Source: a virus (lineage: Duplodnaviria > Caudoviricetes). From it: 64,000 nucleotides of DNA. The position numbers were made by a program, and so were the translations under genes. Below are positions 1 to 64,000 of this stretch, one piece after another. A model generated the notes under the pieces. It searched no databases. It had not been told where the DNA came from and was given only the letters and a program-made list of their open reading frames with translations. The DNA lies in IMG/VR virus record IMGVR_UViG_3300021387_001709, positions 96,001 through 160,000 of that record, one strand, 5' to 3'. Each line of letters begins with the position of its first letter. The stretch's first letter is position 1.

Positions 1-239
1 CTCAACGTATAACAATCCGGGCATGTGTCTGGGAGATTCTACCTTGTATATCCTTTTGATTTTAAATATGAACCCCATACATAATTAGAAGAGGGCATAT
101 CAGATAACTTATAAGCCTCAGCCATAAGTTCGATAAAAATATCATTCCATCCTTTTCCTTCAATTCGCGAGATAGCTCTAATAACACAATCACCAACCAT
201 TTTTCCGGCTGGATTAGGATTAAAATAAATATACCCCAT
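1..239 (-). CDS. conserved phage protein, runs off window; TAG at 39-41 read through
   Basis: RBS GAGGTGA before ATG 239; frame continues past TAG as ...GYTR(Q)NLPDTCPDCYTL. Confidence 0.7.
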
Positions 240-259
240 TAAATCACCTCGATTAATAA

Positions 260-697
260 TCAATTATCTATAGTAGTTACCGTTATTTCCGTGCGCGGAT
301 TTTCTTTGTCATATCCCATACGTAGCGTGAGAGAAGCAAGGTGTTTATAATCATCGTCCACAATAAATCCTGCTTCGGTAAGTCCATCTAATATGAACTT
401 TGGTACCGTGTTGTCGCAATCCGATCTCCGGCGAGTCGGCATATACGTTATCACATCCACAGTGAATTTATCCAACATTAAACCGGAATAACCTAATTTC
501 TTACACATCCATATAGTGAAAAATTTCCATTTCTGTTTTATATTATTCATTTGTACCCGTGGTAATATCATCCAGATGTTAAGAAGCGGATGACGCGGTT
601 TGTCTATTGCCGGTTTTCTAGCACGAGGATATTTTTTGAAATAATATTTGTTATATTCATCAACCAACTATTGGTCTATTATTATTTTGTATTCCAT
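260..697 (-). CDS. rusA: RusA-like Holliday junction resolvase (1 in-frame TAG)
   Basis: RRRSDCDN..PKFILDGL...FIVDDD motifs; ATG 697 gives MEYKIIIDQ(TAG)LVDEY. Confidence 0.75.
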
Positions 698-724
698 TTA
701 TAATTATCACCTATCTATTCATTC

Positions 725-937
725 TTATTCACCGGCAGCAGCAAGCATTATCTTTGCAATATCTCTTACGCATCCTTTATTATCAAGATCTCTGATTATT
801 GCCATCGCAAGATTTGCTTCCCAGTAATAAATAAAATGATCCTCTTCTGGACTAATATCATCTAAATGTGCAAGTCGATCGGTGATATCTATGAATTTCT
901 CAACAAACTCTTTGATATTTTTATAACTTTTCATCAT
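725..937 (-). CDS. hypothetical protein
   Basis: ORF with GAGGTG RBS. Confidence 0.6.
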   Translation of the reverse strand: MMKSYKNIKEFVEKFIDITDRLAHLDDISPEEDHFIYYWEANLAMAIIRDLDNKGCVRDIAKIMLAAAGE

Positions 938-943
938 AACACC

Positions 944-1975
944 TCACATATCCGATAAAGAACTCTGTTTGACGTCTTTAATTCCGTTCTCGTCAAAATA
1001 CTGAGAGAGCGTATCCTCAATAGTTGCGTCATTATATAAATTAACCATATCTGCACTTTCCCAGCCGATTATTTCTTGCACAACAGAAGACGGTAAATTT
1101 TTCTTTAATAACGTAGTGCAATACATATGCCGGAGGCTGTGCCAGTAGAAGGGTTTTCCTAAAAATCTGCTATACGTGTCCACCCAATTGTCGAGGCTTT
1201 CCGGCTTAATCGGTTCGTCTGGATTATTTGCGGATGGAAATAGCCACTCACTAACAATTCCATTTTCTTTTCTATAATCAAGCCATAATTTTAAATAAGG
1301 ATCGAATTCCTTTTTCAACACATATAATTCCAACATCTTACCGCGAGAACCACGACCTTTAGTTTTAACCTTTTCAGGCGTTTTATACAATGAGCCGAGA
1401 AATACATTTTCCTCGTCAAAATATGACACTTTAAACCTTGGCAACTCAGCTTTCCGTCTTCCGGAATACATTGCTAGCGCAAGGATACAAGCTTGCATAT
1501 ATTTCTCTTGTTCAACAAGATGGGAGAGTAATAGTTGTATTTCTTCCGGTTCAAATACTGTTTTTTCACGAACTGCCTCTTTGACTGGAGATTCGATTTT
1601 TCTAATAATTGCTCGATAACCTTCGAATTCTTCTTCCTCATCAAGAATGTTTTCTATGAAATTACTCATTGAAGAAATGACAGATTTTACCCGGCGAATT
1701 CTGTTGGAACTCCATCCCCAGTTGTTAAGACAATGATTCTGAAACTTTGCAAATTCTCGTTTTGTTATTTTGATAAATGGTTTATTGTTGTTATATTCTA
1801 AATTCCACACCCAAAATATTTTTAAATCACTTTTATACTGTTCAATAGTATTAGGTGATCTATCTATAGATTGAAGATATTCTATAAAGTCGTCACCTAG
1901 CTGCTTATTCTCCGGAAGAATCTGTTCGATTAATTCCGGCGTTGTTATATTGTTATACACTGTTTTACGTCCTAT
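944..1975 (-). CDS. tyrosine recombinase (SPbeta YomM-like position), probable ATA start
   Basis: SGRRKAE (R), HSLRH (HxxR), IIGW, terminal LY; RBS AGGGAGTGA then ATA GGA CGT AAA at 1975. Confidence 0.85.
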   Translation of the reverse strand: MGRKTVYNNITTPELIEQILPENKQLGDDFIEYLQSIDRSPNTIEQYKSDLKIFWVWNLEYNNNKPFIKITKREFAKFQNHCLNNWGWSSNRIRRVKSVISSMSNFIENILDEEEEFEGYRAIIRKIESPVKEAVREKTVFEPEEIQLLLSHLVEQEKYMQACILALAMYSGRRKAELPRFKVSYFDEENVFLGSLYKTPEKVKTKGRGSRGKMLELYVLKKEFDPYLKLWLDYRKENGIVSEWLFPSANNPDEPIKPESLDNWVDTYSRFLGKPFYWHSLRHMYCTTLLKKNLPSSVVQEIIGWESADMVNLYNDATIEDTLSQYFDENGIKDVKQSSLSDM

Positions 1976-2000
1976 AACAGATCACTCCCTTCTTTAAAAT

Positions 2001-2255
2001 TTAGCTTTCATCAACCAAGTAATATTCTATGGTTAATGGTATAACCACAAACTCAGTATTTGTTTGAAAGTCTTCCATATAGTTTCTAAGAACAGTAATT
2101 GCAATATCTCGATCATATGTTTTAGTAGCCAGTTCAATATTAGTTACAATTTCCCACTTATGGTCGTGCAATGAACGTAGATATACAGTTTTACCCTCTG
2201 CGTCAATAGAGGCTATTACATATTTATTTATAGTTTTTTCCAATTGTTTTCTCAT
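2001..2255 (-). CDS. hypothetical protein
   Basis: ORF in operon with RBS. Confidence 0.6.
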   Translation of the reverse strand: MRKQLEKTINKYVIASIDAEGKTVYLRSLHDHKWEIVTNIELATKTYDRDIAITVLRNYMEDFQTNTEFVVIPLTIEYYLVDES

Positions 2256-2260
2256 AATAT

Positions 2261-3394
2261 TTATTTCCTTTTAACTCCTTTAGCATTTATTAGTTTTAAA
2301 TTATCAATAACATAGTCAATGTCTGATTGTGTTGTTTCGTAATCTAGTGAAAATCGAATAGAAGCGTTCGCATCATCATCAGATAAACCAATCGCTTTCA
2401 GCACATATGACGGCTCATTAGAGTCAGAATTACATGCAGACCCGGTAGAAACATAAATTCCGCTCATGTCTAGCATTCTTAATATTTGCTCTCCGCGACA
2501 TCCTTTAAAACATACGTTCAAATTTCCAGGTAGCCGATTGCCAATATCACCATTGATGGTTACGTTATCAAATTCACTTATTAATTTTGAGTAAAGATAA
2601 TTGCGTAAATAAAGGATATGTGCGATATCTCTACTATTCTCTAAATTGTTTATAGCGTCAGAAATGCAACCAAATCCAGCAATCGCCAATACATTTTCTG
2701 TTCCTGAACGCTTTCCAGACTCTTGACCACCACCATAAATAAGCGGCGGTATATCTATTCCGTTCCGCACATATAAAAACCCAATCCCCTTAGGACCATG
2801 AGTTTTATGAGCACTTACACTCATCATATCAATATGTAGTTTGTTTACATCAATGGGAATATGACCGTATGCTTGAACAGCATCAGTGTGAAAGATTATA
2901 TTATTTTTACGAGCAATTCTGCCAATTTCTTCAATAGGCTGAATTGTCCCAATTTCATTATTGGCGGTCATTATAGATATTAGCTTTGTATTAGGAGTTA
3001 CGGCATTGGCTACATCTTGCGGATTAATAGCCCCGAACTTATCAACTCCTACATATGTTACTTTAACACCTTTTTTCTCAAGTGCCCAGCACTTATTTAA
3101 AATAGCATGATGCTCTATTACGCTAGTTATTAAATGATCTCCTGGCTCTAATATATTTAATACCCAATTATCACTCTCGGTCCCACCGGATGTAAAATAT
3201 ATTTCTTCCGGCATACAATTAATCGTTGTAGCTAGGTCAGTTCGCGAAACATCAATTAAATTCCTCGCCACAATCCCAGCCCTATGAGTAGAAGATGGAT
3301 TCCCATAAACTTTGGAATACGCATTAAGCATCTGTTCAATCACTCCAGGATATGGTTTTGTTGTAGCTGCATTATCTAAATATACTTCTCGCAT
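2261..3394 (-). CDS. iscS: cysteine desulfurase (IscS/NifS family)
   Basis: YLDNAATT, FTSGGTESDN, HTDAVQA, SAHK (PLP Lys), STGSACNS (catalytic Cys); RBS before ATG 3394. Confidence 0.92.
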   Translation of the reverse strand: MREVYLDNAATTKPYPGVIEQMLNAYSKVYGNPSSTHRAGIVARNLIDVSRTDLATTINCMPEEIYFTSGGTESDNWVLNILEPGDHLITSVIEHHAILNKCWALEKKGVKVTYVGVDKFGAINPQDVANAVTPNTKLISIMTANNEIGTIQPIEEIGRIARKNNIIFHTDAVQAYGHIPIDVNKLHIDMMSVSAHKTHGPKGIGFLYVRNGIDIPPLIYGGGQESGKRSGTENVLAIAGFGCISDAINNLENSRDIAHILYLRNYLYSKLISEFDNVTINGDIGNRLPGNLNVCFKGCRGEQILRMLDMSGIYVSTGSACNSDSNEPSYVLKAIGLSDDDANASIRFSLDYETTQSDIDYVIDNLKLINAKGVKRK

Positions 3395-3404
3395 AATATT
3401 CTCC

Positions 3405-3641
3405 TTACGTAAGTTCATGTTTACACCAAAGGTCAAAATACTTTTTACTTTGTTCTCGATTGAAAATAAAACATAATATTGGATCCCCCGTGTTAAAATC
3501 TACGCTAATATATAAATCAAGAAGTTCACATCCGTGTTTTAAATATAAAGTAGCTTGCTTCACATTGACTATTCGAACACCGTCCTATGGATAATAATCT
3601 TTTCCCGTTATTTCTGAATGTATATCATTAATATCTCTCAT
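3405..3641 (-). CDS. hypothetical protein, 78 aa (1 in-frame TAG; absent from ORF track)
   Basis: ATG 3641 with RBS, MRDINDIHSEITGKDYYP(TAG)DGVRIVN...WCKHELT-TAA. Confidence 0.7.
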
Positions 3642-3674
3642 TCCTTTTAATTCCTTCCTTGAAAAAATCGTAAA

Positions 3675-3715
3675 AAAAGGGGACAGCCACAAAATGAATG
3701 TGTAGTCGTCCCCTA
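3675..3715 (-). terminator. intrinsic terminator-like hairpin
   Basis: AGGGGAC...GTCCCCT followed by T-run on minus strand. Confidence 0.55.
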
Positions 3716-3770
3716 ATATGTGATCCGGTCATGCCGGTTCACTCCGTATTTTATAATCACATTCACTAAT

Positions 3771-4250
3771 TTATTTTGCCGCAAATTTTGGCTTAATCTT
3801 TTTATTCTGATAATTCTTATTTCTATTATCATTCAGAGGTTTATCTTCATTGACAATTGTATTGTCTTCTGAGGTTTTCTCCGGTTCTTCATGCTTTACT
3901 TCCTCAGCAGCCAGTTTAACTTCCGGCGATTCGTTCTTTAATGCCGACATAATTGCTTTAGCATTAGTAGTATCAATCTGCTGAAGCTGATTAATTGCAT
4001 CTTTTATCCAATCCGGAAGTTTTTCAATATACTCTTTATCAAGCGTAAGTTCACTAAGTCTAGCCGCTTCAACCTCTGGTTCAAGCCAATGATTTAAAAA
4101 GCCCGCAGTAATGTTGTATATTTCCTTGCATCTCTCAGAACAATAAGCGTCCATCCAGCGAGGAAGCTTATCAAAATCTGAACAATTAGGGCAGAACTGA
4201 TACTTGCTTGAGCAAATACTGCAGCTTCGTTCAAATTTCTTTTTAGCCAT
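3771..4250 (-). CDS. hypothetical tail-region protein with N-terminal Cys cluster
   Basis: CxxC/CxxC/CxxxC N-terminus, RBS GGAGG. Confidence 0.7.
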   Translation of the reverse strand: MAKKKFERSCSICSSKYQFCPNCSDFDKLPRWMDAYCSERCKEIYNITAGFLNHWLEPEVEAARLSELTLDKEYIEKLPDWIKDAINQLQQIDTTNAKAIMSALKNESPEVKLAAEEVKHEEPEKTSEDNTIVNEDKPLNDNRNKNYQNKKIKPKFAAK

Positions 4251-4264
4251 TATTCTTTTCCTCC

Positions 4265-5539
4265 TTAAAAATTAATAATAGGTTTTTCGATATCTGTATC
4301 TATAGTATTTAATTTCATAACGTCAATATAACTATATATGTCAAACGGTTTATCAATACCGTGTTTCTTTCTTATCTCATTTATATACTCCTGAAGTTGC
4401 TCTGGGGTATTGTTTTTTGCTCCATACTTATGATGAAACGAACCATATATAAACATATTATGATATTTTTTATCCAATATAATGGTGTTCCACTCTTCAA
4501 ACATATATTCTGGATATGTTGACATGGGATATATATGATGTAATTCCAGATTATCTGTAACTGTATTGGTAATATAACAAACGGATCCATATTTTTTAAT
4601 AATTGAATCTCTCCAATGTTTATACGGTTTACTACTTCTAATCCTTTGATTTAGTGTTTTTTCTCCGCCTTTCCAGTTGGGATTATTTTCTCCGGTATAA
4701 TGCCAGCCACCGCCACAGGTTTTGGCGTCACCTTTTCGTAAAACACTACCTCTGATACTTACATCGTTTCCACATGAACAATGACAAAACCAATACGGTA
4801 CTCCGTCAACGGATTTATCAAAAGCCGTTACGGTTAATTCCCCATATTGTTTTCCTACTAAGTCAATAAGACCAATCCCTAATCTGGCACACTCAGGACA
4901 TTCAAAATGTTTAATTTTAGACTGAGCAATTTCTCTTAAGTAATCATCATGTTTCCCATTATTGCATTTCCAATACACTTTTTTATTTGAATTACAATAA
5001 TAATCATATGGAGTCATTTCATTTTTATTTGACCAATAAAGAATGCTGTCTGGGTATATGACTCCTAAAGATTTTTCTTTTTTTACAGCGGCATCGTTCG
5101 GAATCCATTTACCTTTTGGCCTAAAAAATCTTTCTGGAACAATTGTTTTTACTCCACCATTATCCAAATCATTTATTTTAATATCAATCTTAGACCTAAA
5201 GCTAATATCCCATGGGGTGAAACCATTGTCTTCGTTCCAAATTTTTTCTAAATAATCAATGCCATATTTATCTATAACATGTTGGGCAAAACTAGAACAT
5301 GCTCTACATGCCAGTTCTTGATGTTCTCCATTTAACCTCCCAAGTGGATATATTTTATGTGATTCACTTTCATGAATACCCCTTGGACATTTTAACCAAA
5401 CATCTTTTTCAGAACCCATTGATAATTCGCCTGGACTAAAAGCATTCTTTTCATAATCCCACCTATTTAATAAATCGAATCTAGAATGATCGTTACACCA
5501 TTTATCAAAATAATATTTTTCTTTCTTTCCCATTTTCAT
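4265..5539 (-). CDS. free-standing HNH-type homing endonuclease with zinc-ribbon repeats
   Basis: Repeated WxCxxGxH...CxxC units, NPNWKGG, C-terminal LELHHIYP...N...H...FH; AT-rich insertion in tail module. Confidence 0.7.
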   Translation of the reverse strand: MKMGKKEKYYFDKWCNDHSRFDLLNRWDYEKNAFSPGELSMGSEKDVWLKCPRGIHESESHKIYPLGRLNGEHQELACRACSSFAQHVIDKYGIDYLEKIWNEDNGFTPWDISFRSKIDIKINDLDNGGVKTIVPERFFRPKGKWIPNDAAVKKEKSLGVIYPDSILYWSNKNEMTPYDYYCNSNKKVYWKCNNGKHDDYLREIAQSKIKHFECPECARLGIGLIDLVGKQYGELTVTAFDKSVDGVPYWFCHCSCGNDVSIRGSVLRKGDAKTCGGGWHYTGENNPNWKGGEKTLNQRIRSSKPYKHWRDSIIKKYGSVCYITNTVTDNLELHHIYPMSTYPEYMFEEWNTIILDKKYHNMFIYGSFHHKYGAKNNTPEQLQEYINEIRKKHGIDKPFDIYSYIDVMKLNTIDTDIEKPIINF

Positions 5540-5571
5540 TTCTCCTTATAATGAATCTCCTAAATTTAGAC

Positions 5572-5640
5572 AAAATAAAAGAGCGGGATAGGAGTTTCCC
5601 GCTCTTGTCAGTTGGGTTGCAAAACCAACCTATTTATTTT
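5572..5640 (-). promoter_or_regulatory. three-way-junction RNA element upstream of HNH gene
   Basis: Outer stem AAAATAAA/TTTATTTT, TTGCAA-loop hairpin, second hairpin with anti-SD loop CTCCTA; same architecture at 16858-16925. Confidence 0.55.
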
Positions 5641-5696
5641 TAAATAAAACCGCCGGATTTGACCCCGACGGCTCTTGATAGTTAAACGATAATAAA

Positions 5697-6509
5697 TTAT
5701 TCGTCTTCCTCGTCATCTTCAACAACATAGATGCTATAGAGTCTCTTATCAGCGTCGCAATAAGAAACCTGAAGCTGTCCATTAAAGTCGATAGTCTGAT
5801 TGTCGGAACTCAGTGACACTTCGCTTTCCGGCGATACCTAGAAGGACGGAATGTCGATATATGCTGCGCGGAGTGTGTCTGCGGAACAAGGATCGACACA
5901 AAGAACCTTAAGGATAAGACGGATAGTCCCCGGGAACTTATCAGCTTTATTAATCATCTCAACAGCACCAGCCGTTGCAGCGGTGCCATCAAGTTCACGG
6001 TCATAACGAATCAGATACTGAGTATAATCGTTGCTAAGCGGAAGAGTAAGTACACCGGTTCCATCATCATAAGTAAATGTGGAAGCAGTAGCACTACCGC
6101 CGGTCTGGAATGCAATACCGAGAGTACCGTTGTTTTCCATACCATACACCTTCGGCGTACCGGTTACATACTTAAGTGTAACGGTCGGGCCATCAGATGC
6201 CTTAGCAATTGTGATTCCCGGTGCGGTAATCTTATGGTTTGCACTAGCTTCAACCTTTCCAGAACCAGCTTCAGATCCGAGAATATTAAGGTTAATAAAA
6301 GCGTTAGTTGCTGTAAACTCACCGGTTTTTGCTCTCCAGAAACGTTTCACGAGGTTGCCGTCTTTATCGGTAACATCATTAGATTCTGCGGAAATATTAA
6401 GAGTAGCTTCCTAAAGCTGGGTGAGTGTATAGAGAACGTTGCCGTCAAAGTCTTCAGCAGTTGCGACCTAGATACGGTCAATAATAAGATCATCGAGCTT
6501 GAATGCCAT
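5697..6509 (-). CDS. major tail tube protein, 270 aa (3 in-frame TAG)
   Basis: RBS GAAAGGAG, MAFKLDDLIIDRI(TAG)VATAE...; TAG at 6468, 6411, 5838; TAA at 5697; position after neck genes. Confidence 0.8.
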
Positions 6510-6580
6510 AATACATTTCTCCTTTCATAATATATTTTATCATTTTATTGTATTAACCGATTATTTCGGGTTATACCAAA

Positions 6581-7375
6581 TTATTTATTGTCACTATTTA
6601 AATCTCTCATAAAATTAAATGATTCCTTCGGAACTTTAGACATATCAGCAAATCCGCTCATACTGCCGGCTAACAATGCCCGTGTATTTTCATAGATTTG
6701 CAAACGTTGCACAGAATCCATAAACACAACATAGTTAATATCCTTAAGCTGCTCAAGGTTGTACTTAAACCCTGGGTGATTAATGCATGCAGAAACTAAC
6801 GGCAACAACGCGGAAGTAGGAGCATCCCCATCTTTTTTTTGACGAGCCAAATTCTGCTCATCTTCCCAAATGATTGCCTCCTTTGTCGCTTTACCTTTGG
6901 CCTTTTCAACCTTTGGATGAATGTTGAAAGCAGTGCGATAATACTCTGAAATTGTAGTATAATCCTCTTCACTAATTTCTATATCATCCGCGGCATCATA
7001 AAGCGTTACTACCTATGAATCAACCAGATTGCCATCTTCATCCGCTTGCTAAACATTTTTGGCATATAAGTCGAATTTCTCCCAGTCTATGTCACCAAAC
7101 AATAATTTTGTAACCTCAGGAGTTTGACCCTTATATAGCATAAGGAACAGCTAGTAATCTGTTATTTTATTCCAATCAACCCCGGCTTTCCAGAGTTGGA
7201 GTCGGTATGTTGTAGGATTACTAACCCATATGTTTAATGAGCCGTAAAACGTAATGTCAGCATCCGGCAAATAGAGAATATCTCCAATTGTTGGGATATG
7301 CAGTGTCATGCCATTACCGACTTCATACGGTAGTCCAAAGTACATCTTTAGAGGATTGAATTTAAACTCGCCCAT
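6581..7375 (-). CDS. tail/neck-region virion protein, 264 aa (3 in-frame TAG)
   Basis: ORF fragments 7151-7384 and 6581-6850 share one frame broken only by TAG. Confidence 0.75.
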
Positions 7376-7376
7376 A

Positions 7377-7943
7377 TTAACCACCTATTTTATTTACCAC
7401 GCGCGAAACATTATCTTTGGTTTTAACAATATCTTTGCCCATAACCATTTCGAATGTTATAGTGCGAGTAGCATAGTCATTATCCGTGACAGACGGTAAA
7501 TCTGATAGCACATGACATTGTGTTCCAAATTTATTTGTCCAATTAAATAAATGTTTTATTCTGGCAGCAATTAAATCGTGGCGAGCAATACCGGTAAGTT
7601 TTTCAGTACCGTTCTTTTCTTCACAAAGTATATAGAAAATAATATCTACATACATAAGGCTGTCATTATATCTAGGCGTTTCTTTAAATTGCACCTCATA
7701 ACAAATAAAATTCTAAACATTGTGCTGAGTAGGATGAATCATATAGTACGGAAGTATATTAACATCTAAATAATCGCTTGGGTCTGCATTCTCATCCTCA
7801 AGTTCCTTGTTGTTTAATAAATAAATAATCAAAGGATCATCTATGAGAGTTTTTTTAATAATTTCTTTAAAACGTATATTGTTATCATCCATTGTAGATT
7901 TATAGGCACGAAGTTCCTGAAGTTGTTCAGTTGTTAATTCCAT
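7377..7943 (-). CDS. putative tail completion/terminator protein, 188 aa (1 in-frame TAG)
   Basis: Fragments 7713-7943 and 7377-7694 joined by TAG 7713: HNV(Q)NFICYEV. Confidence 0.75.
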
Positions 7944-7956
7944 AACTCATACCTCC

Positions 7957-9407
7957 TTACAACGCAATGATTTCAATTGGCAGCGAAGCGATTATATCTT
8001 CGCCATCAACTTTATAGGTTACAGTAAGTATTTTGCCGATATACGAATCGTCTCCCAAGAACTTAACCTTAACATGATTATCTGTTGCAGATAACGTCAG
8101 CAATTCTTGCGGAACGGAATTCCCATCTATAGAAAAATCCCAAGTACCTGGAAGTGCATCTACCGGCATACCGTCTTTGTCGGCAAATACCACAGTGAAT
8201 GTTTTAGCAGAGCCGCCTATACGAATCTGCTGTTTACCGGAGCATGTAATTGTAGCGGTGGTAGTGGGAGAAGGAGTAATATCATCTACAGGAATTGCCG
8301 GAGTCGGCTCTACTTCACTAGCTTTCCAATCCGCCCACCAAGCAATTACATTACCATCAACATCATAATCAGCCTTAAGTGTATGTTGATTAGCAAGATC
8401 TTGCGCACAAGTAAAAATCGCAATTCCTTTGGAATTACTGCGATTGACCTTACTAATCTAAAAAACTCTAGGCTCAGTTAGCACATTGGCATCTATCACT
8501 AAAAACGTATTGTAATATAGGTGTTCCGTGTCTCGATTTAATGGAAGACAAAACTGAGTCTAGTCTTCTACTTGCGTCACCTTGTAGTCAGTCCACAATC
8601 CGCTCATTATGTTATCATAAGGCTTTTTATCCTTATTTCTTACCGTCGCCGGTAAGATCAGCATATGTTTTCTCCATATCATTAATCGACTTAGGAGTCG
8701 GACACTCGTGGGAATATTATATTTATTCAATTCCTATGCGTTACAATACTTCGCGACCTTTCGCTATTCGCGAAGTTATCTCGGCGTTGTCTACAGGAGA
8801 GTTTCACCGATTTTGCCCGATTTTCACTTATAAGTTTCCTTATAAGGCAACAATTTTTATTGTACGAATTCTGGCTTCTGCTAACCCCCGGGAACTCATA
8901 ATATTTCCCATCTTTAATCCAGCGGAACACTTCATCGCAACGAAGCACCTCCCAAGTCGGAAACATATTTTCATCCCGGTCGGCTGTAGCAACCACTAAC
9001 CATCTGCGGTATATGTCATCTTCTCCCTTTAGCCAAACATAAAGACCAACTGGATATCTGGCTCTATACCGCTTACCAAACACTTCTTCGTAATAATCAA
9101 CCTCGCACTCATGACCAGGTCTAAACTGAATATGCATAGTTACCTCGTCTTTCTAAAATGTTTTTTTCGAGTGTGCAATAAATTTCACATCTATAGGTGT
9201 TGGATTTGTATCCTCTTCCGGATTAAATCCTTCAAGACGAAGTCTATTCTACGGCGCAGTATGGTAGTAATCGAAGAAATATCCTACCTAATACTAAACA
9301 TCCTATGTAAACGTAGCATCCATGATTACATCACTTTGCTACTTCCTCGCCCTCCCCGGTACACTAATATTATTGTGCATTGCCTGAAAATCTCTGTAGG
9401 TAATCAT
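7957..9407 (-). CDS. neck/head-closure-region virion protein, 398 aa; exons 8859-9407 and 7957-8604; 8 in-frame TAG
   Basis: Spliced junction RSQNSYN|SGLWTDY; RBS AAGGTGA before ATG 9407; TAA at 7957. Confidence 0.75.
8605..8858 (-). mobile_element. group I intron, ORF-less, 254 nt
   Basis: 5' exon ends U (CAAU pairs IGS GUUG), terminal G, P7 GCAUA/UAUGC, frame restored. Confidence 0.85.
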
Positions 9408-9408
9408 A

Positions 9409-9741
9409 TCAATCACCTTCCTTTATTTTCATAATCTCCGCACCGGCATCTAGGATAAGCTTCCGGTAATTTTTAAAATCAAAACTTTCACTTAGGTACT
9501 CGGATTTCGCCGACTCAAGAATGCTCATTGTAAGCACAAGTTCCGGCGGTTCGCGCAAAATACCATTTAAACCATTTAATTTATATTGTAAGCTATGGAA
9601 TGCCTCCACAACATCAATATTGGGATATTCTTCCTTAGTATTCGGATCCACATAAAGCAACAGGAAGAAAATTGCCTTACGCAAAGAAATTTTAGTAGAA
9701 TGAATCTGAGCAGAAGAGTAGTCGCCATACCGAGTTTTCAT
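9409..9741 (-). CDS. head-tail region protein
   Basis: ATGA overlap with upstream gene. Confidence 0.7.
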   Translation of the reverse strand: MKTRYGDYSSAQIHSTKISLRKAIFFLLLYVDPNTKEEYPNIDVVEAFHSLQYKLNGLNGILREPPELVLTMSILESAKSEYLSESFDFKNYRKLILDAGAEIMKIKEGD

Positions 9742-10202
9742 ACAGTATCAACCCCATTGATAACGGATAAACTATATCCATAATCTCGGATAAGTTTGCG
9801 AAGATCAGTTTGAGCTTTGGTGTACATAGCATGAAGCTCGTTCATTTGAGTTGACTATGCATAGAACTTCTATTCGCTGTTCGATATTAATTGTGATGTC
9901 AACAGCGTAGAATGGTATTTGGGATCTAGCCACCGTTCAACCATCCCCAAAGCCAATACTTCCTCCACAAAATCCTTATCGGAATCCTCGTCCAGAGAAT
10001 TCCGCAATTCGTATTCTATCTCTTCTATATCTTCATCCAGCGTTACCGACTAAAAAAGCCTACGCACCATTGGTTTGGATAGCGTAGACTTCAAGTAGCC
10101 GAGTAACATTTGCTTTACTAATTTTTCTTCTAATCCCGATGTCTCGTAATCTTTTACACGCAGGTAAAAGCGAGAATATATTTCATCAAATTCAGAGGTC
10201 AT
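9738..10202 (-). CDS. putative head-tail adaptor, 154 aa (3 in-frame TAG; absent from ORF track)
   Basis: RBS GGAGG, MTSEFDEIYSRFY...SE(TAG)KFYA(TAG)STQ; TGA overlaps next ATG. Confidence 0.78.
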
Positions 10203-10217
10203 GGGATACCTCCTTTA

Positions 10218-10895
10218 TTAGATAAACTCTTTAATTCCGGTGCCCAGAATATTATCAATAATGACGAGTTTCTGCAAAGACGGATAGTTTTCATTACGAA
10301 TCATATCCATTGCGGTATATTCAATAACAGATTTAAACGTATCCGAAGATTCGTTTAACATCTTTTCAAACTCCTCGTCTGATTTTTCGAAAAACTCTTC
10401 TGGGTAATCTACACCTAAATATTTCTGATAAACATTTCCAATATCATGTTTCCACTGGTCACAAATATCCGGGTCTTCAATCATAATCATAGCATCCATA
10501 ATTACCGGTTTTCTACGCCATGACTGAAGATCTCTATAAGCAACATATTCGATGTCTCCAAAATGAGGCCATTTATATGTCGTCATCTTATCAAGACCTA
10601 CGGTTTCAAGATACCATGGGACAATACTTCTACATGGGATCAAGTCATCAGGTGCAAATTTCTTTACAACTTTGGGAGGTACTGTTTTTCGCTGCTTTGT
10701 AGAAGCAGTAGTTTTCGCAACAGTAGCAGTAGGAGTCTTTGAAACAGGTTTCGCAAAATTATCCCTAGCGTCTTTAATCATAGCTTCGTCAACAGACTGC
10801 ATATGACTAGAAATTTTATAACCTTTGCTTTTTAAGAAATCAATTAACTCCTTATTCTTCACTCCCAGCTCTTTAGATAATTCATTTACAATCAT
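10218..10895 (-). CDS. post-capsid protein with IF2 N-terminal-like domain
   Basis: MIVNELSKELGVKNKELIDFLKSKGYKISSHMQSV resembles IF2_N. Confidence 0.7.
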   Translation of the reverse strand: MIVNELSKELGVKNKELIDFLKSKGYKISSHMQSVDEAMIKDARDNFAKPVSKTPTATVAKTTASTKQRKTVPPKVVKKFAPDDLIPCRSIVPWYLETVGLDKMTTYKWPHFGDIEYVAYRDLQSWRRKPVIMDAMIMIEDPDICDQWKHDIGNVYQKYLGVDYPEEFFEKSDEEFEKMLNESSDTFKSVIEYTAMDMIRNENYPSLQKLVIIDNILGTGIKEFI

Positions 10896-10927
10896 CTCAA
10901 TACTCCTTTTAATCCATTAAGAAAAAA

Positions 10928-13201
10928 TCAAGCGTTATCAATAATCACACCAAACAGCTCATCAATAACAACGCCGATTCCCTCGTAGTACCAGATCTCA
11001 GCTTCAATTGTACGATCCTGAAGAGAGCCGTCCATTCCACGTTCGAAGTATTCTACGTCGCCCTCATTAACTCTCTTAATCGGTTTGAAAGAGTCATCAA
11101 TCGGAACGATGAAAATCTTCTTATTATCATTAGCGGTAAAGATAGAGGTACGAGTGCCTTCCTCATTTACTCTGTCAAGAACAAGACAATCATAGCCTTC
11201 CCACATTCCAAGCATACCTTTTTCATGGAGTTCCTGTTTCATATCATTACTCCACATTTTGTAATTCACGGTATTCTGAAGTTTCTGCATTGCAACACGA
11301 GTACCTACAAGCATAACATCCTTACCGGTTGTAGCTTTAACTGCCTCAATTTTATCAATGATAGAATCTTTAGTAGCCTCAGTAATTGCAATACTAGCTT
11401 TCATATCAGCCGGAAGATAAGAGTCAAGGCTCATGAATGCAGTATAAAGCGCAGAATAACGATGTTTTTCGATGCTTCTATACATAAGGTCTACCATTTC
11501 GGAGAAATCAACCTTGCCAAGCATAAACATCTCAAAATCAGTATAAACTTTAATTACATACGGATAAGTATCAATCGAGAATCCTTTTCCCGGAAGGACT
11601 TTCTGACGTACACTTTTTTGTTTAACATATATTATTTTTCCAAATTTTTATCATCAAATATAAAATGCCAATGGTATCCTCCGCAGGTATGACGTTCACC
11701 ACGGCAAGCTTTTAGAATTCCTCCGCTTTCCAGTTGTAATTCCTTTGAAGCAGTAGAGGCATTTATATATTCCATATTTAACTCTTCACAGAATACTTTA
11801 GTATAATTTTTATTATAAGGTTCGTAATGTTTCTCTTTTTTCGCATCACTTATTTTCTTTTTTGTCTCCTCTGTATGATGCTTTCCATACATAACATTAT
11901 TCTCACCAAGTATTCTTTCTTTATTTAAAGGATTTTCCCAATAGCGTCTTGTAGTCTCACTCCTTCGTTGTCTCAAATCCCCATTTTCATATGAGCGTTT
12001 AACGGACTCACTCATTTTATTTTTTATTTCATCCGTATAATATGAGGAGCAATTCTACCCACCTGTTTTTTTATTATATCCATACTTTCTGTTTAATGCG
12101 TTATAATATTCAATATAATATATTTCTTTTTCATCAAGTTCATTTGCATCACATTCCTCTATAATATAAAAAATGAAATTATTTTCTCCATATTTATTCC
12201 AAGAATTCTGCAAATGACTATTCCCATGATAGTTTGACTTCAATGCATTTTTATGTTTTCTCCATCTGTCATATATATCATGTGCCTATCCGACATATTT
12301 TTTATGATTAACTATATTTTCTATACAATATATCCCAGATATTATATCTTTCTTCATTATTACCTACCTTTTTTATATTTGGAAAAATAATTTTATTGGG
12401 GTCGCTACTCCCAGTTCGGTTTAAAACCGCTCAAGCTTTCACTTGAGAACAGACTATATCTTTTTCGTTAAATAACGAACACACCATTTCCATTTAAGGG
12501 GTTTTCACCCACCCGCTTGGGCCGTACTCCTATTGTCACATTATATGACCATGGGATAGTCGTTGAACATTCTCTTATTTAGAGCTTTGCTGCTGATTGC
12601 CCATTACCAAAACAACAGGGGATTTAACCTCGTTGTCATACAATTAATTTTTTCTACTTTCGTAACCATCACATTTGTACTTATTCATTACTCTGTTGTG
12701 GTTTAATTGTCTTTGGGGTTTCCCAGCAATTAGATGTGTATTTTAACATACAGCTTACGCTATACGGACACTGTTTTAGCCAATGTCATGATGATTGCCA
12801 GCCCATTTGCTAACCTGAAGAAGAGCAGTATTATTAGCTGTGAAATAATTCATATCACCGCGAGCAATATTAACATCCTCTACATAGTTCATAAAACGAG
12901 CATTCGTAGAATCCCAGCCGGAAACCATCTTGTCAGCAAGGACATTTTCGATTACAGAACAGATCTCAATGCCATGTGCTCTCCAAGCCTGTCTACGCTC
13001 CATACGTTTGGCATTCTTAAAGTCAATACCAAGAATCTTATTAAACTAGTTACGAATAATCTCAGAAGTCTGAGCCTTAGAATATTTTTCATAAACACCA
13101 TTTGTGGCGTCCATCATAAGATCGTTGAACTGAAGCATATTCTCATAGTTATTATCAAATTTTGCAACAACATTATTGCTAAAGCATGTAATATCTTTCA
13201 T
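10928..13201 (-). CDS. major capsid protein, 367 aa; exons 12783-13201 and 10928-11612; 1 in-frame TAG (13046)
   Basis: RBS GAGGTG, ATG 13201; spliced junction GNHHDI|VRQKVLPG; size and position after scaffold and decoration genes. Confidence 0.82.
11613..12782 (-). mobile_element. group I intron, 1170 nt, carrying a GIY-YIG ORF
   Basis: P1 GACAU/GUGUC with U.G, P10 ACA/UGU, R UUCAACGACUA, S AAGAUAUAGUCU, terminal G 11613. Confidence 0.9.
11632..12357 (-). CDS. intron-encoded GIY-YIG homing endonuclease, 241 aa (2 in-frame TAG)
   Basis: SGIYCIEN...KKYVG(TAG)AHDIYDRW..H; NUMOD3-like GKHHTEETKKKIS; C-terminal TCGGYHW. Confidence 0.88.
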
Positions 13202-13226
13202 TTCTTTTCACCTCTCTTCCTTACCA

Positions 13227-13835
13227 TTAGTTATTATTATCCACGTTCTGAATCACATAAATACGAACAAGAGTATAATCATTGTTTGTATAAATGCTAT
13301 GAACACGACCAACAAAACCAAAGTTTGCCATTGTCGGAGCGGCTACCTGAGCAACATATTTTCCTGTTCCATCAAGAACAACATATGCGTCCTCTCTTAC
13401 ATTAGTCTGAGAAGCTTCGGTAAACATGTTGAGAGATACTCCAAAAATGTCTCCATCATATTTGTCGCCAACTACCTCATAAACCTTAGAGTCCTGTCCG
13501 GCTTTATTGTAGAAGAATCCCTCGGATGCTTCATACTGGCTTCTCGCATCTTTAATAAGTGCGGGAGAACCAACGATTCCGACTTTATCCTTAACACCGG
13601 CGATTGTCGCATAACGCTCCTGGAGACCTTTATCATTATGAGTGAAGTCCCCAACTTTCACCGCAACGGCATTATCTACGTTGATAGGTGTTCTTGTGAT
13701 GTTTGCACCGGTGCCGGTCTCGGTTACTACAAGGCAATCCCAGAGGTGTCCGGAAATTGTACTTTTGAGCAGGGAGGATTCGAAAATCCCATGAGTACCG
13801 CCGGCAAGTTCAGTTAAATTACTAAAAATAGCCAT
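13227..13835 (-). CDS. putative head decoration protein
   Basis: Between scaffold and capsid genes, RBS AAAGGAG, no TAG. Confidence 0.65.
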   Translation of the reverse strand: MAIFSNLTELAGGTHGIFESSLLKSTISGHLWDCLVVTETGTGANITRTPINVDNAVAVKVGDFTHNDKGLQERYATIAGVKDKVGIVGSPALIKDARSQYEASEGFFYNKAGQDSKVYEVVGDKYDGDIFGVSLNMFTEASQTNVREDAYVVLDGTGKYVAQVAAPTMANFGFVGRVHSIYTNNDYTLVRIYVIQNVDNNN

Positions 13836-13919
13836 AGTTTTTATTTCTCCTTTCTTTATAATAAATTTCAAAATGATAAGAGATTTTACTCTCCATTATT
13901 AACTAACTTTTTAATAGAA

Positions 13920-15629
13920 TCATTTCCTAGAATTAAGAAGCCCATCTAAAAACGAACTGTTATGTTCTACCCTTGCAAATGCAAAGAAATCTTTCTTCGG
14001 TTCTTCTTTCTTCTCGGAAGTATCTGCCGCAAAATTTAACTTACCGGCCTTTGCATACTGAAGCAGAATTGCGTCAGCTTTATCTTTGACTTCATCAACC
14101 GTAAGATTAAAATAATTCTCACGTTTCTTAAGATCTTCAAATTCCTGAGTACCGGCAATACTTGTATAATCTGCGGAATTAAGAACTTCAACCTTCTCCG
14201 GTTCAGATTCATATTTAGCAAGTTTATCAGAAATATCAGAATAATTACTCTTCATAGACTCAAGCTGAGCTTGCTCGTCCTTGCTTAAATACGTACAGAA
14301 CACCTCGGTGCGATCACCCTTTAAGGAATATACATCTTTCTTCACCTGATAAGATTGACGGTAATGTTTCCCATTCCAATAATCATGCATATACACGATT
14401 TTCTCATCTTCCAGTGCGTCCACGTCATACCAGGCATTATCGCTTTCTCCGTAAGTGGAATTCACAAGCTCATAAAGTGCGTTAAGTTTCTCCATCAGAG
14501 TAGAAGAGAACGTCTTTACTTCACCGTTAAAAGACACAGTTTTGTTAATACTATATTCCTTCTGCTGACCATTGTTTAGAACACCGTCATCAGTTACGGC
14601 GTCTTCCGGTTCTTCTTCCTCAGAATCGTCGGTGGTGTCTTCGTCATCAGAAGTGCCTTCGCCATCCGAATCATCTTCTCCATCAAATTCATCAACCACT
14701 TCGGGAGTTTCTTCGGTAACTTCTTCATCCACTTTTTCAGAAGATTCTGTCTCGGTAACCTGAGTTTCCTCATCAATGGTTTCATTCAATTCGATGTTTT
14801 CTTCCTCAATAGTCTCATCTGCTTTGTTTTCATCAAATTCCAAACCATGTTCCTCCTTTCTTTGGTCGTTATTTATATGATTATCAAGCTTATTCATAAC
14901 AGCTTGCGTAATCTCATCAATCAATTCTGCCTTATTAAACATAACAGAATTATTTTCGGCGCTAAAATCAGCAATATCTAATCTGGCGCCCTCCATGCCT
15001 TCACCAATTTCTTCTCCGGAAACGGGATCTACTCCGAGTAATGTGGCACCTAACACAACCACATCTTCAAGGACAAGTTCCTTCTCCTTTGAATCATAAG
15101 ACATTTTATTTACACCCAATTCAGCAGAAAGTTTCGTCCCGCCTTTGCGTTCAATTATATCGGCAGCAGCAGTGTAGTTTCTCGGAATTGCGCATTTCGC
15201 AAACAAATATTTTCTGTCTTCATGCTCAGAATCCTATTCGATATAAGGTTTATCTGCTGTAAAGCATCCCACTTGTTTTTCATAGTATGTAATAGAACCA
15301 TCATCATTAAACTCAAAATCGTGAGAAGTAAAATCCAGTTCTCCGTTTACATCTGTAAAATTTGCAAGAATCGGTTTATACGCAACAGTAGAAGCGCTAT
15401 TCTTCAAACCTTCTTCTGTTAAATTTGACCGGTTTTTGTTGCGTCCGCAATGCATCAGCTTAACCGTACCAATTAACAAAGAATCATCTTCTGAATCTTC
15501 CTTATCAAATACCGCCGGCACTTGTACACTTAGCTGATATCCAGTCTCTTTCGAATCAAAAGAATTAAAATTCTGCTATTCACAAAATTCAATTAAATTC
15601 TCTAATGTCAGAATTTTCTTCTTCAACAT
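13920..15629 (-). CDS. prohead protease/scaffold protein, 569 aa (2 in-frame TAG)
   Basis: RBS GGGAGG, ATG 15629; HCGRNKNRS, acidic linker, coiled-coil C-terminus; internal RBS plus TTG at 14843. Confidence 0.78.
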
Positions 15630-15676
15630 ACTTCCTCCCTTCTTTTTAGAATTTCTCTCCAAAGAATAGGAGAGTA

Positions 15677-15859
15677 TCAAAATGTTATTTTATTCGTAAA
15701 ATTTAACTTCATACCGTCATCAGCGGAAAACGTCAAATTAGTATTATTAATAAATACCCATTGACTCCCTTCTTTCGGAAGTTCTTCGTAACCGAGTTGG
15801 CGCAATTTCTCGGCGGTTTCCTCATCAGATGTATGAATAAAAAATTGTTTATTTCCCAT
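15677..15859 (-). CDS. hypothetical protein
   Basis: RBS AGGTGA before ATG 15859. Confidence 0.6.
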   Translation of the reverse strand: MGNKQFFIHTSDEETAEKLRQLGYEELPKEGSQWVFINNTNLTFSADDGMKLNFTNKITF

Positions 15860-15863
15860 AATA

Positions 15864-16088
15864 TCACCTACAAACATCATTAATTATGTCAGCGGTTTTT
15901 GTAAGTTCTTCGCGAGCCTTTTCACTAAACCCTGTGTCAGCAACTAATGCCTATGCAAGATACAGACAAAAATTTAGAAGAAATTCATCCTCAACATCAG
16001 TAGTAGATTCATCACTATTAAATACCTTATCTGATATTTGGTTATATTTTTCTATACACTCAGTTGTGTTTGGGTAAAAATTTTTCAT
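15864..16088 (-). CDS. hypothetical protein, 74 aa (1 in-frame TAG)
   Basis: RBS AAGGA, ATG 16088, TGA 15864. Confidence 0.55.
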
Positions 16089-16095
16089 TTTCCTT

Positions 16096-16818
16096 TTATC
16101 TCCTTTTATAATTTATATTTTCAAGTAATAGTTTATATTTATCCGGAAGTTCATTTAGACGATACCAAAAATATCCGTAAGCCTTGTGTGTTTTACTAGT
16201 AATAGTATAGGCTAATTTTAACGTTTTCTATTTAAATTCTGGATTTAAAGAAATAATTATACTCGGTGAATCATATACACCTATTATTTCAGTACAAGCA
16301 TCATTCATCTATATGATGCCACCGTATTTTTGCTTGAACTTAAGCGTACATATCTCACTGCTTGATAACCATTTAATATTATGTTTTAGTAATATTTTTT
16401 TAATCGTTTCGGGTGATACCTAAAAATATTTCGCCGTAAGACCAGCTATATAATTATTCTATATATGGATATTAATAACTTTCTCTTCGTCCAAATTTAA
16501 ATAACTTTTGCCATCTCCGCCGAGAGTCCCATTATATCCCTTACAATCTTTGTATCCTACATATGCACGATATTTTTCAATGTAATATTTTTCTCTATCA
16601 CATAAATACTAACCATTTTCAGCTTCTTCAATTACATCAAAATGAAAATGCTCTACGCCATAACAATTCATCGCGTCATATAAAGGGCGCTTTTCAAATC
16701 TCCGGCGCTTATAATCACTCTAGTGTTCTTTCCATCTATCATAAGGATTATTATCCTCTGTTTTCCCAATATAAACTTTATCATTAATGTCGCAAGTTAT
16801 TTTATAAATCCAACCCAT
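16096..16818 (-). CDS. free-standing GIY-YIG endonuclease, 240 aa (5 in-frame TAG; absent from ORF track)
   Basis: MGWIYKIT...KVYIGKT...RWKEH, REKYYI, GYNGTLGGDG, C-terminal KAYGYFW; RBS AGGAGG. Confidence 0.85.
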
Positions 16819-16857
16819 AATTTTACCTCCTAGTGTAATATAACCTAGCTATCATAA

Positions 16858-16925
16858 ACACAGAATAGGAGAGAGCTAGGACATCTCTCCATATAAGGTT
16901 TGCAACTCCTTATATTATTCTGTGT
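16858..16925 (-). promoter_or_regulatory. three-way-junction RNA element upstream of GIY-YIG gene
   Basis: Outer stem ACACAGAATA/TATTCTGTGT, TTGCAA-loop hairpin, hairpin with anti-SD loop TCCTAGC. Confidence 0.6.
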
Positions 16926-16928
16926 GAG

Positions 16929-17000
16929 CAAGGGCGCCAGGTGCCGTCCCCGGTCCTCGCGGGTTAGAGCCGCGCGCACTAGCTGGTATGCTACGCCCCT
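16929..17000 (-). tRNA. amber suppressor tRNA (anticodon CUA), presumed Gln
   Basis: Acceptor AGGGGCG/CGCCCTT+G73, D stem GCAT/GTGC, anticodon arm CGCGG-CTCTAAC-CCGCG, T arm CCGGG-GACGGCA-CCTGG; CCA not encoded. Confidence 0.88.
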
Positions 17001-17047
17001 ATAAAACATTAACGCATTACCGCGCTAAATTCATTAAATAAAATAAT

Positions 17048-17072
17048 AGAGCGGGAGCTTAATCCCGCTCTT
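17048..17072 (-). terminator. terminator-like hairpin
   Basis: AGAGCGGGA/TCCCGCTCT stem followed by T-rich tail. Confidence 0.45.
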
Positions 17073-17081
17073 AATTACCAA

Positions 17082-17489
17082 TTATAAATATTTGTCATAA
17101 AATTCATCATTAACTAAATCAACAACTTTATCAAGAATATCAAGGTTTTTAATAGCATCATTTAATTCTTTATAAAGATATCTATTCGGAACAGGATTAT
17201 GTGCTACATCTCCATAAACACGAAAATCATGTTCTGCACAATCTACAAAAGATTTACACTCAGTTTCATCTATATTATAAAATACTACGCCAACTGTCTC
17301 TTCATATTTCCCAGTAGAATCATTATATTTGCAAATCAAATAATTATCATCCGGATAATCTGTAGACTTAAACCATGATATTATTTCATCACCCGGTTCA
17401 TTATCGCAACTATAAATAACATCATAATCAACGCGATAAACCGCACCACATATACTCAATATATTATTTAGTTTTAGAATTTTATACAT
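17082..17489 (-). CDS. hypothetical protein
   Basis: RBS AAGGAG, no TAG. Confidence 0.65.
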   Translation of the reverse strand: MYKILKLNNILSICGAVYRVDYDVIYSCDNEPGDEIISWFKSTDYPDDNYLICKYNDSTGKYEETVGVVFYNIDETECKSFVDCAEHDFRVYGDVAHNPVPNRYLYKELNDAIKNLDILDKVVDLVNDEFYDKYL

Positions 17490-17517
17490 TTGTTTCTCCT
17501 TTTAAATCCTATAGTTT

Positions 17518-19098
17518 TTATGCTATTTCAGAACCAGTATTTCTACTTCTTTCAGCACTACCGCTTAAATCATCGTCATCTGATCTAGGTCTTCCGACAG
17601 TATTACTGGAAGTATTATAACTTGATTGTAGTGGCTTCATCATATCCTTAATACCAATAGCATTCTCAAACCTAATCTTGTTGATTGCTTTATACGGTGT
17701 TCCTTCAACAACAGATAAATAATCCAATGCCGGGCCGCCAAGTGTCGCGGAGTCTTTATATCTCTGAATATAATCATCCTCGTTAAACCAGGTTATTCTC
17801 AGTATTTCAAAGATATATCCCTTTGATATATTTTCTGCAATATAAAAATTCAGCCAAGATTCTAACCTATTTACCCAGACCCACACATTTGATTGATCCG
17901 CAAGCTGAGCAAATTTAATAGCCAGATTAGAAGTAGAATTACCGCCGGACACAACTGTTTGTGTTAATCCGCTGTTAGAAAACAGATTATTTATAGATTT
18001 CGCTAACGCATCTGTATCCGACGCATGTGACGTGTCATTAAACGTGATTTTATCGATATCAAATGGAGCAGTAATAACACCGACCAAATCCGGCACTGAC
18101 TGTTCCTCAAGCTGTCGAAAATAATTAACCATCTCCATTGAGATAGCAAAATCATCAACATCCCCGCTATTACCATTGTCCACTAACGGTATCTTATTCA
18201 CAATCAAAGCATAATTCTCAAGTTCTGTTTTAGATTGAAGAATCTGCTACAAATCAAGCAAATCTAATAAATCCGTAAACAGCGGAAGAAAATATGGCAA
18301 TGGGAAAGAGAACTCATCTTCCGGACCAATTAACAAAACACAACATTTTTCGGGAGGTAATCTAAACCATTGATAATCTCGTCCGCCATCCTTATATGAA
18401 CGATATCCGTTAATAAATACTTCATCCCATGTTGCATAACTTCCTTGTCCGTCAACTCCAAGGACAAACTCACTATTGTTGGCTGCATCAAAAAATGCCG
18501 CATTAAAATACACAACCCACTCGCCATACTCATTTTTTCCTACAATCCTACAATACTGAACATCTAACGGCATTAAAAATGTTCTTCCCTATTTATTCTC
18601 GTAAACATACCCAGCATAAAATCCGTCACGGATTGCAAGATATAATGCGGTATACATATCTTTTTTTAGGCTGAATTTATCAAAAGTCTCGAGTACTTTT
18701 TGATAACCTTTAAGTGCTTTATCAACATCTATATCTTCAGACAAATCATTTGCTTGAGTAATTGTATAATAGAACAACGGCATCGCCGCCATATACATAA
18801 TCATTTTTTGATATAACATTGAGTTCCTGACTAAAAATCTCGAAATTTCTCGAAGAGTATCTTGATTGTTAGCCGGAGACTAAACATATGTTTTTACGAG
18901 ATCTTTAGTGTATTGCGTGAAAGTTCTGTTTACAGACCTAGTGGCGTTACGCTGAAGAATTTCTTCCATTTTTGCGAATGTCATTGTCTGCGCACGTTCA
19001 CGCTTATATGAAAAATCCTCCACATCCGTGGGAATTGTAGTTATTTTAGTTTCATTATTTTTGGGGCCGCGGTCAGCGGTTTTCTTTCTTGTTGCCAT
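17518..19098 (-). CDS. portal protein, 526 aa (3 in-frame TAG)
   Basis: Four ORF fragments in one frame joined by TAG at 18880, 18589, 18247; PLQSSYNT...VGRP tail; follows terminase. Confidence 0.82.
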
Positions 19099-19113
19099 GC
19101 GGCACCTCCTTCA

Positions 19114-21171
19114 TTATTTAAATCTGGTTACTTTTTTGGGTTGACGGAATGTAAATTGAGAAAATAGCTATTGTGGATCTTGATTTTTAGGCTTTTTCAA
19201 AATATCACTTCTACGTTCTTGAAGTAAAGCCCATCCAAGCAAAGCGCAAGTATATGCGCGATCATCGTGCATTTTATTTGCCTTTTCCGGTGTTAATTCA
19301 AAAGAATCTTTGCCTGTATCTCTCTTCTTCCTCACCATATTTACCAATTCTTCTTTTAATATATCTATATTAACAAGACCAATTTCATCTCGCCAATCCA
19401 ACTTAATAGTTTTCGTTTTTACCGATTGTAGTTTATTAAGTTCCTCTTTTAACTTTTCTTCAAACTCTTTCCCTACAATCTTTTGTTTCTTTAATTTTTC
19501 AGTTATCTTTTTTGTCTCTTCATCAATCATTTTCTAATCAACATCAAAAACAGTAAGATATCCTTTATGATCGTAATTAGCGGTAAAACTAATTTTATTC
19601 TAATTTAACATTTCTATAAGTGCTTCGTACATCTACGATTTATAAGCACTTGGATTCATCATATGGAGTTTTCCCTAAACCGCGTCCGGAAATCTTTTAA
19701 CGTACTCCTCAGAATATTCCTTATCTATAAAACCTCTGTGTTCAACCCCGGCTTTATCGACCCAGTTTTGCATTAACATATCCGCAATAATTGGACCACC
19801 CCCACCAGAACCGGCATCTATATAAATTCCAAGAATATTATCATAATTATCAGCACCACCATTATAATCAAGAATCATTTGTCTTAAATATTCAACTTGA
19901 TCCGGTGTTTGCATAGGTGATTTTATTTTTTTACCTACGTCTAACAGATTAACTAAATTAACAATTCTCGCTTTATATTCCTTCGACCCATCAGGAAGTG
20001 GAGATTCGTAACGCTCAGCAACTAAAACTACAGAATTATCTCTCATCCTAGCTGGATCATAACAAATCCAAAATTTCCTATTACCGATATCATTACTATG
20101 AACTGGTTTTCTCGTTTCTTCGTTACGAGTAATGACTCCGCGCTTTACAATAGCATCAGCTCCAGCCTCTGTGGTAAATTGACAATAATATTCTCGTCTA
20201 GCCTTTTCGGGATTTGTTCTCATTTCATAATCAACTGTTGAGCGAGATAGAAGAGGAGCAACAAGTTCTCCTCTAATTGTAGGTTTAAATGCCAACTCAC
20301 AATCCATATGAAGAACAACATACTCCGGATTACCCATTATCATATTTTTCGCGAATTCTCTATATAACCTATAGAATGCAGTATCCGTACTACTTGCGGA
20401 ACTAATATATATTTTTTGATATCCAATTCCTTGTGGAAAACATCTCTATCTAATTGGGTCTATAGATTTACCACTAGCGTCCTTACCAGTTTTAAGATTT
20501 TTATTTACAGCAGCAAACGCTCCATAAACGTTCATCAATTCATCAGATAAAAATCCACTTTCATCAAACACAATCGTGCCTCTGTAGCCACGGTGTGCAT
20601 CTATATTAGCATTTAACGTTTGGGAAAAAGAACCATTATACAAAGTATATTTAAAGCCGTCGGAAGAATGGCTAAAACCATCTCCAGACGCATTGCTAAT
20701 GACAATCTCATCCTTAAATATCTTTCCAGTAGAACCTGTAAAGGTATCAATATTATCATTTGCTAATTTTTCAAGAGTAGTGAAAGTATTCTGTGCCTAA
20801 CTACCGGACCCACTAGCAATATATGCCCAATAATTATTGAATAACATCCCCTTAGACATTAACTCCAGATCAATTACTGTCGATTTACCAAAACCTCGCG
20901 TACAAACAAGGAGAGAATTTGGAGTAAACCATGTTCTCTATACGGCGAGCGACTACATATCTAATAACTCAATATTGAAAAAATTATCAATAAATCTAAC
21001 AGGATTACATTGATAATACTTCTGCATTTCTGCAATTGCTAACAAAGACTCAATTTTTCTACTAGACATAGGATAATCAATTGGCTTGACAAATACACCG
21101 TAATCTTTATAAAAGTCCTTGTCATAATCCAAATAGCCAAAATCATAAACTGGAGAAATCAGCGTCTTCAT
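19114..21171 (-). CDS. terminase large subunit, 685 aa (9 in-frame TAG)
   Basis: LLDM(Q), Walker A CTRGFGKST, Walker B IVFDESG, YISSAS, nuclease YDPARMRDNS / IDAGSGGGG / HDDRAY. Confidence 0.9.
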
Positions 21172-22501
21172 TTTCGTCGTCCTCCTCGTTTTCATCATTG
21201 GCAAAAACAGAATATAGATCTCTTAAATTCCTATATTGATTACTAATATCAATTCCTTTTTCTTCTAAATAATCTTTAAGATCAAGATTCTCCTAGAGAA
21301 GTATTCTATTAATCTCTTTATATGAATTACATTCTTCACGAAGTTCTTGGATGGTTTTTCTCATAGTCGCAACCATATCTGACCATTCTGACTCATCAAG
21401 AGCCAATTGCTTCATAAGAGAGGCATCGGCGATTTCTTGTACTTGCTACATACCTCGACAAGTTCCAATATCAAAACCGTTTACTTGCCCATCTCTTAAA
21501 TTTAATTCCTATATCTTTTTAAGTTTTCCGGTCCAAGTGTTTTCGCCTCTGATAGAATGTTTACTGTTCTTTAAAGAAATGCAGCTCTCTTTGGCAAGAT
21601 TATTCACGCTACTCAAAATTTGCGCTTTCATCTATTGAAGGGCTTTGATAGTGGCTATATTCTTTTCAGCATTCCTAAAATCTTGCGATAACTGAGCAAC
21701 CATGTCATCAATATTTGAAGCCTATAAAAAACCACGAACGATGGATATAATAGAAGCAGTTCTCATCATATCATCGTTGCCTTCTTCAGATGAATCTAAA
21801 AAACCTATTAACTACGAATATAAAAACGGCTAGTCGGATAGCTTTTCTTTATCAAAAGGAAGATACCCCAATAACCGCAAAGTGTCATTTTTATTTTTTT
21901 CAAATTGTTCAATAATTTCCTAGTCCTTTGGTAAAGCATTTTCCGCCATATCTTCAAGAGACATTGCGCCACCGGTATAATTGTCAGACTCTCTATAAGT
22001 CATTGTATAATAATTAACCATCTGGATATTTTTGCAATATGAAGTATAAACATTACTTTTGCCTTTCCCAGATGCTCCGTTAGCAGCTTCGAGAAGAGAT
22101 GCTTCCCATACAGTTTCCAACATTGGTTTGTTTAAAAAATACATAGCGTCGTCAACCGTTTGTTTGGTTGGTTGCTATTTTTCTCCATTAACAACTGGCA
22201 GTGCAATTTCTTCCGCACATTGCTTACATCCGTCCGTTAATCCAGATGCTTGTCCGGGAGCAGTAGAAACATAGAATTTATCTTTTGTTTTAACGTGACC
22301 ACAATGCTGACACGTAAAGAATTTACTCCCAACGCCAATCGCTTCGAGTGCTTTTATCTAATCACTAGGTTTAAGCGTATCAAACAATTCGCATAACTAA
22401 TCAATCGTCTTATCTATTTCTTTTAGGTTTGTAGTTTTACCGGCTTCCTTCGGTGAAACCGGCTTTTTCTAACCTTTTTTCACTATTCTGGTTGCAGACA
22501 A
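21143..22501 (-). CDS. pre-terminase zinc-finger protein (possible small terminase), 452 aa (12 in-frame TAG)
   Basis: RBS AGGAGG plus TTG 22501; CQHC...CKQC; continuous frame to TGA 21143 only if TAG is sense. Confidence 0.75.
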
Positions 22502-22556
22502 AACCTTTTACCTCCTTTTAATCATATTGATTTTACCATATTTATCACTGGCAAAT

Positions 22557-22625
22557 AGAATATGTACGACTCGAACGTCTCCCCTTCGTCCCAGGCGAAG
22601 TGTGCTACCATTACACCACATACTC
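22557..22625 (-). tRNA. tRNA-Pro(UGG)-like, degenerate
   Basis: GAGTATG/CATATTC acceptor, CTTCG-CCTGGGA-CGAAG anticodon arm, TTCGAGT T loop; C33 and a defective T stem. Confidence 0.6.
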
Positions 22626-22637
22626 TAAAATAATAAA

Positions 22638-22706
22638 TTTCACCCCAGGAATCGAACCCGAAGCAGAAGAGTAATAGTTACTCTCCCGCGTACCAACATG
22701 AACGAA
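22638..22706 (-). pseudogene. tRNA-like remnant with CTA at the apex of an extended stem
   Basis: T arm TCGGG-TTCGATT-CCTGG; GGAGAGTAA-CTA-TTACTCTTC hairpin; poor acceptor and D arms. Confidence 0.35.
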
Positions 22707-22808
22707 TCAATGCGTTATTAATTTAACAACATTGCAAAATGCAACCGTCATACTCCAACCGCCAAGAACGGCTACAAGGTTGCAAATAATTTTGTCGCGT
22801 AGGCGCAT
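22707..22808 (-). CDS. small hydrophobic peptide, 33 aa
   Basis: RBS AGGAGGTGA; MRLRDKIICNLVAVLGGWSMTVAFCNVVKLITH. Confidence 0.55.
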   Translation of the reverse strand: MRLRDKIICNLVAVLGGWSMTVAFCNVVKLITH

Positions 22809-22836
22809 AAACTCACCTCCTTGAAATTACTGATAG

Positions 22837-22910
22837 TAGCGAGGGCCGGCTCTGCCCCGACGATCTCCAGAACATGACTCTGGCGAGATGACTGACTTCT
22901 CTACCTCGCA
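22837..22910 (-). tRNA. tRNA with CAU anticodon, initiator-like acceptor, atypical loops
   Basis: U1xU72 mismatch, GCGAGG/CCTCGC, A11-U24, CCAGA-GTCATGT-TCTGG, T loop GGCAGAG. Confidence 0.75.
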
Positions 22911-23007
22911 TTAATAGTAGCGTATAACCATTACTTAGCTACTACCATGGTGCGCATCCACAAGTTTTTCATGTATTAGGAATAACGGCCTCGTCGGCCA
23001 AAAAATA

Positions 23008-23559
23008 TCAACCCAAAAAATCGGTATTAATAATATTGACAATAGTTTCTCTGGTGAGGGCTTTAGATCCTCTATACGTAAACTGATGATGTCCGTATTC
23101 ATCATCATAGCAGAAGCAGAAGCCGCGATTATCATCATCCACGCAAAGAGAATGAGATACATGCTCGTCTTCCTCATAAAACTCCGGCTCACCGATAATC
23201 ATTGGGAATACATCGCCATCAACATGAGGATAGTCCTCAATATAATCATAGGCATAATCCGAATCAATAAAGTAATAGTCTGCCTCACAATATACAAACA
23301 TCTTATCCCCCACATATTTCTCGGGGTCTGTAAACGCCGGCTGTACCCAAATAGTACGCTCATCAATGCTAATAATATACGGCCCATTATCTTCTTCCGT
23401 GAATTCGGAACAATCACCGAGTTCGCAACCGAAGCGGATTCCAATATTGATAAAGTCCCTAGCATCGTCATAATCGGCGATAATTGCAAATCTCAATTCA
23501 TCGTCCCAATAATCATTAAAGAAACAATCAACGTCTCTGATAATTTCAACATTTCTCAT
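23008..23559 (-). CDS. acidic hypothetical protein
   Basis: ORF with RBS, no TAG. Confidence 0.7.
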   Translation of the reverse strand: MRNVEIIRDVDCFFNDYWDDELRFAIIADYDDARDFINIGIRFGCELGDCSEFTEEDNGPYIISIDERTIWVQPAFTDPEKYVGDKMFVYCEADYYFIDSDYAYDYIEDYPHVDGDVFPMIIGEPEFYEEDEHVSHSLCVDDDNRGFCFCYDDEYGHHQFTYRGSKALTRETIVNIINTDFLG

Positions 23560-23596
23560 AATAATCCATCCTTTTAATCATAGCGGTCAAGTAAAG

Positions 23597-24814
23597 TCAA
23601 TCCTTAAACTTAACATCATATATACAATCAAGACCCTCTTTCTCGTCAATAACAAGAACAGTCTGCTCGGGGTAGTTATTTAATCGCTTGCTAATTGCAA
23701 ACGAATCGGTGCCGGACAAACAGCCGGTTTGCACAACTTTAACGTTGCTCCTTGTCATATAAGCATTGGTGTGGCGATGACCCAGGAGAATTAAATTGAA
23801 CTTAATCCCCGTCAGCTGAATAAGGTTATCAATAACATTATCCGGGGTATCTTTATCGCCGTGAACAAACGCCACGTTTATACCGCGAACGGCAAACATC
23901 GCAATACCTTGTTCAATGTCGTTAGTGTGGAAAGTGACATTCTTAAAATTCTGAAGTTTGGCACTCAAGAACGGAATCACCAAATTATCAAAATTCTCAT
24001 GATCGAGACTTTCTTTAATGTTGGGAGTAATTCGTGAGTGATTCCCAGGCGCTACATATACATTTACTTCATTAAATCTATAGCTAAGTGCCGCAATAAA
24101 ATCGGCAACATAATCCATCACCATAAGAAACTGGTCAATCAAATCTTGGTTATTCTCGATCCTAAGCGTAGAATGGATTGCCCCGGAAATAAGCTCACTA
24201 AGCAACACGTAGGCATTCTGACAACCATTGGTGAGTTGTATTTCGAATATACGGTCAAGATAGTGATTTAACCGTTTCTTCAATACATCCTCGTTATACT
24301 CATTCCAAAAGTTATTAATATTAATGCCGGCATGGACATCACTCAACGGAATAATCATATCCTTATCAGAAGTAATAGCACCGTGAAAACGAGCATTTTC
24401 CTCGTACTCCAGAGCGTGAGAATCCGTAGCTTCTTTAATAGAGCGAACAATTTGCTCCATATAGGATTCTTTCCTCGCTTGTTCACGAAGTAATCGCCTA
24501 TACTCATTGCGCTCATCGCGAACTTTGATACGCTCCTTCTCAAGTTCTCGGCGAAGTTCACGCAGCTCCTCAGCATCCGCAGATTGAGTAGCATCACCAA
24601 AATCTTCGCGGAATTTGCGAACCAGCGCATACTTCTTCCTAAAAACTGAATCTGTCACGTACTCGTCAGGGTTATCATTGAGTTCCTTATTAATACACTC
24701 GGCCAATTCGGGCCAAGTCATATCAATAAGTCCTTCATATTTTTTATCACCCAGTCGGGTAATGTATTGGAGTTCTGTTTCTCCAGGTAAACGTTTGGTA
24801 ATTGATTCTATCAT
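23597..24814 (-). CDS. calcineurin-like metallophosphoesterase (SPbeta YonJ-like)
   Basis: SDVHAG, GNHSR, HGDKD, GHRH motifs. Confidence 0.82.
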   Translation of the reverse strand: MIESITKRLPGETELQYITRLGDKKYEGLIDMTWPELAECINKELNDNPDEYVTDSVFRKKYALVRKFREDFGDATQSADAEELRELRRELEKERIKVRDERNEYRRLLREQARKESYMEQIVRSIKEATDSHALEYEENARFHGAITSDKDMIIPLSDVHAGININNFWNEYNEDVLKKRLNHYLDRIFEIQLTNGCQNAYVLLSELISGAIHSTLRIENNQDLIDQFLMVMDYVADFIAALSYRFNEVNVYVAPGNHSRITPNIKESLDHENFDNLVIPFLSAKLQNFKNVTFHTNDIEQGIAMFAVRGINVAFVHGDKDTPDNVIDNLIQLTGIKFNLILLGHRHTNAYMTRSNVKVVQTGCLSGTDSFAISKRLNNYPEQTVLVIDEKEGLDCIYDVKFKD

Positions 24815-24831
24815 TAATTACCTCCCGCGAA

Positions 24832-25053
24832 TCATTCCTCATCTTCGAAGGAATCCGTCAAATCCATCTCGTCCTTAGTAGAAATACTCACATCAATAGC
24901 CTCGCCGCGAAACGGCTTAAAACAATCCAGAATAGAAATTGTCTTAGACTCGGCGTCGCCGTTAATATACTCAAGGGTAGTACCATCCGCCGAAAGAGTG
25001 CCCTTGATGTTGAACTTCGAGTTAACAAGTTTCTTATACTTATAATTCTGCAT
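24832..25053 (-). CDS. YonK-like small protein
   Basis: IKGTL...FRGEAIDVSI pattern and position. Confidence 0.55.
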   Translation of the reverse strand: MQNYKYKKLVNSKFNIKGTLSADGTTLEYINGDAESKTISILDCFKPFRGEAIDVSISTKDEMDLTDSFEDEE

Positions 25054-25087
25054 AGTTTATTTCTCCTTTTAATCCTTTAATAAATAA

Positions 25088-25393
25088 TCAATTAAGTTTC
25101 ACCGAGGCGCCGGAAGTTTTCGCAGCGTAATCTCTGGTGCTTCTAATAGTAGCGAGTAACACATCCATTGCCTGAGTCGGCTTAAACCCGGCTTTGACTA
25201 AAGCATCATACTTTTTCTTATAATGAGTAGCTTCAACCATATAGTACTCATCATTACCGACCAAATCTTTATACATGGTAAGAAGTTCCCCTCCCACAGA
25301 ATAAATAATCGGCTTAGCGGTTTGAATAACTCGGGTAATCGCAGAATTAATTTCATCTGGATTACTCATCAATGCTTGTAATAGTTCTTCCAT
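25088..25393 (-). CDS. hypothetical protein
   Basis: ORF with RBS. Confidence 0.65.
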   Translation of the reverse strand: MEELLQALMSNPDEINSAITRVIQTAKPIIYSVGGELLTMYKDLVGNDEYYMVEATHYKKKYDALVKAGFKPTQAMDVLLATIRSTRDYAAKTSGASVKLN

Positions 25394-25462
25394 AATCCTT
25401 TTATCTCCTTAAAAATACTGCGGAAATCCCCATCCCGAAATCTCCGCAGCTATATCAATATA

Positions 25463-26077
25463 TTATGCAAGTACCTCATCAAGGGTACAATCGATACCAA
25501 TTATCTTATCAACAACACCAAGTTCCTTGGCTTCGGTAGAATACATATAGTATTCTTGTTCAAAGATACTGTCATAAAATTCTCCGGTCATCTTTGTACG
25601 ATCAAGAACAAACTTTTTATTCTCATTTTCCATATTTTCGAAGAAATTCATGGTGTCACGCGCTTTTTTTGAACTGTTGGAAATACTAATAGTCCCATCA
25701 TGCTGGAGATAAATTGTATTTTTAAAACCAACGCGTTCATGACAAGCCAAAAAGACATGATAGCAAGCGGAAGCAACCAGAGATAATCCAATGCCGATAA
25801 CAGGCGTTTTACTCTGGAGAATTACGTCCGCGACATTCTGCGCAACAAACGTGTCTCCACCGACGCTACTGAACAATATTTTAATCGGCTTACGCTTTTC
25901 GACCGGGATATCAACGTCATCCATATTCCATTTGAGAATATACATCACAACGTTTTCTACCATGTTATCATCAACTTCTTCATTAAAAACGAGAATTCTT
26001 TTATTTAAGAACTCCCGGTATAATTCATCATATGTGTCCGACTGAGAGCCGGAAATCGGCAGTATAAAATCATTCAT
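25463..26077 (-). CDS. clpP: ClpP-like protease subunit
   Basis: PIKILFSSVGGD, VASAC (Ser), LQHDG (His), EAKELGVVDKI. Confidence 0.85.
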   Translation of the reverse strand: MNDFILPISGSQSDTYDELYREFLNKRILVFNEEVDDNMVENVVMYILKWNMDDVDIPVEKRKPIKILFSSVGGDTFVAQNVADVILQSKTPVIGIGLSLVASACYHVFLACHERVGFKNTIYLQHDGTISISNSSKKARDTMNFFENMENENKKFVLDRTKMTGEFYDSIFEQEYYMYSTEAKELGVVDKIIGIDCTLDEVLA

Positions 26078-26104
26078 ATATAATTTACCCCCGTTAGTTA
26101 TTAA

Positions 26105-26413
26105 TTATTCCTCGCTCATTGCCTTAAGACGAGCCTCGACCTCACGGCGAACTCGTTCTTCAAAATCGGCCTCACGGTCACGCTTACGAGTCTCCATGAT
26201 CTTGTCAAGAGATGCCTGAAATTCAGGTGTATCTTCGAAAACAAAGACCGATCTTTTCTTTTCACTATCTGCGGCATCTGCCTTAATGTCAATAATTCTG
26301 TGACCCTCACGCAGAAGCTGGCGGGCAATATAACTCTTTTTAATAACCTTGCCCTTAGGGGTATTTTGTGTTTCTGTAGTTGTAGCATCTTGTTTAATTG
26401 TTCTGATTTCCAT
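26105..26413 (-). CDS. hypothetical protein
   Basis: ARQLLREGHRIIDIK...SVFVFE pattern. Confidence 0.65.
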   Translation of the reverse strand: MEIRTIKQDATTTETQNTPKGKVIKKSYIARQLLREGHRIIDIKADAADSEKKRSVFVFEDTPEFQASLDKIMETRKRDREADFEERVRREVEARLKAMSEE

Positions 26414-26449
26414 AATCGTTTTCTCCTTTTAATTCATATTTATATATTA

Positions 26450-27655
26450 TCAAAAATACATATTTGCAAACATCTTGGAAGTAGTAGATCTAACATCCTC
26501 TTCCAAATATATACAACCAAATTTCGGATTTCCTTTAAAGAAATTACACATCTTAATTAGCGAATTCTCTTTAGTATTTAGTATTTCACTCTGCTTGTAA
26601 TCCCCGCTAAATATTATTCGGCTTTCTTCCCCAAGACGAGTACCGATTAACCTAATCTGTTTTTCAGTTAAATCTTCGCTTTCCTCGCATATCATATATT
26701 GAGAAATAAAAGTCCTACCTTTAATATAATGCGGAGTTATTACTTCCAGTTGACCTCTCTGTTGAAGAGTATTAAACTCAAATTCTTTCCCATTTAATTG
26801 CTCCTCAATTGGCTTGAAATACAATCCGATTTTCTCATCTAATGTGCCGGGTAAATACCCACTCTCTCTGCCGGATGAAATGGGTTCCCTACAAACAGTA
26901 ATTCCTTGTTGATAACCTTTTTCTTGTACGGCATAAACACCATACCTTACACTTAAATAATCCTTCCCGCCGCCCGGTGTTCCCAGCAACGCACATATGG
27001 TTATATTCTGATTATTAAGTAAGTCCAGCGCACATCTTTGGAGAGAGTTCTTCCCCTTTATTATTTTTGACGGCGGTAACTTCAACGGTACAAACATTGA
27101 ACCGTCAAACCGCATTTCCTTAATAGAATCGTCGTCTGTATTATTAATAATGATATACTCATTTGTATACCATTTAGAATAGTCTAAGTTATTCATATAG
27201 TTATTAATATACTCGGTATCTCCGGTAATCTTAACGTATCCCTTATAAATTTCATCCTGATGTTCGAATTCCTCAACGTCTAATCCAAACACTTGCTCGG
27301 CAATTACGCGACATCCCACATCAAAAGTAATAAATCTAATCGGGATTACATTAGTAGAATACCACGCCGCACACGCACAAATAATATTATCCGGCGTCTC
27401 GGGTATATTGTAAGAATTGATTAATTCCTTAATGGAATTATTATAGACAATGACCTCATATTGATCTTTATGTTCGTTTAAGAATCGAATTGCCTTACGC
27501 GCGGCAGAACGAACGTCGTCCGCCTTAGACCGGCTACTTTTAATTTCTTCGAGTTCAAACAGCGTTTTATCAGAAATGATAAACGACATCTCATCAAAGT
27601 AGTCCGGATTCTCAATCAACACATTAGTGTCGAGAAATAGTTTTGCATCGCTCAC
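26450..27655 (-). CDS. phoH: PIN-domain PhoH family ATPase
   Basis: LDTNVL PIN start, GTPGGGKD, GYLPG, IKGRTF, TRLGEES, GDYKQ. Confidence 0.88.
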   Translation of the reverse strand: MSDAKLFLDTNVLIENPDYFDEMSFIISDKTLFELEEIKSSRSKADDVRSAARKAIRFLNEHKDQYEVIVYNNSIKELINSYNIPETPDNIICACAAWYSTNVIPIRFITFDVGCRVIAEQVFGLDVEEFEHQDEIYKGYVKITGDTEYINNYMNNLDYSKWYTNEYIIINNTDDDSIKEMRFDGSMFVPLKLPPSKIIKGKNSLQRCALDLLNNQNITICALLGTPGGGKDYLSVRYGVYAVQEKGYQQGITVCREPISSGRESGYLPGTLDEKIGLYFKPIEEQLNGKEFEFNTLQQRGQLEVITPHYIKGRTFISQYMICEESEDLTEKQIRLIGTRLGEESRIIFSGDYKQSEILNTKENSLIKMCNFFKGNPKFGCIYLEEDVRSTTSKMFANMYF

Positions 27656-27678
27656 GGCTCAAACCCCCTTGCGGAATA

Positions 27679-27864
27679 TTATCTTGTAAACGTAGTAACG
27701 GTTTTGGAGTTTCTGTACTCATCAAGTAACCGCATCGATTTTGGGGACGTAGTCAAATAGTAGCGTTTTGCCTTAGCATGATGCGTTGCGCTACTCATAT
27801 GGACATCATGACCGCGATTTTTGCTTCTTAAAAATTTTGCCTCATCAGCAGAAATTTTAATCAA
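27679..27864 (-). CDS. hypothetical protein
   Basis: ORF with RBS. Confidence 0.6.
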   Translation of the reverse strand: MIKISADEAKFLRSKNRGHDVHMSSATHHAKAKRYYLTTSPKSMRLLDEYRNSKTVTTFTR

Positions 27865-27902
27865 ATAATTTCACATCCTTATAATATATTTTTGGTTTTA
27901 CA

Positions 27903-27935
27903 AAAAAATAAAGGGAGTGTTGTTTCACTCCCTTT
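27903..27935 (-). terminator. intrinsic terminator after HU gene
   Basis: AAAGGGAGTG/CACTCCCTTT stem plus T-run. Confidence 0.6.
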
Positions 27936-27956
27936 AATAAATAATCAAATAAAAAA

Positions 27957-28232
27957 TTATGCGTTAACAGCTTCCTTTACGCTTGCACCAAATTTTACCT
28001 TCGGCGCTTCTTTAGCCGGAATAGCAAGAGGTTCGCCATTCTGCGGATTGCGTCCGGTATAAGCGTCTTTGTGAACCGTATAGAACTTCATACCGGTAAA
28101 CGGAGTAACGCCGTCCTCGGTCTTCATAGCCTCTACAATAGCCTCGCCGACACCGACAAGAACTTCCCTCATATCCTTCTGGGAAAGATTACATTTAGCT
28201 GCGCAAAGTTTTACAAAATCAAGTTTCTTCAT
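27957..28232 (-). CDS. hup: HU-like DNA-binding protein
   Basis: GRNPQNGEPLAIPAK..PKVKFGASVKEAVN. Confidence 0.9.
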   Translation of the reverse strand: MKKLDFVKLCAAKCNLSQKDMREVLVGVGEAIVEAMKTEDGVTPFTGMKFYTVHKDAYTGRNPQNGEPLAIPAKEAPKVKFGASVKEAVNA

Positions 28233-28393
28233 AATATAGTTCTCCTTTTTTTCCTTAATATAATTGTATAATTGAATTTACGCCATTCTCGGCAATATAG
28301 CGTAAATGTAGTAAACATAAGGGTTTATGATCCCTCATGAGGTGACGATATGGCAATCCCCAAAACCCTTATATTTACTGGGTTTTTAATACT

Positions 28394-31338
28394 TCATTTT
28401 TTCTTATGTGATCCCACATTTTTAGGCAATTCCTTTTTAAAACAAGACAAAAACACCTTCGGATTTACTTCGTATAATACCTTCATAAGTATTGATTTAT
28501 TTTTATCAGTCTTTCTGGCTATAGTGTCGGCTTGTCCCTTAACAGAAGGAGATAGCGAAAATGCCCTATTGATTAAATAGCATACTAAATCTTTATATTT
28601 CATACTCATGCGGATTTGTCTAATGTCATTGATTAAATCATCAAAATCACTTCTTGCCAAAAGAAACTCCTTCTCGTATTCTCCGTCTTCTATATATCCG
28701 TCGCGGATTGTATCATAGAATTTAATAGAGTATTTCTCAATCAACTCCTCAATTTTACGGCTTACTTTTCTATCCCCTTTAAATGGGATATGCTCCATAA
28801 AGTCCCACAAGTCAACAGTATCTTTAGTAAACTTGGATTTATCTATTTTGAGGTCTGCTAAATAATTCATAGGGCAGTGAAGATCATAATTTATTTTATC
28901 CGCAGAAAATCCTCTTTTGATAATACGCCAAAATTTCGGATAACCGTTAGTGTCTATATCCATGTCTTTCTGAATACGTGCAATCTCGTCCGAAATAGAA
29001 ATATCAAATTGGCGCTTCGCGGAATCAATAGCCGCCTGGGCTATAACGCTAAGGATTGCCACATAGTCGTCATATTTCCTATCATGGAACGTATATGAAT
29101 AAGTCTGGGCAAGCTGGGCGAGGTTGGATGATAACCCTATATCAAGCTGCGATTTTGCCAGTGCGTTATCAATCGCCGCATAATCGTCCATAGTATTATT
29201 GTATTTGTTAGTGTCCTTAGGAATATTATTAACAATAGTAGGATAGGTTCTATAGCAATACTCCGCATGACGGACAATGTCCGGTTGATTAGTAACATAC
29301 ATTGAATCGCTGTCCTGATCTGCAATTCTTATTAATGAGGCTCTTTATCCTCATGCCGGAATTTCTCCCGGGATTGGACTATCTCTTCACCAATGATTTA
29401 TCATTACGGTGTTCCGCACTCGTGTTCAAAATCTTTTTCGTCAGATTTTGATTAGTCTCTAAACTTGTGTTGCCTACTTTAACCGAATTCGGCAACCTTA
29501 GTAATTGATTGGCATACGGCGAATTCTCACCGGTTAGCGTTCCAATTTTCACGGAATAGTTTTTGAACCGGGTTTCCCCGGAACCGGCCCAGTTAGACAA
29601 AGCCATTGCAACGATCTTGTACATCTGTACCAATCATATTGACCGCAATTATCTGGTCACTAAACTTAAAATACTTTTTCATCCTATCATCATAATGATT
29701 ATGCATATGCATCATGTTAAACTTGCCGTTAAACGGACTACGAAATCCCGCCAAATATTCGTCATCATCAAATCGGCTGGTATAGCACTGAACAGTTCCT
29801 TGCTCCTTGAGCAATGTATTATCTAAATCTACATCATCCGGATTACCGGTAGCTGCGTACAACAACATAGCATACGGCGATCCAACAATGACAAGATTGT
29901 CTGCATTTTGGATAAGTTTACCGCTTTTGATATTTTTAACATAGTTATAAATTATGTATTTCTTTCTGTCGCGGTAATACGAACACCGGGTAAACTCCTG
30001 ATTCCATTCACATAACGCCAAAAGTACGGCGTAGTCATTTGCGAAGTTTATATTCTTTCTTAGGTAATCATGAAATACAGCCTCGTCATTTTTTAACTGC
30101 TGAATGTAATTAACTGTTTCGGCACATACAGCGTCCATTGTATCCTCGTCTAACGAATTTATAACTTGATACGACATCCTCTGATAGTTACCTAGTTTAC
30201 TGGGATGAGAATACTTCACCACGCCAAACCGACACCCGTTTGACTCAACCCATTTACACCAATAATCATACGACAGATCAAACTTAATCCATTTGACGGC
30301 GTTGTTGGTAGTAATTAACTCTATATCTTTAACATAATGATCATTACCCCAAATGTCCTTCACAGTATATGTGGCGTAATCCTCACCGTGTTCCTCACAC
30401 CAATCTCGGAAGAATTGTTTTATATTTGCATGAAACGCAGCCATCTTAGTAAAGTGATGGCGTAACAACACATATCCATTCGCCCACTCCGGAAACACTG
30501 AATCATCAATCAACGCCTGACCGTCAAACAATTCGTTACTTAGTTCATATTCATCCAGCCATTTTGCATAACAATGGCGACGCTCATCAGTTTCTATAGT
30601 AACAACATCTCGCGTGAAATACCGCTTGACATCATTAAGCACCAATATATTACGAGGATTAATAATTGCATAGCCAACAATCCCACTGGCAACCAGTGGA
30701 GCATAAGCAGATATCTCTACAATAGGTGCATTTGTTGCAGGCAGTTTAATCCCCATATAGAGGAAATTCCGCGCTTTATCAAACAATTCATCACGGATAA
30801 ACATACAGCTACCTTTTTTAGCTTTACCCGTGGAGCGGAAGAGCATTTTGTAATGGATGACTTCTTCCTTATATATAGTACCGTCTTTTTTCCGCGACAC
30901 GTACTTTACGTCAACACCATTATTATAGTAATCACTACGAACCCGATCTTTCATCCGCCGAGTGTATTGATCCTTATTCTCGTAGGTAGCTTCGAATAAT
31001 TGATTGAGTTTGGCAATTTTGTTTTTAGCCTTGGCAATCAAATATTCGTCATCTTTGACCACGGCACTCCGGTATTCGTTACGGGCAGTTTTCAGTGTTT
31101 TATATAAGTGGTCGATTTCGTCCCGGTAAGATCTAGTCTTGAAGTTAAACTCCAAACCAATCACATCCCGTGTGGCACCACTGTTGCTAACGAATAGCCC
31201 GTTCTCCATTAAGAAGTCGAGGAACAAGCTATTTACCAACATCGCCCGTTTATACTCAAAGTGATCGCGTAATCCCAAATTATACTCATAATTTGTACTG
31301 GCTTCTATATTTTTAATTTCAACTCCGTACTCGCTGAT
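28394..31338 (-). CDS. yonO: YonO-like single-chain RNA polymerase; exons 29601-31338 and 28394-29322; probable ATC start; no TAG
   Basis: RSTGKAKKG, DGQALID, FRSP, spliced catalytic RCNGSDQDSD, AIDSAKR; adjacent to HU as in SPbeta. Confidence 0.85.
29323..29600 (-). mobile_element. group I intron, ORF-less, 278 nt, in RNAP active-site motif
   Basis: P1 GGCU/GGCC with U.G, R AGAGACUA, S AGAGAUAGUCC, terminal G 29323. Confidence 0.88.
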
Positions 31339-31671
31339 TTATACCGCCCCCTCAGTGGATAAACCAAATAAATAATCATACAGCTCTTCGGGCGATTTCA
31401 TAGAATGCTTGATACCGTGAGGATCGGTATATTCCTGGTTGGCTTTGCCGTGTCCGTAGTTCTTCTCCAGACAAAACGTAGTCACCGCGTCGAAGTCTGT
31501 ATCTTCTGGAATAAGTAGTTTCAGTAGCTTAAGAACCACCTCATTATTATCCGGTTCAATTAAATAACCGTCCACATTATGTTTTTTGTATAAACTGTTT
31601 TTGGCGTTCTGATAATCATCCACCCGCGCCATTGACTCAATCGCCGCCACAAAATCTGATTTAGTTATCAA
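31339..31671 (-). CDS. hypothetical protein, paralog of 31661-32014
   Basis: Shared FC.E.N(Y/F)G and LYDYL motifs. Confidence 0.7.
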   Translation of the reverse strand: MITKSDFVAAIESMARVDDYQNAKNSLYKKHNVDGYLIEPDNNEVVLKLLKLLIPEDTDFDAVTTFCLEKNYGHGKANQEYTDPHGIKHSMKSPEELYDYLFGLSTEGAV

Positions 31672-32014
31672 TAGTATCTCTCCCCTTATTTTTATCCATC
31701 ATCATTATCAAATAATCATACAAAGCTCCGGCTGTATTAAGCGGATATTCCTCTCCGTCAACAACATTCTTAAATTCGCCGCCATAATACTTACCGAAAT
31801 TCAATTCAAAACAAAACCAACTTATGACTTCCAGTTTGTCATCAAACATCGCTTCAAGAACATCCGCCAGTTTAAACACACAATTTTGCGGACACCAATC
31901 AACATAATATCCATCGGAAAATTCCCGCCCTGCTTCATTGATAGCATCATCAAAACGTATTGTTTGTTCCATAGCAGATATAGTCGCAAGAAAAGCTTCC
32001 TTATTTAATAGCAT
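31661..32014 (-). CDS. hypothetical protein, paralog of 31339-31671
   Basis: Shared motifs. Confidence 0.7.
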   Translation of the reverse strand: MLLNKEAFLATISAMEQTIRFDDAINEAGREFSDGYYVDWCPQNCVFKLADVLEAMFDDKLEVISWFCFELNFGKYYGGEFKNVVDGEEYPLNTAGALYDYLIMMMDKNKGRDTIDN

Positions 32015-32027
32015 GGATAATTCCCCC

Positions 32028-32786
32028 TTACTGATTGTACTTGCGAATCATTGCGCGGACACATCCCCTTACTAAGTCAGCGCCTGAAATTTGAGGGGCA
32101 GTGTTTGGCGTCACCGGTCCGGCTATATTTTCATACACATTAGTAACTACCTTTTTCATTTCGACGTCAGTGAAATTCCCCTTGAGCTTATTACAGGTTG
32201 GGTGTACGGCGCGGAGATTGTCTATATTATTCGTACCGCCGCGAGACAATGGGATTCTATGATCGATAGAGTACTGGAATCTAGATATTGGCTTTCCGCA
32301 AATCTCGCACGTTCCACCGGACCTTCGGAATACTTCTTCTTTGATAGCTTTAGGAATAAGCACACGCTCAGACGAATCCATGCCGGAGAACGTATCAGAA
32401 GTAGGTTTCTTAACAGGGGTAGTTTTTCCCATCTGTTTTACGTGGCGAAATTTGTCATCAATAACGATTCGTAAATCTCGATCTATATAATCCAGCACAG
32501 ATTCCATATGGGAATATGCTTCCTCAGCAGTCGCAAACGCTCGTGCTTTCTTGACGTCATTAACAGTAGTATCATCATTGCTCAAAAACTTCATTCTGGT
32601 AGTAACGACGTAGTCATTACCTTTGGATGAGGTTCTGGTCCTGTACCACATATAGGTATCCGGCGAACGATTGACTGCTCTCTGGGCATCCGCCATCTTC
32701 ATATGAGTGGCTGCAGACGGGGTAGGGGCAAATTGCCCGATTCCCCGCAAAAACTGAATGTTATTAGCTATATAATATTTGCTCAT
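32028..32786 (-). CDS. HNH endonuclease domain protein
   Basis: CEICG...IDHRIPLSRGGTNNIDNL...HPTCNKLKG. Confidence 0.85.
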   Translation of the reverse strand: MSKYYIANNIQFLRGIGQFAPTPSAATHMKMADAQRAVNRSPDTYMWYRTRTSSKGNDYVVTTRMKFLSNDDTTVNDVKKARAFATAEEAYSHMESVLDYIDRDLRIVIDDKFRHVKQMGKTTPVKKPTSDTFSGMDSSERVLIPKAIKEEVFRRSGGTCEICGKPISRFQYSIDHRIPLSRGGTNNIDNLRAVHPTCNKLKGNFTDVEMKKVVTNVYENIAGPVTPNTAPQISGADLVRGCVRAMIRKYNQ

Positions 32787-32801
32787 TGTAATCATCCCTC
32801 C

Positions 32802-33848
32802 TTACTTCGCCGCTGCAAGTTCCTGAAGCGCATTTACCAAGTTCGGAAATTTACTAACCGCGAACCATACGTTGCATCTATCAATGTTGAACTCATCATG
32901 AATCTGAGAAACAATATCTGCCTCACTCATATTTGTAGCTTGCAAAATCTGGCGAAGAATTTTACGGTACTGAACTCCGGACGGACGAGAAGCACCGGTA
33001 ATTTTTTTGATCAGCGCAGAAATGTCGCCGGGACATCTGTGGGATTCTGCATAGCTTACTTTCGGCGCTTTCGCTTTAATACCTTCTACAGATTTAACAT
33101 AATTCTTATAGTGAATATTATTGATACGTTTCTCCACACTAAGACGAAGAGCGTCAGAGTTCGCACACATCTTGATAATATCTGCGGTAGAATCAATCTT
33201 TTTATACTGGGAGAGAAGCTCCCCCACATCATAATGATCGACCCTTTTCATGTCAGAATAAAGAATCTCATAGAATTCATCGGTAGTTTTGCAACCGGTT
33301 TCCAGACACTTTGTGCAAGCAATCCCATCAATCCTTTTAATCCACATAGTTTTATCATTTTCATCAAAGGTGGAGTAGAATAACCCGTTAACATCTATGG
33401 GCTTATTAGCTGATGAAAATGCTTTTTCAGTTTTGGCAGCATTCACATAGATAGCCTTGGCGATAGTGTCTGAAGCGGTTTTGTTTGATTCAACAAGCTT
33501 ATTAAGCGCTAATTCCTGATGCTTCTGAGAAAAACATAAATCCTGGACGCACTTAGCGATATCAGCATTTGATTTCGCAAAGGTACTTATCCCGTCGGCA
33601 ATTCTATTAAATGCATTAGTCTGGTGTCCAAGAACAAGCATCATGTCCTGTATATTCTCCGAAAATTTTTTTAATTCAGATACTGTTGAGTTAAGAGATT
33701 TGATTGCTTCTTTTGTCTGAGTGAGTAATTCAATAACGGCATTCTTTTCCGGGACTCCCAAAATCTCGCGGAATGTAGCAAGTTCATCATGAGTAAGAGA
33801 AGAAGCAGCAGTAGTCGCCGGTGTGAAGGTGCTTTCAGTTGTGCTCAT
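32802..33848 (-). CDS. coiled-coil hypothetical protein
   Basis: 348-aa ORF, RBS GGAGG. Confidence 0.7.
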   Translation of the reverse strand: MSTTESTFTPATTAASSLTHDELATFREILGVPEKNAVIELLTQTKEAIKSLNSTVSELKKFSENIQDMMLVLGHQTNAFNRIADGISTFAKSNADIAKCVQDLCFSQKHQELALNKLVESNKTASDTIAKAIYVNAAKTEKAFSSANKPIDVNGLFYSTFDENDKTMWIKRIDGIACTKCLETGCKTTDEFYEILYSDMKRVDHYDVGELLSQYKKIDSTADIIKMCANSDALRLSVEKRINNIHYKNYVKSVEGIKAKAPKVSYAESHRCPGDISALIKKITGASRPSGVQYRKILRQILQATNMSEADIVSQIHDEFNIDRCNVWFAVSKFPNLVNALQELAAAK

Positions 33849-33895
33849 AGTATTCCTCCAAATTTAATAAATAATTAATTACATATAGTTGTTAG

Positions 33896-34966
33896 TTACT
33901 CAACATCAATTATAGTAGGTGCTTTAAAACGCTTAAGAACGTCCTCCGCAGCGCAAATAACTTTAGTGCAAGCGTCGATTATATGGGTGCCGCATAAATT
34001 GTCTTGATTGTTAATAATCAAATCATCATAAAGCATTGGGGCAAGAACTGTGTCTATGTAGGTCTTAGTTGCTTGCCAGAAGGTATACGCAACGTTGGCA
34101 TCGCGACCCTCTGCAGATGTACTGCGACTACGTAGAATTTCAACTTCCTTTTTATAAGTAGCTAATTCGCTGCGAAGGTATTCAATTTCATTAGATGAAG
34201 CACTAGATTGATTATAAGAATTCACAGATTCTAATGCCGCAATTTTAGATTCCATTTCTTTTATCTGAGAATTTTTTAAATTGGATTCTTCTTGTAATTT
34301 TTTTATTTTTTCTTCGGCTTGTCTTTGAGATATGTAGGTACCGTCCGTAATAAGTTCGCCAGCTAATTTTTTCTGTTGATCCTGTGGCAGCTGCCTCATA
34401 ATCGCAAGAGCCGTAGTAGAGGTTATAACTCCGGTAGTAATAAGTTCCTCAATTTCGGGGATAGCATCCGCGAGTTTCTTATAATTATGATATGAAGGAA
34501 TAGACATATTATATTCTTCGGCAAGTTCCTTTTGAGTTTTTGAGGACTTATAATTATTAGAAGTCCCCGATATCTGATTATTCCCATGGTGAATTCCATA
34601 ATATCCTTCAAGGAATTTCAAACACTTGCCTAACTTAATAGGATTATTATTCCCTGATACTCGCTGTTTGAGATTTGATTCGATCAAATCCTTTACGTCT
34701 TTTGGATAATCGCCCCCGAGTTCTTCGTCTGAATATGTTATACGAATATATGGAATGGAGGCAATTCCCAAAATTTCGCATGCCCGGACACGTTGATGCC
34801 CAGAGATTATCACATTGTTATTATCTATAGTTATTGCGTTAGTAATCCCGGAAGTTTTTATAGATTGCAAAAAGTCTTCCCAGTTGTCGCCGGTGATATC
34901 ATCAAAGTAGTAGCTGTTTAGTGGATGTGGTGTGAGCAAAGTAATGGGGATTAGTTCGGCGCTCAT
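33896..34966 (-). CDS. ParB/Srx N-terminal domain protein with HTH
   Basis: LTPHPLN, IISGHQRVRAC, IESNLKQR, TQKELAEEY. Confidence 0.85.
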   Translation of the reverse strand: MSAELIPITLLTPHPLNSYYFDDITGDNWEDFLQSIKTSGITNAITIDNNNVIISGHQRVRACEILGIASIPYIRITYSDEELGGDYPKDVKDLIESNLKQRVSGNNNPIKLGKCLKFLEGYYGIHHGNNQISGTSNNYKSSKTQKELAEEYNMSIPSYHNYKKLADAIPEIEELITTGVITSTTALAIMRQLPQDQQKKLAGELITDGTYISQRQAEEKIKKLQEESNLKNSQIKEMESKIAALESVNSYNQSSASSNEIEYLRSELATYKKEVEILRSRSTSAEGRDANVAYTFWQATKTYIDTVLAPMLYDDLIINNQDNLCGTHIIDACTKVICAAEDVLKRFKAPTIIDVE

Positions 34967-35016
34967 AATATATTCCTTCCTAATGATAATACGGAATTTA
35001 ATAATTAATTAGTCGG

Positions 35017-35067
35017 TTATATTTGCTACTAATACGGCGGTGGCAGTTGATAGCGGAAAATTCTCAT
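35017..35067 (-). CDS. candidate leader peptide MRIFRYQLPPPY(TAG)(TAG)QI
   Basis: AGGAGG RBS 8 nt before ATG, between promoter and ParB gene. Confidence 0.55.
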
Positions 35068-35105
35068 AGTTGGTACCTCCTGGCTAAAATTATCTCGGTA
35101 GGTTA

Positions 35106-35134
35106 ACTATAGCATAGCGATTTACTTATGTCAA
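35106..35134 (-). promoter_or_regulatory. sigmaA promoter
   Basis: TTGACA-17-TATAGT with extended TG. Confidence 0.75.
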
Positions 35135-35319
35135 GCGGATTTAATAAATAATCATAAGATAATAAACCGCCGGATGTGAAAGTGTGAAAAATCGAGGGTA
35201 TTTTGGAACGATTTGTCACATATGTGCTAAAATAAGCACAAATTCACATGAGCCAATTTATACTACCATGTCCAAAAAATTCCAAATTTAGCACATGTGT
35301 TACTGTGAGGGAACACCAC

Positions 35320-36561
35320 TTAGTTAGCGATGGCGCTAACTTCATCAATCCAGGCTATTAACAGTTCCCTCATTCGGCGACTGGGAATATAAATCCAAAT
35401 TTCTTTACCGTCTCGAATTGCCGATCTCCAAATCCACTGTAGCATTTCGGAAAGTGCATAGCCGTCTTCATCAACAGTAACGCCATTCATAGTGAAGTAA
35501 TTTTTAATAAACACATTAATATACTTATTAATAGGATAAGCAATCACGTTACGATCTCTGTAGTCATTTGTTGCTCTTAAATTACTCGGGATATATCCGC
35601 GCCCATAACCTTTGCCGGAAATATACTTTTTGTAATCCTTGAAACAAGTCCATAAATTATTAGAAGTCGGCGACTTCATAATATTATGGAAGTAATTAAA
35701 CATATTGTCCTTAAGTCGTTTTATAACCACATTCTCGGATTGGCAATTTCGCATATACCAACTTTTGCTTAGATCAGTGTCTAGATTGCCGATCGCATTC
35801 AGCTTGGCGTTATCACATATATGGATGAGTGATTTATAATCGGTAGTTAATACTGTATCTTCCGGAGTAGCGGAAAATCTATAATTGCTTACATCATCTC
35901 CATTTACATACAAATAGGAATATTCTAACTCATAATAATCATAGTAATACTTTTGGATTTGCGCTTCAAACATATAAGTGAGTATATATATTTTGTTAAA
36001 CGCATTAAATGCCTGGATTGGGAATAGCCATACAACAATTTCATCATCATATTTTGCCAGACAGCCGAGATCACACAGCCTTTTTTCTTTGGAAAATTTT
36101 CCGCCGTTATAATTTTTCTTGGACGGTTTCCAATTAAGAAGTCTGGTGGTAGGATCTACATCTACATATTTTTCTAGCAATGTAGCGGCATCGTCGGATT
36201 TTATATCATATTTTTCCACTACGTTACTTACTTCGTCCATAATTAATGTATAGTTCTGGCTTCGGCAAATATCAATCAGCTCCTGATCAAACAAACTAAA
36301 CAACGCGTGAGTGGAAGCAATATTTTTACCGCGATTCATCAACATTTTGAGGTGGCGGGTCTTGGTGCCGTATTTATCCTCCGGCATTACAAAATTTTTA
36401 TCTCGGCAGCTCGGAATTATACGTTCGTTAATTTCCTGGAGATATGGAGTAATATATAGGTATCTTTCGTCATCATGGGAATTAATATAGTTTATTGCCG
36501 CCCAGGATTTACCTCGTCCCATTATCTCATCAACAACAAATACTTCACAATTATACTTCAT
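35320..36561 (-). CDS. superfamily 2 helicase-like protein (SPbeta YonV-like)
   Basis: VDEIMGRGKS, YITPY, THALF, LIMDEV, LQWIWRSAIR. Confidence 0.78.
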   Translation of the reverse strand: MKYNCEVFVVDEIMGRGKSWAAINYINSHDDERYLYITPYLQEINERIIPSCRDKNFVMPEDKYGTKTRHLKMLMNRGKNIASTHALFSLFDQELIDICRSQNYTLIMDEVSNVVEKYDIKSDDAATLLEKYVDVDPTTRLLNWKPSKKNYNGGKFSKEKRLCDLGCLAKYDDEIVVWLFPIQAFNAFNKIYILTYMFEAQIQKYYYDYYELEYSYLYVNGDDVSNYRFSATPEDTVLTTDYKSLIHICDNAKLNAIGNLDTDLSKSWYMRNCQSENVVIKRLKDNMFNYFHNIMKSPTSNNLWTCFKDYKKYISGKGYGRGYIPSNLRATNDYRDRNVIAYPINKYINVFIKNYFTMNGVTVDEDGYALSEMLQWIWRSAIRDGKEIWIYIPSRRMRELLIAWIDEVSAIAN

Positions 36562-36574
36562 AATTTCCTCCTAA

Positions 36575-36810
36575 TAATTTTAACACCTTTTCGCGCAGAA
36601 TTCATGATTTTGTAGGTTGTACCTACGGTAAAGTTAATTTTAACACCTTTTTTATACCTTTTCTTTTAAGGGGGCAGAATTTTTTTTGTAGGAAAACACT
36701 GGAAAAAAATGATGCGAAAAACCCATTTTAACACCTTTATACCCATGTAATTTTTTATTATTGCATTTTGAACCAGTATTTATCTGGTTTAAAAGTAACA
36801 CCAAAGGTGT
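36575..36810 (+). repeat. iteron-like direct repeats ATTTTAACACCTTT
   Basis: TAATTTTAACACCTTTT at 36575 and 36635, ATTTTAACACCTTT at 36725, TAACACCAAAGGTGT at 36796. Confidence 0.6.
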
Positions 36811-36963
36811 GAATATCCCCAAAAGCAATAAACGAAATTTTTAAGTCAGTGTTTTACTGGGTTTGAAATTCAAATCCTTATAAGTGGGGTGTCAAAAAGC
36901 AATAAATAAAAAAAACAGCATAGAGATATTCCATAACTGGTAAAATGATTATTTATTAAATGG

Positions 36964-36992
36964 AGTATACCGGAAGGATTGTGTTCTGTCAA
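36964..36992 (-). promoter_or_regulatory. sigmaA promoter flanked by two operator-like 14-mers
   Basis: TTGACA-17-TATACT; motifs at 36947 and 36994. Confidence 0.7.
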
Positions 36993-37239
36993 TAGTTAAT
37001 TATTAAATGTAAGAAGATAAAGTATGTATTCTATCGAAGATACGCTTAGCTCGGCTGATTCTAATGAAGTTTATTATTCTAGGTTGGGCCTCGCTGCAAG
37101 TTGTGTCTGCGACGCTTCGCTGCAGTCAAACTTGCGAATATAATCTTTTTATTGATATTTAGAGATTAATTCTAAATAAAGTACGGATCTTGATTTCTCG
37201 CAATAAAGATTATGACTAACCACTAGGTTTTCTTACGTA

Positions 37240-37760
37240 ATTAGGTACGTGGGTTTATTAGCTGAGGAATGTGGATGTGGGTGTTGATTAGCTGCGGGGA
37301 TTTTGCTGGGCGGGAGGTATGGGGGTTGGTTATCCGCAATTAGGCTGTGAGCGGGCGCATACCGGGCTTTATCCGCACCACGGATGGTATTGGCGCCCCT
37401 TGTGGGGTGGTATGGGTGAAATATTGGATCAATATATTATTTGCTGTAATGGTGGGGAGTAGAGCAGATATATTAGGTGATTGAGGTACTATCCGGATGT
37501 GGAAGGTAATGGGGGGAGATAATGTTGGAGGCAATATGGGAGGATTACCAAACTCGAGGATTTATATGTGGTCAGTTATTATATGAGGAGAAAAATAAGT
37601 GAGTAAATTATTGGATCGGTAGTGCTGGATTTATTTTGGGGGTGTGGGGTGGGACGATATTGGGGGCGATGAGGGTTGGTGATGGGATGAATGATGGTAT
37701 GTTAGAGATTTATTGGGGTTGGATTTTTTGGGTAGTGTGTTAGTGAAGTAGCATCCCCTC
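37240..37760 (+). other. strongly G/T-skewed non-coding tract at the strand switch
   Basis: G-run clusters and few C on plus strand; no credible ORF. Confidence 0.6.
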
Positions 37761-37827
37761 TGCCAGGCGGATTTGAGCGAAAAAATGCTGAAAAATGGGG
37801 CAGTTTTTGCCAAAAAATAACTATTTA

Positions 37828-37910
37828 TTGACAAAATCACTTGACAGTTATACCATTTGACCATAGTCAACGGCGACTGTCGCCGGGGGCTATGCGGTAC
37901 CTTGACAATA
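37828..37910 (+). promoter_or_regulatory. early sigmaA promoter followed by boxB/boxA-like elements
   Basis: TTGACA-17-TACCAT; hairpin CGGCGA-CTG-TCGCCG; GTACCTTGACAATA. Confidence 0.55.
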
Positions 37911-38134
37911 AAGCACGACGACGACGGAAACAAGCCGGACGCAAGGCGACGGCGAGTTATTCCATTTATGGTGATTCTGTGAACGCCTGGACCGTTCGAC
38001 CTAGTGCGGAATATCGTTAGTTTTCACCAGTGGTGAAGACATTAGGACTTTTTCCGGGATTAGCACCTAAAACCATTATTTAGATGTTAATCCGGGGAAA
38101 AGTCCCGGCTATTAAAGAAAGAGAGGAAAAAGCT

Positions 38135-38827
38135 ATGTTAAAACTTAAAGCTATCGAAACAAAAGAGGGTAAAACCTACAGCGTTGAAAGAATCGGATTC
38201 ATTATTCCGAATTACATCGACTTAGACCAAGCCGATGATTTCAGAAGTGGAGTTTTTTCTGTATCCGATAATTATCTTGTTTCCGGTTTGACGCCTACTA
38301 AAAGTAAGGACGAGTGGACAGACGAGGACAAAGAGAACGTCGAAAAAGTCCATGCAATCACAGATAGCCCATTGTATACGGATTCTAATGTAGTATTTTA
38401 TGGTAGAGCGCAAAAGGCTTTTGCAATCGGTTTAAAGCATATCAGATGCACAGCTGTCCCGGAAGAGTTCGCCACAGTTTTTGACCATGCCGTCAAGTAT
38501 GCTAGAAAGTACATTAGCATTACAGAGTGGGACGACGACCGGAAAACAGAGTTCAACGACATTCGAAAAGAGTGTGTCGCAGCTTTTGATACTATCTTTG
38601 ATGGATATATCAAAGATGGGTTTGCACTGAAACTTTCTAGCAAGTCGCTTAATGTGTTCTTAAACAGCATTATCACCTTTAAGAACACAACCGGAAAGAG
38701 TAAAGAGACAGCGACGACGTACAAAGTCGCCGATATCTATACGGCATTTGTTAGCTATATGCAGATGATTAACACCAACACCGGAGTATTCCGGGAGAAA
38801 AAGGTCAAGACAATAAATGTATTTTAA
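38135..38827 (+). CDS. first early hypothetical protein
   Basis: RBS GAGG, followed by terminator. Confidence 0.75.
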   Translation: MLKLKAIETKEGKTYSVERIGFIIPNYIDLDQADDFRSGVFSVSDNYLVSGLTPTKSKDEWTDEDKENVEKVHAITDSPLYTDSNVVFYGRAQKAFAIGLKHIRCTAVPEEFATVFDHAVKYARKYISITEWDDDRKTEFNDIRKECVAAFDTIFDGYIKDGFALKLSSKSLNVFLNSIITFKNTTGKSKETATTYKVADIYTAFVSYMQMINTNTGVFREKKVKTINVF

Positions 38828-38828
38828 T

Positions 38829-38868
38829 CAAAAGCCCCCGGCTTTAGCCGGTCGGGGGCTTTTTTTAT
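38829..38868 (+). terminator. intrinsic terminator
   Basis: AAAAGCCCCCGGC...GTCGGGGGCTTTTTT. Confidence 0.75.
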
Positions 38869-38962
38869 TGCATGAACAAAGAACCGGACGCCGGGCAGGC
38901 GTTAAACCCCGGTTCTTTTTTGATGCAATAAAACTGTTATCAATGAGAGGAGATATAAAACC

Positions 38963-39649
38963 ATGAAACCATGTAATCAGACTCGCGACTGGAGTGTAAC
39001 CATTTTCGGCGAAACGCTCCCGAGGTATGAATTTTACGGCAAGATCAACAACATTACATACCGGGCGGATTATTTCACCGGGCGCCTTTTAATCCGTGAC
39101 ACCAAACACAACACCTGGAAACCGTCCACACTTGACAAGAACGCCCGTATCTATAATGCTGTGAAAGCGTACATTGTCGAAAACGGACTTCTCGGCGATC
39201 ACGTCGAAATCTGCCATCATCGCCAAGCCGAGAAAAAAGAAGCGTTCTATCGCACTAAAACATTTGAACGCCGGCGTCGTGTTGAACGTGACCGGGAAAT
39301 TATGGAATCCGCGCCGGTAATGCGCAAGGCGACAATCAGCGCATTTGGAGCAGCAGCGCACGATTATGACGGCAGTCGTCGCCGTGTCGCAGTTGAAACA
39401 GACCACATATTTGAACTTGGCGGATACCGTGGGATATCCGCAGACGAGCGAGATCGTGGATATGCACAGCCCTTCGAAATGGGGCAGAATACATCCGGTA
39501 CAGCCGGCGAATATACACGTTCCGGATTTGAAACCCGGGACGGAATGAAGATCGCCCAGAATAAAATCAGACCGGAGAAAAAGCCGGTCAAACGGGAAAA
39601 GTTAATAATTAGGGTAAACGGCAAAATCGTTTACCATGAGGAAAACTAA
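38963..39649 (+). CDS. hypothetical protein
   Basis: RBS GAGGAG. Confidence 0.75.
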   Translation: MKPCNQTRDWSVTIFGETLPRYEFYGKINNITYRADYFTGRLLIRDTKHNTWKPSTLDKNARIYNAVKAYIVENGLLGDHVEICHHRQAEKKEAFYRTKTFERRRRVERDREIMESAPVMRKATISAFGAAAHDYDGSRRRVAVETDHIFELGGYRGISADERDRGYAQPFEMGQNTSGTAGEYTRSGFETRDGMKIAQNKIRPEKKPVKREKLIIRVNGKIVYHEEN

Positions 39650-39653
39650 TAAC

Positions 39654-39690
39654 AAGCGGTTACTCATTCCGGTGAGTAGCCGCTTTTTTA
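39654..39690 (+). terminator. intrinsic terminator
   Basis: AAGCGGTTACTCA...TGAGTAGCCGCTTTTTT. Confidence 0.7.
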
Positions 39691-39744
39691 TGCCCAAATA
39701 AACGAGGTAAAAAATGATAAAAAATAATTTATATGCCCTTTTTA

Positions 39745-40115
39745 CCAAAAGCGCACACGCCACAAGTGCGCAATAACATAAATAGTGTGTGGTGGGTTTG
39801 TGAGCGTACCAAACGCCACACTTGTTATCACACGCAAGTTATCCCGGGGTAGGTATCCCTTGGAGTGTGTCGTGGTGGTTTCATGCAATATTAACCCGTC
39901 GGTCCGGTAAACCGATGAAATTAGCCACAAACCGGAACTACCAAGTCCGGTTAATAGTGTTGGGCGGTCGCCTTGTGTAGGTATGCATACACGAGGATTC
40001 CCAGAACGTGGATTAGCTACCCACGGGGTAAACGACCGTCTTTTTTCATGGAGAAAAGTGGCTTTGATTATCCACGTAGTAGGACTCGCGCCGGGTTCAA
40101 TCCCCGGGCGTGGAT
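39745..40115 (+). ncRNA. candidate structured RNA ending in a tRNA-like minihelix
   Basis: Serial hairpins; ATCCACG/CGTGGAT stacked on CCGGG-TTCAATC-CCCGG at 40070-40115. Confidence 0.4.
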
Positions 40116-40154
40116 TTTGTAACACGTCAACAAATTTTTACGGGAGGTAAGATT

Positions 40155-40463
40155 ATGAATTTTAATGTCAAAGATATCTACGTTGTGGGGTACTCGTATA
40201 TTCACGAGGACGGCGAAATTGTAACCGGGGAACTTGTTGTTTTTGAGCGTGATAATGCGCTAAAGGTAGCAGAGGGCAAATGGGATAGACTCGAAGATTC
40301 CGATTATGCCCATGTAATAGTTCGTCCCGGCAGACCAGATGCCAACGGGATTATTGTGGAATGTACCGAAGACGACCCGATCTTTAACCGAGAGACCGAG
40401 TATGAGGACATATCCCGGGATGATTTTTGGGATGATGACGCGGAGTATGAACTCGCGGACTAA
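40155..40463 (+). CDS. hypothetical protein
   Basis: RBS GGAGG. Confidence 0.7.
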   Translation: MNFNVKDIYVVGYSYIHEDGEIVTGELVVFERDNALKVAEGKWDRLEDSDYAHVIVRPGRPDANGIIVECTEDDPIFNRETEYEDISRDDFWDDDAEYELAD

Positions 40464-40583
40464 CTGTCCCTATCTGCCTATGTGCAGATACCAGACCGTG
40501 AACACGTTCATGATTTGGTATGTGCGCATAGTCCGTAACCGCAAGGTTACCCTATGAATAATGCACAGAAAGAAGGTGAGATT

Positions 40584-40760
40584 ATGCTCACCCTTCAACA
40601 GCTAAAGGACGGGACATTCCGGCTTACCCTGGACCTCACCGTCGGCAATAACCACATCCACAAGGTGTGGTACTTCGCCGAGGTCGAACCGGGGGATTTA
40701 TCCGCTGCAGAACCCGACCAACACGGTCAAGGATTCCGCTTTAGGATAGTCGTCGAGTAA
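40584..40760 (+). CDS. hypothetical protein
   Basis: RBS AAGGTG. Confidence 0.55.
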   Translation: MLTLQQLKDGTFRLTLDLTVGNNHIHKVWYFAEVEPGDLSAAEPDQHGQGFRFRIVVE

Positions 40761-40975
40761 GTCCGTCCAAACCGGGGAGTGTGGGAGCAATCTTGCACTC
40801 CCTCGCTGTTGATAAACGTAACTAGGTAACCACCCTGTCCGCATACCGGTATCGCCGCTCATGGATTAGCTACGTGCAATCTGTGGGTGTGTTGGGGTTA
40901 TGCGAGGGGAACGGCAACCCGTTAACGACACGGATAAACCGTATCTTTTTTGATGCTCAGAAAGAGGTGGTTATC

Positions 40976-41110
40976 ATGAGCATTTTTAGGCGAAAATATT
41001 TCGTGACTGACATCTCCGTAGGTCGATATGAAACCCGAAAATTATCTCGGGAAGAGGTTGAAAACCTTCGCAACCTGGGATACATTGTGGAGCCGATTCG
41101 CCACGAGTAA
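40976..41110 (+). CDS. hypothetical protein
   Basis: RBS GAGGTG. Confidence 0.55.
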   Translation: MSIFRRKYFVTDISVGRYETRKLSREEVENLRNLGYIVEPIRHE

Positions 41111-41145
41111 GGCTCGCATCCTCATAGAACAGGAGGCGTGTATGT

Positions 41146-41349
41146 ATGAGGATAACGATGAACGAGTTTGAAACTCTCAAACTCGGAGAGTGCGAGAATG
41201 CACTTTATAACCGCATTGCTCGGAAATTCCGGGCGATGCTCCCGGAGACAATGTGTAACAAGCTCTTGGAGAGGTTCTGGAGTTATACACTCCGGGAATT
41301 ATCCTGCAACAGCATGGTCAATATCATGGATTGTTTCGTCATAATTTGA
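41146..41349 (+). CDS. hypothetical protein
   Basis: RBS AGGAGG. Confidence 0.6.
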   Translation: MRITMNEFETLKLGECENALYNRIARKFRAMLPETMCNKLLERFWSYTLRELSCNSMVNIMDCFVII

Positions 41350-41476
41350 CGAGGCAATCCTGTTTTACCTAGACCGTGTCCGCAAGGCGAACCTTCCGGA
41401 TGCGGATGTGGGTAAAACCACGCAACAATAACCAAATTCCCCCGGAAGCTGACCGGGTGAACAACAGCTTAGAAAA

Positions 41477-41812
41477 ATGACGATCATCAACTTAACCCCT
41501 CACTCAATCAATTTTGTGGACGCCTCCGGCGCTCCGCTTGTAACTGTTGAACCTTCTGGGCAGCTTGCCCGAGTAACTGCTCACACCGTCACCACCGGCA
41601 GTGTGTCTGTCGGTGACGTAACCATTCCCACAACTGGAACAACCTACGGCGAAGTCGAGGGGCTTCCGGCTCCGGAAGAAGGCACAATATATATTGTGTC
41701 GTCCCTCGTGGCTTCCAGATGTCCAGATCGGACGGACGTTTTTATCCCGAATGAATCCGTCCGGGATGAGAAGGGACGCATCATTGGATGTAAGTCCCTC
41801 GGACGAGTATAA
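41477..41812 (+). CDS. conserved phage protein (NLTPH...IIGC family)
   Basis: INLTPH, GLPAPEEGTIYIVS, RDEKGRIIGC motifs. Confidence 0.75.
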   Translation: MTIINLTPHSINFVDASGAPLVTVEPSGQLARVTAHTVTTGSVSVGDVTIPTTGTTYGEVEGLPAPEEGTIYIVSSLVASRCPDRTDVFIPNESVRDEKGRIIGCKSLGRV

Positions 41813-41951
41813 AAGGAGGACACTATGACAATTATATATAACGAGCAGACAGGTATCATGTACTACTACGATGAGGACGGCAACCTCGTCGATGTAGTAG
41901 ACACTAACTAAAACACCGTCCACGGGTATCAGTGGGAGAAAGGAGCCAACC

Positions 41952-42158
41952 ATGGCTAAAAATGCAACCGTAACTATCAACCTCACACCCGAGAAGATAA
42001 CCAAAAATACGGTTAGATTCTCCGAACAGTTGGAGTCGGAATTCTCCGCTCCGGTCATTGGAACAATCTATGTCCCAAAGGTAACCCTGGGACAGTTAGG
42101 GTATAAGGAAGGAAACGTCCTTACCCTTACCCTTGGGATTGGAGGTGATGAGAAATGA
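41952..42158 (+). CDS. hypothetical protein
   Basis: RBS AAGGAG. Confidence 0.65.
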   Translation: MAKNATVTINLTPEKITKNTVRFSEQLESEFSAPVIGTIYVPKVTLGQLGYKEGNVLTLTLGIGGDEK

Positions 42159-42426
42159 TTATCACACTATCCAAAGGGAAATCTAGCATTCGTGTTTCCA
42201 TCAACACAGATGCTAGTTACCGCATCTGGCTCAATAACCGATGGAGTGTAACATACCCAGACTTCGCGGAAAAGTATATCCAGCTCCGCGATGCCGGATT
42301 TGTGGAAACACGTTCATAGTCAGACTATGGATACAAGGAAAATCATTATCTTGTATCCATAGATGTGGTTATGAACCGCAAATATATGGTTATGCCTTAT
42401 CTTCAAAGGCAAACGGAGGGAACATT

Positions 42427-42777
42427 ATGAAGAAATTTACAGATTACTGTCCGCTTAATGATGATATCGACTTTTGGATTGATGTTAAGATTATGCCTGA
42501 TTACAAGAACTGGGAATCCTTGGAATACACCAAGGAACTCAAGTCCAAGATGTTCGAGGAAGTTTCCACAACGGAAACTGCTCCTCATGGAACTCGTAGA
42601 CCCACAACTCGCGGAGATCGCCGGAAAGCTACCGCTAAGGCAAAGCAGCGCCGTGCGGAGATTGTAGTCATCCGCAAGGCAAAAGCACGCCGTACCTGGA
42701 GCGATGTTTGCCGTCACCCGTGGGAGTTCTACGGCAAGAATATTGACCGCTTGATGGGGGAGGTGGTAGTAAGATGA
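42427..42777 (+). CDS. hypothetical protein
   Basis: RBS GGAGGG. Confidence 0.6.
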   Translation: MKKFTDYCPLNDDIDFWIDVKIMPDYKNWESLEYTKELKSKMFEEVSTTETAPHGTRRPTTRGDRRKATAKAKQRRAEIVVIRKAKARRTWSDVCRHPWEFYGKNIDRLMGEVVVR

Positions 42778-43070
42778 AGAAGGCAATTCTCGTCGGACTT
42801 CTGGCACTCACCATCACCACACCCGTCAACGCTGCGGTCTATCCCCACATGGGGGAAGTAGTGGAAGTACTCCCCAAGGCAAATGGGGAATACGAAATTA
42901 CCTTTGAGGACGGAGCCGGTCGACCCTACTCATGGATTGACGATTCCGGGGATTGGTTGCCCGGAGATTTTGTTGCAACCATTATGGACGACAACGGAAC
43001 TCCGCGCAACTGTTATGATGACCTTGTGGTCGATGCAAGGTACGTCGGATACTTAGAAATGTTTGAGTAA
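42774..43070 (+). CDS. secreted/signal-peptide hypothetical protein
   Basis: MKKAILVGLLALTITTPVNA signal-like N-terminus. Confidence 0.7.
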   Translation: MKKAILVGLLALTITTPVNAAVYPHMGEVVEVLPKANGEYEITFEDGAGRPYSWIDDSGDWLPGDFVATIMDDNGTPRNCYDDLVVDARYVGYLEMFE

Positions 43071-43088
43071 GGGAAAGGAGCTGATTGT

Positions 43089-43307
43089 ATGAGTTTCACA
43101 AAAGAAGAGAAAATCTTCATGGAGATTATCAAAAGCAACCTTGCTAGTTTCAACGCTAACAAGCGCAAGGGAAAGTTAACCGTCGATTACGTAGTAGACG
43201 GCGGTAACCGGGCAGAAATCCGCAAGGACGGAGAGCTGCTGTTGGATGTAACGATTGACCAGGCATGGGCTGCTGTCGCAGCTATTATTAGATATAAGGA
43301 GGTTTAA
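43089..43307 (+). CDS. hypothetical protein
   Basis: RBS AAGGAG. Confidence 0.65.
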   Translation: MSFTKEEKIFMEIIKSNLASFNANKRKGKLTVDYVVDGGNRAEIRKDGELLLDVTIDQAWAAVAAIIRYKEV

Positions 43308-43308
43308 C

Positions 43309-44001
43309 ATGAAAACATTATACTTCGAAGGCGCCGGATGTGAGAACACCAACGTAAACGATGTAGAAAATTGCCGTATCCGTACGGCATTCCGCACCGA
43401 TGACGGAAGGGAATTCTATCTGGAGTTATTTTCCGGCTGCGAGAATTACCACTGGTATGACGCACCGCCGGGAGCTGTGAAGAAAGGAAACCACCATGAT
43501 TATTACTATACTTGCTCGGACATGATTATTGTAGATTTCTGCTTTGAGATTCACAATGGAAACGGAGATTGCAATACATACATTCACCCTATTGAACGTA
43601 AGAGAACCGGTTTGTCCTATACCAAGGCAAACATTCTCAAGCTAGTAAACGAGAACCTTGGGTGTAGCTTTACAGATATGATTGTGTTGCCTTGGTTAGC
43701 CGGTTACCGTGTACATTCCGGCAATCCCAAACGGAAATATAACTTGATGGACGACTATACTGACGTCCCGGAACGTACCGCAGAGCGAAACCGCATCTAT
43801 CATGAGGTCGCTCGTGATTACTTTAACCGGATTTATCAGTCCCACATCAAGGCAAATCCAAGGGTTGCTCGTTTACTTAGTAAATACGAGACCTGGAGTC
43901 TTGTAAAGTACACCGATAAAACGATCACAATCCGTTCTCATACGTACAAGGAACTGATTGATGATGCGGAGCGTGTTCATACATTCCGCGTTAATTATTA
44001 A
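43309..44001 (+). CDS. hypothetical protein
   Basis: RBS AGGAGG; LYFEGAG...NCRIRTAF. Confidence 0.75.
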   Translation: MKTLYFEGAGCENTNVNDVENCRIRTAFRTDDGREFYLELFSGCENYHWYDAPPGAVKKGNHHDYYYTCSDMIIVDFCFEIHNGNGDCNTYIHPIERKRTGLSYTKANILKLVNENLGCSFTDMIVLPWLAGYRVHSGNPKRKYNLMDDYTDVPERTAERNRIYHEVARDYFNRIYQSHIKANPRVARLLSKYETWSLVKYTDKTITIRSHTYKELIDDAERVHTFRVNY

Positions 44002-44017
44002 GAAGGGAGATGAGCAT

Positions 44018-44218
44018 ATGCCTCCACAGATAGTAACAAAAAGGGACGCATACAACGCAGGTGGATACCGCGAACGCTATGCAATGGATAACGGAGACCG
44101 GGAAATCCGCGTGGTAAATGGTCACCGCTTGTGGATATATACCTACTCAAATGGAAATCCGTACCAGGATGCAAATGGTGCGACGTTCGATTGCAAGGAA
44201 AGGAAGTGGATTGGATAA
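44018..44218 (+). CDS. hypothetical protein
   Basis: RBS GGGAG. Confidence 0.6.
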   Translation: MPPQIVTKRDAYNAGGYRERYAMDNGDREIRVVNGHRLWIYTYSNGNPYQDANGATFDCKERKWIG

Positions 44219-44326
44219 TGGCACTATTCGGCTTGGGATTAATCATTGGATGGCTCGTCGGAGCGGTCATGATTGGTTTAGAATTGCAAAGAAGCGAAAT
44301 CAGTTTACGGAAGGGAGGTCGCTATC

Positions 44327-44536
44327 ATGGCTAACAAATTATTAAACTACTGCCTTCAGAAGCCGTACTTCCGGCTGATGCAGACATATAACGATATTTA
44401 TTGGGCGGTAAAGAAAACCGCCATCAGCTTCCTCTACGACACATTCTGCGATGAGGAAGTTCTTAATCCGGAAGTTCTCCGGGAAGTAACCGAAAGCATC
44501 CTTGCTATCAATGGAAAAGAGGTGGTAACCACATGA
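44327..44536 (+). CDS. hypothetical protein
   Basis: RBS GGAGG. Confidence 0.6.
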   Translation: MANKLLNYCLQKPYFRLMQTYNDIYWAVKKTAISFLYDTFCDEEVLNPEVLREVTESILAINGKEVVTT

Positions 44537-44802
44537 CAAAAAGAGAGGCAGTTCGCAAATTCCAGGAAGACTTCGCATATCTTTATATGAGTGAAGTTGA
44601 TTATTGGAAGGCAGAAGAATGGTGGTCATATTTTGTGGATGACCTCAACCGAAACGGTATCATTACCAATCGTCAAAGGGAAAATTGGGCAGCCCCATTT
44701 CCATATGGTAAACATTTGAAACTTACTCGATGGATGGTTAAGCAAGGTTACCCGACACTTGCTAGATTAAAAGAACTGGAATATTGCGAAGAATATAACT
44801 AA
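44533..44802 (+). CDS. hypothetical protein
   Basis: ATGA overlap. Confidence 0.65.
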   Translation: MTKREAVRKFQEDFAYLYMSEVDYWKAEEWWSYFVDDLNRNGIITNRQRENWAAPFPYGKHLKLTRWMVKQGYPTLARLKELEYCEEYN

Positions 44803-44834
44803 TTATTAAAGCGAAAGGATAAGGTAAAATAATC

Positions 44835-45707
44835 ATGATGGATTTAAGAAAAGTAGCATATGACTCTATTATTAACAACGCACATAAAACGAAAACAGGC
44901 AGAATGAACGCCGTCATTCCGGTATCTATGTTGGATGTAGATCCGCTATACCAGCGCGTTGAAGGTAGAAACGAAGCGAAACTCCGCAAGCTAAAAGATG
45001 AATGGGATTATAACCTTATGGATGCAATTCTGGTTGTGCCTCATCCGGAAACCCATAACTTCTTTGTTGTCGATGGTCTTGGTAGATTAACCGTTGCAAA
45101 GGAAAAGGGAATCGAGGAACTTGATTGTGTTATCCTTTTTGGTCCGGCTGATTATCTTGCTCGGCGTAAATTCGAAGCTCAGTACTTTTTGCGTCAGGCC
45201 ATCTGCACCGATCCGCTCCGTCCGGCAGCCATGCACAATGCGAGAGTACTCAACGGAGATCCGATTGCATTAGCTATCGAAGCTATCTGCGAGGAGTATG
45301 GAGTCGCCATCATGAACACCAAAGGAAATCGAACCACTAAGAAGCTCGGTTCTTACGATAGGACATTCAACGTTATAAAGCGAAACGGCGAGGATGCTCT
45401 CCGCTTTGCTTTTGATGTTATCAAATATGCTGGGTTTGACGAGGAGAAGAATGGATACTCCGGTCGTCTGGTAACAATCCTCGGAAAGTTCCATGATGGA
45501 TATAAGAACGTCAAAGCGAAAGACCTCGGCGAGTTCCTTCGTCCGATGAGTCCGATAGTCTTCCAAGCGAACGCGGTTGCGAAATATCCGCAGAGAGCGC
45601 ATACTCCGGAGATTCCCATGATTCTTTATCTTCAGGATTGGGCAATCGAACACGGAGAAAAGGAAGTGGTGTTTGGCTCTAACGGAAAGAAGATGAAGGT
45701 TGCCTAA
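44835..45707 (+). CDS. ParB-like N-terminal domain protein
   Basis: VDPLYQR, FVVDGLGR motifs. Confidence 0.7.
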   Translation: MMDLRKVAYDSIINNAHKTKTGRMNAVIPVSMLDVDPLYQRVEGRNEAKLRKLKDEWDYNLMDAILVVPHPETHNFFVVDGLGRLTVAKEKGIEELDCVILFGPADYLARRKFEAQYFLRQAICTDPLRPAAMHNARVLNGDPIALAIEAICEEYGVAIMNTKGNRTTKKLGSYDRTFNVIKRNGEDALRFAFDVIKYAGFDEEKNGYSGRLVTILGKFHDGYKNVKAKDLGEFLRPMSPIVFQANAVAKYPQRAHTPEIPMILYLQDWAIEHGEKEVVFGSNGKKMKVA

Positions 45708-45796
45708 CCCTTGTGCTTAGATAAAGCCGGTGAGAATTATCCTCGCCGGCTTCAATGTAACCATAAGGGAGAATGATTAATCAAGGAGATGATACA

Positions 45797-46057
45797 ATGA
45801 AGCTAAAAAACTTGTTACCCGAGATTGAGCGTAGATATGCGCTCTATGTCAAGGATAAAGAATTCCGCTATTTCCTTGCGGAAGGCAAATCCAATCATTG
45901 GTACAGAAAGGACTTTGCCACCTGGGCGGCGAACGTTCTTAAGAACGCATTGTTCAAGCCCGACGAAATTTGTGAGTGGTACAAACAATACGACTGTAAT
46001 GACACTCACATCACCACTGTGTTCAAACATTTTATTAAAGAAAGGGGAATCATCTAA
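45797..46057 (+). CDS. hypothetical protein
   Basis: RBS AAGGAG. Confidence 0.6.
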   Translation: MKLKNLLPEIERRYALYVKDKEFRYFLAEGKSNHWYRKDFATWAANVLKNALFKPDEICEWYKQYDCNDTHITTVFKHFIKERGII

Positions 46058-46217
46058 TGAAAGAAAAATCAATCAAGGTTAGTAAATGCAACGATCCTCG
46101 TAAGTGCTTCGCCAAGGTATTCGGCGGATGTATGGTACTGGACACCACATATCCCGAGGGAAAGCAGTGTCCATTCTGCAAACCCACAAGAAATATCACC
46201 AAAGGGAAAAAATATGA

Positions 46218-46256
46218 TTGACAAACGTCAATCTCTGGATATAATTAATTATTAAA
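46218..46256 (+). promoter_or_regulatory. sigmaA promoter overlapped by operator-like 14-mer
   Basis: TTGACA-16-TATAAT; AATTAATTATTAAA at 46243. Confidence 0.7.
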
Positions 46257-46267
46257 GGAGAAGCACT

Positions 46268-46501
46268 ATGAAGGAAATCATTATTGAGATTCCGGAGATC
46301 GATTACGTATTAATCCACTGGCCGGAGAACACATGCACACCATGGGTCGCCGCCTGGGCATACCGTCCCAACCGCAATAGCTGGGGACAAGGTCACTACT
46401 TTATGAACAAGGCAGATGCACTCGAGTATCTTGTAGATATTTACAAAGAGCGTTATCCGGTATATATGGAACGCCGGATAAGAGAAATCCTGGCAGCGTA
46501 A
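46268..46501 (+). CDS. hypothetical protein
   Basis: RBS; SWGQGHYF motif. Confidence 0.7.
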   Translation: MKEIIIEIPEIDYVLIHWPENTCTPWVAAWAYRPNRNSWGQGHYFMNKADALEYLVDIYKERYPVYMERRIREILAA

Positions 46502-46512
46502 GGAGGAATGTT

Positions 46513-47001
46513 ATGAAATTGCGTAAACGCTATACAATCGAGTACATTGACAATAAACATGATATGGAACTCGCCGAAACAACACAGAACCCTTGGGAAT
46601 ACTTCAAGACAAAAGTATTTGAAGAGCCAAAAGCAAAAGAGGTATATACGGGCGAAAAGTCGCTTGATGCAGAAGCCTGGAAAACCTATCTCCTTTGGGC
46701 GATTTGCCCGGATCAGATATATTTGAGTAACGCAAACAATGTGACTCATCCATTGTTTTGCCAAATGTGGATGGAACTGCTAGATGAGGACGACAAGGTT
46801 GTATATGAGGATTACTGTGAACTCCCAGGGACAATCCGGAATACGCTTTTTACCGCTGTTAACAATCAAGCAAATAAGGAGCGTGACTCAGCAAGAGAAA
46901 CAGTTAATGCTCTTGAAAAGGAACTCGCACTGTACAAATCATTTATTAAAAAGTGCAACGGCGAGAAGTTGTTTGATGAATTTAGAAGGGAGGCTGAATA
47001 A
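46513..47001 (+). CDS. hypothetical protein
   Basis: RBS AGGAGG. Confidence 0.7.
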   Translation: MKLRKRYTIEYIDNKHDMELAETTQNPWEYFKTKVFEEPKAKEVYTGEKSLDAEAWKTYLLWAICPDQIYLSNANNVTHPLFCQMWMELLDEDDKVVYEDYCELPGTIRNTLFTAVNNQANKERDSARETVNALEKELALYKSFIKKCNGEKLFDEFRREAE

Positions 47002-47378
47002 TGAAAGTCTATTATGAAGAGACATATGGCGGCTATTATGATGTAGACGCCGACAATCCCGAAGCCGCCGAAAAAGAATTGCTTTACTTAATCGGCGAAG
47101 GTAAAGAGAATGGTCCGGATCAGTGTGAGAATAGCATAGTCGTTCCGCTCATTGGCAACGGAAAGCCGGACTTCCAGATAATGGGTGGTCGAATTGATGC
47201 CATGGGAGAGGACGAAAAGAAGTTCTACTTGTGGCATCTACTCCGCTACTACTATAAACCGCGACTTATTGCGGGCAAAAAGAAGTATGTGGATAATCAC
47301 GATACGGTTGATATGATTGATTCGGTACTCAATGCGGTAGACGCGATCGATGCTGTTCTATGTTATGAGATTTATTAA
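47001..47378 (+). CDS. hypothetical protein
   Basis: Coupled ORF. Confidence 0.65.
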   Translation: MKVYYEETYGGYYDVDADNPEAAEKELLYLIGEGKENGPDQCENSIVVPLIGNGKPDFQIMGGRIDAMGEDEKKFYLWHLLRYYYKPRLIAGKKKYVDNHDTVDMIDSVLNAVDAIDAVLCYEIY

Positions 47379-47389
47379 AGGAGGTAGTC

Positions 47390-47614
47390 ATGAAAAATAG
47401 AAAACTCTATGATGCGATTACCGACTTCGCCACGGAGTACGGTTCGCTCAAATGGAACGATGATGAGAACGTCGCAGCGTTCCGAAATCTGGTTGACCTC
47501 AGTATTAAAGCCGGGAAAATTCCGGAGTGCAACAGAAATGAACCGTCCACTTGGAATAGACTTCAGGCGGCGGTTACTTACTATGATAACAGATTGAGAT
47601 TTTGCAGTGATTAA
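47390..47614 (+). CDS. hypothetical protein
   Basis: RBS AGGAGG. Confidence 0.65.
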   Translation: MKNRKLYDAITDFATEYGSLKWNDDENVAAFRNLVDLSIKAGKIPECNRNEPSTWNRLQAAVTYYDNRLRFCSD

Positions 47615-47627
47615 GGAGGTAGTCACA

Positions 47628-47831
47628 ATGACAAGAGAAGACATCAGATCTAACGTTGAGGGGATGGTCGAAAAGGCTATCGAAAATATATTTCTCAACA
47701 TGCAGTATAACTTGAATGTTGCCGACGGGTTTATTGACCCGTGGGATTCATATAAGTTAGATGTAAAGGAATCGGAAATCACAGAGCTGATTACCGATAT
47801 ATTACTCAATCAGCCCAGAGAGGAGGAATGA
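47628..47831 (+). CDS. hypothetical protein
   Basis: RBS AGGAGG. Confidence 0.65.
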   Translation: MTREDIRSNVEGMVEKAIENIFLNMQYNLNVADGFIDPWDSYKLDVKESEITELITDILLNQPREEE

Positions 47832-48031
47832 TTATGAATAATCCTTACTGGCGAGTAGTTCTTGACTACGGAAACCGCCGGGAATATGTCCCGGTTCACT
47901 CCTCGGAGTTCGCCGCAAACCTTATTGCTAACAACTACCGATTACTTGCCAAGGCAAATCATTTTAATGTAATCGCAATCACGGTCGAGCGTGTTATGGT
48001 TGTTAATAACATCATCAGGAAGGTAGGGTGA
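47828..48031 (+). CDS. hypothetical protein
   Basis: Coupled ORF. Confidence 0.6.
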   Translation: MIMNNPYWRVVLDYGNRREYVPVHSSEFAANLIANNYRLLAKANHFNVIAITVERVMVVNNIIRKVG

Positions 48032-48035
48032 TAGC

Positions 48036-48317
48036 ATGTTGAGGTATTTAGTAACCTACAAAATGGAGGGAGAACTTAGAGATCCGCAGATTTATACTAG
48101 CAATCGGATATTTGATACCATGGATATGGATGATTGCTATGATATAGAAATTGACCGTATCTACTTAATCTCCGCGGCTAATGCACCAATTGAGTGTGAA
48201 TTCAAGGGAACTTGGTGTTGCAAAGATGAGGACGGCAGATGGGACTCACTCCGTATGGAGATTGTGGATAAAACAACCGGTGAAATATATTCAGTCGGTC
48301 GCGGAACCGATCATTAA
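48036..48317 (+). CDS. hypothetical protein
   Basis: ORF with RBS. Confidence 0.65.
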   Translation: MLRYLVTYKMEGELRDPQIYTSNRIFDTMDMDDCYDIEIDRIYLISAANAPIECEFKGTWCCKDEDGRWDSLRMEIVDKTTGEIYSVGRGTDH

Positions 48318-48330
48318 GGAGGTAGATACT

Positions 48331-48747
48331 ATGACAATCGGCTACAAAGGGAGAATTACTATGGAAGTAACGCTCGTACATCGTTGTGCAACTCATAAAA
48401 CATTCTACGTCAAGGCAGACACACTTAGTTCTGCATTGGTAGACATTGCAAACAAGCTGGATGAGGAAGATGACACAGGTTATTTCTTCGAAGCAGCAAC
48501 AGCGGACATGGATTACATCCGCACTCATAAGAACTTCCATATTATTCCATACTATGGAAGAGATATGGTGTGTGAAGTGGCTGACTATGGGGAAACAAAC
48601 ACTATGGAACGGCTCAATCAGTTTCTTAAAGACCATGACCCATACGAGTACATGGATAATGATATGAGCTTGGATAAGGTAAAAGAAATGGATTGCGACA
48701 CAATTATAAACTACTTACTTGATGTAATCGAAGAAATGGAGGATTAA
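48331..48747 (+). CDS. hypothetical protein
   Basis: RBS AGGAGG. Confidence 0.65.
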   Translation: MTIGYKGRITMEVTLVHRCATHKTFYVKADTLSSALVDIANKLDEEDDTGYFFEAATADMDYIRTHKNFHIIPYYGRDMVCEVADYGETNTMERLNQFLKDHDPYEYMDNDMSLDKVKEMDCDTIINYLLDVIEEMED

Positions 48748-48749
48748 TT

Positions 48750-49358
48750 ATGATTAACAAAGTTATTAACGTAAACGAGAACCACCCGATGCACGACAAG
48801 CTCATGAATATGATGAACAACACGACCGATGAGAATCTCATCATTGTAGCGCGCAGCTACAAGAACCGCAAAAATGATGCTATTGAGCCGATCGAAGTAA
48901 AGAACGGAATTTACTTCTATGTTGCATATAATCTCGATGGTGCGCTTGCATATCCGGCGGAAATCACTCCTCACCAGATTGCAATAGCGAAATCCAACAC
49001 CGCATATAAAGCAAGACTTGGCACAATGCCGACCACACGGCTGACAGACGGTTTTGGTAGGTTTATGAAACATGTAGACGAGTTCACTGCCTGGGATGAG
49101 CCGATGATATTGCTTACCACCGACGAACTCGCGAATGGCGCAGGGATACTCCTGAATAAGTATGTGTTGTCTGCTATCAAAGAGAAACTCGGAGACTACT
49201 ACATTCTTCCGAGTAGCATCCATGAGTTACTCATTGTTCCGGCTCACATAATGAGCATCCTTGATGCAACCGAAATGGTTGTGAACGCAAATGAAACGGT
49301 AGTAACCGATGATGTATACCTCGCCGGCAGAGCATTCCATGTTGACGAGTGGTTATAA
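48750..49358 (+). CDS. DUF5688-like protein
   Basis: NGAGIL...GDYYILPSSIHELLIVP...MV..N motif. Confidence 0.7.
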   Translation: MINKVINVNENHPMHDKLMNMMNNTTDENLIIVARSYKNRKNDAIEPIEVKNGIYFYVAYNLDGALAYPAEITPHQIAIAKSNTAYKARLGTMPTTRLTDGFGRFMKHVDEFTAWDEPMILLTTDELANGAGILLNKYVLSAIKEKLGDYYILPSSIHELLIVPAHIMSILDATEMVVNANETVVTDDVYLAGRAFHVDEWL

Positions 49359-49371
49359 GGAGATAGAGATT

Positions 49372-49638
49372 ATGTGGGAACATTACCGCTATATGGGTAA
49401 CGATTATAAAATCGTCTGGAAACAAAACGGAGAGGAGTTCGATCTCGACGCTCCGGAAAACGAGCGAATCTGGGAATCAATCGCATCCTACATGGATGAC
49501 GATATAAGGGAAAGCGTACACGCTGAGCTTGCTCCGTGTACAAATACGGAGTTCCTTAACTCGTATCTGGAAAAAGACCCCGATTTTGAGGAGAATATTC
49601 TCCATGGAGAATTCGGGATTACATGTGACTACGAATAA
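49372..49638 (+). CDS. hypothetical protein
   Basis: MDDDIRESVHAELAPCT..EFL..Y. Confidence 0.65.
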   Translation: MWEHYRYMGNDYKIVWKQNGEEFDLDAPENERIWESIASYMDDDIRESVHAELAPCTNTEFLNSYLEKDPDFEENILHGEFGITCDYE

Positions 49639-49657
49639 AAGTCGGATTTGAAGGGAG

Positions 49658-49849
49658 ATGACCACAATGGAATTTATTTATTCCACCGACATTGAACTCG
49701 CGGATATTCAGCAGACGGTTAGTTTATTAACAGAGAAACTTAATCACTACAAGGCAAATTATCCATACGCAATTTATGAAATTGATCGTATGGAAGTTGC
49801 ACTTGATGTGTTGAATGACCTTGAAAACGATGTAGCGGAGGCTGAATAA
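49658..49849 (+). CDS. hypothetical protein
   Basis: RBS GGGAG. Confidence 0.6.
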   Translation: MTTMEFIYSTDIELADIQQTVSLLTEKLNHYKANYPYAIYEIDRMEVALDVLNDLENDVAEAE

Positions 49850-50088
49850 TGAAAAGCTGGTTTGTGTATGTTATTAACAACGAGAAAATTGGCACCTGGG
49901 CAAACAATTCTGATGAAGCAGAGCGGAATCTGCGAAAGGAATATGGTGATGTTCCAATGGAGTATGTCGGTGTTAATTACGCCGGTATTGGTCCGCGACC
50001 GGACAAGGTTATTCGGTGTGGTATGAGTCCTATAGATACCATGCTCGCTTATGGGCTTGGTAATATGTTGGCTAGTCTTAGATATTGA
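49849..50088 (+). CDS. hypothetical protein, paralog of 54351-54596
   Basis: MKSWFVY.IN..KIGTWANN shared. Confidence 0.7.
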   Translation: MKSWFVYVINNEKIGTWANNSDEAERNLRKEYGDVPMEYVGVNYAGIGPRPDKVIRCGMSPIDTMLAYGLGNMLASLRY

Positions 50089-50100
50089 AGGGAGGTTGCA

Positions 50101-50328
50101 ATGGAAAAATACTACATGATTCATAGTTCACTATTCGAGCATATTGGTAACAATACATTCAAATGTATTGCATCCACCAGAAAGAACATGCTCGGCACAA
50201 TGATAATAAAACCCGATTTGCATCAGCCCTGGGTTCATTCGGTCACATCCAAAGATGAAGCAATCCACTGGATGAAAGAGGATGCGTATTGGGATAACGT
50301 TGAAGTATATACACTTGAAGGGAGATGA
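50101..50328 (+). CDS. hypothetical protein
   Basis: RBS GGAGG. Confidence 0.6.
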   Translation: MEKYYMIHSSLFEHIGNNTFKCIASTRKNMLGTMIIKPDLHQPWVHSVTSKDEAIHWMKEDAYWDNVEVYTLEGR

Positions 50329-50332
50329 TACA

Positions 50333-50614
50333 ATGATAAATATCAAAGCTAATAAATGGTCGTTAATTAACTACTTCGACGTCTGGGGAAACGCAGACGA
50401 CGGTTACTTTGTAAACAACCAGTGCGTTGAGGTAGACGACCTCAATATCACTGAGGACGCAAACGAAAAGGATATTCTCCAATATCTTGAGTCGATTGGA
50501 TTCCTCGGTACTTCCGACCGCCGGAGAGTTCGGCTTGAGGATTCTGGTAACATGATTGAGATCTACGCGGTCAAGGGGCATTATCCCCTTGGTTGCTTGA
50601 TGATGAACTATTAA
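50333..50614 (+). CDS. hypothetical protein
   Basis: DVWGNADDGYFVN motif. Confidence 0.65.
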   Translation: MINIKANKWSLINYFDVWGNADDGYFVNNQCVEVDDLNITEDANEKDILQYLESIGFLGTSDRRRVRLEDSGNMIEIYAVKGHYPLGCLMMNY

Positions 50615-50629
50615 AAAGGAGATAACGCT

Positions 50630-50818
50630 ATGAGGAGAGCAACAAATATCATGTGGGATTATGATGAGGATGAGTTTGGTGGAACGGCATTATTTTTAGG
50701 CTTGCCCGATCACGTTGACATTCCAAGCGAAATTGACGACGAAGATATTGCTGACTATTTATCGGATACTTATGACTTTTGCGTATTTGTATTTGATATT
50801 GAGGAGGTGGCATCATGA
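50630..50818 (+). CDS. hypothetical protein
   Basis: RBS AAGGAG. Confidence 0.6.
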   Translation: MRRATNIMWDYDEDEFGGTALFLGLPDHVDIPSEIDDEDIADYLSDTYDFCVFVFDIEEVAS

Positions 50819-51198
50819 GAATTATGAACTGCTCTATTCCGAATTGTGTACCGGAATATAATCGTTCTCGCTTCGAAGATGAAGCCCACGAAGCGGAAAA
50901 GGAATGGGAACGGCTGACATGGTACGAGAAAAACAAAGCGTACCGCCGGCAGAAGTACATCGACGGTTGCAATGAACTTCAGTTCTATCCAACGGAATGT
51001 GAGAAATGTCCATACGGAGAGGAAGCGATGCCGGACTCCGAGATGGACGATATTCCCACCATGATTTGTAGCAACTGGAAAAACTGCCAGGTGTACCGAA
51101 ATGATGCAGACGAACATTTTCCGACAGTACCATGGGAAGAATATTGTAGCTGGAGAGAAGAGTATGTAGAAAAGCTTAAGAAGGGAGAAGCGGAATAG
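50815..51198 (+). CDS. hypothetical protein ending TAG TGA
   Basis: Coupled ORF. Confidence 0.6.
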   Translation: MRIMNCSIPNCVPEYNRSRFEDEAHEAEKEWERLTWYEKNKAYRRQKYIDGCNELQFYPTECEKCPYGEEAMPDSEMDDIPTMICSNWKNCQVYRNDADEHFPTVPWEEYCSWREEYVEKLKKGEAE

Positions 51199-51500
51199 TG
51201 AAAGAAAGAGAATATGTCATATACATGGCACCAATGAGTGTGAGTTACACATTCAGAGATTTTGATTTCGCCATGGCTCATGATTGGAAGATGGCTGATT
51301 ACGTTCCGGTTTGGCGCGGAACAATATCAAGCGAAACGGTAAACGGAGCGCTTGAAAGACTGTTTGTTATATTCAATACAGACGAACGTCCGTCACAGTA
51401 TTGTGGAAGATCACTTAGCATGTCAGATGTGGTAGTGCTTGATGGAATTCCGTACTACTGTGACAACATTGGATGGAGCGAATGTCCGAGAGATTATTAA
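51198..51500 (+). CDS. YodL-like domain protein
   Basis: LERLFVIFN..RP..Y.GRSLSMSDVVVLDG..YYCD.IGW. Confidence 0.75.
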   Translation: MKEREYVIYMAPMSVSYTFRDFDFAMAHDWKMADYVPVWRGTISSETVNGALERLFVIFNTDERPSQYCGRSLSMSDVVVLDGIPYYCDNIGWSECPRDY

Positions 51501-51518
51501 ACGAAAGGAGACTACCAC

Positions 51519-51728
51519 ATGAGAGTAACAACTTACCGAAATAACAGAAATCCACACAAATTCCTCGATGTCAAGCATACCGCCGACCGTCACTACATGT
51601 GGCGGCAGCGAATGGTGTTTGATAACGGAGTAACCAATCATGTCGGTACTCCCAAAGGTGGATTTCGCCGGCAGAGTAAGGCAACTATTGATGAAGTGTT
51701 GATGGATTATGAGGAGGTAATAGCATGA
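51519..51728 (+). CDS. hypothetical protein
   Basis: RBS AAGGAG. Confidence 0.6.
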   Translation: MRVTTYRNNRNPHKFLDVKHTADRHYMWRQRMVFDNGVTNHVGTPKGGFRRQSKATIDEVLMDYEEVIA

Positions 51729-52000
51729 ATATGAGTTATTGCAGATACGAGAATACACTCCATGATCTTAGAGATTGCATCAATGATGCACTTGCCCATG
51801 TAAATGAAGAAGCGAAATACCCAGTGAGCAAGTCGGAAATTGGTTGCTTCCGTCGGATGGTAAAAGAATTTTACCAGATGATGGATTTCTGTGACATGAT
51901 TAACGATGACGGCACACTCAATGAAGAGGAACTCGATAATTGCTGCTCTATGATGGAACACGGATATGATGTGGATGACGATGATGAAGGGTGGTGGTAA
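51725..52000 (+). CDS. hypothetical protein
   Basis: NMSYCRYENT..DL.DC motif. Confidence 0.65.
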   Translation: MNMSYCRYENTLHDLRDCINDALAHVNEEAKYPVSKSEIGCFRRMVKEFYQMMDFCDMINDDGTLNEEELDNCCSMMEHGYDVDDDDEGWW

Positions 52001-52002
52001 TT

Positions 52003-52197
52003 ATGGAAACGATTGAAAAGGAAGTATATGTCTTATATGGCTATATTTTCGACCCGAGTCATTACACTGTATTCGGTGTATATGAGAACTTGCAAGACGC
52101 AAAAGAGAAATATGCGGAGTTAAAAAAGTATGAAAAATATGGCGCAAATATAAAAGACAAAGTTATTAAAGCAGTGATGAATGCAGAGGAGAAATGA
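52003..52197 (+). CDS. hypothetical protein
   Basis: ORF in array. Confidence 0.55.
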   Translation: METIEKEVYVLYGYIFDPSHYTVFGVYENLQDAKEKYAELKKYEKYGANIKDKVIKAVMNAEEK

Positions 52198-52412
52198 TTA
52201 TGGATTTTGAAAAGGAAATCGAAGATAGCATCAAGGAAGCTATTAAAAACAATAGCTACATCGAAGCCGAAGACGGCGATGGAGTTCTTTTCCCAACGGT
52301 TGAGAACGTCCGGACATTTAAAGAAGCGAGTATTCTGACGACTGACAAGGGAGTTGTAATTGATTTGAATGACGGCTCCACCGTGTATCTTACAATCCAG
52401 GCATATAAATAA
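52194..52412 (+). CDS. hypothetical protein
   Basis: VRTFKEASILTTDKGVVI motif. Confidence 0.65.
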   Translation: MIMDFEKEIEDSIKEAIKNNSYIEAEDGDGVLFPTVENVRTFKEASILTTDKGVVIDLNDGSTVYLTIQAYK

Positions 52413-52424
52413 GGAGGATTAGCT

Positions 52425-52727
52425 ATGAAAATGACGCCGGAGTTTAGAGAGTTCCTTGAGGAATTTGAATTGACACATTATTTTGACCTTGGTTACGAAC
52501 GGGACTTGCTCGTAGCATATGAATTATCCAAGAGAGTTCCATCAATCAAAACATTCGAGGACTTCGATGCTTACGCAGAGGTTCTCGAATCAAAGAAACT
52601 TGACCATGACATAGACTACTATATGTACAACAAGGCACTTGAAAAAGTGTTAGGTCATCCGGTGTTTAATGACGAGGATGAAGATGAAGACTTTTGGGAT
52701 AAGATTATTGACGAAGAAGGGAGATAA
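52425..52727 (+). CDS. hypothetical protein
   Basis: RBS AGGAGG. Confidence 0.65.
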   Translation: MKMTPEFREFLEEFELTHYFDLGYERDLLVAYELSKRVPSIKTFEDFDAYAEVLESKKLDHDIDYYMYNKALEKVLGHPVFNDEDEDEDFWDKIIDEEGR

Positions 52728-52731
52728 TACT

Positions 52732-52932
52732 ATGTTGACGATTGACAATTTACTCGACTACACAAACCTTGAAGGCCCAGTAAGAGTAACTCGCTGGACG
52801 GATGATGGTTGCGAAGTTCTCTTTGAGGATGACGCATGGGAACTCAGCCGTGTCGATGCTGATTGGATGAACACGGAAATTCGAGTTATATTCCCTGGTA
52901 CCGACGGAAAACTTGTTATTGAGGTAGCATAA
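52732..52932 (+). CDS. hypothetical protein
   Basis: RBS GGGAG. Confidence 0.6.
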   Translation: MLTIDNLLDYTNLEGPVRVTRWTDDGCEVLFEDDAWELSRVDADWMNTEIRVIFPGTDGKLVIEVA

Positions 52933-52948
52933 GAAGGGGGGTGATTAC

Positions 52949-53425
52949 ATGACATTTAGAGATAGCGAAATAAACCAGATAGAAATCGACATGAATACTT
53001 TATGGATTTATGATGAAGAACAGCAAAGGGTAGTGGTTGATTTTTATCCAGGATATTCAATACGGAGACGAGTACTGGATTTTCTCGGCTTGGATTTGGA
53101 TAACATCTTCACCGACATGTGGCTTGATGCCACGGCGATGATCGATCCGGTTCGCCGGATTGTAACGGGATTGTACTTCGAGGTTCCGCTTGACGAGTAT
53201 AACGGGATGCCGCCAACGGAGTTGTCACTGTCGATTACTAACTATCCCGAGGGTAAGTTGTTCTTCGACCGCCTTATGGAAACAAGCAACGGCGGTCTTG
53301 AAGAATTTATTAAAGAGTATGATGACGCTGCTCCAAAACTTAAGCATCATACGCTTGACCCAATACTCTATAAAACAAATATCCTCGGCGAATTTGGAAC
53401 CGGGAAAGCTTACGAAAGGAAATGA
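52949..53425 (+). CDS. hypothetical protein
   Basis: ORF with RBS. Confidence 0.65.
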   Translation: MTFRDSEINQIEIDMNTLWIYDEEQQRVVVDFYPGYSIRRRVLDFLGLDLDNIFTDMWLDATAMIDPVRRIVTGLYFEVPLDEYNGMPPTELSLSITNYPEGKLFFDRLMETSNGGLEEFIKEYDDAAPKLKHHTLDPILYKTNILGEFGTGKAYERK

Positions 53426-53429
53426 TTAT

Positions 53430-53648
53430 ATGATTACAGCAAAAGGAATTAAAAAAGCGGTTCGCGCTAATGAAAGATACATCGACATTCCGAGCCGCTC
53501 CCATATGGATAACATGGTTTATTTTGTCGCTGACTTATTAAAGGAATCCGGTGACGTGGAAACAGCGGCTAAGGTGAGGGAATTCTATGGAAAACTGGAA
53601 GACATGGATACAGCCAAACTTGTGAAAGAAAGAATCTGGATTGGGTAA
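53430..53648 (+). CDS. hypothetical protein
   Basis: RBS AAAGGA. Confidence 0.55.
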   Translation: MITAKGIKKAVRANERYIDIPSRSHMDNMVYFVADLLKESGDVETAAKVREFYGKLEDMDTAKLVKERIWIG

Positions 53649-53685
53649 CAATGAAAACCGAGTTTAATCAAAAGGAGAAATCATT

Positions 53686-53970
53686 ATGAGAAAATACGTA
53701 GTAGTTAAGACACACAACTTCGACACAGAAACAGAAGCGACAGAGTTTAATGACTATAGAAAAGCAACCGCTTATCTTCACTGGATGTGGGAAACATATC
53801 TCAATGAAGAGATTGCAAATGATAGCGATCTTGACGAAGAATGGTGTTATCACGAAGAAACCTATGGAAGGATTCGGTGGAAAGACGGAGATTATACAGA
53901 ATTCAATCTGATTGAAGTTTATGAACCTAGGGAAGACTTCCCGGTTAACTGGGAAAAATATGCAATGTAA
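53686..53970 (+). CDS. cassette protein, paralog of 54038-54322
   Basis: HNFD...KA.AYLHW.WE.Y.NEEI shared. Confidence 0.7.
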   Translation: MRKYVVVKTHNFDTETEATEFNDYRKATAYLHWMWETYLNEEIANDSDLDEEWCYHEETYGRIRWKDGDYTEFNLIEVYEPREDFPVNWEKYAM

Positions 53971-54037
53971 TAAAACAACGATTTCATAGGGAAGCATACC
54001 ACAATATATAGTATATAAATGAAAGGAGATGCACGAT

Positions 54038-54322
54038 ATGATGTATGCAGTAGTAATTAATCACAACTTTGATGCCGATACAAGAGTAACCGTGTTTGAT
54101 AATTATGATAAGGCAAAGGCTTATCTTCACTGGATTTGGGAAAAATATTATAACGAGGAGATAGAGGCCGAGAGTCATCTGAATGAAGCAGATTGTTGGC
54201 ATCAGGATGAACTCGCAAAAGTAACATGGGATGATGGGTGTTACACATATTTTGAACTTGTCAGTCCTTATGAAAAACCCGAGGAAGAATTCAATCAGAT
54301 TGATTGGAAACGCTACCTGTAA
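54038..54322 (+). CDS. cassette protein, paralog of 53686-53970
   Basis: Shared motifs. Confidence 0.7.
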   Translation: MMYAVVINHNFDADTRVTVFDNYDKAKAYLHWIWEKYYNEEIEAESHLNEADCWHQDELAKVTWDDGCYTYFELVSPYEKPEEEFNQIDWKRYL

Positions 54323-54350
54323 TAAAACGATTATTGAAGGGAGAACGCCT

Positions 54351-54596
54351 ATGAAATCTTGGTTTGTGTATCTTATCAACGGAAAAAAGATTGGCACCTG
54401 GGCGAACAACACAGAAGAAGCAGAGAGAAATCTGAGAACTGAATATGGTGATGTACCAATGGAATTCATTGGTATTAACTACGGAAAACTTGGCGCACAG
54501 CCAGAGAAAGTAATCCATCGTGGAATGAGTGCGGTGGACACAATGATTGCAACTGGAATGATGAACATGCTTGTTGGTCTTAGATATGGGAGGTGA
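54351..54596 (+). CDS. cassette protein, paralog of 49849-50088
   Basis: Shared motifs. Confidence 0.7.
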   Translation: MKSWFVYLINGKKIGTWANNTEEAERNLRTEYGDVPMEFIGINYGKLGAQPEKVIHRGMSAVDTMIATGMMNMLVGLRYGR

Positions 54597-54600
54597 TCAC

Positions 54601-54771
54601 ATGGATAAAAATAAACTGCGTGTAAAAGTAGAGGCAATAGCGGAAGCATTTGAAAATTATTGTGAAACACTTGATGCAACAGAATATGAGTTATTCTATG
54701 ACGCACTTAATGATGTACTTGCACTTTGTGATGGAAATGATGTTTCGGCAATTTGTAACGACAACAAATAA
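54601..54771 (+). CDS. hypothetical protein
   Basis: RBS GGAGG. Confidence 0.55.
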   Translation: MDKNKLRVKVEAIAEAFENYCETLDATEYELFYDALNDVLALCDGNDVSAICNDNK

Positions 54772-54799
54772 AACGGTTATTTGAAAGGAGACACAAGAT

Positions 54800-55009
54800 A
54801 TGGAAAACAATATTAAACTTTACAACGTAATCGGAACTGATGACCTTGAAGGCACGACATTTTGCAGATGTACGTCTTATGAGAAAGCACTCAATGCTTT
54901 AGAACTTTTAGAAGACCAGGGATTTGATGGGTTACTTGATATAGTTCAGGATGAAATGCCTGTTGATGTTATAGAAATTGACGGAGTTCTTGTGGAATTA
55001 GAAGACTAA
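54800..55009 (+). CDS. cassette hypothetical protein
   Basis: Bounded by 18-bp sites. Confidence 0.65.
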   Translation: MENNIKLYNVIGTDDLEGTTFCRCTSYEKALNALELLEDQGFDGLLDIVQDEMPVDVIEIDGVLVELED

Positions 55010-55042
55010 TAAAAGATAGGTTTGATGAAGGGAGATGATTCT

Positions 55043-55315
55043 ATGGCAATAACTCGTACATGGAAAGTATACGGTGCGGACGGTCATCGGCAGCGTGAAA
55101 GTTTTGGTCCATCGGTCAAGTGGGATTGGTCAAATAAGGAAGACGGTGTTCGGATTTTCGAGGCTAATAACTTCGATAAGACCGGCACACATGATTACTC
55201 GATTATCCGTATTACTCGTAACACTTGGGAAGAATGTGACGAGGAAATGGAAGGGCAGATAAGTGATGGATACTTTGAAAATTCAAGAGTTGGCAAGGTA
55301 GTTGAGGTTATTTAA
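55043..55315 (+). CDS. cassette hypothetical protein
   Basis: WKVYGADGHRQRESF...GQISDGYFEN. Confidence 0.7.
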   Translation: MAITRTWKVYGADGHRQRESFGPSVKWDWSNKEDGVRIFEANNFDKTGTHDYSIIRITRNTWEECDEEMEGQISDGYFENSRVGKVVEVI

Positions 55316-55333
55316 AGAGAGGAGAATAGCAAA

Positions 55334-55564
55334 ATGTCAATAGGCTCATTAGTAAAGGTAATTGTTGACATGCCGGACGGTTGCTATAACACCCATGTTT
55401 ATGGTGAAATCGGCGTTATAAGCGAAATATACCGCTATGATAACGGCACGTATGATTATACCGTCCATAATAAATATGGCGATTTTGTGTACGGTCGCGA
55501 TCAGATAAGGGAACTTACAGACAAGGAGTGTAGAGATGCACTGCATGATATGTTGATTAATTAA
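55334..55564 (+). CDS. hypothetical SH3-like protein
   Basis: IGSLVKV...GEIGVI pattern. Confidence 0.6.
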   Translation: MSIGSLVKVIVDMPDGCYNTHVYGEIGVISEIYRYDNGTYDYTVHNKYGDFVYGRDQIRELTDKECRDALHDMLIN

Positions 55565-55576
55565 GGAGATAGCATT

Positions 55577-55906
55577 ATGTTGAATCCGAAACAGAATCTT
55601 ATCCGATTAATAAAAGAAATCAGTTCGAAGAGCGACGCAGAAACGATTGTATCAGATACAATGTACGGTATATTTTCAACACCAGGTCAGTTATATTCGT
55701 TAGCAGATAATACTAATAAAGAGTTGTGTATTGAGTTCCTTTCGACTGACTACAAAAGAAAAGAAGATATCTATGGTAGCAATCCGAACGTAAACGAGTA
55801 TGCTCTCGTTGTGTTCTGGAATGATGATATTGTATATGATGAATACTTCCAGCACGATGTTACGGATAAGATGATAGAAGAAGTGAAAGAGATTTGGTAT
55901 CAATAA
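55577..55906 (+). CDS. hypothetical protein
   Basis: RBS AAGGAG. Confidence 0.65.
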   Translation: MLNPKQNLIRLIKEISSKSDAETIVSDTMYGIFSTPGQLYSLADNTNKELCIEFLSTDYKRKEDIYGSNPNVNEYALVVFWNDDIVYDEYFQHDVTDKMIEEVKEIWYQ

Positions 55907-55930
55907 AAAACAGCTTTTATAGAAGGGAGA

Positions 55931-56206
55931 ATGCAAATGAAATATGTTGTAACCGCATACGTTGATGAGAACAAGAAGTACGAGGTAAATGTAACTGTAA
56001 AGCGTAATGCCAAAAAGAGAACGGTATTTATTAAATGCATGAATGCGGTTGGTCAGATGTTAGTAAATGATAAAATCCTCACCACAGGCAAATACGGATT
56101 TGAAACTCCGTGTTTAAATAATGGCTGTCTTGGTGCTGCATGGTTTAACGATCCATTCATTAATATAACTATTCAAGAAGAAACCGGTGCCTGGATAGCA
56201 CTCTAA
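55931..56206 (+). CDS. cassette hypothetical protein
   Basis: Bounded by junction sites. Confidence 0.65.
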   Translation: MQMKYVVTAYVDENKKYEVNVTVKRNAKKRTVFIKCMNAVGQMLVNDKILTTGKYGFETPCLNNGCLGAAWFNDPFINITIQEETGAWIAL

Positions 56207-56239
56207 TGAAACCGGTTTTATGAAGGGAGAAGTGGTCAC

Positions 56240-56443
56240 ATGAAGAATGAATTGGTAATCTGGATTGACGGGACTATGTCATATATTTATTTCAAGACAA
56301 ATCAGACAACAGCCGAACATGCTCTTGCAGAATTCGACGTATTGATGGATCGACTTGGAGTAGATACATGCAATTTAGGTATCTCTGAAATTGAATTAAG
56401 AGATGCAAACACAAACGAAACTATTGACAAAGTTGTGTACTAA
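56240..56443 (+). CDS. cassette hypothetical protein
   Basis: Bounded by junction sites. Confidence 0.65.
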   Translation: MKNELVIWIDGTMSYIYFKTNQTTAEHALAEFDVLMDRLGVDTCNLGISEIELRDANTNETIDKVVY

Positions 56444-56473
56444 TAAAACTAGCCTTTGAGAGGAGATGATAAT

Positions 56474-56665
56474 ATGACAGTAAAGGAACTCACAAATATT
56501 CTCAATACTTGCGATCCGGATATTCAGGTTGTGATTTTCCAGAAAGGAAATAATGATCCATATTCCGTAAGATACGGAATTAAATCTGTAGAACAGGTTG
56601 AGAATTATTCATTGCATGACGAAGATGAATGGCCGTATACAGTAGAAATCAGAATAGGTAGATAA
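56474..56665 (+). CDS. hypothetical protein (MTVKEL family)
   Basis: MTVKEL..IL...DPD..V. Confidence 0.65.
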   Translation: MTVKELTNILNTCDPDIQVVIFQKGNNDPYSVRYGIKSVEQVENYSLHDEDEWPYTVEIRIGR

Positions 56666-56684
56666 AATGAATGGAGATGATTAC

Positions 56685-56852
56685 ATGAAAACATATATCA
56701 TTGATTACGTTGTTGGTAACACATATAAAGTAAAGAAAATAAAAGCGGAAACGGTTGAACAGGCAATCAGGAAAGCAAGAGTTAAATCGATTGTTGATAT
56801 TAACATTGAAGAATACATCGTGAAAGATAAGTATCAGCTGAGAGACTTTTAA
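56685..56852 (+). CDS. hypothetical protein
   Basis: RBS GGAG. Confidence 0.55.
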   Translation: MKTYIIDYVVGNTYKVKKIKAETVEQAIRKARVKSIVDINIEEYIVKDKYQLRDF

Positions 56853-56880
56853 TAAACGTTTAATGAAGGGAATTTATAAC

Positions 56881-57075
56881 ATGCCAAAAGAAATAGAACT
56901 GAGAACAAACTTAGACTGGGCCGGAGAATTCCAGACGATGGCAGAAAGAATGAGACTTTGTGGATCCGAAGAGCAGATGTATAGACAGCTTCAGAAGTTT
57001 AAAGAAGAATTCAATAGCGAGTACGGAAGACTTAGCAGAACGCAGCGAAGTAAAACCGGGTTTAGATGGAAATAA
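56881..57075 (+). CDS. cassette hypothetical protein
   Basis: Bounded by junction sites. Confidence 0.6.
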   Translation: MPKEIELRTNLDWAGEFQTMAERMRLCGSEEQMYRQLQKFKEEFNSEYGRLSRTQRSKTGFRWK

Positions 57076-57105
57076 AACACACGTTTGATGAAAGGAGAGA
57101 ATTAT

Positions 57106-57516
57106 ATGTCAACAAGATCTTATGTAGGAATTATTAAAGATGGTATGGTTAAATATGGATATCATCATTGTGATTCACATTTAGAATCACTTGGTATTGA
57201 GTTATTCAACATCAAGACGGAATCTGAATTGCTCACTAAAATTGATGCTCTTGCGGAATTTGATATGGGTGGTTGTGTATCTGTAAATGATTATTTCAGA
57301 ATACCAAAAGAAGATGTATTCATGGAATTCTGTTATGGATTCAATGTTGATGATAATGAATGGTATGTAAGTTCATGTCATTTTATAAATCAGGACAAAA
57401 TGTACAAGCTGACTGAGTTGATTAAAAATGATGAAGAAATGGAACATTATCTTGATATGTATTATGAAAGATATAGAAAAGAAATATTAAATATAATTAG
57501 AAATGGGATTAAATGA
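57106..57516 (+). CDS. cassette protein (MSTRS..G family)
   Basis: MSTRSYVG...YHHCD; bounded by 18-bp sites. Confidence 0.7.
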   Translation: MSTRSYVGIIKDGMVKYGYHHCDSHLESLGIELFNIKTESELLTKIDALAEFDMGGCVSVNDYFRIPKEDVFMEFCYGFNVDDNEWYVSSCHFINQDKMYKLTELIKNDEEMEHYLDMYYERYRKEILNIIRNGIK

Positions 57517-57544
57517 AAATCAAGTTTGATAGGAGGAAAACATT

Positions 57545-57886
57545 ATGAAGAACTATAGAGTCGTAGTAAATTTTAGTTTTTTCGGAGCAGACGATGAGTT
57601 CTATGTGGAAGCTGACAACGAAAACAAGGCAAAGGAAATCGCCTTAGATCTTGCAAGTGAGAACCTCGACGTCGTTTCTGTTGATGTAGATGATGACGAT
57701 GATTCATTCGTTAAGGACTACAGAGTCACGGTTAACTTTGGCTTTGTAGGTTGTGACGAAGAGTATATTGTTGATGCAACCAATAAGGAAGTGGCTATGG
57801 ATGATGCCCTCCAGTGGGCGAAGGACGAACTTAGGATTGTGTCCATTGAAAAAGCTGATGACTATGATAATGAAGAAGGGAGATGA
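57545..57886 (+). CDS. protein with an internal tandem domain duplication
   Basis: KNYRVVVNFSFFGADDEFYVEA / KDYRVTVNFGFVGCDEEYIVDA. Confidence 0.7.
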   Translation: MKNYRVVVNFSFFGADDEFYVEADNENKAKEIALDLASENLDVVSVDVDDDDDSFVKDYRVTVNFGFVGCDEEYIVDATNKEVAMDDALQWAKDELRIVSIEKADDYDNEEGR

Positions 57887-57890
57887 TATT

Positions 57891-58055
57891 ATGAAGTACG
57901 AAGTAGTAATAACCTATGAAGAAAAACACCGTTATTTCGTTGAAGCAGAAAACGAGGAAGAAGCGAAAAAGATTGCATGTGCCAGAGATGAAAAGGACGA
58001 TGATAATGATGGTATGTGCTGGGGCACTGATTATGATGTATGCGTTGTCGATTAA
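57891..58055 (+). CDS. DpnD/PcfM-like small protein
   Basis: MKYEVVIT...VEAENEEEAKKIA. Confidence 0.55.
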   Translation: MKYEVVITYEEKHRYFVEAENEEEAKKIACARDEKDDDNDGMCWGTDYDVCVVD

Positions 58056-58226
58056 GGAGGGACACAAATGGAATTCAGAACCGCAATTGTAGACGAAACG
58101 GGCTGCGTAATGTTTTGGGTTGACACACTCCAGGGTGACGATCAGGTAGAGGCAATTCTTACAGCCCATCTGGAGTGGTCATGTGTAGCGATTGAGCAGT
58201 GATTATTAAAGAAGGGAGATAATCTG

Positions 58227-58592
58227 ATGAGAGGAAAAATTGTAGAACTGGTTGACAGCTTCAATAAAGATAAAACATATTGCAAATACATTAGCAATAG
58301 GGGTATCAATTATCAGTTGCTCGAAGGTATGACAATTGGTAAAGGTCGTTTTACCTCGAATATGGTGTTTATCATTTTAGAAATAGACTGTAATTTAGAT
58401 TCCCACACGGAAAGCGAATTATTTAAACTTTGTGATTCGTGGTCTCAATTGGTCGATTTCCATTATATGGCCGGTGACGAAGAGACATATGGACTTGAAG
58501 AGGAGTATATAAAAGACGTTATTGATAAATATGAGGAAGACCATAAGGAACTGATTGACTTCATAATTGCTAACAACATAGAAACTTATTAA
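58227..58592 (+). CDS. hypothetical protein
   Basis: RBS GGGAG. Confidence 0.65.
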   Translation: MRGKIVELVDSFNKDKTYCKYISNRGINYQLLEGMTIGKGRFTSNMVFIILEIDCNLDSHTESELFKLCDSWSQLVDFHYMAGDEETYGLEEEYIKDVIDKYEEDHKELIDFIIANNIETY

Positions 58593-58610
58593 AGAATGGA
58601 GCGTGATACA

Positions 58611-58835
58611 ATGAGCAAGACAATAGAAAGCTGCGCAACTACAGACGGAAAGATGATGTGTGAATTGGTAACCGGCAAACACTACGGAGCAACGGTATAT
58701 GTGGTTCATGTGTATGAAACATCGGATTACGTAAATTATAAGGAAACTCACCGCTCTTATCCTACTGGCAACAAGGTAAAAGCGAAGACGCTGTATAAGA
58801 AGTATACAAACATTTACTTAAGGAATAGGAAATAA
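58611..58835 (+). CDS. hypothetical protein
   Basis: ORF in array. Confidence 0.6.
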   Translation: MSKTIESCATTDGKMMCELVTGKHYGATVYVVHVYETSDYVNYKETHRSYPTGNKVKAKTLYKKYTNIYLRNRK

Positions 58836-58854
58836 TTACTGAGGAGGAAGATAA

Positions 58855-59130
58855 ATGAAATTATTAAAAACACTGAGAGTTAATCAGAAAGCGAGAGTCA
58901 AACTTGATTACTTCATGGGGACAGACACTTACAAAGATATCTATCTGCCGATGGTCGTCAAGGCAGAATATCCTACATGGTATCTGTGTGAGGTGCTTCC
59001 CCATATGAATCCTCGCGGATGGAAAACATCTGCGCCGTATCCCGTAACAATCAGCAAATGGAATCTTGCTCACGGTTTTGTTAGCGTAATTCCATACAAT
59101 GAAAATAACCCCGTACTTTATATGGTATAA
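58855..59130 (+). CDS. hypothetical protein
   Basis: RBS GAGGAGG. Confidence 0.65.
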   Translation: MKLLKTLRVNQKARVKLDYFMGTDTYKDIYLPMVVKAEYPTWYLCEVLPHMNPRGWKTSAPYPVTISKWNLAHGFVSVIPYNENNPVLYMV

Positions 59131-59144
59131 ATGTGTCAATAACC

Positions 59145-59176
59145 AAAGGAACTGGCTTCGGCTAGTTCCTTTTTTA
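59145..59176 (+). terminator. intrinsic terminator
   Basis: AAAGGAACTGGC-TTCG-GCTAGTTCCTTTTTT. Confidence 0.75.
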
Positions 59177-59229
59177 TATAGAGAAAACAATTATTCATTA
59201 TTAATTAATTATTAAGGAGTGTGCGTATA

Positions 59230-60030
59230 ATGATGAGAAAAAAAGAATTCTTTGGAAGCTATGGAATCGAGTACAGAACAAAAGATAACAAAATCCTCGC
59301 ACCGTGGGGACAGTGGGTATCACTTCCGCTCACATGGGGTTCCAAAACTCATTGCTATGGATGGAGCATGTTAGCCGGTACAAAGTCCTGGAAAGTAGAG
59401 TTCAACGGCTCCACTCAGATTATGAAGGGAACTTGCCCACTTCAGTGTGAACATTGCTATGGTTGCAACGGCAGATATGCAATGGCTTCGGTATATAACA
59501 GCATTGCTTGGAAAACAGTAGCTGCTCGTCAGCATATGGATTGGCTCGAGAACGCTATCACCGCTCAGATTAACTGGGGCAAATATGGAAAACCGCTTGA
59601 CTTTGTCCGCGTCCATATCACCGGGGATTTCTTCTCGTTTGATTACATCAACATGTGGAAGCGCATCAAGGCAAACTGCCCGACCACTCGTATGTGGGCT
59701 TACACCAAGAACCCCGTTGCCGAGAACGCATTTGATGATGTTGAGGGATTCAACATTGTCAAGAGTTTGGTTCCTGGGTTTGGTCTGAATTATGGTCACT
59801 GCGATCATGTGATGGAAATGTACAAGGCATTGAGATCCGCCGGAATTGAAACGCATATTTGCAGATGTGCAGTTGACGGAGAACAGCATTGTGATAGCTG
59901 CCGAGCTTGCCAGGATCTGAAGCATGTTCTGTTTCTTGAGCATGGTACTAGCTACAATCCAGAAACGGATCCGCTCTGGGATGAGTTTGTTGCACTGGTT
60001 GAGAGTGAAGAAAATACTCGTCACATTTAA
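59230..60030 (+). CDS. Gp88-like protein with CxxxCxxC motif
   Basis: TCPLQCEHCY, VRVHITGDF, WAYTK, CDSCRAC. Confidence 0.7.
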   Translation: MMRKKEFFGSYGIEYRTKDNKILAPWGQWVSLPLTWGSKTHCYGWSMLAGTKSWKVEFNGSTQIMKGTCPLQCEHCYGCNGRYAMASVYNSIAWKTVAARQHMDWLENAITAQINWGKYGKPLDFVRVHITGDFFSFDYINMWKRIKANCPTTRMWAYTKNPVAENAFDDVEGFNIVKSLVPGFGLNYGHCDHVMEMYKALRSAGIETHICRCAVDGEQHCDSCRACQDLKHVLFLEHGTSYNPETDPLWDEFVALVESEENTRHI

Positions 60031-60062
60031 TAGAATCCATTGATTAATTATTAAATAAGGTA

Positions 60063-60091
60063 TTGACAAATAGAAAGGAATGTGGTAATAT
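60063..60091 (+). promoter_or_regulatory. sigmaA promoter preceded by operator-like 14-mer
   Basis: TTGACA-17-TAATAT; GATTAATTATTAAA at 60042. Confidence 0.6.
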
Positions 60092-60110
60092 GATGGGCGA
60101 AAAAAATAAT

Positions 60111-60647
60111 ATGATTACAAAAACAGCAACCGGTTACAAGCTTTTCGAGATGAACGACCGAGGTGAATTATTTCCACTGTTTATCGACAAAAACACGCCG
60201 GTGCCGATCGGTGAGTGGATGAAAGCCGAATTTCATCCCACTAAGGGATTCGCAGCTAGAGGCGGCTGGCATATTGGTGCCGACGTTCCGGATGCACCAT
60301 GGCTGAAATCTTATGATGGAACAGATACTGGTTATTACAAACCTCGTTGGAAACATGGCAAGCGAGTTTGGTGCGAGATTGAGTACAACGCAAGCACCGA
60401 TTATAATAAGGAAGTAAGTGAATTACCAAAAAAGTGCTTTACGGATAAAGTTCCCGATAACGGATACTATTTCTTTCGCGAAGTCGGTAAGGGAGTTTGG
60501 GTTATTACTTCCGATATTAAAGTAATCAGGGTTTTGGATGAGGATGAACGCATTGAAATAATGGATGCAATTGGGTATAATGAGGTAGAAGCATTTAGCA
60601 AGTACAAAGCAACTTTTGAGAAGCGTATGAAGATTGCGGCAGCGTAA
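60111..60647 (+). CDS. hypothetical protein
   Basis: GYKLF...LFPLFI, RGGWH, RVWCEIEY. Confidence 0.7.
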   Translation: MITKTATGYKLFEMNDRGELFPLFIDKNTPVPIGEWMKAEFHPTKGFAARGGWHIGADVPDAPWLKSYDGTDTGYYKPRWKHGKRVWCEIEYNASTDYNKEVSELPKKCFTDKVPDNGYYFFREVGKGVWVITSDIKVIRVLDEDERIEIMDAIGYNEVEAFSKYKATFEKRMKIAAA

Positions 60648-60661
60648 GGGAGGTTGATATT

Positions 60662-60811
60662 ATGGGAGCGTTTCTGATGTTAATTGTAATCATTTGTTTA
60701 TTTGGAATTTATGCTGGAGTTCGCTTAACAACCGACGGTAGTTCTGCTGGCCCAATACTTGTGTTCGTTTGTGGTACATTAGCAGCGGGAATTCTTGGCG
60801 CATTGAGATAA
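60662..60811 (+). CDS. small two-helix membrane protein
   Basis: RBS GGAGG; 49 mostly hydrophobic residues. Confidence 0.55.
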   Translation: MGAFLMLIVIICLFGIYAGVRLTTDGSSAGPILVFVCGTLAAGILGALR

Positions 60812-60829
60812 TATTATAAGAAAGGAAAA

Positions 60830-61420
60830 ATGATTATGGGAATTTTAGGAGCATTTTTGGCAGTAGGTTGGCTCGGAGGAAATTTAGCAAAAGACGCAAC
60901 AAAGACAGCAAAAATAACTCCGGCTATGAACGCTAGTCTTCCGGATAGAATTGAATGGCGCAATGGTAATTATTATGATACCGTAACAGGGAAAAGGGTT
61001 AGACGAGAATTTTTTACAGATCCTATTACTGGGATAAAGAACACTACCGCATGGGTAAATGCTAAAACAGGATGCGTGATTTATGTACCTTCAAGAGAAA
61101 AATATTTTGAAGAACAGGAAGTTGCTAAAAAAGAAATTGAACGATTAAAAGCAGAAAAAGATGCGGTTTGGCTTCAGGAGGCGATTGATAATAATGATAG
61201 ATTTGCAAAAGTAATATTACCTTTTAGAGATGGAGTGTGTAATGTTGCGGAAGGATATTATGACAGAAAACAAATTGTAGAAAATGAGGAAGATAGAGTT
61301 TTTTATTTCGCCAATAAGTGGGGTTTTATGTATAAAGCAATTATAGAAAATGGATATTGGAAACCAAACAAATATGGTTCATATTGGAAACTCAGTGAAA
61401 GATACGATAAAAATATTTAA
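60830..61420 (+). CDS. membrane-anchored hypothetical protein
   Basis: Hydrophobic N-terminus. Confidence 0.65.
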   Translation: MIMGILGAFLAVGWLGGNLAKDATKTAKITPAMNASLPDRIEWRNGNYYDTVTGKRVRREFFTDPITGIKNTTAWVNAKTGCVIYVPSREKYFEEQEVAKKEIERLKAEKDAVWLQEAIDNNDRFAKVILPFRDGVCNVAEGYYDRKQIVENEEDRVFYFANKWGFMYKAIIENGYWKPNKYGSYWKLSERYDKNI

Positions 61421-61439
61421 ATTATATAGAGGTGGTTAG

Positions 61440-61601
61440 ATGAGAAAACGAACGAATATGTTTACATCATATCTTACATGTAATAAATGCGGAAAGCAAT
61501 TTCCTATTATGCGTAGCAAAGGATATAAACGCGAAAAGGGACACATTAAGGATTTATGGTGTCCATTTTGTAAGACTGAGAGTAAATTTAAAGAATTTTG
61601 A
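61440..61601 (+). CDS. small zinc-ribbon protein, 53 aa
   Basis: CNKCGKQFPIMR...REKGHIKDLWCPFC; RBS GAGGTG. Confidence 0.7.
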   Translation: MRKRTNMFTSYLTCNKCGKQFPIMRSKGYKREKGHIKDLWCPFCKTESKFKEF

Positions 61602-61629
61602 AATATATCAATAGGAGAAAAAAGTAATT

Positions 61630-62580
61630 ATGACTGGAAGACAGGAAGATGAAATAAAACTAAAAAATAAAATACAAAAAATGTTAATTGACAAACCTAT
61701 TATATTAAAAAAATATTATGCGTATATGGGGGAGAATAAAACAGAAAAAACAAAAAATTTGTATATATTAGGTCTTATAAGATATAATAATTTTTTAATT
61801 ATAAATAATCATACCGTAGAAGATTTTGATTATTTGCAAAATCAGAAAAAAACAAATATTAACGAATACATAGAAGAGTTAAAATATAGAAATGTTAATG
61901 GAAAAATAATAAATAACAGCAGAAGTAATATTAGGACTAATTTATATGCGGTAAAATCTTTTTTTGAGTTTTTGGAGGATGAGGAATATATTACGAAGAA
62001 TCCATTTTATAATTTTAAGTTCCCAAAATTAAATGAAATTATTGAAGTTCGTCCGATAGAAAAGTCTGATATTAAAGAAATCAAAGCAAATATTCGAGCT
62101 TTTAGTAAAAATCCAGAAAGAGACGAGGCCATATTTGTTATAGGTATTAAAACTGGTTTGCGAGCATCTGCAATAACAGAAATAAATATCTCGGATATTA
62201 ATTGGGAAGATCATACGATAAAGGTAACAGAAAAAGGTAACGTAACTAGATTAGTTTATTTTGGTGAAAATACTGAAACTGCTTTGATTAAATGGCTTGA
62301 TGTTAGAAAAGAAACTCCAAATTGCGACGCGTTGTTTATTAATAATAGGGGGCAAAGAATTAATTATAGTATTATCAATAGAATGTTAAAAAAATATGGA
62401 CTGGGCAATGTTCCGCATAATTTGAGAAAAACATATGGGACAAATCTTTATGATGAGTCTGGGGATATTTATTTAACTGCAGAAGGGCTAGGGCATAAAA
62501 ATATTCAAAACACGAAAAGATACGCGCGAGTATCAGAAAAGAAGAAATTACAAGCAGCAAGATTAGTAGATAAAATATAA
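61630..62580 (+). CDS. tyrosine recombinase (SPbeta YopP-like position)
   Basis: TGLRASA, EKGN, PHNLRKT, LGHKNIQNTKRY. Confidence 0.88.
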   Translation: MTGRQEDEIKLKNKIQKMLIDKPIILKKYYAYMGENKTEKTKNLYILGLIRYNNFLIINNHTVEDFDYLQNQKKTNINEYIEELKYRNVNGKIINNSRSNIRTNLYAVKSFFEFLEDEEYITKNPFYNFKFPKLNEIIEVRPIEKSDIKEIKANIRAFSKNPERDEAIFVIGIKTGLRASAITEINISDINWEDHTIKVTEKGNVTRLVYFGENTETALIKWLDVRKETPNCDALFINNRGQRINYSIINRMLKKYGLGNVPHNLRKTYGTNLYDESGDIYLTAEGLGHKNIQNTKRYARVSEKKKLQAARLVDKI

Positions 62581-62597
62581 TAATAGTTAAAATGCGC

Positions 62598-62626
62598 TTG
62601 CAACCAATGCAATTATGTTGTATTAT
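62598..62626 (+). promoter_or_regulatory. probable sigmaA promoter
   Basis: TTGCAA-17-TATTAT. Confidence 0.45.
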
Positions 62627-62649
62627 TAAATACAGAAAGGAGGCTCACC

Positions 62650-63888
62650 ATGATAAACGGCGAAGCAAGCAGAGCGGAACTAAACAGTTATCTTAATGAT
62701 AAGCTGATGGAAATGACTAACCGGCGCGAAAGGATGGAACTGTACAAACAGATTTATTCCAGGTTCAACATTTCTATTGAAGTAACTACCGATTACTTCA
62801 CATTCAAGAAGGACATAGCGGAAGCATCCAACTTTGAGGTGTTCGCATTCTTGTATTTTATTAAAAGAAACCGTCTTCATTTATACTTCACAGACAATGA
62901 AATCGAAGTGTTTAGCAACGAAAAGGTAGAAGATAAAACTATCACATTTCCGTTGGTATTCAAGGACATTGTCCAGGTAAGTGAAGATCAGTGGATCGGG
63001 CGTACATCATTTCAAGAGCTGATGGCAATGAAGGACGCTCGCTTGATTAACTACGACGAAAACGAGCAGCGAACATTCCGTCACATCAAATCCGGCAACA
63101 CGGAAATCATGCGAGTGTTCATCAACAAGAAGTCCGTCCAGGAGATTAAGGAAGCACTGAAAACAGGCCGCTACATCCCGGATGACATTACACTCAATAT
63201 CCCACAGGGATCGGAATTTAGTTTTAGTAACAACACGCTCAAAATATATAGTTTGCTGAATGGTAAGTTCAATATTATTGACGGCTATCATCGCTGGCTT
63301 GGAATGGCGGAGATATATAACTTCAATAAAGAGTTTGATTATCCGATGGAAATCAGATTTGTTAACTACTCAACGGAGAAAGCAAATCAGTTTATCTATC
63401 AGAAGGATCAAAAAACTCAGATGAAAAAATCTGACTCAGCGTCTTATAATCAGTATAACATTGCAAATCGTGTGGTCAAGCGACTCAACGAAGACCCAAT
63501 GAGCAATCTCCAGGGTATGATTGCTCGTAATGACGGGCTAATTAAAGAAGCTGACCTCGCAGCCGTAATTGATTCTTTCTATGTTAAGGGAAAAGAAATC
63601 GGCAACGAAACTTTAGCGGTTGTAACTATTAAAAATGACATTCAAAAGAAATTTAATTCAGTATCTGAGGTAAATCCCGATTATTTAAATAAGAAGTATA
63701 CCGTGAAGGATTTAATAATCCTAATGTTTGTATTTACATCCGACGTAGAAGTTAATAAGTATGATGAACTGATTGATTATCTAGTTTCAAAGAAAATTAA
63801 TTCTTCATATTATACATTTAATCGCGGCTATGTAAGAAAAAAGGTTATCAATGAGTTAAATAATGCGTTAGCAGAATGGAGGCGCTAA
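62650..63888 (+). CDS. DndB/DGQHR-like protein (SPbeta YopQ-like)
   Basis: NEQR, ITLNI, IIDGYHR motifs. Confidence 0.75.
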   Translation: MINGEASRAELNSYLNDKLMEMTNRRERMELYKQIYSRFNISIEVTTDYFTFKKDIAEASNFEVFAFLYFIKRNRLHLYFTDNEIEVFSNEKVEDKTITFPLVFKDIVQVSEDQWIGRTSFQELMAMKDARLINYDENEQRTFRHIKSGNTEIMRVFINKKSVQEIKEALKTGRYIPDDITLNIPQGSEFSFSNNTLKIYSLLNGKFNIIDGYHRWLGMAEIYNFNKEFDYPMEIRFVNYSTEKANQFIYQKDQKTQMKKSDSASYNQYNIANRVVKRLNEDPMSNLQGMIARNDGLIKEADLAAVIDSFYVKGKEIGNETLAVVTIKNDIQKKFNSVSEVNPDYLNKKYTVKDLIILMFVFTSDVEVNKYDELIDYLVSKKINSSYYTFNRGYVRKKVINELNNALAEWRR

Positions 63889-63890
63889 TC

Positions 63891-64000
63891 ATGTATAACG
63901 CAGAACGTAAACATCAGTTCCTTAATGAACGCAGAAGCGAAGTGGAGTTATCTCCAAACACAGAAATCTGGTTTGAATCAATGGAATATTTTGAGAAGGA
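63891..64000 (+). CDS. start of probable MrpR/YopR-like recombinase-derived repressor (truncated by window)
   Basis: RBS GGAGG; MYNAERKHQFL...; follows recombinase and DndB-like genes as in SPbeta. Confidence 0.5.
   Translation, partial: MYNAERKHQFLNERRSEVELSPNTEIWFESMEYFEK

Follow-up and report, generated by a model that had tools for sequence, protein, structure and literature searches.

A late operon in genetic code 15 and a candidate suppressor tRNA in an SPbeta-like phage

The late operon of the phage described here is written in genetic code 15, in which TAG specifies Gln. The window, by which we mean the whole 64,000-nt stretch of DNA analyzed, comes from a 189.8-kb SPbeta-like phage, probably of Lachnospiraceae or related Clostridia, its genome estimated to be 98% complete. 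The distribution of in-frame TAG supports a recoding restricted to the operon for packaging, virion, and lysis proteins. The early and middle genes, and an island carrying an integrase, are free of in-frame TAG; their translation is thus identical in the two codes. Our overall explanation, to which we assign a probability of roughly 0.85, is that UAG in this code-15 operon would be translated as Gln by a phage tRNA(CUA) charged by the host GlnRS, gating the late proteins.

Results

Late genes are interrupted by TAG alone

Under table 11, the minus-strand genes between 5697 and 22501 are fragmented; translating TAG as Gln joins the pieces into uninterrupted ORFs, each terminated by TAA or TGA. 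This region holds 53 in-frame TAGs (the window's late arm as a whole has 54 in 6,742 codons) and no in-frame TAA or TGA within its genes, and no gene in the window's late arm requires TAA/TGA read-through or a frameshift. The original prediction that late genes are broken by TAG alone and rejoin into properly terminated frames is thus borne out. With TAG as a sense codon, full length is regained by the YonG-like, terminase, portal, YonD-like, and virion proteins and by two GIY-YIG endonucleases (Table 1). The recoded gene list given earlier is correct for the terminase, portal, virion, and both GIY-YIG genes and wrong for the ClpP-like protease, which lies outside the block and has no TAG. Proper ribosome binding sites had also been claimed, and one is recognizable before only 14 of 26 starts.

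The recoded operon spans about 75 kb on a single strand, from the YonG-like gene (window 22501) to an endolysin gene with five TAGs (genome 44.2 kb, outside the window). Re-calling genes under both tables raises coding density across genome positions 44-118.5 kb from 0.35-0.8 with code 11 to about 0.9-1.0 with code 15; outside that interval, the two codes give equal densities. Within the window, the late-arm genes and the middle genes at 23008-36561 share the minus strand. The YonG-like gene carries 12 in-frame TAGs, the earliest at codon 11. The terminase has 2,048 homologs, one of which is named "terminase large subunit" in UniRef, and, in tblastn, the portal protein matches its counterparts in large siphoviruses of Bacillus and Brevibacillus. 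The YonB-like gene is split into exons at ~12776-13201 (one TAG) and 10928-11530 by a group I intron (~11611-12787; Rfam Intron_gpI, 67.3 bits at 12430-12787). Compared to two related genomes, L002 and L003, this intron is an insertion, as is the free-standing GIY-YIG gene that adjoins the candidate tRNA on its downstream side.

Table 1. Features of the window, with the evidence for each assignment
Feature	Position	Strand	Evidence or remark
TAG-free island in the late arm	260..5539	-	Pfam and PHROG matches
Eight further virion genes (1-6 TAGs each in 6 of 8; 18 in total)	5697..10895	-	
YonB-like split gene	10928..13201	-	phrog_4088, positions 143-329 of 332
Intron-borne GIY-YIG endonuclease ORF (2 TAGs)	11632-12357	-	Pfam GIY-YIG and NUMOD3
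YonD-like virion protein, 586 aa (2 TAGs)	13920..15680	-	phrog_3313; YonD_N (Pfam) in orthologs
Free-standing GIY-YIG homing endonuclease, 240 aa (6 in-frame TAGs)	16096..16818	-	PF01541, phrog_7168
Candidate amber suppressor tRNA(CUA), 73 nt	16928..17000	-	Relaxed ARAGORN
Late gene, 135 aa (no TAG)	17082..17489	-	Terminator-like hairpin after gene, 17048-17071
Portal protein, 526 aa (3 in-frame TAGs)	17518..19098	-	phrog_2739, E=8e-86
Terminase large subunit, 696 aa (9 in-frame TAGs)	19114..21204	-	Walker A and B motifs; homologs
YonG-like, 452 aa, first recoded late gene	21143..22501	-	RBS AAAGGAGG; YonG_N (Pfam) in relatives' orthologs
tRNA-Pro(UGG)	22555..22627	-	ARAGORN; Rfam 40.8 bits
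Sixteen TAG-free "middle" genes upstream of the late operon	23008..36561	-	
ClpP-like head protease (no TAG)	25463-26077	-	Outside the recoded block
YonO-like RNA polymerase gene, split by a group I intron	28394-31278	-	phrog_8308, E=3e-72

Read with table 11, the region resembles a run of pseudogenes, as would be expected of a decaying prophage or of an assembly or sequencing artifact, and nothing else speaks positively for damage of this kind. We consider it barely credible. TAG is the sole stop codon found in frame, frameshifts are absent, and some 300 TAGs lie in a single co-oriented block, 67 and 70 of them in two giant ORFs. Assemblies made independently from other samples share TAG positions (of 40 sites aligned with L003, 34 are shared; 11 are shared with L002), which are therefore not an assembly artifact. 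The same pattern is found in several related contigs of 130-203 kb.

TAG aligns with glutamine

We tallied the residues aligned to 52 TAG sites across 83 loci of standard-code relatives. Gln accounts for 35.5% of these residues, followed by Glu (14%) and Lys (9.5%), a profile that closely matches that of the phage's own CAA/CAG sites (Gln 33.7%, Lys 12%, Glu 12%) against a background of 3.6% Gln. The reading of TAG as Gln, which the original prediction had illustrated with a few motif positions, is supported by this tally. At 18 of the 52 sites, Gln makes up the majority of residues, and at ten its share is at least 93% (15-83 relatives). These include YonG-like sites, four with at least 95% Gln in 79-82 homologs and one more with 93% in 15. 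The named examples also hold: terminase Q84 (LLDM-Q) and Q136 (SGS-Q-A) are invariant Gln, as is Q253, with Gln at Q535 in 82 of 83 relatives, and Q24 of the intron-borne GIY-YIG enzyme (YVG-Q) is Gln in 15 of 15 homologs. Three recoded relatives (L007, L009, and L010) show the same residue profile at their TAG sites.

The candidate tRNA has a body resembling tRNA-Trp or tRNA-Tyr, and its relatives carry a long, type-II-like extra arm. Since CAG and TAG differ by one transition, the Gln signal might merely record a mutational origin of TAG from CAG, with TAG actually read as Trp, Tyr, Ser, or pyrrolysine. We judge this very unlikely. Among the ten sites with at least 93% Gln are motif positions of the terminase and GIY-YIG proteins at which Trp, Tyr, or Ser should be selected against, and these three residues are no more common at TAG sites than at CAA/CAG sites. 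Furthermore, CAA (634) outnumbers CAG (375) among the relatives' codons aligned to TAG, so CAG-to-TAG mutation alone is insufficient. TyrRS and LeuRS need A73 in their tRNAs, and the candidate has G73.

The two codes meet at a narrow boundary

The 16 genes at 23008-36561 contain no TAG in 4,010 codons, where the late-arm rate predicts 32 (Poisson P ~1e-14), and all of them end in TAA or TGA, in agreement with the earlier statement that the left arm has neither in-frame TAG nor TAG stops. Among these middle genes are an exonuclease, the ClpP-like protease, PIN/PhoH, HU-like, HNH, and ParB-like genes, and the YonO-like RNA polymerase. The last has a homolog in Enterocloster phage PMBT24 that carries the label "RNA-dependent RNA polymerase".

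The boundary between the codes is less than 600 nt wide. It had been described as a sharp boundary at a tRNA cluster, and it is indeed sharp; in place of a cluster, however, we find a single tRNA-Pro(UGG), the only tRNA there that passes both ARAGORN and Rfam. Relatives carry tRNA arrays at this position. Likewise, recoding had been assigned to the whole of 1-22501; it holds for 5697-22501 but not for the island at 260-5539, which encodes a RusA-like resolvase, a tyrosine integrase, a class-V aminotransferase, a 159-aa ORF, and an HNH/DUF4379 endonuclease. The island core (944-5539) has no TAG in 1,396 codons against 14 expected (P ~8e-7).

A candidate suppressor tRNA lies within the recoded operon

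After three TAG-bearing genes, at the syntenic suppressor locus of recoded relatives, the operon contains a candidate tRNA(CUA) gene that was detected by relaxed ARAGORN only; default ARAGORN misses it, and it has no Rfam tRNA match at E<=10. All four stems of the cloverleaf are preserved, and the anticodon loop, CUCUAAC with U33 and A37, is a textbook one. The gene is 71% GC and has a weak 1-72 pair (A1-U72), G3-C70, G10, U35, G73, and an AGGGG acceptor start. It lacks G18G19, the T-loop TTC motif, and an extra arm, and its D-loop and T-loop are aberrant. No promoter is recognizable for it, and the terminator-like hairpin at 17048-17071 stands upstream. The tRNA at 16928-17000 is likely the decoder of UAG. 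A copy that fails Rfam and default ARAGORN and is without elbow motifs and extra arm may not work.

In the recoded relatives, and only in these, tRNA(CUA) genes of canonical, Gln-decoy-armed, or intron-split form lie at the syntenic spot or nearby, scoring 48-59 bits against Rfam tRNA, and the family structure shows compensatory changes in 18 of 23 pairs. All members share the weak 1-72 pair and G73. An extra arm bearing a Gln-anticodon loop (CUGA or UUGA) is present in all seven relatives examined and absent from the 73-nt copy in the window. That 73-nt form is restricted to this genome and a single relative with 98% identity, so covariation lends it no support. The L002 gene is interrupted between positions 35 and 36; a group I intron sits there and hides the tRNA, whose CUA would form only after splicing.

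One alternative accepts TAG as Gln and takes 16928-17000 to be a decayed relic, with UAG decoded by a near-cognate tRNA-Gln(CUG) of the host once the phage has interfered with RF1, by the suppressor of a co-resident element, or by an undetected (for example, intron-split) tRNA elsewhere. The missing elbow motifs, missing Gln-decoy arm, and Rfam failure fit such a relic, hidden suppressors exist, as L002 illustrates, and suppressor tRNAs have been detected in only ~40% of TAG-recoded phages (Borges et al., bioRxiv 10.1101/2021.08.26.457843). Nevertheless, the stems and anticodon loop are intact, the gene sits at the syntenic locus, and 72 nt of it are unchanged in L003 against ~8% divergence of the homologous flanks (P ~0.003). 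A scan of the 189.8-kb genome for CUA stem-loops and for T-arm and acceptor pairs gave no better candidate. We found no release factor, RF2, GlnRS, or GluRS gene in the phage, which weighs against our overall explanation; the lack of any RF-related gene also counts against the relic. We therefore regard a relic as unlikely, though a more serious contender than a different residue at TAG, and favor the phage tRNA as decoder.

Sequence similarity leaves the ancestry of the tRNA body ambiguous between tRNA-Trp and tRNA-Tyr. The 5′ halves resemble Lachnospiraceae tRNA-Trp, and the window and L007 copies match it best; for the L009 and L109 copies, phage tRNA-Tyr scores equal or higher, and the anticodon arms of L009 and L007 match phage tRNA-Tyr arms except for G34C. 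A standard-code relative, L047, has a tRNA-Trp with exactly one change, CCA to CTA.

Tentatively, and at somewhat less than even odds, we propose that one young clade holds three suppressor forms at one locus: a tRNA-Trp-like form whose extra arm presents a Gln anticodon (CUG or UUG) to GlnRS as bait, an intron-split form (L002), and a minimal GC-rich 73-nt form that would be the sole decoder of ~300 essential UAGs while invisible to annotation pipelines. If the minimal form works, GlnRS capture of the Su7 type suffices for a natural code change, and the apparent absence of suppressors in most TAG-recoded phages becomes easier to explain.

Discussion

Proposed mechanism and evolution

We hypothesize that the phage tRNA(CUA) encoded within the late operon decodes UAG after being charged with Gln by the host GlnRS, as for the E. 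coli Su7 suppressor. This charging is predicted because the tRNA combines acceptor features of bacterial tRNA-Trp and tRNA-Gln (weak 1-72, G3-C70, G10, G73) with U35. A GlnRS (TIGR00440 above cut-off) is encoded by Eubacterium ruminantium and Acetatifactor genomes in which relatives reside as prophages, and an amber tRNA-Ser has been turned into a Gln acceptor by changes at pairs 1-72 and 3-70 (PMC9976931). In the lysogen, and until tRNA(CUA) accumulates, ribosomes would halt at the first TAG, which the opening gene of the operon has at codon 11; complete proteins for packaging, virion, and lysis would be made only afterward. The code could in this way act as a "lock on morphogenesis", an idea taken from Borges et al. 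(bioRxiv 10.1101/2021.08.26.457843). If the tRNA is co-transcribed with the three TAG-bearing genes ahead of it, recoding would add little timing control beyond late transcription itself.

The recoded genomes form one clade (100% SH-aLRT) among standard-code relatives, a placement indicating that recoding arose within this lineage. In those relatives, 25% of ORFs end in TAG, so its reassignment was not preceded by a loss of TAG as a stop.

Comparison with known systems

Late-gene-biased TAG-to-Gln recoding is known in gut phages, including crAss-like, Lak, and "gemstone" clades such as Agate (bioRxiv 10.1101/2021.08.26.457843), with proteomic proof (PMC9523058). The present phage adds an instance to an established pattern. 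It resembles the phages of Borges et al. in concentrating TAG at Gln positions of structural and lysis genes while its replication and early genes stay compatible with the standard code, in having close standard-code relatives, and in its predicted reliance on a phage suppressor tRNA (here a candidate) and a host aminoacyl-tRNA synthetase. It differs in its SPbeta-like lineage, in a YonO-like polymerase gene that immediately precedes the recoded operon, in having no RF2 gene, in the frequency of TAG stops among standard-code relatives, and in a non-canonical candidate suppressor gene inside the recoded operon.

Phassvirus (phAss-1 and relatives) comprises siphovirus-like phages of ~135 kb with predicted Clostridia hosts and TAG read as Gln (PMC10607447). 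Both groups are large siphovirus-like Clostridia gut phages with TAG in terminase, portal, >3,100-aa tape-measure, and fiber genes; in both, Gln was inferred via terminase alignments and the phage has no aminoacyl-tRNA synthetase. In phAss-1, tRNAscan-SE sees three suppressor tRNAs, whereas the single candidate here is missed by standard tools. We saw no sequence relationship to Phassvirus; terminase tblastn against the phage collection returned five Clostridioides phages only.

GlnRS charges E. coli Su7 (supU), a tRNA-Trp changed from CCA to CUA, with Gln (Yaniv et al. 1974, as cited in PMC2965240 and PMC9976931). The window tRNA shares its CUA with U35, A1-U72, G73, AGGGG start, and tRNA-Trp-like 5′ half. 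Unlike Su7, it has an aberrant D-loop and T-loop, its relatives add the CUGA/UUGA-loop extra arm, and Gln charging is a prediction.

Finally, in SPbeta of Bacillus subtilis, the YonO polymerase transcribes the late genes (PMC5467207). SPbeta uses the standard code, the present phage has a tyrosine-type recombinase, and protein identity is low (25-27% to the closest portals of cultured phages). Both are large temperate siphoviruses of Firmicutes with the one-strand order polymerase, HU-like, YonJ, YonG, terminase, portal, YonD, YonB, YomW, YomU. The SPbeta-like assignment made originally is upheld by this order, by the putative YonO-like polymerase gene upstream, by the Pfam families YonG_N, YonD_N, YonB, YomW, and YomU_Tube in orthologs from relatives (L004-L007) that align with the window genes, and by YonJ in orthologs from relatives.

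Extent of TAG recoding

The window spans bases 96001-160000 of a single viral contig of 189,811 bp, estimated to be 98% complete. With table 11, the minus strand of positions 1-22501 held only short ORFs in series; with TAG read as Gln, these merged into long ORFs with TAA or TGA stops. When the whole genome was tiled greedily with ORFs, coding density between genome positions 44 and 118.5 kb was 0.35-0.8 under code 11 versus ~0.9-1.0 under code 15; outside this interval the two codes gave equal densities. The recoded block thus forms a single co-oriented arm of ~75 kb, of which the promoter-proximal 22.5 kb falls inside the window. Two of its ORFs are giant, one of 3,516 aa with 67 TAGs and one of 2,795 aa with 70 TAGs, and the far end of the block is an endolysin (NlpC/P60 + ELLD + PG_binding) that contains 5 TAGs. 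These observations confirm the TAG recoding.

Within the window, the late arm contains 54 TAGs in 6,742 codons, corresponding to ~25% of its Gln codons. TAG density peaks in the first late gene (12 TAGs in 452 codons, the earliest at codon 11). As the original prediction held, the 16 same-strand genes upstream contain no in-frame TAG (0 in 4,010 codons versus 32 expected, P ~1e-14), and none of them uses TAG as a stop. TAG-containing code-15 ORFs outside the late arm (e.g., 40068-40661, 52483-52932 and 57594-58055) matched no PHROG and probably represent spurious extensions.

Features of the window (window positions)
Feature	Position	Strand	Evidence or content
TAG-free island in late arm	260-5539	-	RusA-like resolvase, tyrosine integrase, class-V aminotransferase, HNH
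Class-V aminotransferase, cysteine-desulfurase-like	2261-3436	-	Pfam, E=2e-84; adjoins integrase
Group I intron in YonB-like virion gene	11611-12787	-	Rfam, 67.3 bits
YonD-like	13920-15680	-	Pfam families of relatives' orthologues
Candidate tRNA(CUA)	16928-17000	-	Relaxed ARAGORN; 73-nt cloverleaf, anticodon loop CUCUAAC
Portal	17518-19098	-	phrog_2739, E=8e-86
Large terminase	19114-21204	-	Walker A + B motifs
YonG-like	21143-22501	-	Pfam families of relatives' orthologues
Two GIY-YIG genes (homing endonucleases)	late arm		
tRNA 3'-half-like remnant	22637-22700	-	T-arm with GGTTCGATTCC motif; adjoins tRNA-Pro; no matching 5' acceptor strand
Upstream TAG-free genes	23008-36561	-	Exonuclease, ClpP-like protease, PIN/PhoH, HU-like, YonO-like polymerase, HNH, ParB-like
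YonO-like polymerase gene, split	28394-31278	-	phrog_8308
Intron in polymerase gene	~29303-29592		Rfam Intron_gpI at 29355-29606, 45.4 bits, E=2e-10
Intron-internal frame	29379-29633		Sole "gene" with a TAG stop in the polymerase stretch
tRNA-like minihelix	40070-40115	+	7-bp acceptor stem and T-arm (loop TTCAATC); no D or anticodon arm

Pfam search returned no family for the terminase, the portal and most virion genes; genes without a Pfam family were named from PHROGs and the annotations of relatives, and Yon/Yom names follow the precomputed Pfam families of relatives' orthologues. The polymerase gene has a homologue in Enterocloster phage PMBT24 annotated as RNA polymerase. It is split into ORFs of 561 and 302 aa, both of which align to a single 928-aa ORF of the relative L007. 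The intron in the YonB-like gene carries a GIY-YIG endonuclease ORF with 2 in-frame TAGs, and the insertion is wholly missing in the relatives L002 and L003. The class-V aminotransferase is unusual cargo for a phage late arm.

The change of code had been predicted to coincide sharply with a tRNA cluster. A boundary between 23008 and 22501 was indeed found, but the interval holds one tRNA (Pro-UGG), a small ORF and the tRNA 3'-half-like remnant rather than a cluster. At the tRNA-Pro position, relatives carry arrays of up to ten tRNAs. Outside the window, the phage's tRNA cluster (L092) includes two aberrant tRNA-like genes (genome 163864-163952 and 165018-165110), one with AAGCTAG in the anticodon region and the other with 26 nt inserted in the D-loop and an anticodon loop of 4 nt. 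Directly past tRNA-Leu(UAA) lies a partial group I intron match.

The amino acid encoded by TAG

We compared 91 related loci, which split cleanly into 8 recoded loci (L001-L003 and L007-L011) with 7-47 in-frame TAGs each and 83 standard-code loci with 0-1 each. At the 52 window TAG sites that could be aligned to standard-code relatives, Q made up 35.5% of the residues (site-weighted), followed by E (14%), K (9.5%) and D (9%); the background frequency of Q was 3.6%. This profile equals that of the phage's own CAA/CAG sites in the same relatives (Q 33.7%, K 12%, E 12%), and the recoded relatives' own TAG sites gave it as well. Gln was the majority residue at 18 of the 52 sites and reached at least 93% at ten, among them all three motif positions singled out in the original prediction. 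Trp, Tyr, Ser and Leu showed no excess at these 52 sites across the 83 standard-code loci. TAG positions recur in independent assemblies, which rules out decay and assembly artefact. Together with the restored code-15 ORFs, these alignments bear out the prediction for the late module, and the assignment of TAG to Gln is well supported.

Phylogenetic placement of the recoded phages

In a quick terminase tree, the window phage, L003/L008, L007, L009 and L010 form one clade (100% SH-aLRT) nested in standard-code relatives, some of which are prophages in Coprococcus catus and Eubacterium ruminantium. Terminases of standard-code and recoded relatives are 70-97% identical, and the lineage is a clear-cut example of a recent change of code. 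TAG is the stop of 25% of ORFs in the standard-code relatives and of ~7% of the recoded phage's non-late ORFs. The few early ORFs with a TAG stop are mostly backed up by TAA or TGA within the next 1-9 codons, as at 51196-51201 (+), where TGA follows TAG.

A candidate suppressor tRNA in the late operon

Neither default ARAGORN nor Rfam found a suppressor tRNA in the phage genome, and domain search found no release-factor (PF00472) or GlnRS/GluRS (PF00749) domain there. The candidate tRNA(CUA) came from relaxed ARAGORN; it is encoded on the late strand behind a terminator-like hairpin, in the gap that follows the portal and a 135-aa gene. The copy in L003, a close relative, is identical: 72 nt are unchanged, and the homologous flanks differ by ~8% (P ~0.003).

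In our estimate, it is slightly more likely than not that this tRNA is the working suppressor; the chief alternative is that UAG is decoded by some other route. The candidate goes unrecognised by Rfam at gathering and E-value thresholds, and it has neither an extra arm nor the D-loop GG and T-loop TTC. A search for other CUA stem-loops and for T-arm and acceptor pairs yielded no second suppressor, only the minihelix. In IMG/VR, a pattern scan located the window-type tRNA in just one contig, from which L003, L008 and L114 also come. A single metagenome scan gave three matches, all by chance. The minihelix itself ends a GC-rich, possibly structured stretch (39800-40070) without a convincing ORF.

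Suppressor forms in relatives

In recoded relatives, tRNA(CUA) genes with homologous flanks lie at the syntenic spot (Rfam 48-59 bits), and compensatory changes in 18 of 23 pairs accompany the family structure. All members share a weak 1-72 pair (A-U, G-U or A-C), G10, U35 and G73; most, including the window copy, have G3-C70, with C3-G70 in L007, L001 and L002. These features coincide in part with the E. coli GlnRS identity set (PMC9976931), and GlnRS was found in two genomes carrying prophage relatives. Tyr or Leu identity was rejected on the discriminator, G73.

In their 5' halves these tRNAs are similar to Lachnospiraceae tRNA-Trp; for L007, 32 of 36 D-arm and anticodon-arm positions match. 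This fits the precedent of Su7, a tRNA-Trp(CUA) charged by GlnRS (PMC2965240). We also weighed tRNA-Tyr, tRNA-Ser and tRNA-Leu as origins of the body. Descent from tRNA-Tyr may still apply: the anticodon arms match phage tRNA-Tyr apart from G34C, and because of this second match a Su7-type tRNA-Trp origin is supported only in part.

In 7/7 relatives (including L009, L102, L096, L109, L007 and L001), the tRNA has a long extra arm with CUGA or UUGA in its loop, equivalent to a Gln anticodon plus A37. The loops of L009 and L102 differ solely by C versus T at the first position, and both are Gln anticodons. In the 98%-identical relative L002 (12108-12425), a group I-like intron of 231 nt (Rfam 29.7 bits, E=1e-5) separates positions 35 and 36 of the anticodon in the syntenic tRNA, whose extra-arm loop is UUCUGAG. 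When the exons are joined after CUCU, a cloverleaf with the loop CUCUAAA results, such that the CUA anticodon would be present only once the intron is spliced out. The standard-code relative L047 (8412-8487) has a tRNA-Trp with CTA in place of CCA, one base from the tRNA-Trp of L019, L024 and L025, a putative suppressor without recoding.

We consider the suppressor locus the part worth following. Its polymorphism (bait-armed, intron-split and minimal forms) makes both host GlnRS recruitment to UAG and the dispensability of canonical tRNA parts testable.

Possible function and relation to known recoded phages

Borges et al. (bioRxiv 10.1101/2021.08.26.457843) proposed that recoding holds back the products of late and lysis genes until a suppressor becomes available. 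The pattern seen here fits that idea, and the TAG-free integrase island fits the proposed separation of lysogeny from lysis. Since the tRNA gene sits in the late operon, control by the tRNA beyond YonO-type late transcription may be limited. Recoding could equally serve as insulation, either in the prophage state or against competing elements; any such function, the withholding of late proteins included, is one we infer. A dedicated late-gene polymerase is known in this type of phage, which allows experiments to tell transcriptional from translational gating. For annotation, table 11 breaks ~75 kb of the genome into pseudogene-like pieces, and pipelines therefore need mixed-code gene calling. 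The kind of recoding is already known (Borges et al.; PMC9523058; PMC10607447); what is new here is a member from an SPbeta-like lineage.

Follow-up and report, generated by a model that had tools for sequence, protein, structure and literature searches.

Two RNA elements on the minus strand of a 64,000-nt window (positions 96,001 to 160,000 of the Caudoviricetes record IMGVR_UViG_3300021387_001709) are real copies of one widespread three-armed leader RNA family, which is strongly linked to endonuclease genes. They probably belong to a family of 5'-terminal leaders of phage homing-endonuclease genes, in which pairing of a hairpin loop with the Shine-Dalgarno (SD) sequence masks the latter and keeps nuclease levels low. 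Homing-endonuclease genes rank among the most frequent selfish elements in phages, and what is known of how they are kept harmless comes largely from T4. A portable, conserved leader in which three parts co-vary, namely the stems, a palindromic loop, and the pairing of another loop with two sites, would constitute a general control module for endonuclease genes. The element is small and modular and thus lends itself to simple reporter tests.

The two leader RNAs of the window

Copy 2 (16858..16925, minus strand) forms a gap-free three-way junction of an outer stem, P1, and two hairpins, H1 and H2. P1 pairs ACACAGAATA (16925-16916) with TATTCTGTGT (16867-16858). H1 (16915-16891) has the arms ATATAAGG and CCTTATAT around the loop AGTTGCAAA (also written AGUUGCAAA), and H2 (16890-16868) the arms GGAGAGA and TCTCTCC around the loop TGTCCTAGC (also written UGUCCUAGC). 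Nucleotides 4-9 of the H2 loop are complementary to a proximal site, GCTAGG (GCUAGG; 16849-16844), and nucleotides 3-8 to CUAGGA in a distal site, CTAGGAGG (also written CUAGGAGG; 16833-16826), which is the SD of the GIY-YIG homing-endonuclease gene (16096..16818, minus strand, ATG at 16818). Minimum-energy folding yields this junction (-28.1 kcal/mol, z -4.95, equalled by 0/200 shuffles), with part of the H2 loop closed by RNAfold. Copy 2 scores 105 bits with the family model R1 and 93.8 bits with R2, values that are high by construction because it is in the seed of both.

Copy 1 (5572..5640, minus strand) has a P1 of A/U pairs only, AAAATAAA (5640-5633) with TTTATTTT (5579-5572). Its H1 (5629-5611) consists of GTTGG, the loop TTTTGCAAC (also written UUUUGCAAC) and CCAAC, and its H2 (5605-5580) of AGAGCGGGA, the loop AACTCCTA (also written AACUCCUA) and TCCCGCTCT. 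The proximal site complementary to the H2 loop is TAGGAG (UAGGAG; 5562-5557), and the distal site AAGGAG (5547-5542) is the SD of the HNH/DUF4379 endonuclease gene (4265..5539, minus strand, ATG at 5539), which contains zero TAG codons. Both hairpins are present in the minimum-energy fold (z -4.65), from which the weak outer stem is absent; in all other instances of the family the junction folds on its own. A family model built without copy 1 recovers it full-length at 15.5 bits and E 0.0013 in a targeted search of 801 nt, and at E 0.25-0.36 in larger searches of 120-180 kb. Moreover, a close structural twin of copy 1 occurs in locus L038. The three-way junction that the original prediction placed before both genes is therefore confirmed for copy 2, with all elements on the minus strand, and for the hairpins of copy 1, where the outer stem is weak.

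Both downstream genes had been called endonucleases, and both calls hold: the GIY-YIG ORF matches PF01541 when Gln is assigned to its six in-frame TAG codons, and the HNH product matches DUF4379 and PHROG HNH families. A 10-codon ORF spanning the copy 2 sites was considered as a conserved leader peptide and rejected, as it is not conserved in L015. A hairpin with a T-run at 5647..5674 (minus strand) ends the virion gene upstream of copy 1 and is kept in a relative without the HNH block; its interpretation as a tRNA remnant was considered and dropped.

Structure and covariation of the family

The covariance-model search for further copies, proposed with the original prediction, gave 28 matches with 25 distinct loop combinations on related and unrelated phage contigs. 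In alignments fitted to the model, 90% of the pair cells of the 28 matches are paired, against 45-56% when the partners are slid, and compensatory double changes occur at 25/25 pairs, with 0/500 shuffles as good; covariation was also checked on a set of 10 sequences. Members outside the R1 seed (L015, L023, and L026) score 52-56 bits with R1, and two members outside both seeds (L033 and L030) score 57.8-59 bits with R2. Conserved bases are absent from the junction, and both the loop sequences and the lengths of the stems are free to vary. The larger set has 16 G-U and 0 A-C cells in H1, which points to an RNA of the gene strand; the first 9 sequences gave 8 versus 6, and the larger set is decisive for H1 only. 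The 8 nt after P1 are 56% U, compared to a background of 31%, and at least 5 of these 8 nt are U in 20/24 members, which suggests that part of transcription also stops there. An exact-pattern scan of IMG/VR for the H1 core found the known relatives, one chance match within a coding region and nothing else, and megablast against GenBank phages returned a 48-nt piece only.

The H2 loop, its two sites and the H1 palindrome

The H2 loop has two complementary sites of 5 nt or more within 60 nt in 21/25 distinct rows, and their sequences differ. The loop CCUAGC is accompanied by the sites GCUAGG and CUAGGA, CUCCUAUC by GAUAGGAG and AUAGGAG, UUUCACUC by GAGUGAAA twice, UCACCUAC by GUAGGUGA and GUAGG, and CUCGUUCA/CCUCGU by UGAACGAG and ACGAGG. 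In the window, the claimed complementarity to two downstream sites, the distal one being the SD, was borne out in both copies: it extends over 6+6 nt in copy 2 and 6+5 nt in copy 1, and two such sites arise in 0.02% and 0.76% of the respective shuffled leaders. The probability of both sites is at most 0.016 per leader. When loops and sites are swapped between leaders, the two leaders that are not of the TAGGAG type pair best with their own sites, and among the related leaders of the TAGGAG type the loops also match each other's sites.

In general, the 3' portion of the H2 loop is complementary to the proximal site and the 5' portion to the distal site, which overlaps the SD or the start region. 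Some loop positions take part in both pairings, which are thus mutually exclusive. The duplexes between loop and sites measure only 5-9 bp (about -5 to -12 kcal/mol), and such pseudoknots are beyond prediction by the folding tools used. An H2 loop co-varying with two downstream sites, one on the SD, is, as far as sequence can tell, the anatomy of translational control, and translational throttling by loop-SD pairing is the most likely function; the switch or mobility-signal role suggested originally is hypothetical. The anti-SD-like H2 loop would pair with either of the two sites; pairing with the SD would mask the ribosome-binding site and lower nuclease synthesis, and the proximal site may compete for the loop and so set the extent of masking.

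A 6-nt palindrome is present in the H1 loop of 19/25 members, in seven different sequences, against 3.8 expected, and in 0/25 H2 loops. It is UUGCAA in both window copies and is broken (UUACAA) in one relative. Neither the palindrome of the H1 loop nor the requirement for a second site follows from simple SD masking.

The 5' end of the transcript

The endonuclease mRNA is predicted to begin with the three-way junction, which makes up its first ~70 nt. A near-consensus sigma-70 promoter lies a few nt ahead of the leader in standard-code phages. In 7/16 distinct instances, the sequence just before the leader matches the promoter at 10/12 positions or more, four of them with a perfect TTGACA-17-TATAAT, while 1.9% of control positions reach 10/12. 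The distance from the end of the -10 element to the leader match is 5-7 nt in 6/7 promoter cases and 17 nt in the seventh. In the TAG-recoded clade, the leader lies directly 3' of a tRNA. Eleven cases on 9 contigs have a tRNA end at most 6 nt from P1, comprising 7 tRNA(CUA), 2 tRNA(CAU), and 2 behind tRNA-Thr/CUA in other clades. As the leader starts at the tRNA 3' end in these cases, the 5' end of the mRNA would come from tRNA 3' processing.

In the window this tRNA is an amber suppressor (anticodon CUA; 16928..17000, minus strand), which the first reading of the sequence had missed directly before copy 2. It has non-canonical D and T loops, and its 3' end is 2 nt from the P1 start. ARAGORN found it at relaxed thresholds only; default settings and the Rfam tRNA model both missed it. 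A tRNA(cta) occupies the same position in relatives. The tRNA-fused form would link the transcription and processing of a suppressor tRNA to the expression of a TAG-laden mobile gene in code-15 phages.

Association with endonuclease genes

In loci fetched by HNH/DUF4379 homology, 30/30 R2 matches with E<1 are upstream of the ORF on the sense strand. An alignment-based search was needed to fetch these loci, a search with the single HNH protein having given one relative only. The start codon lies ~30-45 nt downstream of the match (83 nt in L040) and was assignable in 15/16 distinct matches. The leader is hence strongly linked to endonuclease genes in HNH/DUF4379 loci; three loci with GIY-YIG relatives elsewhere have no such leader RNA (0/3), so enrichment could not be demonstrated for the GIY-YIG family. 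The same design precedes unrelated ORFs, namely HNH, GIY-YIG, EndoVII-like, and an ORF of 174-185 aa without a family match.

The proposal that the leader travels with endonucleases applies to copy 1 and fails for copy 2. Copy 1 forms a tRNA-less cassette with its HNH gene: the two are present or absent together in relatives, and in G001 the block 4268-5636, comprising H1, H2, the leader, and the HNH ORF, is replaced by 112 nt. Similarly, a tRNA(CAU) locus holds a junction and ORF cassette in G001 and G002 that is precisely absent from the window. Copy 2 is retained in two close relatives lacking both the GIY-YIG gene and the two sites, which indicates that the gene landed behind a resident leader. 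The inserted block spans ~16106-16849, its first bases being the proximal site GCUAGG, and the SD region of the GIY-YIG leader is homologous to the HNH leaders of relatives. Altogether, three genomes have a tRNA-linked junction without endonuclease and without complementary sites, so the junction may have an independent role, unless these copies are remnants.

Comparison with known RNA elements

The closest catalogued family is int-alpA (Rfam RF02996), an orphan candidate RNA motif that Rfam files as an sRNA gene. Copy 1 scores 25.7 bits and L038 31.0 bits against a gathering cut-off of 35.8 bits. Copy 1 aligns full length to model positions 1-71, and its L038 twin also covers the full model. 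RF02996 gave no match to copy 2 at E<=10, none to the remaining members at E<=1-10 and none in a search of the whole genome, and no other Rfam family matched any member. The likeness comprises the three-way junction, the outer stem, the variable first hairpin, and a second hairpin (GCGGG-AAACCUUUA-CCCGC) whose anti-SD-like loop contains CCU and is followed by a U-run and AGG. In contrast to int-alpA, by name an integrase-alpA spacer, the present RNAs occur within a portal/virion module, where a tRNA or virion gene precedes them and endonuclease genes follow. The leaders would offer a testable function for int-alpA as the most similar orphan motif.

RBS-sequestering structures control I-TevI, I-TevII, I-TevIII, segB, and mobE in T-even phages, with segB lying among tRNA genes (PMC2988022). 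There a local hairpin contains the SD as one of its strands, and unmasked transcripts arise from a late promoter within the structure (PMC2988022). The leaders described here likewise place a structured, putatively SD-masking RNA before a free-standing or intron-borne endonuclease gene. They differ in that the candidate partner of the SD is a remote loop of a conserved junction, and in having a second competing site and a palindromic other loop; in minimum-energy folds the SD is outside any strong local stem, unlike in the T-even hairpins. The novelty suggested originally is thus reduced by the two full-length, sub-threshold int-alpA matches and by the known RBS masking (PMC2988022).

Theta ribozymes, which are minimal HDV-like ribozymes, occur at most 5 nt from phage tRNA-Met, tRNA-Sup, and tRNA-Leu ends (PMC10879173). 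They resemble the present RNAs as structured RNAs at the 3' end of tRNA-Sup or tRNA-Met in recoded gut or rumen phages, but form a double pseudoknot, whereas the junction is nested and has no conserved catalytic C. An HDV-like or theta ribozyme was rejected on the nested fold, the lack of an HDV-type Rfam match, and the lack of conserved junction bases. Next to theta ribozymes, the leaders would be a second type of structured RNA located at the 3' ends of phage tRNAs. A D-armless tRNA or RNase P mimic was also discarded, the call coming from ARAGORN in mitochondrial mode only and the loops not being conserved.

Alternative explanations

The U-rich tail and the H1 palindrome could also belong to a transcription attenuator releasing a short trans-acting RNA, an unlikely reading in which most transcripts stop at the tail, H1-loop kissing docks the RNA on read-through leaders, and a pair of H2 loops fills both sites, including the one on the SD. 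The presence of two loops would account for the duplicated site; the exclusive occurrence of palindromes in H1 loops, the U-richness after P1, the copy 1 H2 with its T-run (which also scores as an intrinsic terminator), the perfect consensus promoters before the gene of a harmful enzyme, and the sRNA filing of the nearest Rfam family all agree with it. Against it, the U-tract of copy 2 is poor (UUUAUGAU), tRNA-fused copies depend on read-through for expression of the downstream late genes, one relative has a disrupted palindrome, and the short RNA and its dimers are hypothetical. A self-dosing device built on this idea is doubtful. Here a strong promoter or tRNA transcript would give many copies, most ending at the U-tract; the short RNAs would kiss read-through leaders via the H1 loop, so that two H2 loops fill both sites and shut the SD; in TAG-recoded phages, the mRNA fused to the suppressor tRNA would arise by tRNA 3' processing, with the TAG-laden gene made only after the code switch; and the int-alpA RNAs of satellites and prophages would represent this device as well.

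It is improbable that the junction behind tRNAs is a 3'-trailer that directs or hinders host RNases or terminates the tRNA transcript, with endonuclease genes merely inserting behind it, as in the niche held by theta ribozymes in other recoded gut phages. The 11 tRNA-adjacent cases (anticodons CUA, CAU, and UGU), the three endonuclease-free genomes, the theta ribozyme positions (PMC10879173), and the D-armless tRNA call fit a trailer, but most family members start at promoters without a nearby tRNA, copy 1 has no tRNA, and gains and losses of the junction at the tRNA(CAU) locus coincide with those of its ORF. Furthermore, the loops in two gene-less genomes are altered (anti-SD or palindrome broken), as decay predicts, and neither conserved junction bases nor an Rfam ribozyme match was found. 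Action of the repeats on DNA is very improbable. The H1 inverted repeat and three copies of a short motif, one inverted in H2 and two direct, would then bind the endonuclease or a repressor; as DNA, H1 is indeed almost perfectly palindromic and lies shortly after the promoter, and I-TevI represses its own promoter via an operator (PMC2988022). Nevertheless, stem sequences co-vary freely with pairing kept, H1 has G-U cells and no A-C cell, the inverted copy is always within a hairpin loop, and unrelated ORF types share the design. SD masking by the H2 loop is accordingly preferred as the probable reading of the family.

An intrinsic terminator, AGAGCGGGA..TCCCGCTCT, is located at 17048..17071 (minus strand), upstream of the suppressor tRNA. 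Its stem sequence is the stem of copy 1 H2 and has these 2 occurrences only in the 190-kb genome.

Structure of the two leaders

The original prediction described an outer stem enclosing two hairpins, with two sites complementary to the loop of the second hairpin, before the HNH gene (copy 1, 5572-5640) and before the GIY-YIG gene (copy 2, 16858-16925); read on the minus strand, both elements match this description as written. Gene orientation in the window is minus throughout 1-22500. In copy 2, a 10-bp outer stem (P1; 16925-16916 with 16867-16858) encloses the first hairpin H1 (16915-16891; 8 bp, loop AGUUGCAAA) and the second hairpin H2 (16890-16868; 7 bp, loop UGUCCUAGC), all on the minus strand, with zero unpaired bases in the junction. 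Folding returns this junction as the structure of minimum energy (-28.1 kcal/mol, z -4.95), and it is followed on the same strand by the proximal site 1, GCUAGG (16849-16844), the distal site 2, CUAGGAGG (16833-16826), and the GIY-YIG start ATG at 16818. A 10-codon ORF (AUG AUA GCU AGG ... UAA; 16819-16853, minus) covers both sites and terminates in the SD; no separate SD serves it, and its conservation does not extend to the relative L015.

Copy 1, also on the minus strand, comprises H1 (5629-5611, loop UUUUGCAAC), H2 (5605-5580, loop AACUCCUA), the sites UAGGAG (5562-5557) and AAGGAG (5547-5542), and the HNH start ATG at 5539. The outer stem, AAAAUAAA/UUUAUUUU, consists of A and U only and is absent from the minimum-energy fold, and H2 with the T-run is scored as an intrinsic terminator. 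The 190-kb genome has only two occurrences of the stem AGAGCGGGA/TCCCGCTCT, one in the terminator 5' of the suppressor tRNA (17048-17071, minus) and the other in copy 1 H2 (5580-5605, minus). The unrelated contig L038 has an H2 stem nearly identical to that of copy 1.

A wider leader family

The covariance model R2 was built from seven tRNA-linked junctions (copy 2 in the seed, copy 1 not), and 62 IMG/VR loci were fetched with an alignment of four HNH proteins. In these loci R2 has 30 matches at E<1, all 30 on the gene strand and 5' of an ORF. The start codon, assignable in 15 of 16 distinct matches, lies about 30-45 nt 3' of the match (83 nt in locus L040), and the downstream ORFs of the 10 representatives examined encode DUF4379 proteins, in most cases in the standard code. 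A targeted search with R2 matched copy 1 full-length (E 0.0013), and L038 holds its near twin (junction UGACAAGAGCGGG).

Across 28 matches, in an alignment fitted to the model, 90% of pair cells are paired vs 45-56% with slid partners, and double changes are present in 25 of 25 pairs, with 0 of 500 shuffles as good. H1 contains 16 G-U cells vs 0 A-C cells, and the structure is therefore RNA of the gene strand. The leader is missing at the loci of three GIY-YIG protein relatives; the endonuclease link is therefore shown for the HNH/DUF4379 family, plus isolated examples of other ORF types.

In 21 of 25 distinct rows, two sites within 60 nt are complementary to the H2 loop, through many different sequences, and shuffling yields both sites in at most 1.6% of cases per leader, mostly <0.2%. 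The loop positions used by the two sites overlap, so that the pairings are mutually exclusive; the distal site falls on the SD or start region, and the duplexes reach about -5 to -12 kcal/mol. The H1 loop carries a 6-nt palindrome (UUGCAA, UAAUUA, UCAUGA, UGAUCA, UUAUAA, AUUAAU or AUAUAU) in 19 of 25 members vs 3.8 expected from shuffling, and none of the 25 H2 loops has one. The 8 nt after P1 contain 56% U vs a background of 31%.

Position in the transcript

In 7 of 16 distinct instances a sigma-70 promoter is matched at 10/12 or better, vs 1.9% of control positions, and four of the seven are a perfect TTGACA-17-TATAAT. The -10 end lies 5-7 nt 5' of the leader match in six of the seven and 17 nt 5' of it in the other. 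In the recoded clade, a tRNA end occupies the promoter's place. Whether a promoter or a tRNA end precedes it, the junction comes first among the structures of the mRNA. In L083, an unrelated phage contig, a cassette of promoter, leader and DUF4379 ORF lies just 3' of two group I introns (137-494, Rfam 48.1 bits against a cut-off of 50 bits; 612-941, 67.8 bits).

Recoded genome and suppressor locus

The source genome is a phage contig of 189.8 kb (G+C 38%) with a TAG-recoded virion block, in which ORFs of 2797 and 3522 codons hold 70 and 67 in-frame TAG codons, respectively. The readthrough block spans 44-118 kb of the genome on the minus strand (up to about 22500 in the window). Six TAG codons must be read through for the GIY-YIG gene (16096-16818) to be open, and it then matches PF01541. 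The HNH gene (4265-5539), with DUF4379 zinc fingers and PHROG HNH matches, has zero TAG codons inside this block and could therefore be translated before the code switch.

Directly 5' of copy 2, an amber suppressor tRNA (anticodon CUA) occupies the G+C-rich stretch 17000-16928. Its D and T loops are unusual, and ARAGORN calls it at relaxed thresholds only; ARAGORN at default settings and the tRNA model of Rfam miss it. Two window tRNAs have non-canonical elbow loops, this one (minus, T loop GACGGCA) and a CAU tRNA (22838-22908, minus, T loop GGCAGAG) that default ARAGORN and Rfam also miss; in the relative G002 the tRNA(CAU) at the corresponding place is canonical (L030 1430-1501, 52.7 bits). 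A 135-aa ORF (17082-17489, minus) without a family match separates the portal gene from the terminator; it is present in the relative G001 and not in G002, another small indel beside the suppressor tRNA.

Portal-based searches of IMG/VR and metagenomes recovered relatives, and seven genomes have a tRNA(cta) with the same junction starting no more than 6 nt behind it, built from differing stem sequences. The tRNA(cta) is short and odd-elbowed, long-armed, or carries an anticodon-loop insertion of about 200-230 nt. Such insertions, of 197-231 nt by ARAGORN -i, are seen in L014 (9108-9425), L023 (6988-7275) and L026 (1247-1531), with no Rfam group I intron match at E<=1. The gene 3' of the junction varies by genome: the window has GIY-YIG; L015, L016 and L023 have homologues of the window HNH (31% identity, E 2e-33); and G002 (L003), G001 (L014) and L026 have no endonuclease and keep the junction without complementary sites. 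The first bases of the GIY-YIG block (about 16849-16106) are exactly site 1, and its SD region (UUAC..CUAGGAGGUAAA) is homologous to HNH leaders. We infer that an HNH ORF behind the resident leader was swapped for the GIY-YIG ORF.

Gain and loss at other loci

In G001 and G002, tRNA(CAU) is followed by a junction with sites and an ORF of 174-185 aa, a block precisely absent from the window (22839 joins 22828). G002 carries an identical block of copy 1 and the HNH gene (5636-4268), and in G001 112 nt stand in its place. At these two loci leader and gene are therefore gained and lost together; the leader persists at the suppressor locus. The 174-185 aa ORF (L014 1962-2519, L030 1605-2127) has no PHROG match and is the sole leader-headed gene here not recognisable as a nuclease. 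L026 has a second junction, 3' of tRNA-Thr, before an EndoVII/HNH-like ORF.

Known systems and possible function

No Rfam family reaches its gathering score. Full-length matches, all sub-threshold, come solely from int-alpA (RF02996), an orphan candidate RNA motif whose consensus has the same plan as the leader family (copy 1 25.7 bits, L038 31.0 bits, cut-off 35.8). In T-even phages, endonuclease genes have RBS-sequestering hairpins (PMC2988022).

The best-supported function, judged from anatomy and covariation only, is that of a putative cis-acting 5' leader limiting nuclease translation. The H2 loop would pair with the SD and so limit translation, and the proximal site would compete with the SD for this loop. 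Dimerisation and attenuation, suggested by the palindromic H1 loop and the U-tract, may add to such translational control or stand in its place. The junction also persists behind the suppressor tRNA in genomes that lack the endonuclease, so that it may conceivably contribute to forming tRNA 3' ends. Theta ribozymes share with the leader family a position at phage tRNA ends, but their fold differs (PMC10879173).

Follow-up and report, generated by a model that had tools for sequence, protein, structure and literature searches.

The locus described here bears on the unsettled question of how stop-codon recoding originates in phages and spreads among them. To our knowledge, current models of recoding begin with 'acquisition of a suppressor tRNA' and name no vehicle for it, and in more than half of the recoded phage genomes no suppressor can be detected. 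We analysed a window of 64,000 nucleotides (bases 96001-160000 of a 189.8-kb phage record that is 98% complete) in which a putative amber suppressor, tRNA(CUA), is followed by a structured RNA and a gene for a GIY-YIG endonuclease, an arrangement that the initial annotation had read as a possibly mobile code-switch cassette.

The minus-strand genes between position 1 and approximately 22500 depend on TAG read-through for an open frame (up to 12 TAG codons per gene in late genes), and the genes past approximately 23000 contain none. In alignments with 13 relatives, the TAG positions of the portal protein and of a 586-aa virion-module protein fall overwhelmingly in columns that are otherwise invariant glutamine; TAG is therefore decoded as glutamine, and on the basis of these alignments we conclude that the phage uses TAG = Gln. 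Portal orthologues with 58-98% identity were found in 13 loci. A crAss-like identity was rejected; the nearest annotated portal relatives are large Bacillus and Lactococcus siphophages (25-27% identity), and the host of the recoded large-phage clade is probably a member of Bacillota. A megablast search of GenBank phages with a 10-kb region returned no match.

The tRNA(CUA), a 3-nt gap, the junction RNA and the GIY-YIG gene all lie on the minus strand as initially described (Table 1), and they lie away from the other tRNAs: tRNA-Pro, which is the sole tRNA that default ARAGORN and Rfam find in the window, is 5.5 kb from the tRNA(CUA), and five further tRNAs are located beyond the window. The endonuclease gene, at first credited with five TAG codons, contains six in frame (Q33, 70, 120, 133, 170 and 197), that is, six of its seven glutamine codons and the top share in the window; as the first of these falls at codon 33, within the catalytic domain, the proposal that the endonuclease requires the tRNA for its translation is borne out. 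The supposed insertion between portal and protease genes is correct only on one side: the portal gene does lie upstream, although a 135-aa ORF and a terminator separate it from the tRNA, and the right-hand neighbours are a 74-aa gene and the 586-aa protein, for which a protease identity finds no support (no match in Pfam or PDB; phrog_3313 is a family of unknown function). Among the smaller elements, the 35-nt leader 5' of the tRNA has a 100% identical counterpart in contig L003, can still be recognised in L002 and in L010, and could possibly be a promoter or processing signal. The 74-aa protein is acidic and helical (predicted model with four helices, pLDDT 86), and a fold search and atlas returned neither match nor lead for its model; the 135-aa ORF has no match in Pfam or PHROG, and its AlphaFold model (pLDDT 36) is unusable.

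Table 1 Features of the window and backbone sites occupied by the cassette in the window and its relatives
Feature	Position	Strand	Remarks
Portal gene, 526 aa, 3 TAG	17518-19098	-	phrog_2739, 8.4e-86; left backbone flank, site A
135-aa ORF	17082-17489	-	Between portal and terminator
Intrinsic terminator, hairpin + U-run	17036-17070	-	3' of 135-aa ORF; L20_leader tail matches terminator-like stem
Conserved leader, 35 nt	17001-17035	-	5' of tRNA; sequence comparison
tRNA(CUA), 72 nt	16929-17000 (ARAGORN: 16928-17000)	-	ARAGORN -ps
Three-way-junction (3WJ) RNA, 72 nt	16856-16927	-	MFE fold z=-2.9; 3-nt gap from tRNA
5' UTR of GIY-YIG gene	16823-16849	-	Two sites complementary to P3 loop
Free-standing GIY-YIG gene, 240 aa	16096-16818	-	Pfam PF01541, 8.7e-12
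74-aa gene	15864-16088	-	Conserved right-hand cassette member, 9/10 contigs
586-aa virion-module protein	13920-15680	-	phrog_3313; right backbone flank, site A
Second 3WJ copy	5568-5644	-	R1 17.2 bits, R2 51.6 bits; no tRNA upstream
HNH endonuclease gene behind second 3WJ	4265-5539	-	Two DUF4379 domains, 0 TAG
Site A	Between portal and 586-aa gene		Window, L002, L003, L010, L011, L017
Site B	tRNA region ahead of pre-terminase gene		L001, L020, L031
Site C	Flanked by homologues of 3771-4250 and 3405-3692, two adjacent ORFs of the window		L030; with 135-aa ORF
Site D	After homologue of ORF 2001-2255		L032

Relatives were collected from portal-anchored metagenome loci and through a search with the HNH family found in the endonuclease slot, and most are short metagenomic contigs. 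In 10 independent contigs tRNA(CUA) is directly followed by the 3WJ, and the order of the cassette is (135-aa ORF), terminator/leader, tRNA(CUA), 3WJ, endonuclease slot and 74-aa gene. The slot holds an HNH gene in six contigs (L001, L010, L017, L030, L031 and L032) and the GIY-YIG gene in one (the window), and is empty in three (L003, L002 and L020); the nuclease lies approximately 100-110 nt from the tRNA in 7 of the 10 tRNA(CUA) cassettes. Three full-length homologues of the HNH gene were newly found, on independent contigs, and each comes with tRNA(CUA), 3WJ and the 74-aa gene; the slot HNH family stands beside tRNA(CUA) and this small gene in every full-length case (6/6). With flanking genes mapped onto the gene order of the window, the cassette occupies four or more backbone positions (sites A-D); L012 and L020 have no cassette at site A. 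The capacity to switch the genetic code therefore appears to travel as a mobile unit. In L003 the 135-aa ORF is missing, and it travels with the cassette in L002, L030 and the window (tblastn).

As a recurring unit (7/10 contigs, at least four sites, empty sites), the mobile cassette proposed in the initial annotation is thus supported by the comparison, but its strict tie to the GIY-YIG gene fails. Comparison of the interval across relatives contradicts an obligatory joint presence of tRNA and endonuclease: L003 has the identical tRNA and 3WJ, and L002 a different tRNA(CUA) and 3WJ, at the same locus without the endonuclease. Positions 16106-16849 of the window are missing from both L003 (97% identical) and L002 (approximately 92% identical), with collinear flanks, and L003 runs from terminator, tRNA and 3WJ straight to the 74-aa gene. 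Because both keep tRNA(CUA) and 3WJ without the endonuclease, we conclude on comparative grounds that the GIY-YIG gene is a separable, lineage-specific occupant of the slot. It is known from one genome only; no second copy was found in the collections searched, where its relatives are less than 50% identical (catalytic domain) and sit in unrelated contexts. A 10-nt ribosome-binding-site (RBS) word of the gene also occurs on the HNH genes of relatives, and the GIY-YIG ORF therefore occupies a pre-existing slot. This word was rejected as the usual RBS of the phage (one occurrence in 189.8 kb), as was a DNA-binding domain shared by the GIY-YIG and HNH proteins through a nuclease-domain swap (no similarity between them).

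The suppressor itself varies between cassettes, which carry at least five types of tRNA(CUA): the odd one of the window, two long-arm types that each occur both intron-free and intron-bearing, one more long-arm type and a canonical type of 73 nt. In L002 the tRNA of the window is replaced by a tRNA(CUA) with a long variable arm, which a putative group I intron of 231 nt splits, and the homology between the two sequences ends exactly at the tRNA borders. Putative ORF-less group I introns of approximately 200-230 nt interrupt the anticodon loop in L002, L017 and L020. Their RF00028 scores in L002 (29.7 bits) and L020 (40.3 bits) fall under the gathering score of 50, and ARAGORN -i recovers an intact tRNA(CUA) after removal of 231, 198 or 197 nt, with introns that follow U and end in G. 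A review (PMC3984707) covers group I introns that interrupt the anticodon loop of bacterial tRNAs, as well as collaborative homing with free-standing endonucleases, and T4 mobE provides a case of trans-homing (PMC2790892). L002, L017 and L020 resemble collaborative homing in that a tRNA intron lies beside a slot for a free-standing nuclease; unlike in collaborative homing, the tRNA of the window is intron-free, and intron and nuclease co-occur inconsistently among relatives.

The tRNA(CUA) of the window folds into a cloverleaf with stems of 7, 4, 5 and 5 bp, all four intact, a 4-nt variable loop, A1-U72, G73 and 71% GC, and a 7-nt anticodon loop with U33 and A37. Its D loop lacks GG (G18G19) and its T loop lacks T-psi-C (T54-psi55-C56). 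A second tRNA-like gene with a similarly odd T loop is also present. ARAGORN misses the tRNA at its default threshold and sees it only at the lowered one (-ps), and Rfam RF00005 gave no hit to it at the gathering score across the window, nor at E<=10 in a 401-nt stretch. It is nonetheless the sole CUA tRNA that ARAGORN, with or without an intron search, finds in the 189.8-kb genome, and it occupies the exact position of the canonical or intron-bearing tRNA(CUA) genes of relatives. The copy in L011, a contig with an 87% identical portal, has three differences, which replace C6-G67 by U6-A67 and G51.U63 by A51-U63; every substitution preserves pairing and no stem is broken, in a sample of three near-identical sequences. 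Function is also favoured by the complete identity (100%) of this tRNA and its leader to those of L003, next to a portal 3' end that is only 84-97% identical. An exact search of IMG/VR with the anticodon arm returned only the L003 contig and one chance match in a high-GC capsid gene (L007). We suggest that this tRNA is probably an unusual, functional suppressor that inserts glutamine, its charging with glutamine being presumed from the alignment of TAG with conserved glutamine.

The 3WJ downstream consists of an outer stem (P1), a hairpin (P2) whose 9-nt loop contains a 6-nt palindrome (16900-16905) and a hairpin (P3) with an anti-Shine-Dalgarno (anti-SD) loop (16875-16883). This P1/P2/P3 junction was reached independently by the MFE folds of six copies. 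In a register-matched alignment 91% of cells are paired and 10 pairs have double changes (4.3 in shuffles), and in an alignment of 15 copies, which was fitted to the model, 91% of cells are paired and double changes occur in 23 of 25 pairs, with 92 double-change cells compared with 27.6 in shuffles (matched by 0 of 500); slid control alignments are at most 58% paired. Two covariance models (R1 and R2) find two to three copies per genome across five genomes. Rfam had no hit at gathering score in the window and none at E<=10 in 16700-17100. On this comparative evidence, the 3WJ is a structured and strongly covarying leader RNA of free-standing endonuclease genes. In 16 of 18 copies the P2 loop carries a 6-nt palindrome, always at the same position (random-loop chance approximately 8%); six different palindromes occur, all of the form U-NN-N'N'-A, and 15 of the 16 copies have no intramolecular partner within 150 nt on either side (one copy has one upstream match). 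The HIV-1 DIS-type kissing loop is a 9-nt hairpin loop in which a 6-nt palindrome is combined with two flanking bases and one A. The P2 loop has the same layout, which makes dimerisation a candidate function by analogy; unlike that of HIV-1 DIS, the P2 palindrome could instead be read at the DNA level.

Genes that follow the 3WJ include those for HNH/DUF4379, GIY-YIG and endonuclease-VII/NUMOD3-like proteins and for a PD-(D/E)XK protein that has an I-HmuI-like domain; two more cargo ORFs are unassigned. The HNH gene behind the second copy in the window is homologous to the slot HNH genes of relatives (31% identity, E 2e-33). In all eight tested copies with a cargo gene, two sites complementary to the P3 loop lie 5-10 and 19-28 nt past the junction, the distal one overlapping the SD; four additional copies repeat this pattern, and both sites are absent in the three cargo-less copies (3/3). 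Loop and sites change together (UCCUAG/CUAGGA, CCUUUCA/UGAAAGG and CCUCGU/ACGAGG). In front of the GIY-YIG gene, the whole untranslated region between 3WJ and ORF spans 37 nt, with the proximal site at 16844-16849 and the SD-overlapping site at 16828-16833, inside the 10-nt RBS word. Cassette endonucleases carry two to six TAG codons; tRNA-unlinked HNH genes carry none.

From this pattern we infer a leader logic in which the P3 loop would pair either with the SD region or with a decoy site close by, thereby restraining translation of the endonuclease. The endonuclease would thus be doubly gated, by the anti-SD loop of the 3WJ and by the need for the suppressor. A late timing of recoded nucleases has been proposed earlier (bioRxiv 10.1101/2021.08.26.457843), and hairpins that sequester the RBS are known from homing endonuclease genes of T-even phages (I-TevI, I-TevII, I-TevIII, segB and Aeh1 mobE; PMC2988022). 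As in those genes, an upstream RNA structure is able to pair with the SD of the nuclease, and it is presumed to hold the nuclease low on read-through transcripts. Unlike the simple T-even hairpins, however, the 3WJ is a three-way junction with the anti-SD in a hairpin loop and two alternative targets, has a second loop with a covarying palindrome, and is a fold common to HNH, GIY-YIG and PD-(D/E)XK genes.

Assuming that the slot endonucleases act as homing endonucleases, the distribution of the cassette would be explained most economically as follows. The nuclease would cut a nuclease-less relative during co-infection, and repair of the double-strand break would copy the nuclease gene and its neighbours, including the suppressor tRNA, because the two lie only approximately 100 nt apart. 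Co-conversion with occasional ectopic insertion could then account for the different backbone sites and for frequent exchange of tRNA alleles between conserved flanks, and the leader upstream and 3WJ downstream may have served as portable homology for clean tRNA swaps. Late genes and the 6-TAG endonuclease would alike depend on the suppressor. We judge it reasonably likely that a suppressor tRNA-3WJ-endonuclease cassette of TAG = Gln phages is moved in this way, that is, by co-conversion of the SegB type with occasional ectopic insertion, the nuclease being the presumed driver by analogy. Classical homing does not transfer DNA to new sites, and the ectopic moves therefore need another step. 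As L003, L002 and L020 keep tRNA and 3WJ without an endonuclease, the nuclease is dispensable for maintenance of the cassette.

Three other explanations bear on parts of this scenario. The 72-nt element may be a decayed tRNA or tRNA-like processing signal, with read-through achieved by a host tRNA, an unseen phage tRNA or interference with the release factor; its silence in Rfam even at E<=10, a call by ARAGORN only under the default threshold, the missing D-loop and T-loop motifs and the similar T loop of another tRNA-like gene would all be compatible with decay. We nevertheless regard this as improbable, as it must contend with intact stems, the presence of U33 and A37, preserved pairing at both changed L011 pairs, a position that in relatives belongs to canonical or intron-bearing tRNA(CUA), and a 98%-complete genome that has no second CUA tRNA to serve late genes with up to 12 TAG codons; published surveys, moreover, expect non-canonical suppressors that escape detection (bioRxiv 10.1101/2021.08.26.457843). 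We consider it very unlikely that the 3WJ is there for the tRNA and not for the nuclease, whether by aiding 3' processing or stability or by terminating the tRNA transcript. Its start 0-3 nt past the tRNA in 14 of 18 copies, its retention at three nuclease-free loci and a U-rich tract past P1 in several copies speak for such a role, yet tRNA-free copies precede HNH or HNH-like genes (5568-5644 in the window and its orthologues; L028), and the P3 loop covaries with two sites, including the SD, where a gene follows, the sites being absent where none does.

The main rival to cassette movement by the nuclease holds that tRNA and nuclease are coincidental neighbours, selfish 3WJ-endonuclease insertions favouring any tRNA 3' flank and the positions of the cassette reflecting ordinary mosaic recombination of phages. 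Indeed, 3WJ and cargo also follow tRNA-Met (L065), a non-canonical tRNA(CAU) (L064), tRNA-Thr (L020) and a tRNA remnant (L063), so that the adjacency could be owed to a preference of such units for the 3' flanks of tRNAs in general; nuclease-free relatives retain the tRNA, and SegB homologues occur beside tRNAs of all isotypes (PMC13096335). On the other hand, the slot HNH family is found with tRNA(CUA) and the small gene in six of six cases at three backbone sites (A, B and D), the tRNA types are too divergent to be targets of one sequence-specific enzyme, and the tRNA is accompanied in its moves by the 74-aa gene and in some cases by the 135-aa ORF; we consider mere coincidence rather unlikely. 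At the other extreme, the cassette might be a self-sufficient selfish code-switch element, in which the suppressor licenses its own TAG-laden nuclease, nuclease-induced repair spreads the unit into relatives including standard-code phages and so seeds TAG recoding, the 74-aa and 135-aa proteins contribute to the code switch as well (for instance, through release factor 1 or the charging of the odd tRNA) and dimerisation of the palindromic loop makes nuclease expression depend on the concentration of leader RNA; we would put forward this extended version only as a distinctly improbable one.

Our preferred reading, movement of the suppressor cassette by co-conversion, has its closest precedent in SegB (PMC2330249; PMC13096335; PMC2988022), which T4/T6 encode within their tRNA gene cluster as a free-standing GIY-YIG homing endonuclease. 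SegB cuts a nuclease-less relative, which results in preferred inheritance and in co-conversion, or amplification, of nearby tRNA genes (PMC2330249; PMC13096335). Like the gene of the window, T4/T6 SegB is free-standing among phage tRNA genes, with wide co-localisation with tRNAs and an RNA structure that restrains its translation. The likeness in sequence is confined to the generic GIY-YIG domain (PF01541, 45.6 bits, residues 1-89; PHROG homing-endonuclease families, 5e-21), the best phage relatives being less than 50% identical over the catalytic domain; the nuclease activity and target of the encoded enzyme are putative. Unlike with SegB, the linked tRNA is an amber suppressor that underlies the phage's own code, the nuclease ORF needs that very tRNA, the slot is common to unrelated nuclease families and the whole unit occurs at several backbone sites.

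Alternatively coded gut phages have been reported to encode suppressor tRNAs and 'code change modules', in work that also remarked on homing endonucleases with recoded genes and anticipated non-canonical suppressors (bioRxiv 10.1101/2021.08.26.457843; PMC7886860). Those phages likewise use TAG = Gln in late and structural genes, a standard code early and a phage-encoded suppressor; the suppressor was not described in these reports as nuclease-linked, as part of a relocating cassette or as split by a group I intron. In the Jade module the components are a tRNA, an aminoacyl-tRNA synthetase (aaRS) and a release factor (RF), whereas the cassette of the window joins a tRNA to a nuclease. The association of homing endonucleases with tRNAs, the recoding of nucleases and the suppressors of phages are each known on their own. 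In the literature we found no report of a suppressor tRNA and homing endonucleases as a relocating cassette or of intron-split phage suppressors, and the 3WJ leader was found in neither the literature nor Rfam.

In summary, the locus provides a worked example of a suppressor that is missed by standard tRNA finders, together with intron-split suppressors in relatives, and a well-supported new structured leader RNA that is common to three nuclease superfamilies (HNH, GIY-YIG and PD-(D/E)XK). For the spread of stop-codon recoding among phages, the cassette offers a concrete candidate vehicle, that is, a suppressor linked to homing endonucleases, present at several positions and subject to rapid exchange of tRNA alleles.

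Introns that contain no ORF, 197–231 nt long and inserted after anticodon position 35, split the tRNA(CUA) of the cassette in three relatives (L002, L017 and L020), and the same tRNA types occur without an intron at two further loci (L010 and L031). These introns look like group I introns; the scores against the Rfam model RF00028, 29.7 bits in L002 and 40.3 bits in L020, are under the threshold of 50. Group I intron matches are also present in the structural-gene region of relatives (L003 and L020). The window tRNA(CUA) and its upstream leader (16934–17053) are 100% identical to those of L003, and the adjoining 3′ end of the portal gene has 84–97% identity per 100 nt. Constraint or a recent conversion tract may lie behind this difference.

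A second tRNA-like gene of the window, with anticodon CAU, resembles the tRNA(CUA) in having no T-psi-C in its T loop and was not detected by ARAGORN even at low threshold; the same place in L003 is occupied by a canonical tRNA-Met. Behind the tRNA-like gene or tRNA-Met of L002 and L003 lie a three-way-junction leader and an HTH-containing ORF (177/188 amino acids), a pair that is absent behind the window gene. The tRNA-like sequence of another locus, L063, has acceptor, D and T arms and no anticodon arm. A three-way-junction leader comes directly after it, and then a PD-(D/E)XK endonuclease gene that contains five TAG codons and encodes an I-HmuI-like domain.

Features of the window and of related loci (L and G labels)
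Feature	Location	Remark
tRNA-like gene, anticodon CAU	window ~22836–22910 (-)	
Its position in relatives	L002:2780–2856; L003:3338–3411	
tRNA-like sequence, leader and PD-(D/E)XK gene	L063:1400–2233 (G004:17511–18343)	
Intron-split tRNA(CUA)	L002:10108–10425	
Intron-split tRNA(CUA)	L017:6988–7275	
Intron-split tRNA(CUA)	L020:247–531	
383-aa gene	L002:4025–5176	adjoins tRNA-Pro
74-aa acidic four-helix protein	window 15864–16088	homologues aligned (A6)
GIY-YIG + NUMOD3 gene	window 11632–12357	2 TAG
Group I intron match	L003:17323–17578	50.6 bits
Group I intron match	L020:13308–13535	35.1 bits

The 74-aa protein accompanies the suppressor tRNA in nine of ten contigs, and family, fold and atlas comparisons gave no match for it. 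The 383-aa gene of L002 may encode a hybrid nuclease, given its N-terminal GIY-YIG domain and a C-terminal part that matches HNH families (PHROG). The second GIY-YIG gene of the window sits inside a 1.17-kb insertion (11612–12785), absent from L002 and L003, that interrupts one gene (parts at 10928–11530 and 12776–13201) and yielded no intron match in Rfam at the gathering score. The clade is heavily colonized by introns and nucleases.

Follow-up and report, generated by a model that had tools for sequence, protein, structure and literature searches.

PepNL, the leader peptide of Escherichia coli pepN, consists of 14 residues and blocks its own release at a UGA codon (Ando et al. 2025, PMC11890864). 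The arrest is relieved when Trp-tRNA reads the stop codon through, and no clear RNA switch connects it to the downstream gene (PMC11890864). A second described system comprises SpyA (S1025), bmrX, and Rae1 of Bacillus subtilis (Deves et al. 2025, PMC12407103). The spyA ORF has 17 codons and shows a peptide-dependent pause at UAG, for which RF1 is the inefficient partner. Rae1 cuts the spyA mRNA 12 nt upstream of the stop codon, and polyproline stalls feed Rae1 too (PMC12407103). Polyproline (PPP) stalls are relieved by EF-P (for example, Starosta et al. 2014, PMC4176338).

Stop codons also change their meaning in code-15 phages, whose early genes keep the standard code while their late genes are rich in TAG and a suppressor tRNA is present (Borges et al., bioRxiv 10.1101/2021.08.26.457843). 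Recoding was proposed to time the expression of late genes in these phages. The words leader, uORF, and sensor do not occur in that study, and it describes no element that reads the state of the code (10.1101/2021.08.26.457843). In the literature that we searched, we found no leader ORF described as sensing the state of a code switch in a phage. To our knowledge, release-factor activity at an in-frame stop codon has a single classical sensor in nature, the +1 frameshift of prfB, by which RF2 is autoregulated. This frameshift needs a slippery CUU-UGA, an internal Shine-Dalgarno (SD) sequence, and a +1 frame that continues.

We analyzed a window of 64,000 nt, which corresponds to bases 96001-160000 of a 189.8-kb IMG/VR phage record (IMGVR_UViG_3300021387_001709) with an estimated completeness of 98%. 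The genes diverge from a point at ~37 kb of the window. The minus-strand block from 36561 to 23008 uses the standard code, and below 22501 in-frame TAGs are found in nearly every gene, with a maximum of 70 per gene across the genome. When the RNA polymerase of the phage was searched with tblastn, the matches included Enterocloster phages and human faecal phage contigs, which points to a Lachnospiraceae-type host.

Within the standard-code block, we examined a leader ORF that had been noticed in a preliminary description. The promoter, the AGGAGG, the 12-codon ORF, and the codons TAG TAG CAA ATA TAA that follow it, which under code 15 give the peptide the C-terminus PPPYQQQI, could all be read exactly on the minus strand. 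The further observation that the leader holds the only in-frame TAGs found in this part of the arm also agreed with our count: the 16 ORFs between 23008 and 36561 have no in-frame TAG, and none of them ends in TAG. The leader promoter is among the two best sigma-70-like sites on the minus strand between 22 and 38 kb and is kept in all relatives. The SD, the ATG, and the 12 codons are located 22-33 nt from the predicted transcript start and ~60 nt ahead of ParB. The SD of ParB lies ~46 nt past the first leader TAG, so a ribosome halted at the TAGs would leave the ParB ribosome-binding site uncovered. In a genome scan for SD-led mini-ORFs of 3-25 codons, the leader was the sole tandem-TAG case that did not continue as a long recoded gene. 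With the regulatory leader peptides that act at termination, such as TnaC, PepNL, SpeFL, MsrDL, and SpyA, which form a class by function and not by sequence, it shares a short upstream ORF with its own translation signals and, on comparative evidence only, selection at the level of the peptide.

Terminator prediction found no terminator between the leader ORF and ParB (35100-34966) and none before 27936-27909. This suggested that the leader ORF, ParB, the 348-aa gene, the HNH endonuclease gene, the paralogues, and the polymerase gene are carried on one transcript; as far as can be judged from the DNA, the leader thus heads a ParB-HNH-polymerase operon, as had been described. The YonO-type polymerase, which is interrupted in the window, is a single 856-aa ORF in G002, a relative of 202 kb, and has 939 aa in a further relative, G005. 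By analogy with SPbeta YonO, the polymerase behind the leader presumably transcribes the recoded late genes. The gene upstream of the leader promoter is YonV-like. An imperfect inverted repeat (35202-35231 and 35273-35303), with arms of ~30 nt that are ~41-55 nt apart, is located just after this gene and upstream of the leader promoter. The repeat was also found in some relatives, namely L002, L009, and L036, and is absent in others.

Table 1 Features of the leader locus and related features in the window.
Feature	Position in window	Strand	Remark
Palindrome, upstream copy (AT-rich, core TTAATnATTAA)	35139..35152	-	4 nt before the -35 box
Leader promoter, sigma-70-type	35106..35134	-	TTGACA, 17 nt, TG-n-TATAGT; 11 of 12 matches, extended -10
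Leader SD	35076..35081	-	AGGAGG; 8 nt ahead of the ATG (35067); unchanged in all relatives
Leader ORF	35032..35067	-	12 sense codons, M-R-I-F-R-Y-Q-L-P-P-P-Y; direct reading
Proline run	35035..35043	-	CCA CCG CCG; direct reading
Tandem TAG TAG	35026..35031	-	35031-29 and 35028-26; RF1-only stops, Gln once the suppressor is active
CAA, ATA, TAA	35017..35025	-	TAA (35019-17) is the end after read-through; not conserved
Palindrome, second copy	34996..35009	-	Usual place ahead of the first gene's ribosome-binding site
ParB SD	34981-34974	-	AGGAAGGA; weaker than the leader SD; ParB ATG at 34966
ParB-like gene	33896..34981	-	SD included; HTH_ParB, ParB PHROGs
Rest of operon	27909..33848	-	348-aa gene, HNH endonuclease, two small paralogues, YonO-type RNA polymerase, 91-aa gene, terminator
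YonO-type RNA polymerase, interrupted	31278-29593 and 29302-28394	-	561-aa and 302-aa ORFs
Terminator after the polymerase gene	27936-27909	-	First good one downstream of the leader promoter
Further palindrome copies	33875, 27945, 25088	-	~50 more in G000 besides all copies listed here
Further palindrome copies	36948, 36995, 46244, 60043	+	
tRNA-Pro(UGG)	22555..22627	-	Border of the standard-code and recoded blocks
Candidate amber suppressor tRNA (anticodon CUA)	16928..17000	-	Inside the recoded late block; ARAGORN at relaxed threshold only

The leader is also connected with a motif that is common in this phage. The palindrome TTAATnATTAA, usually in the form GATTAATTATTAAAT, has ~60 matches in the genome. 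It recurs in gene orientation at two fixed places, where many of the matches are located: 3-5 nt upstream of sigma-70-like -35 boxes, and directly before SD sites. The copies are often paired ~55-60 nt apart and bracket a promoter. Other promoters of the phage have the order motif, promoter, ~25 nt, motif, SD, ATG, and the leader ORF sits inserted between the promoter and the second motif copy of one such pair. Possible roles of the palindrome are those of an operator, an UP element, or an enhancer of translation.

We then compared the leader among relatives. Twelve leader-bearing sequences from IMG/VR, Logan, and ENA assemblies gave seven complete 42-nt haplotypes and one partial haplotype. 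Conservation of the upstream ORF, the PPP, and the tandem TAG had been suggested as a check, and all three were kept in every relative that bears the element. Variation in the leader was limited to codon 2 (AGA, AAA, or GGA, encoding R, K, or G) and to the third positions of Phe4, Leu8, Pro9, Pro10, and Pro11. At least 6 substitutions were found in codons 3-12, and all are synonymous, compared with an expectation of 24% for random single-base changes (P ~2e-4). None of the six columns of TAGTAG varies in the 12 sequences, while all nine of the next nine bases vary. Upstream, 5 of the 8 bases of the SD-ATG spacer vary, and the relatives differ by an indel of 11 nt in the 5' UTR. The conserved stretch starts at the SD and the ATG and stops exactly after the second TAG. 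Of the two-fold and three-fold synonymous sites of the leader, 5 out of 6 are invariant, the exception being Phe4 (TTC or TTT). An extra constraint at the nucleotide level, or a recent spread of the module by recombination, could lie behind part of the conservation. The proline codons of the leader are only CCA or CCG in the relatives. A use of this restriction in sensing tRNA-Pro(UGG) was not supported: the two codons make up 69% of the proline codons in the genome, and the restriction is not significant.

The sequence past the TAGs behaves differently. The peptide tail after read-through is QQ in three forms, QQQI in three forms, and 10 residues long in two forms. The back-up stop is found 0-9 codons past the TAGs (TAA at once, CAA or CAG followed by ATA TAA, or after nine more codons), so nothing beyond the TAGs is consistently placed. 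The lack of conservation of the tail suggested that the extension itself has no function.

The gene next to the leader has diverged far more than the leader. In five sequences, the ParB beside the leader has only 40-45% identity, with about half of the codons for its conserved residues unchanged, while the leader is identical at 37-42 of 42 nt. In L009, the leader and ParB are separated by the insertion of a free-standing gene for a 171-aa HNH endonuclease (L009:1971-2486), and the leader has remained next to the promoter. In L036 (L036:1-380 against window 34951-35320), the upstream region, the promoter, and the leader are identical or nearly so, while ParB is 42% identical and of the 298-300-aa type of G002. 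The breakpoint is located between the leader stops and the ParB start. Recombination has helped to keep the promoter-leader block uniform. This tempers the argument from conservation but leaves the synonymous-only pattern unexplained. Together, the synonymous-only changes, the sharp borders, and the divergence of ParB indicate from sequence comparison that the leader is not a chance ORF but is translated and selected for its peptide, and that the second TAG lies within the selected unit.

We next considered how TAG is used in the phage. Among standard-code ORFs of at least 100 codons, TAG is the stop codon of 4 out of 126 in the genome of this phage (G000) and 3 out of 122 in G002 (~3%). In late orthologues aligned between the phage and the 202-kb relative, TAG stands opposite Gln 86 times, followed by Glu with 26 times. 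The candidate suppressor tRNA(CUA), detected with ARAGORN, has 73 nt and a G+C content of 71%, is identical in G001, and was missed by Rfam. With the number of TAGs per gene given above, these are the hallmarks of code 15. The preliminary description, which read the leader under code 15 and invoked a suppressor, is supported by the candidate tRNA and by the pairing of TAG mostly with Gln, but the read-through extension proved to be unconserved. No release-factor gene was found in the phage, which makes competition with the RF1 of the host necessary. The only RNA that Rfam found in the window is tRNA-Pro(UGG), which is 100% identical in G001 and G002. A connection of this tRNA with the PPP codons of the leader is only an idea.

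In two genes of the otherwise standard-code plus-strand arm outside the window (G000:C1:185688-186221 and 175746-176462), codon 10 is an in-frame TAG and the only one of the gene. The 202-kb relative has one of these TAGs in the equivalent position (G002 34062-34595). The two genes look like individually amber-gated genes.

The leader was found only in the TAG-recoded clade. The three complete or large leader-bearing genomes, G000, G001, and G002, are all TAG-recoded. The relative G005 is 99% complete and shares ParB and the polymerase (46% identity). TAG serves as 45 of its 148 stops, its long late ORFs are free of in-frame TAG, and neither a CUA tRNA nor the leader ORF is present. The leader ORF is also absent from 15 other distant ParB loci, most of which have another conserved leader that does not encode a peptide, and no analogous ORF was found at the distant ParB or polymerase loci L005, L016, L017, L034, L035, L042, L043, and L045-L061. 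A search of viral, metagenome, and genome collections with the back-translated peptide pattern returned only the two known IMG/VR relatives and two chance matches inside unrelated genes. Pfam searches of late proteins gave nothing usable as a marker of recoding in the relatives. The scarcity of TAG stops and the distribution in the clade fit a link of the leader with the code switch, but the association is a single phylogenetic event. The confinement of the leader to one small clade also means that recoded phages in general need no such leader.

Some observations in these relatives concern other parts of their genomes. G002 (L023-L033) is heavily recoded, with up to 57 TAGs per gene; even with the relaxed threshold, ARAGORN detected no tRNA with a CUA anticodon there, and G002 has no match to the suppressor sequence of the window. 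In L045-L060, one of which was shown to use the standard code, a different conserved leader of ~45 nt, which is non-coding, is located before the ParB ribosome-binding site. It lies ~40-110 nt upstream of the ParB start and contains CACACTCTCATCTCA and TTGTAACTGTAAA, and GGTACAT/ATGTACC repeats are found upstream of it.

To characterize the leader RNA, we folded it alone and in alignment. The minimum free energy was -15.2 kcal/mol, compared with -21.8 kcal/mol for shuffled sequences, and 200 out of 200 shuffles folded at least as well (z +1.9). The consensus fold of seven sequences reached -4.9 kcal/mol and showed no covariation or compensatory change. This agrees with the preliminary description, in which no attenuator hairpin had been obvious. 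The folds of the leader contained no conserved pairing that involves the ParB SD. The only invariant pairing, of 5 bp between codons 5-6 and the second TAG, is thermodynamically negligible. No output path was visible in the sequence as an alternative pairing, as a terminator between the leader and ParB, or at the distant ParB SD.

Several known mechanisms were compared with the locus and rejected. Attenuation of the trpL or hisL type corresponds to the earlier analogy with leaders that sense tRNA supply. The tandem codons of that analogy are present and invariant (TAG TAG), but the terminator and antiterminator hairpins are not found. Unmasking of a ribosome-binding site as in ermC or cat would involve a sequestering hairpin, which was seen neither in the single-sequence fold nor in the alignment fold. 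Pairing of the proline codons with a CGGCGG box (35166-35175) was rejected because the box is located upstream of the promoter and is missing from most relatives. For ribosome bypassing as in T4 gene 60, from the TAT of the leader to a TAT in frame with ParB ahead of its start, the landing codon exists in the window and L003 but is missing from L014 and L015, and there is no take-off hairpin. For a +1 frameshift as in prfB, the +1 frame after the TAT closes at 11 codons, short of ParB.

As a tentative best explanation, based on analogy with the arrest peptides above, we propose that the leader is a cis-acting leader peptide of the ribosome-arrest type, in which the competition between RF1 and the suppressor would set the dwell time of the ribosome and with it the expression or stability of the ParB-HNH-polymerase mRNA. 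The operon, with ParB, the HNH nuclease, and the YonO-type RNA polymerase behind the leader, would be transcribed by the host polymerase. The nascent ...YQLPPPY would slow the ribosome at the proline run and again at release on UAG. The paused ribosome, probably with a second one queued behind it, would occupy the first ~60 nt of the mRNA. Before the suppressor builds up, the UAGs would be read by RF1 alone. As tRNA-Gln(CUA) accumulates, both UAGs would be decoded, and the ribosome would proceed to the UAA and leave. Two UAGs in tandem could sharpen this response. How long the ribosome dwells on the leader would then decide the fate of the operon mRNA and hence the supply of polymerase, possibly by protection from a 5' exonuclease, as in ermC, or by cleavage behind the paused ribosome, as with SpyA and Rae1. 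No hairpin switch would be involved. Production of the polymerase could in this way be coupled to the state of TAG decoding, with either a negative or a positive sign.

The leader could also act independently of the code, by ribosome loading or by arrest through the proline run alone, so that the identity of the TAGs would be incidental or a tandem-stop safeguard. Such a leader could stall in a manner dependent on EF-P or on Pro-tRNA, or it could stabilize the mRNA by blocking RNase J at the 5' end, like the ermC leader or the polypurine stabilizer of SP82. We consider this possible but doubtful. The strong SD near the 5' end, the unstructured leader, and the invariant PPP are all consistent with it. 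A stall at codons 10-12 would leave space for one more ribosome over the SD and the start codon, and the 5' end would then be covered. A tRNA-Pro(UGG) is carried at the code border. The invariance of TAG rather than TAA is statistically weak when taken alone: with few independent lineages, the synonymous rate of the ORF gives a rough P of 0.03-0.06, which is suggestive but not decisive. However, the second TAG is kept, directly before bases that all vary, although an efficient first stop would make it neutral. A phage that suppresses TAG and so rarely ends its own standard-code genes with it would be expected to use TAA or TGA for a safeguard ORF, and the ORF is missing in the non-recoded relative that has the same operon.

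An action of the peptide in trans, for example as a micropeptide with ParB, the polymerase, or a protein of the host as its binding partner, and with the position at the head of the operon serving co-expression only, is very improbable. The purifying selection on the peptide, with a free second residue, and the strong translation signals would suit such a product, but they leave the conserved second TAG and the restriction to recoded phages unexplained. The peptide is also very short, has no export signal, and includes a proline run that is costly to translate, and the insertion of the HNH gene in L009 separated the ORF from ParB but not from the promoter.

We regard it as very improbable that the leader is an effector rather than a sensor. 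It would then be an abundantly translated decoy whose PPPY chain holds RF1 at the UAGs, which would deplete the limited RF1 of the cell and let the suppressor tRNA-Gln prevail at hundreds of late-gene UAGs. Such a release block would resemble those of PepNL and TnaC for RF2, or that of apidaecin in trans, of which the leader would be a genetically encoded, cis-acting counterpart. A near-consensus promoter and SD ahead of an unstructured leader, and stops that are tandem, invariant, and read by RF1 only, would be in keeping with a decoy of this kind. Loss of RF1 would be harmless to the phage, which lacks release-factor genes and seldom uses TAG to stop its standard-code genes; the host-type promoter would express the ORF ahead of the late genes. 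If true, this would explain the way in which recoded phages prevail over the RF1 of the host with no release-factor genes of their own. However, the idea is entirely inferential, and the peptide has no sequence likeness to known release-blocking peptides. Titration would need stalled ribosomes in stoichiometric amounts, which rescue systems would clear, and the suppressor, once present, would read through the trap. The remaining explanation is likewise very improbable, namely that the stretch is no gene but a conserved segment of DNA or RNA near the promoter that is open by chance and serves, for example, as a linker for recombination between mosaic modules or as a site bound by a protein: the mosaic junction in L036, with its window-identical block beside a divergent ParB, and the mostly invariant two-fold and three-fold sites could be read in this way, but the changes in codons 3-12 are all synonymous third-position changes, the conservation runs exactly from the SD and ATG to the second TAG, and there is no RNA structure.

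If the leader works as an arrest-type peptide, it would belong with the peptides that are regulated at their stop codon, with PepNL, TnaC, and SpyA with Rae1 as its closest precedents, and it would be confined to a single clade of uncultured phages from the gut. The tna operon leader TnaC resembles it in a proline beside the stop and the lack of an attenuator hairpin, and blocks release at its stop codon, as we propose for the phage leader. In contrast to the phage leader, TnaC needs free tryptophan, acts with UGA and RF2, and hides a Rho loading site in a long spacer, while the spacer of the phage is ~60 nt and AT-rich. SpyA is likewise a short Firmicute ORF with a UAG stop and RF1, and its paused ribosome decides the stability of the mRNA. 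It differs in being located inside an operon, with a single UAG and no proline run, whereas the phage leader is at the head of its operon and has two UAGs and a PPP. PPP motifs usually lie within proteins, while the PPP of the phage is invariant and located one codon before the tandem stops of a 12-codon ORF. Unlike in prfB, the +1 frame of the phage leader, closing after those 11 codons, has nothing fused to it.

PepNL is similar in being a stand-alone ORF of ~14 codons upstream of the regulated gene, with no SD-unmasking hairpin behind its output. PepNL uses UGA, RF2, and the Trp-tRNA of the cell, whereas the phage leader has two UAGs, RF1, and the suppressor tRNA of the phage, and the two have no sequence likeness. 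The arrest of PepNL was demonstrated, while that of the phage leader is a proposal from analogy. The leader is a small, sharply bounded, and strongly selected element of 51 nt in front of the phage's own polymerase. Should it prove not to respond to UAG, it would still be a new polyproline leader peptide of an uncultured Firmicute phage. If it does respond to UAG, it would be, within the literature searched, the first natural regulatory device that senses the state of the genetic code, and it would extend the principle of PepNL, that read-through cancels an arrest at a stop codon, to the conflict between virus and host.
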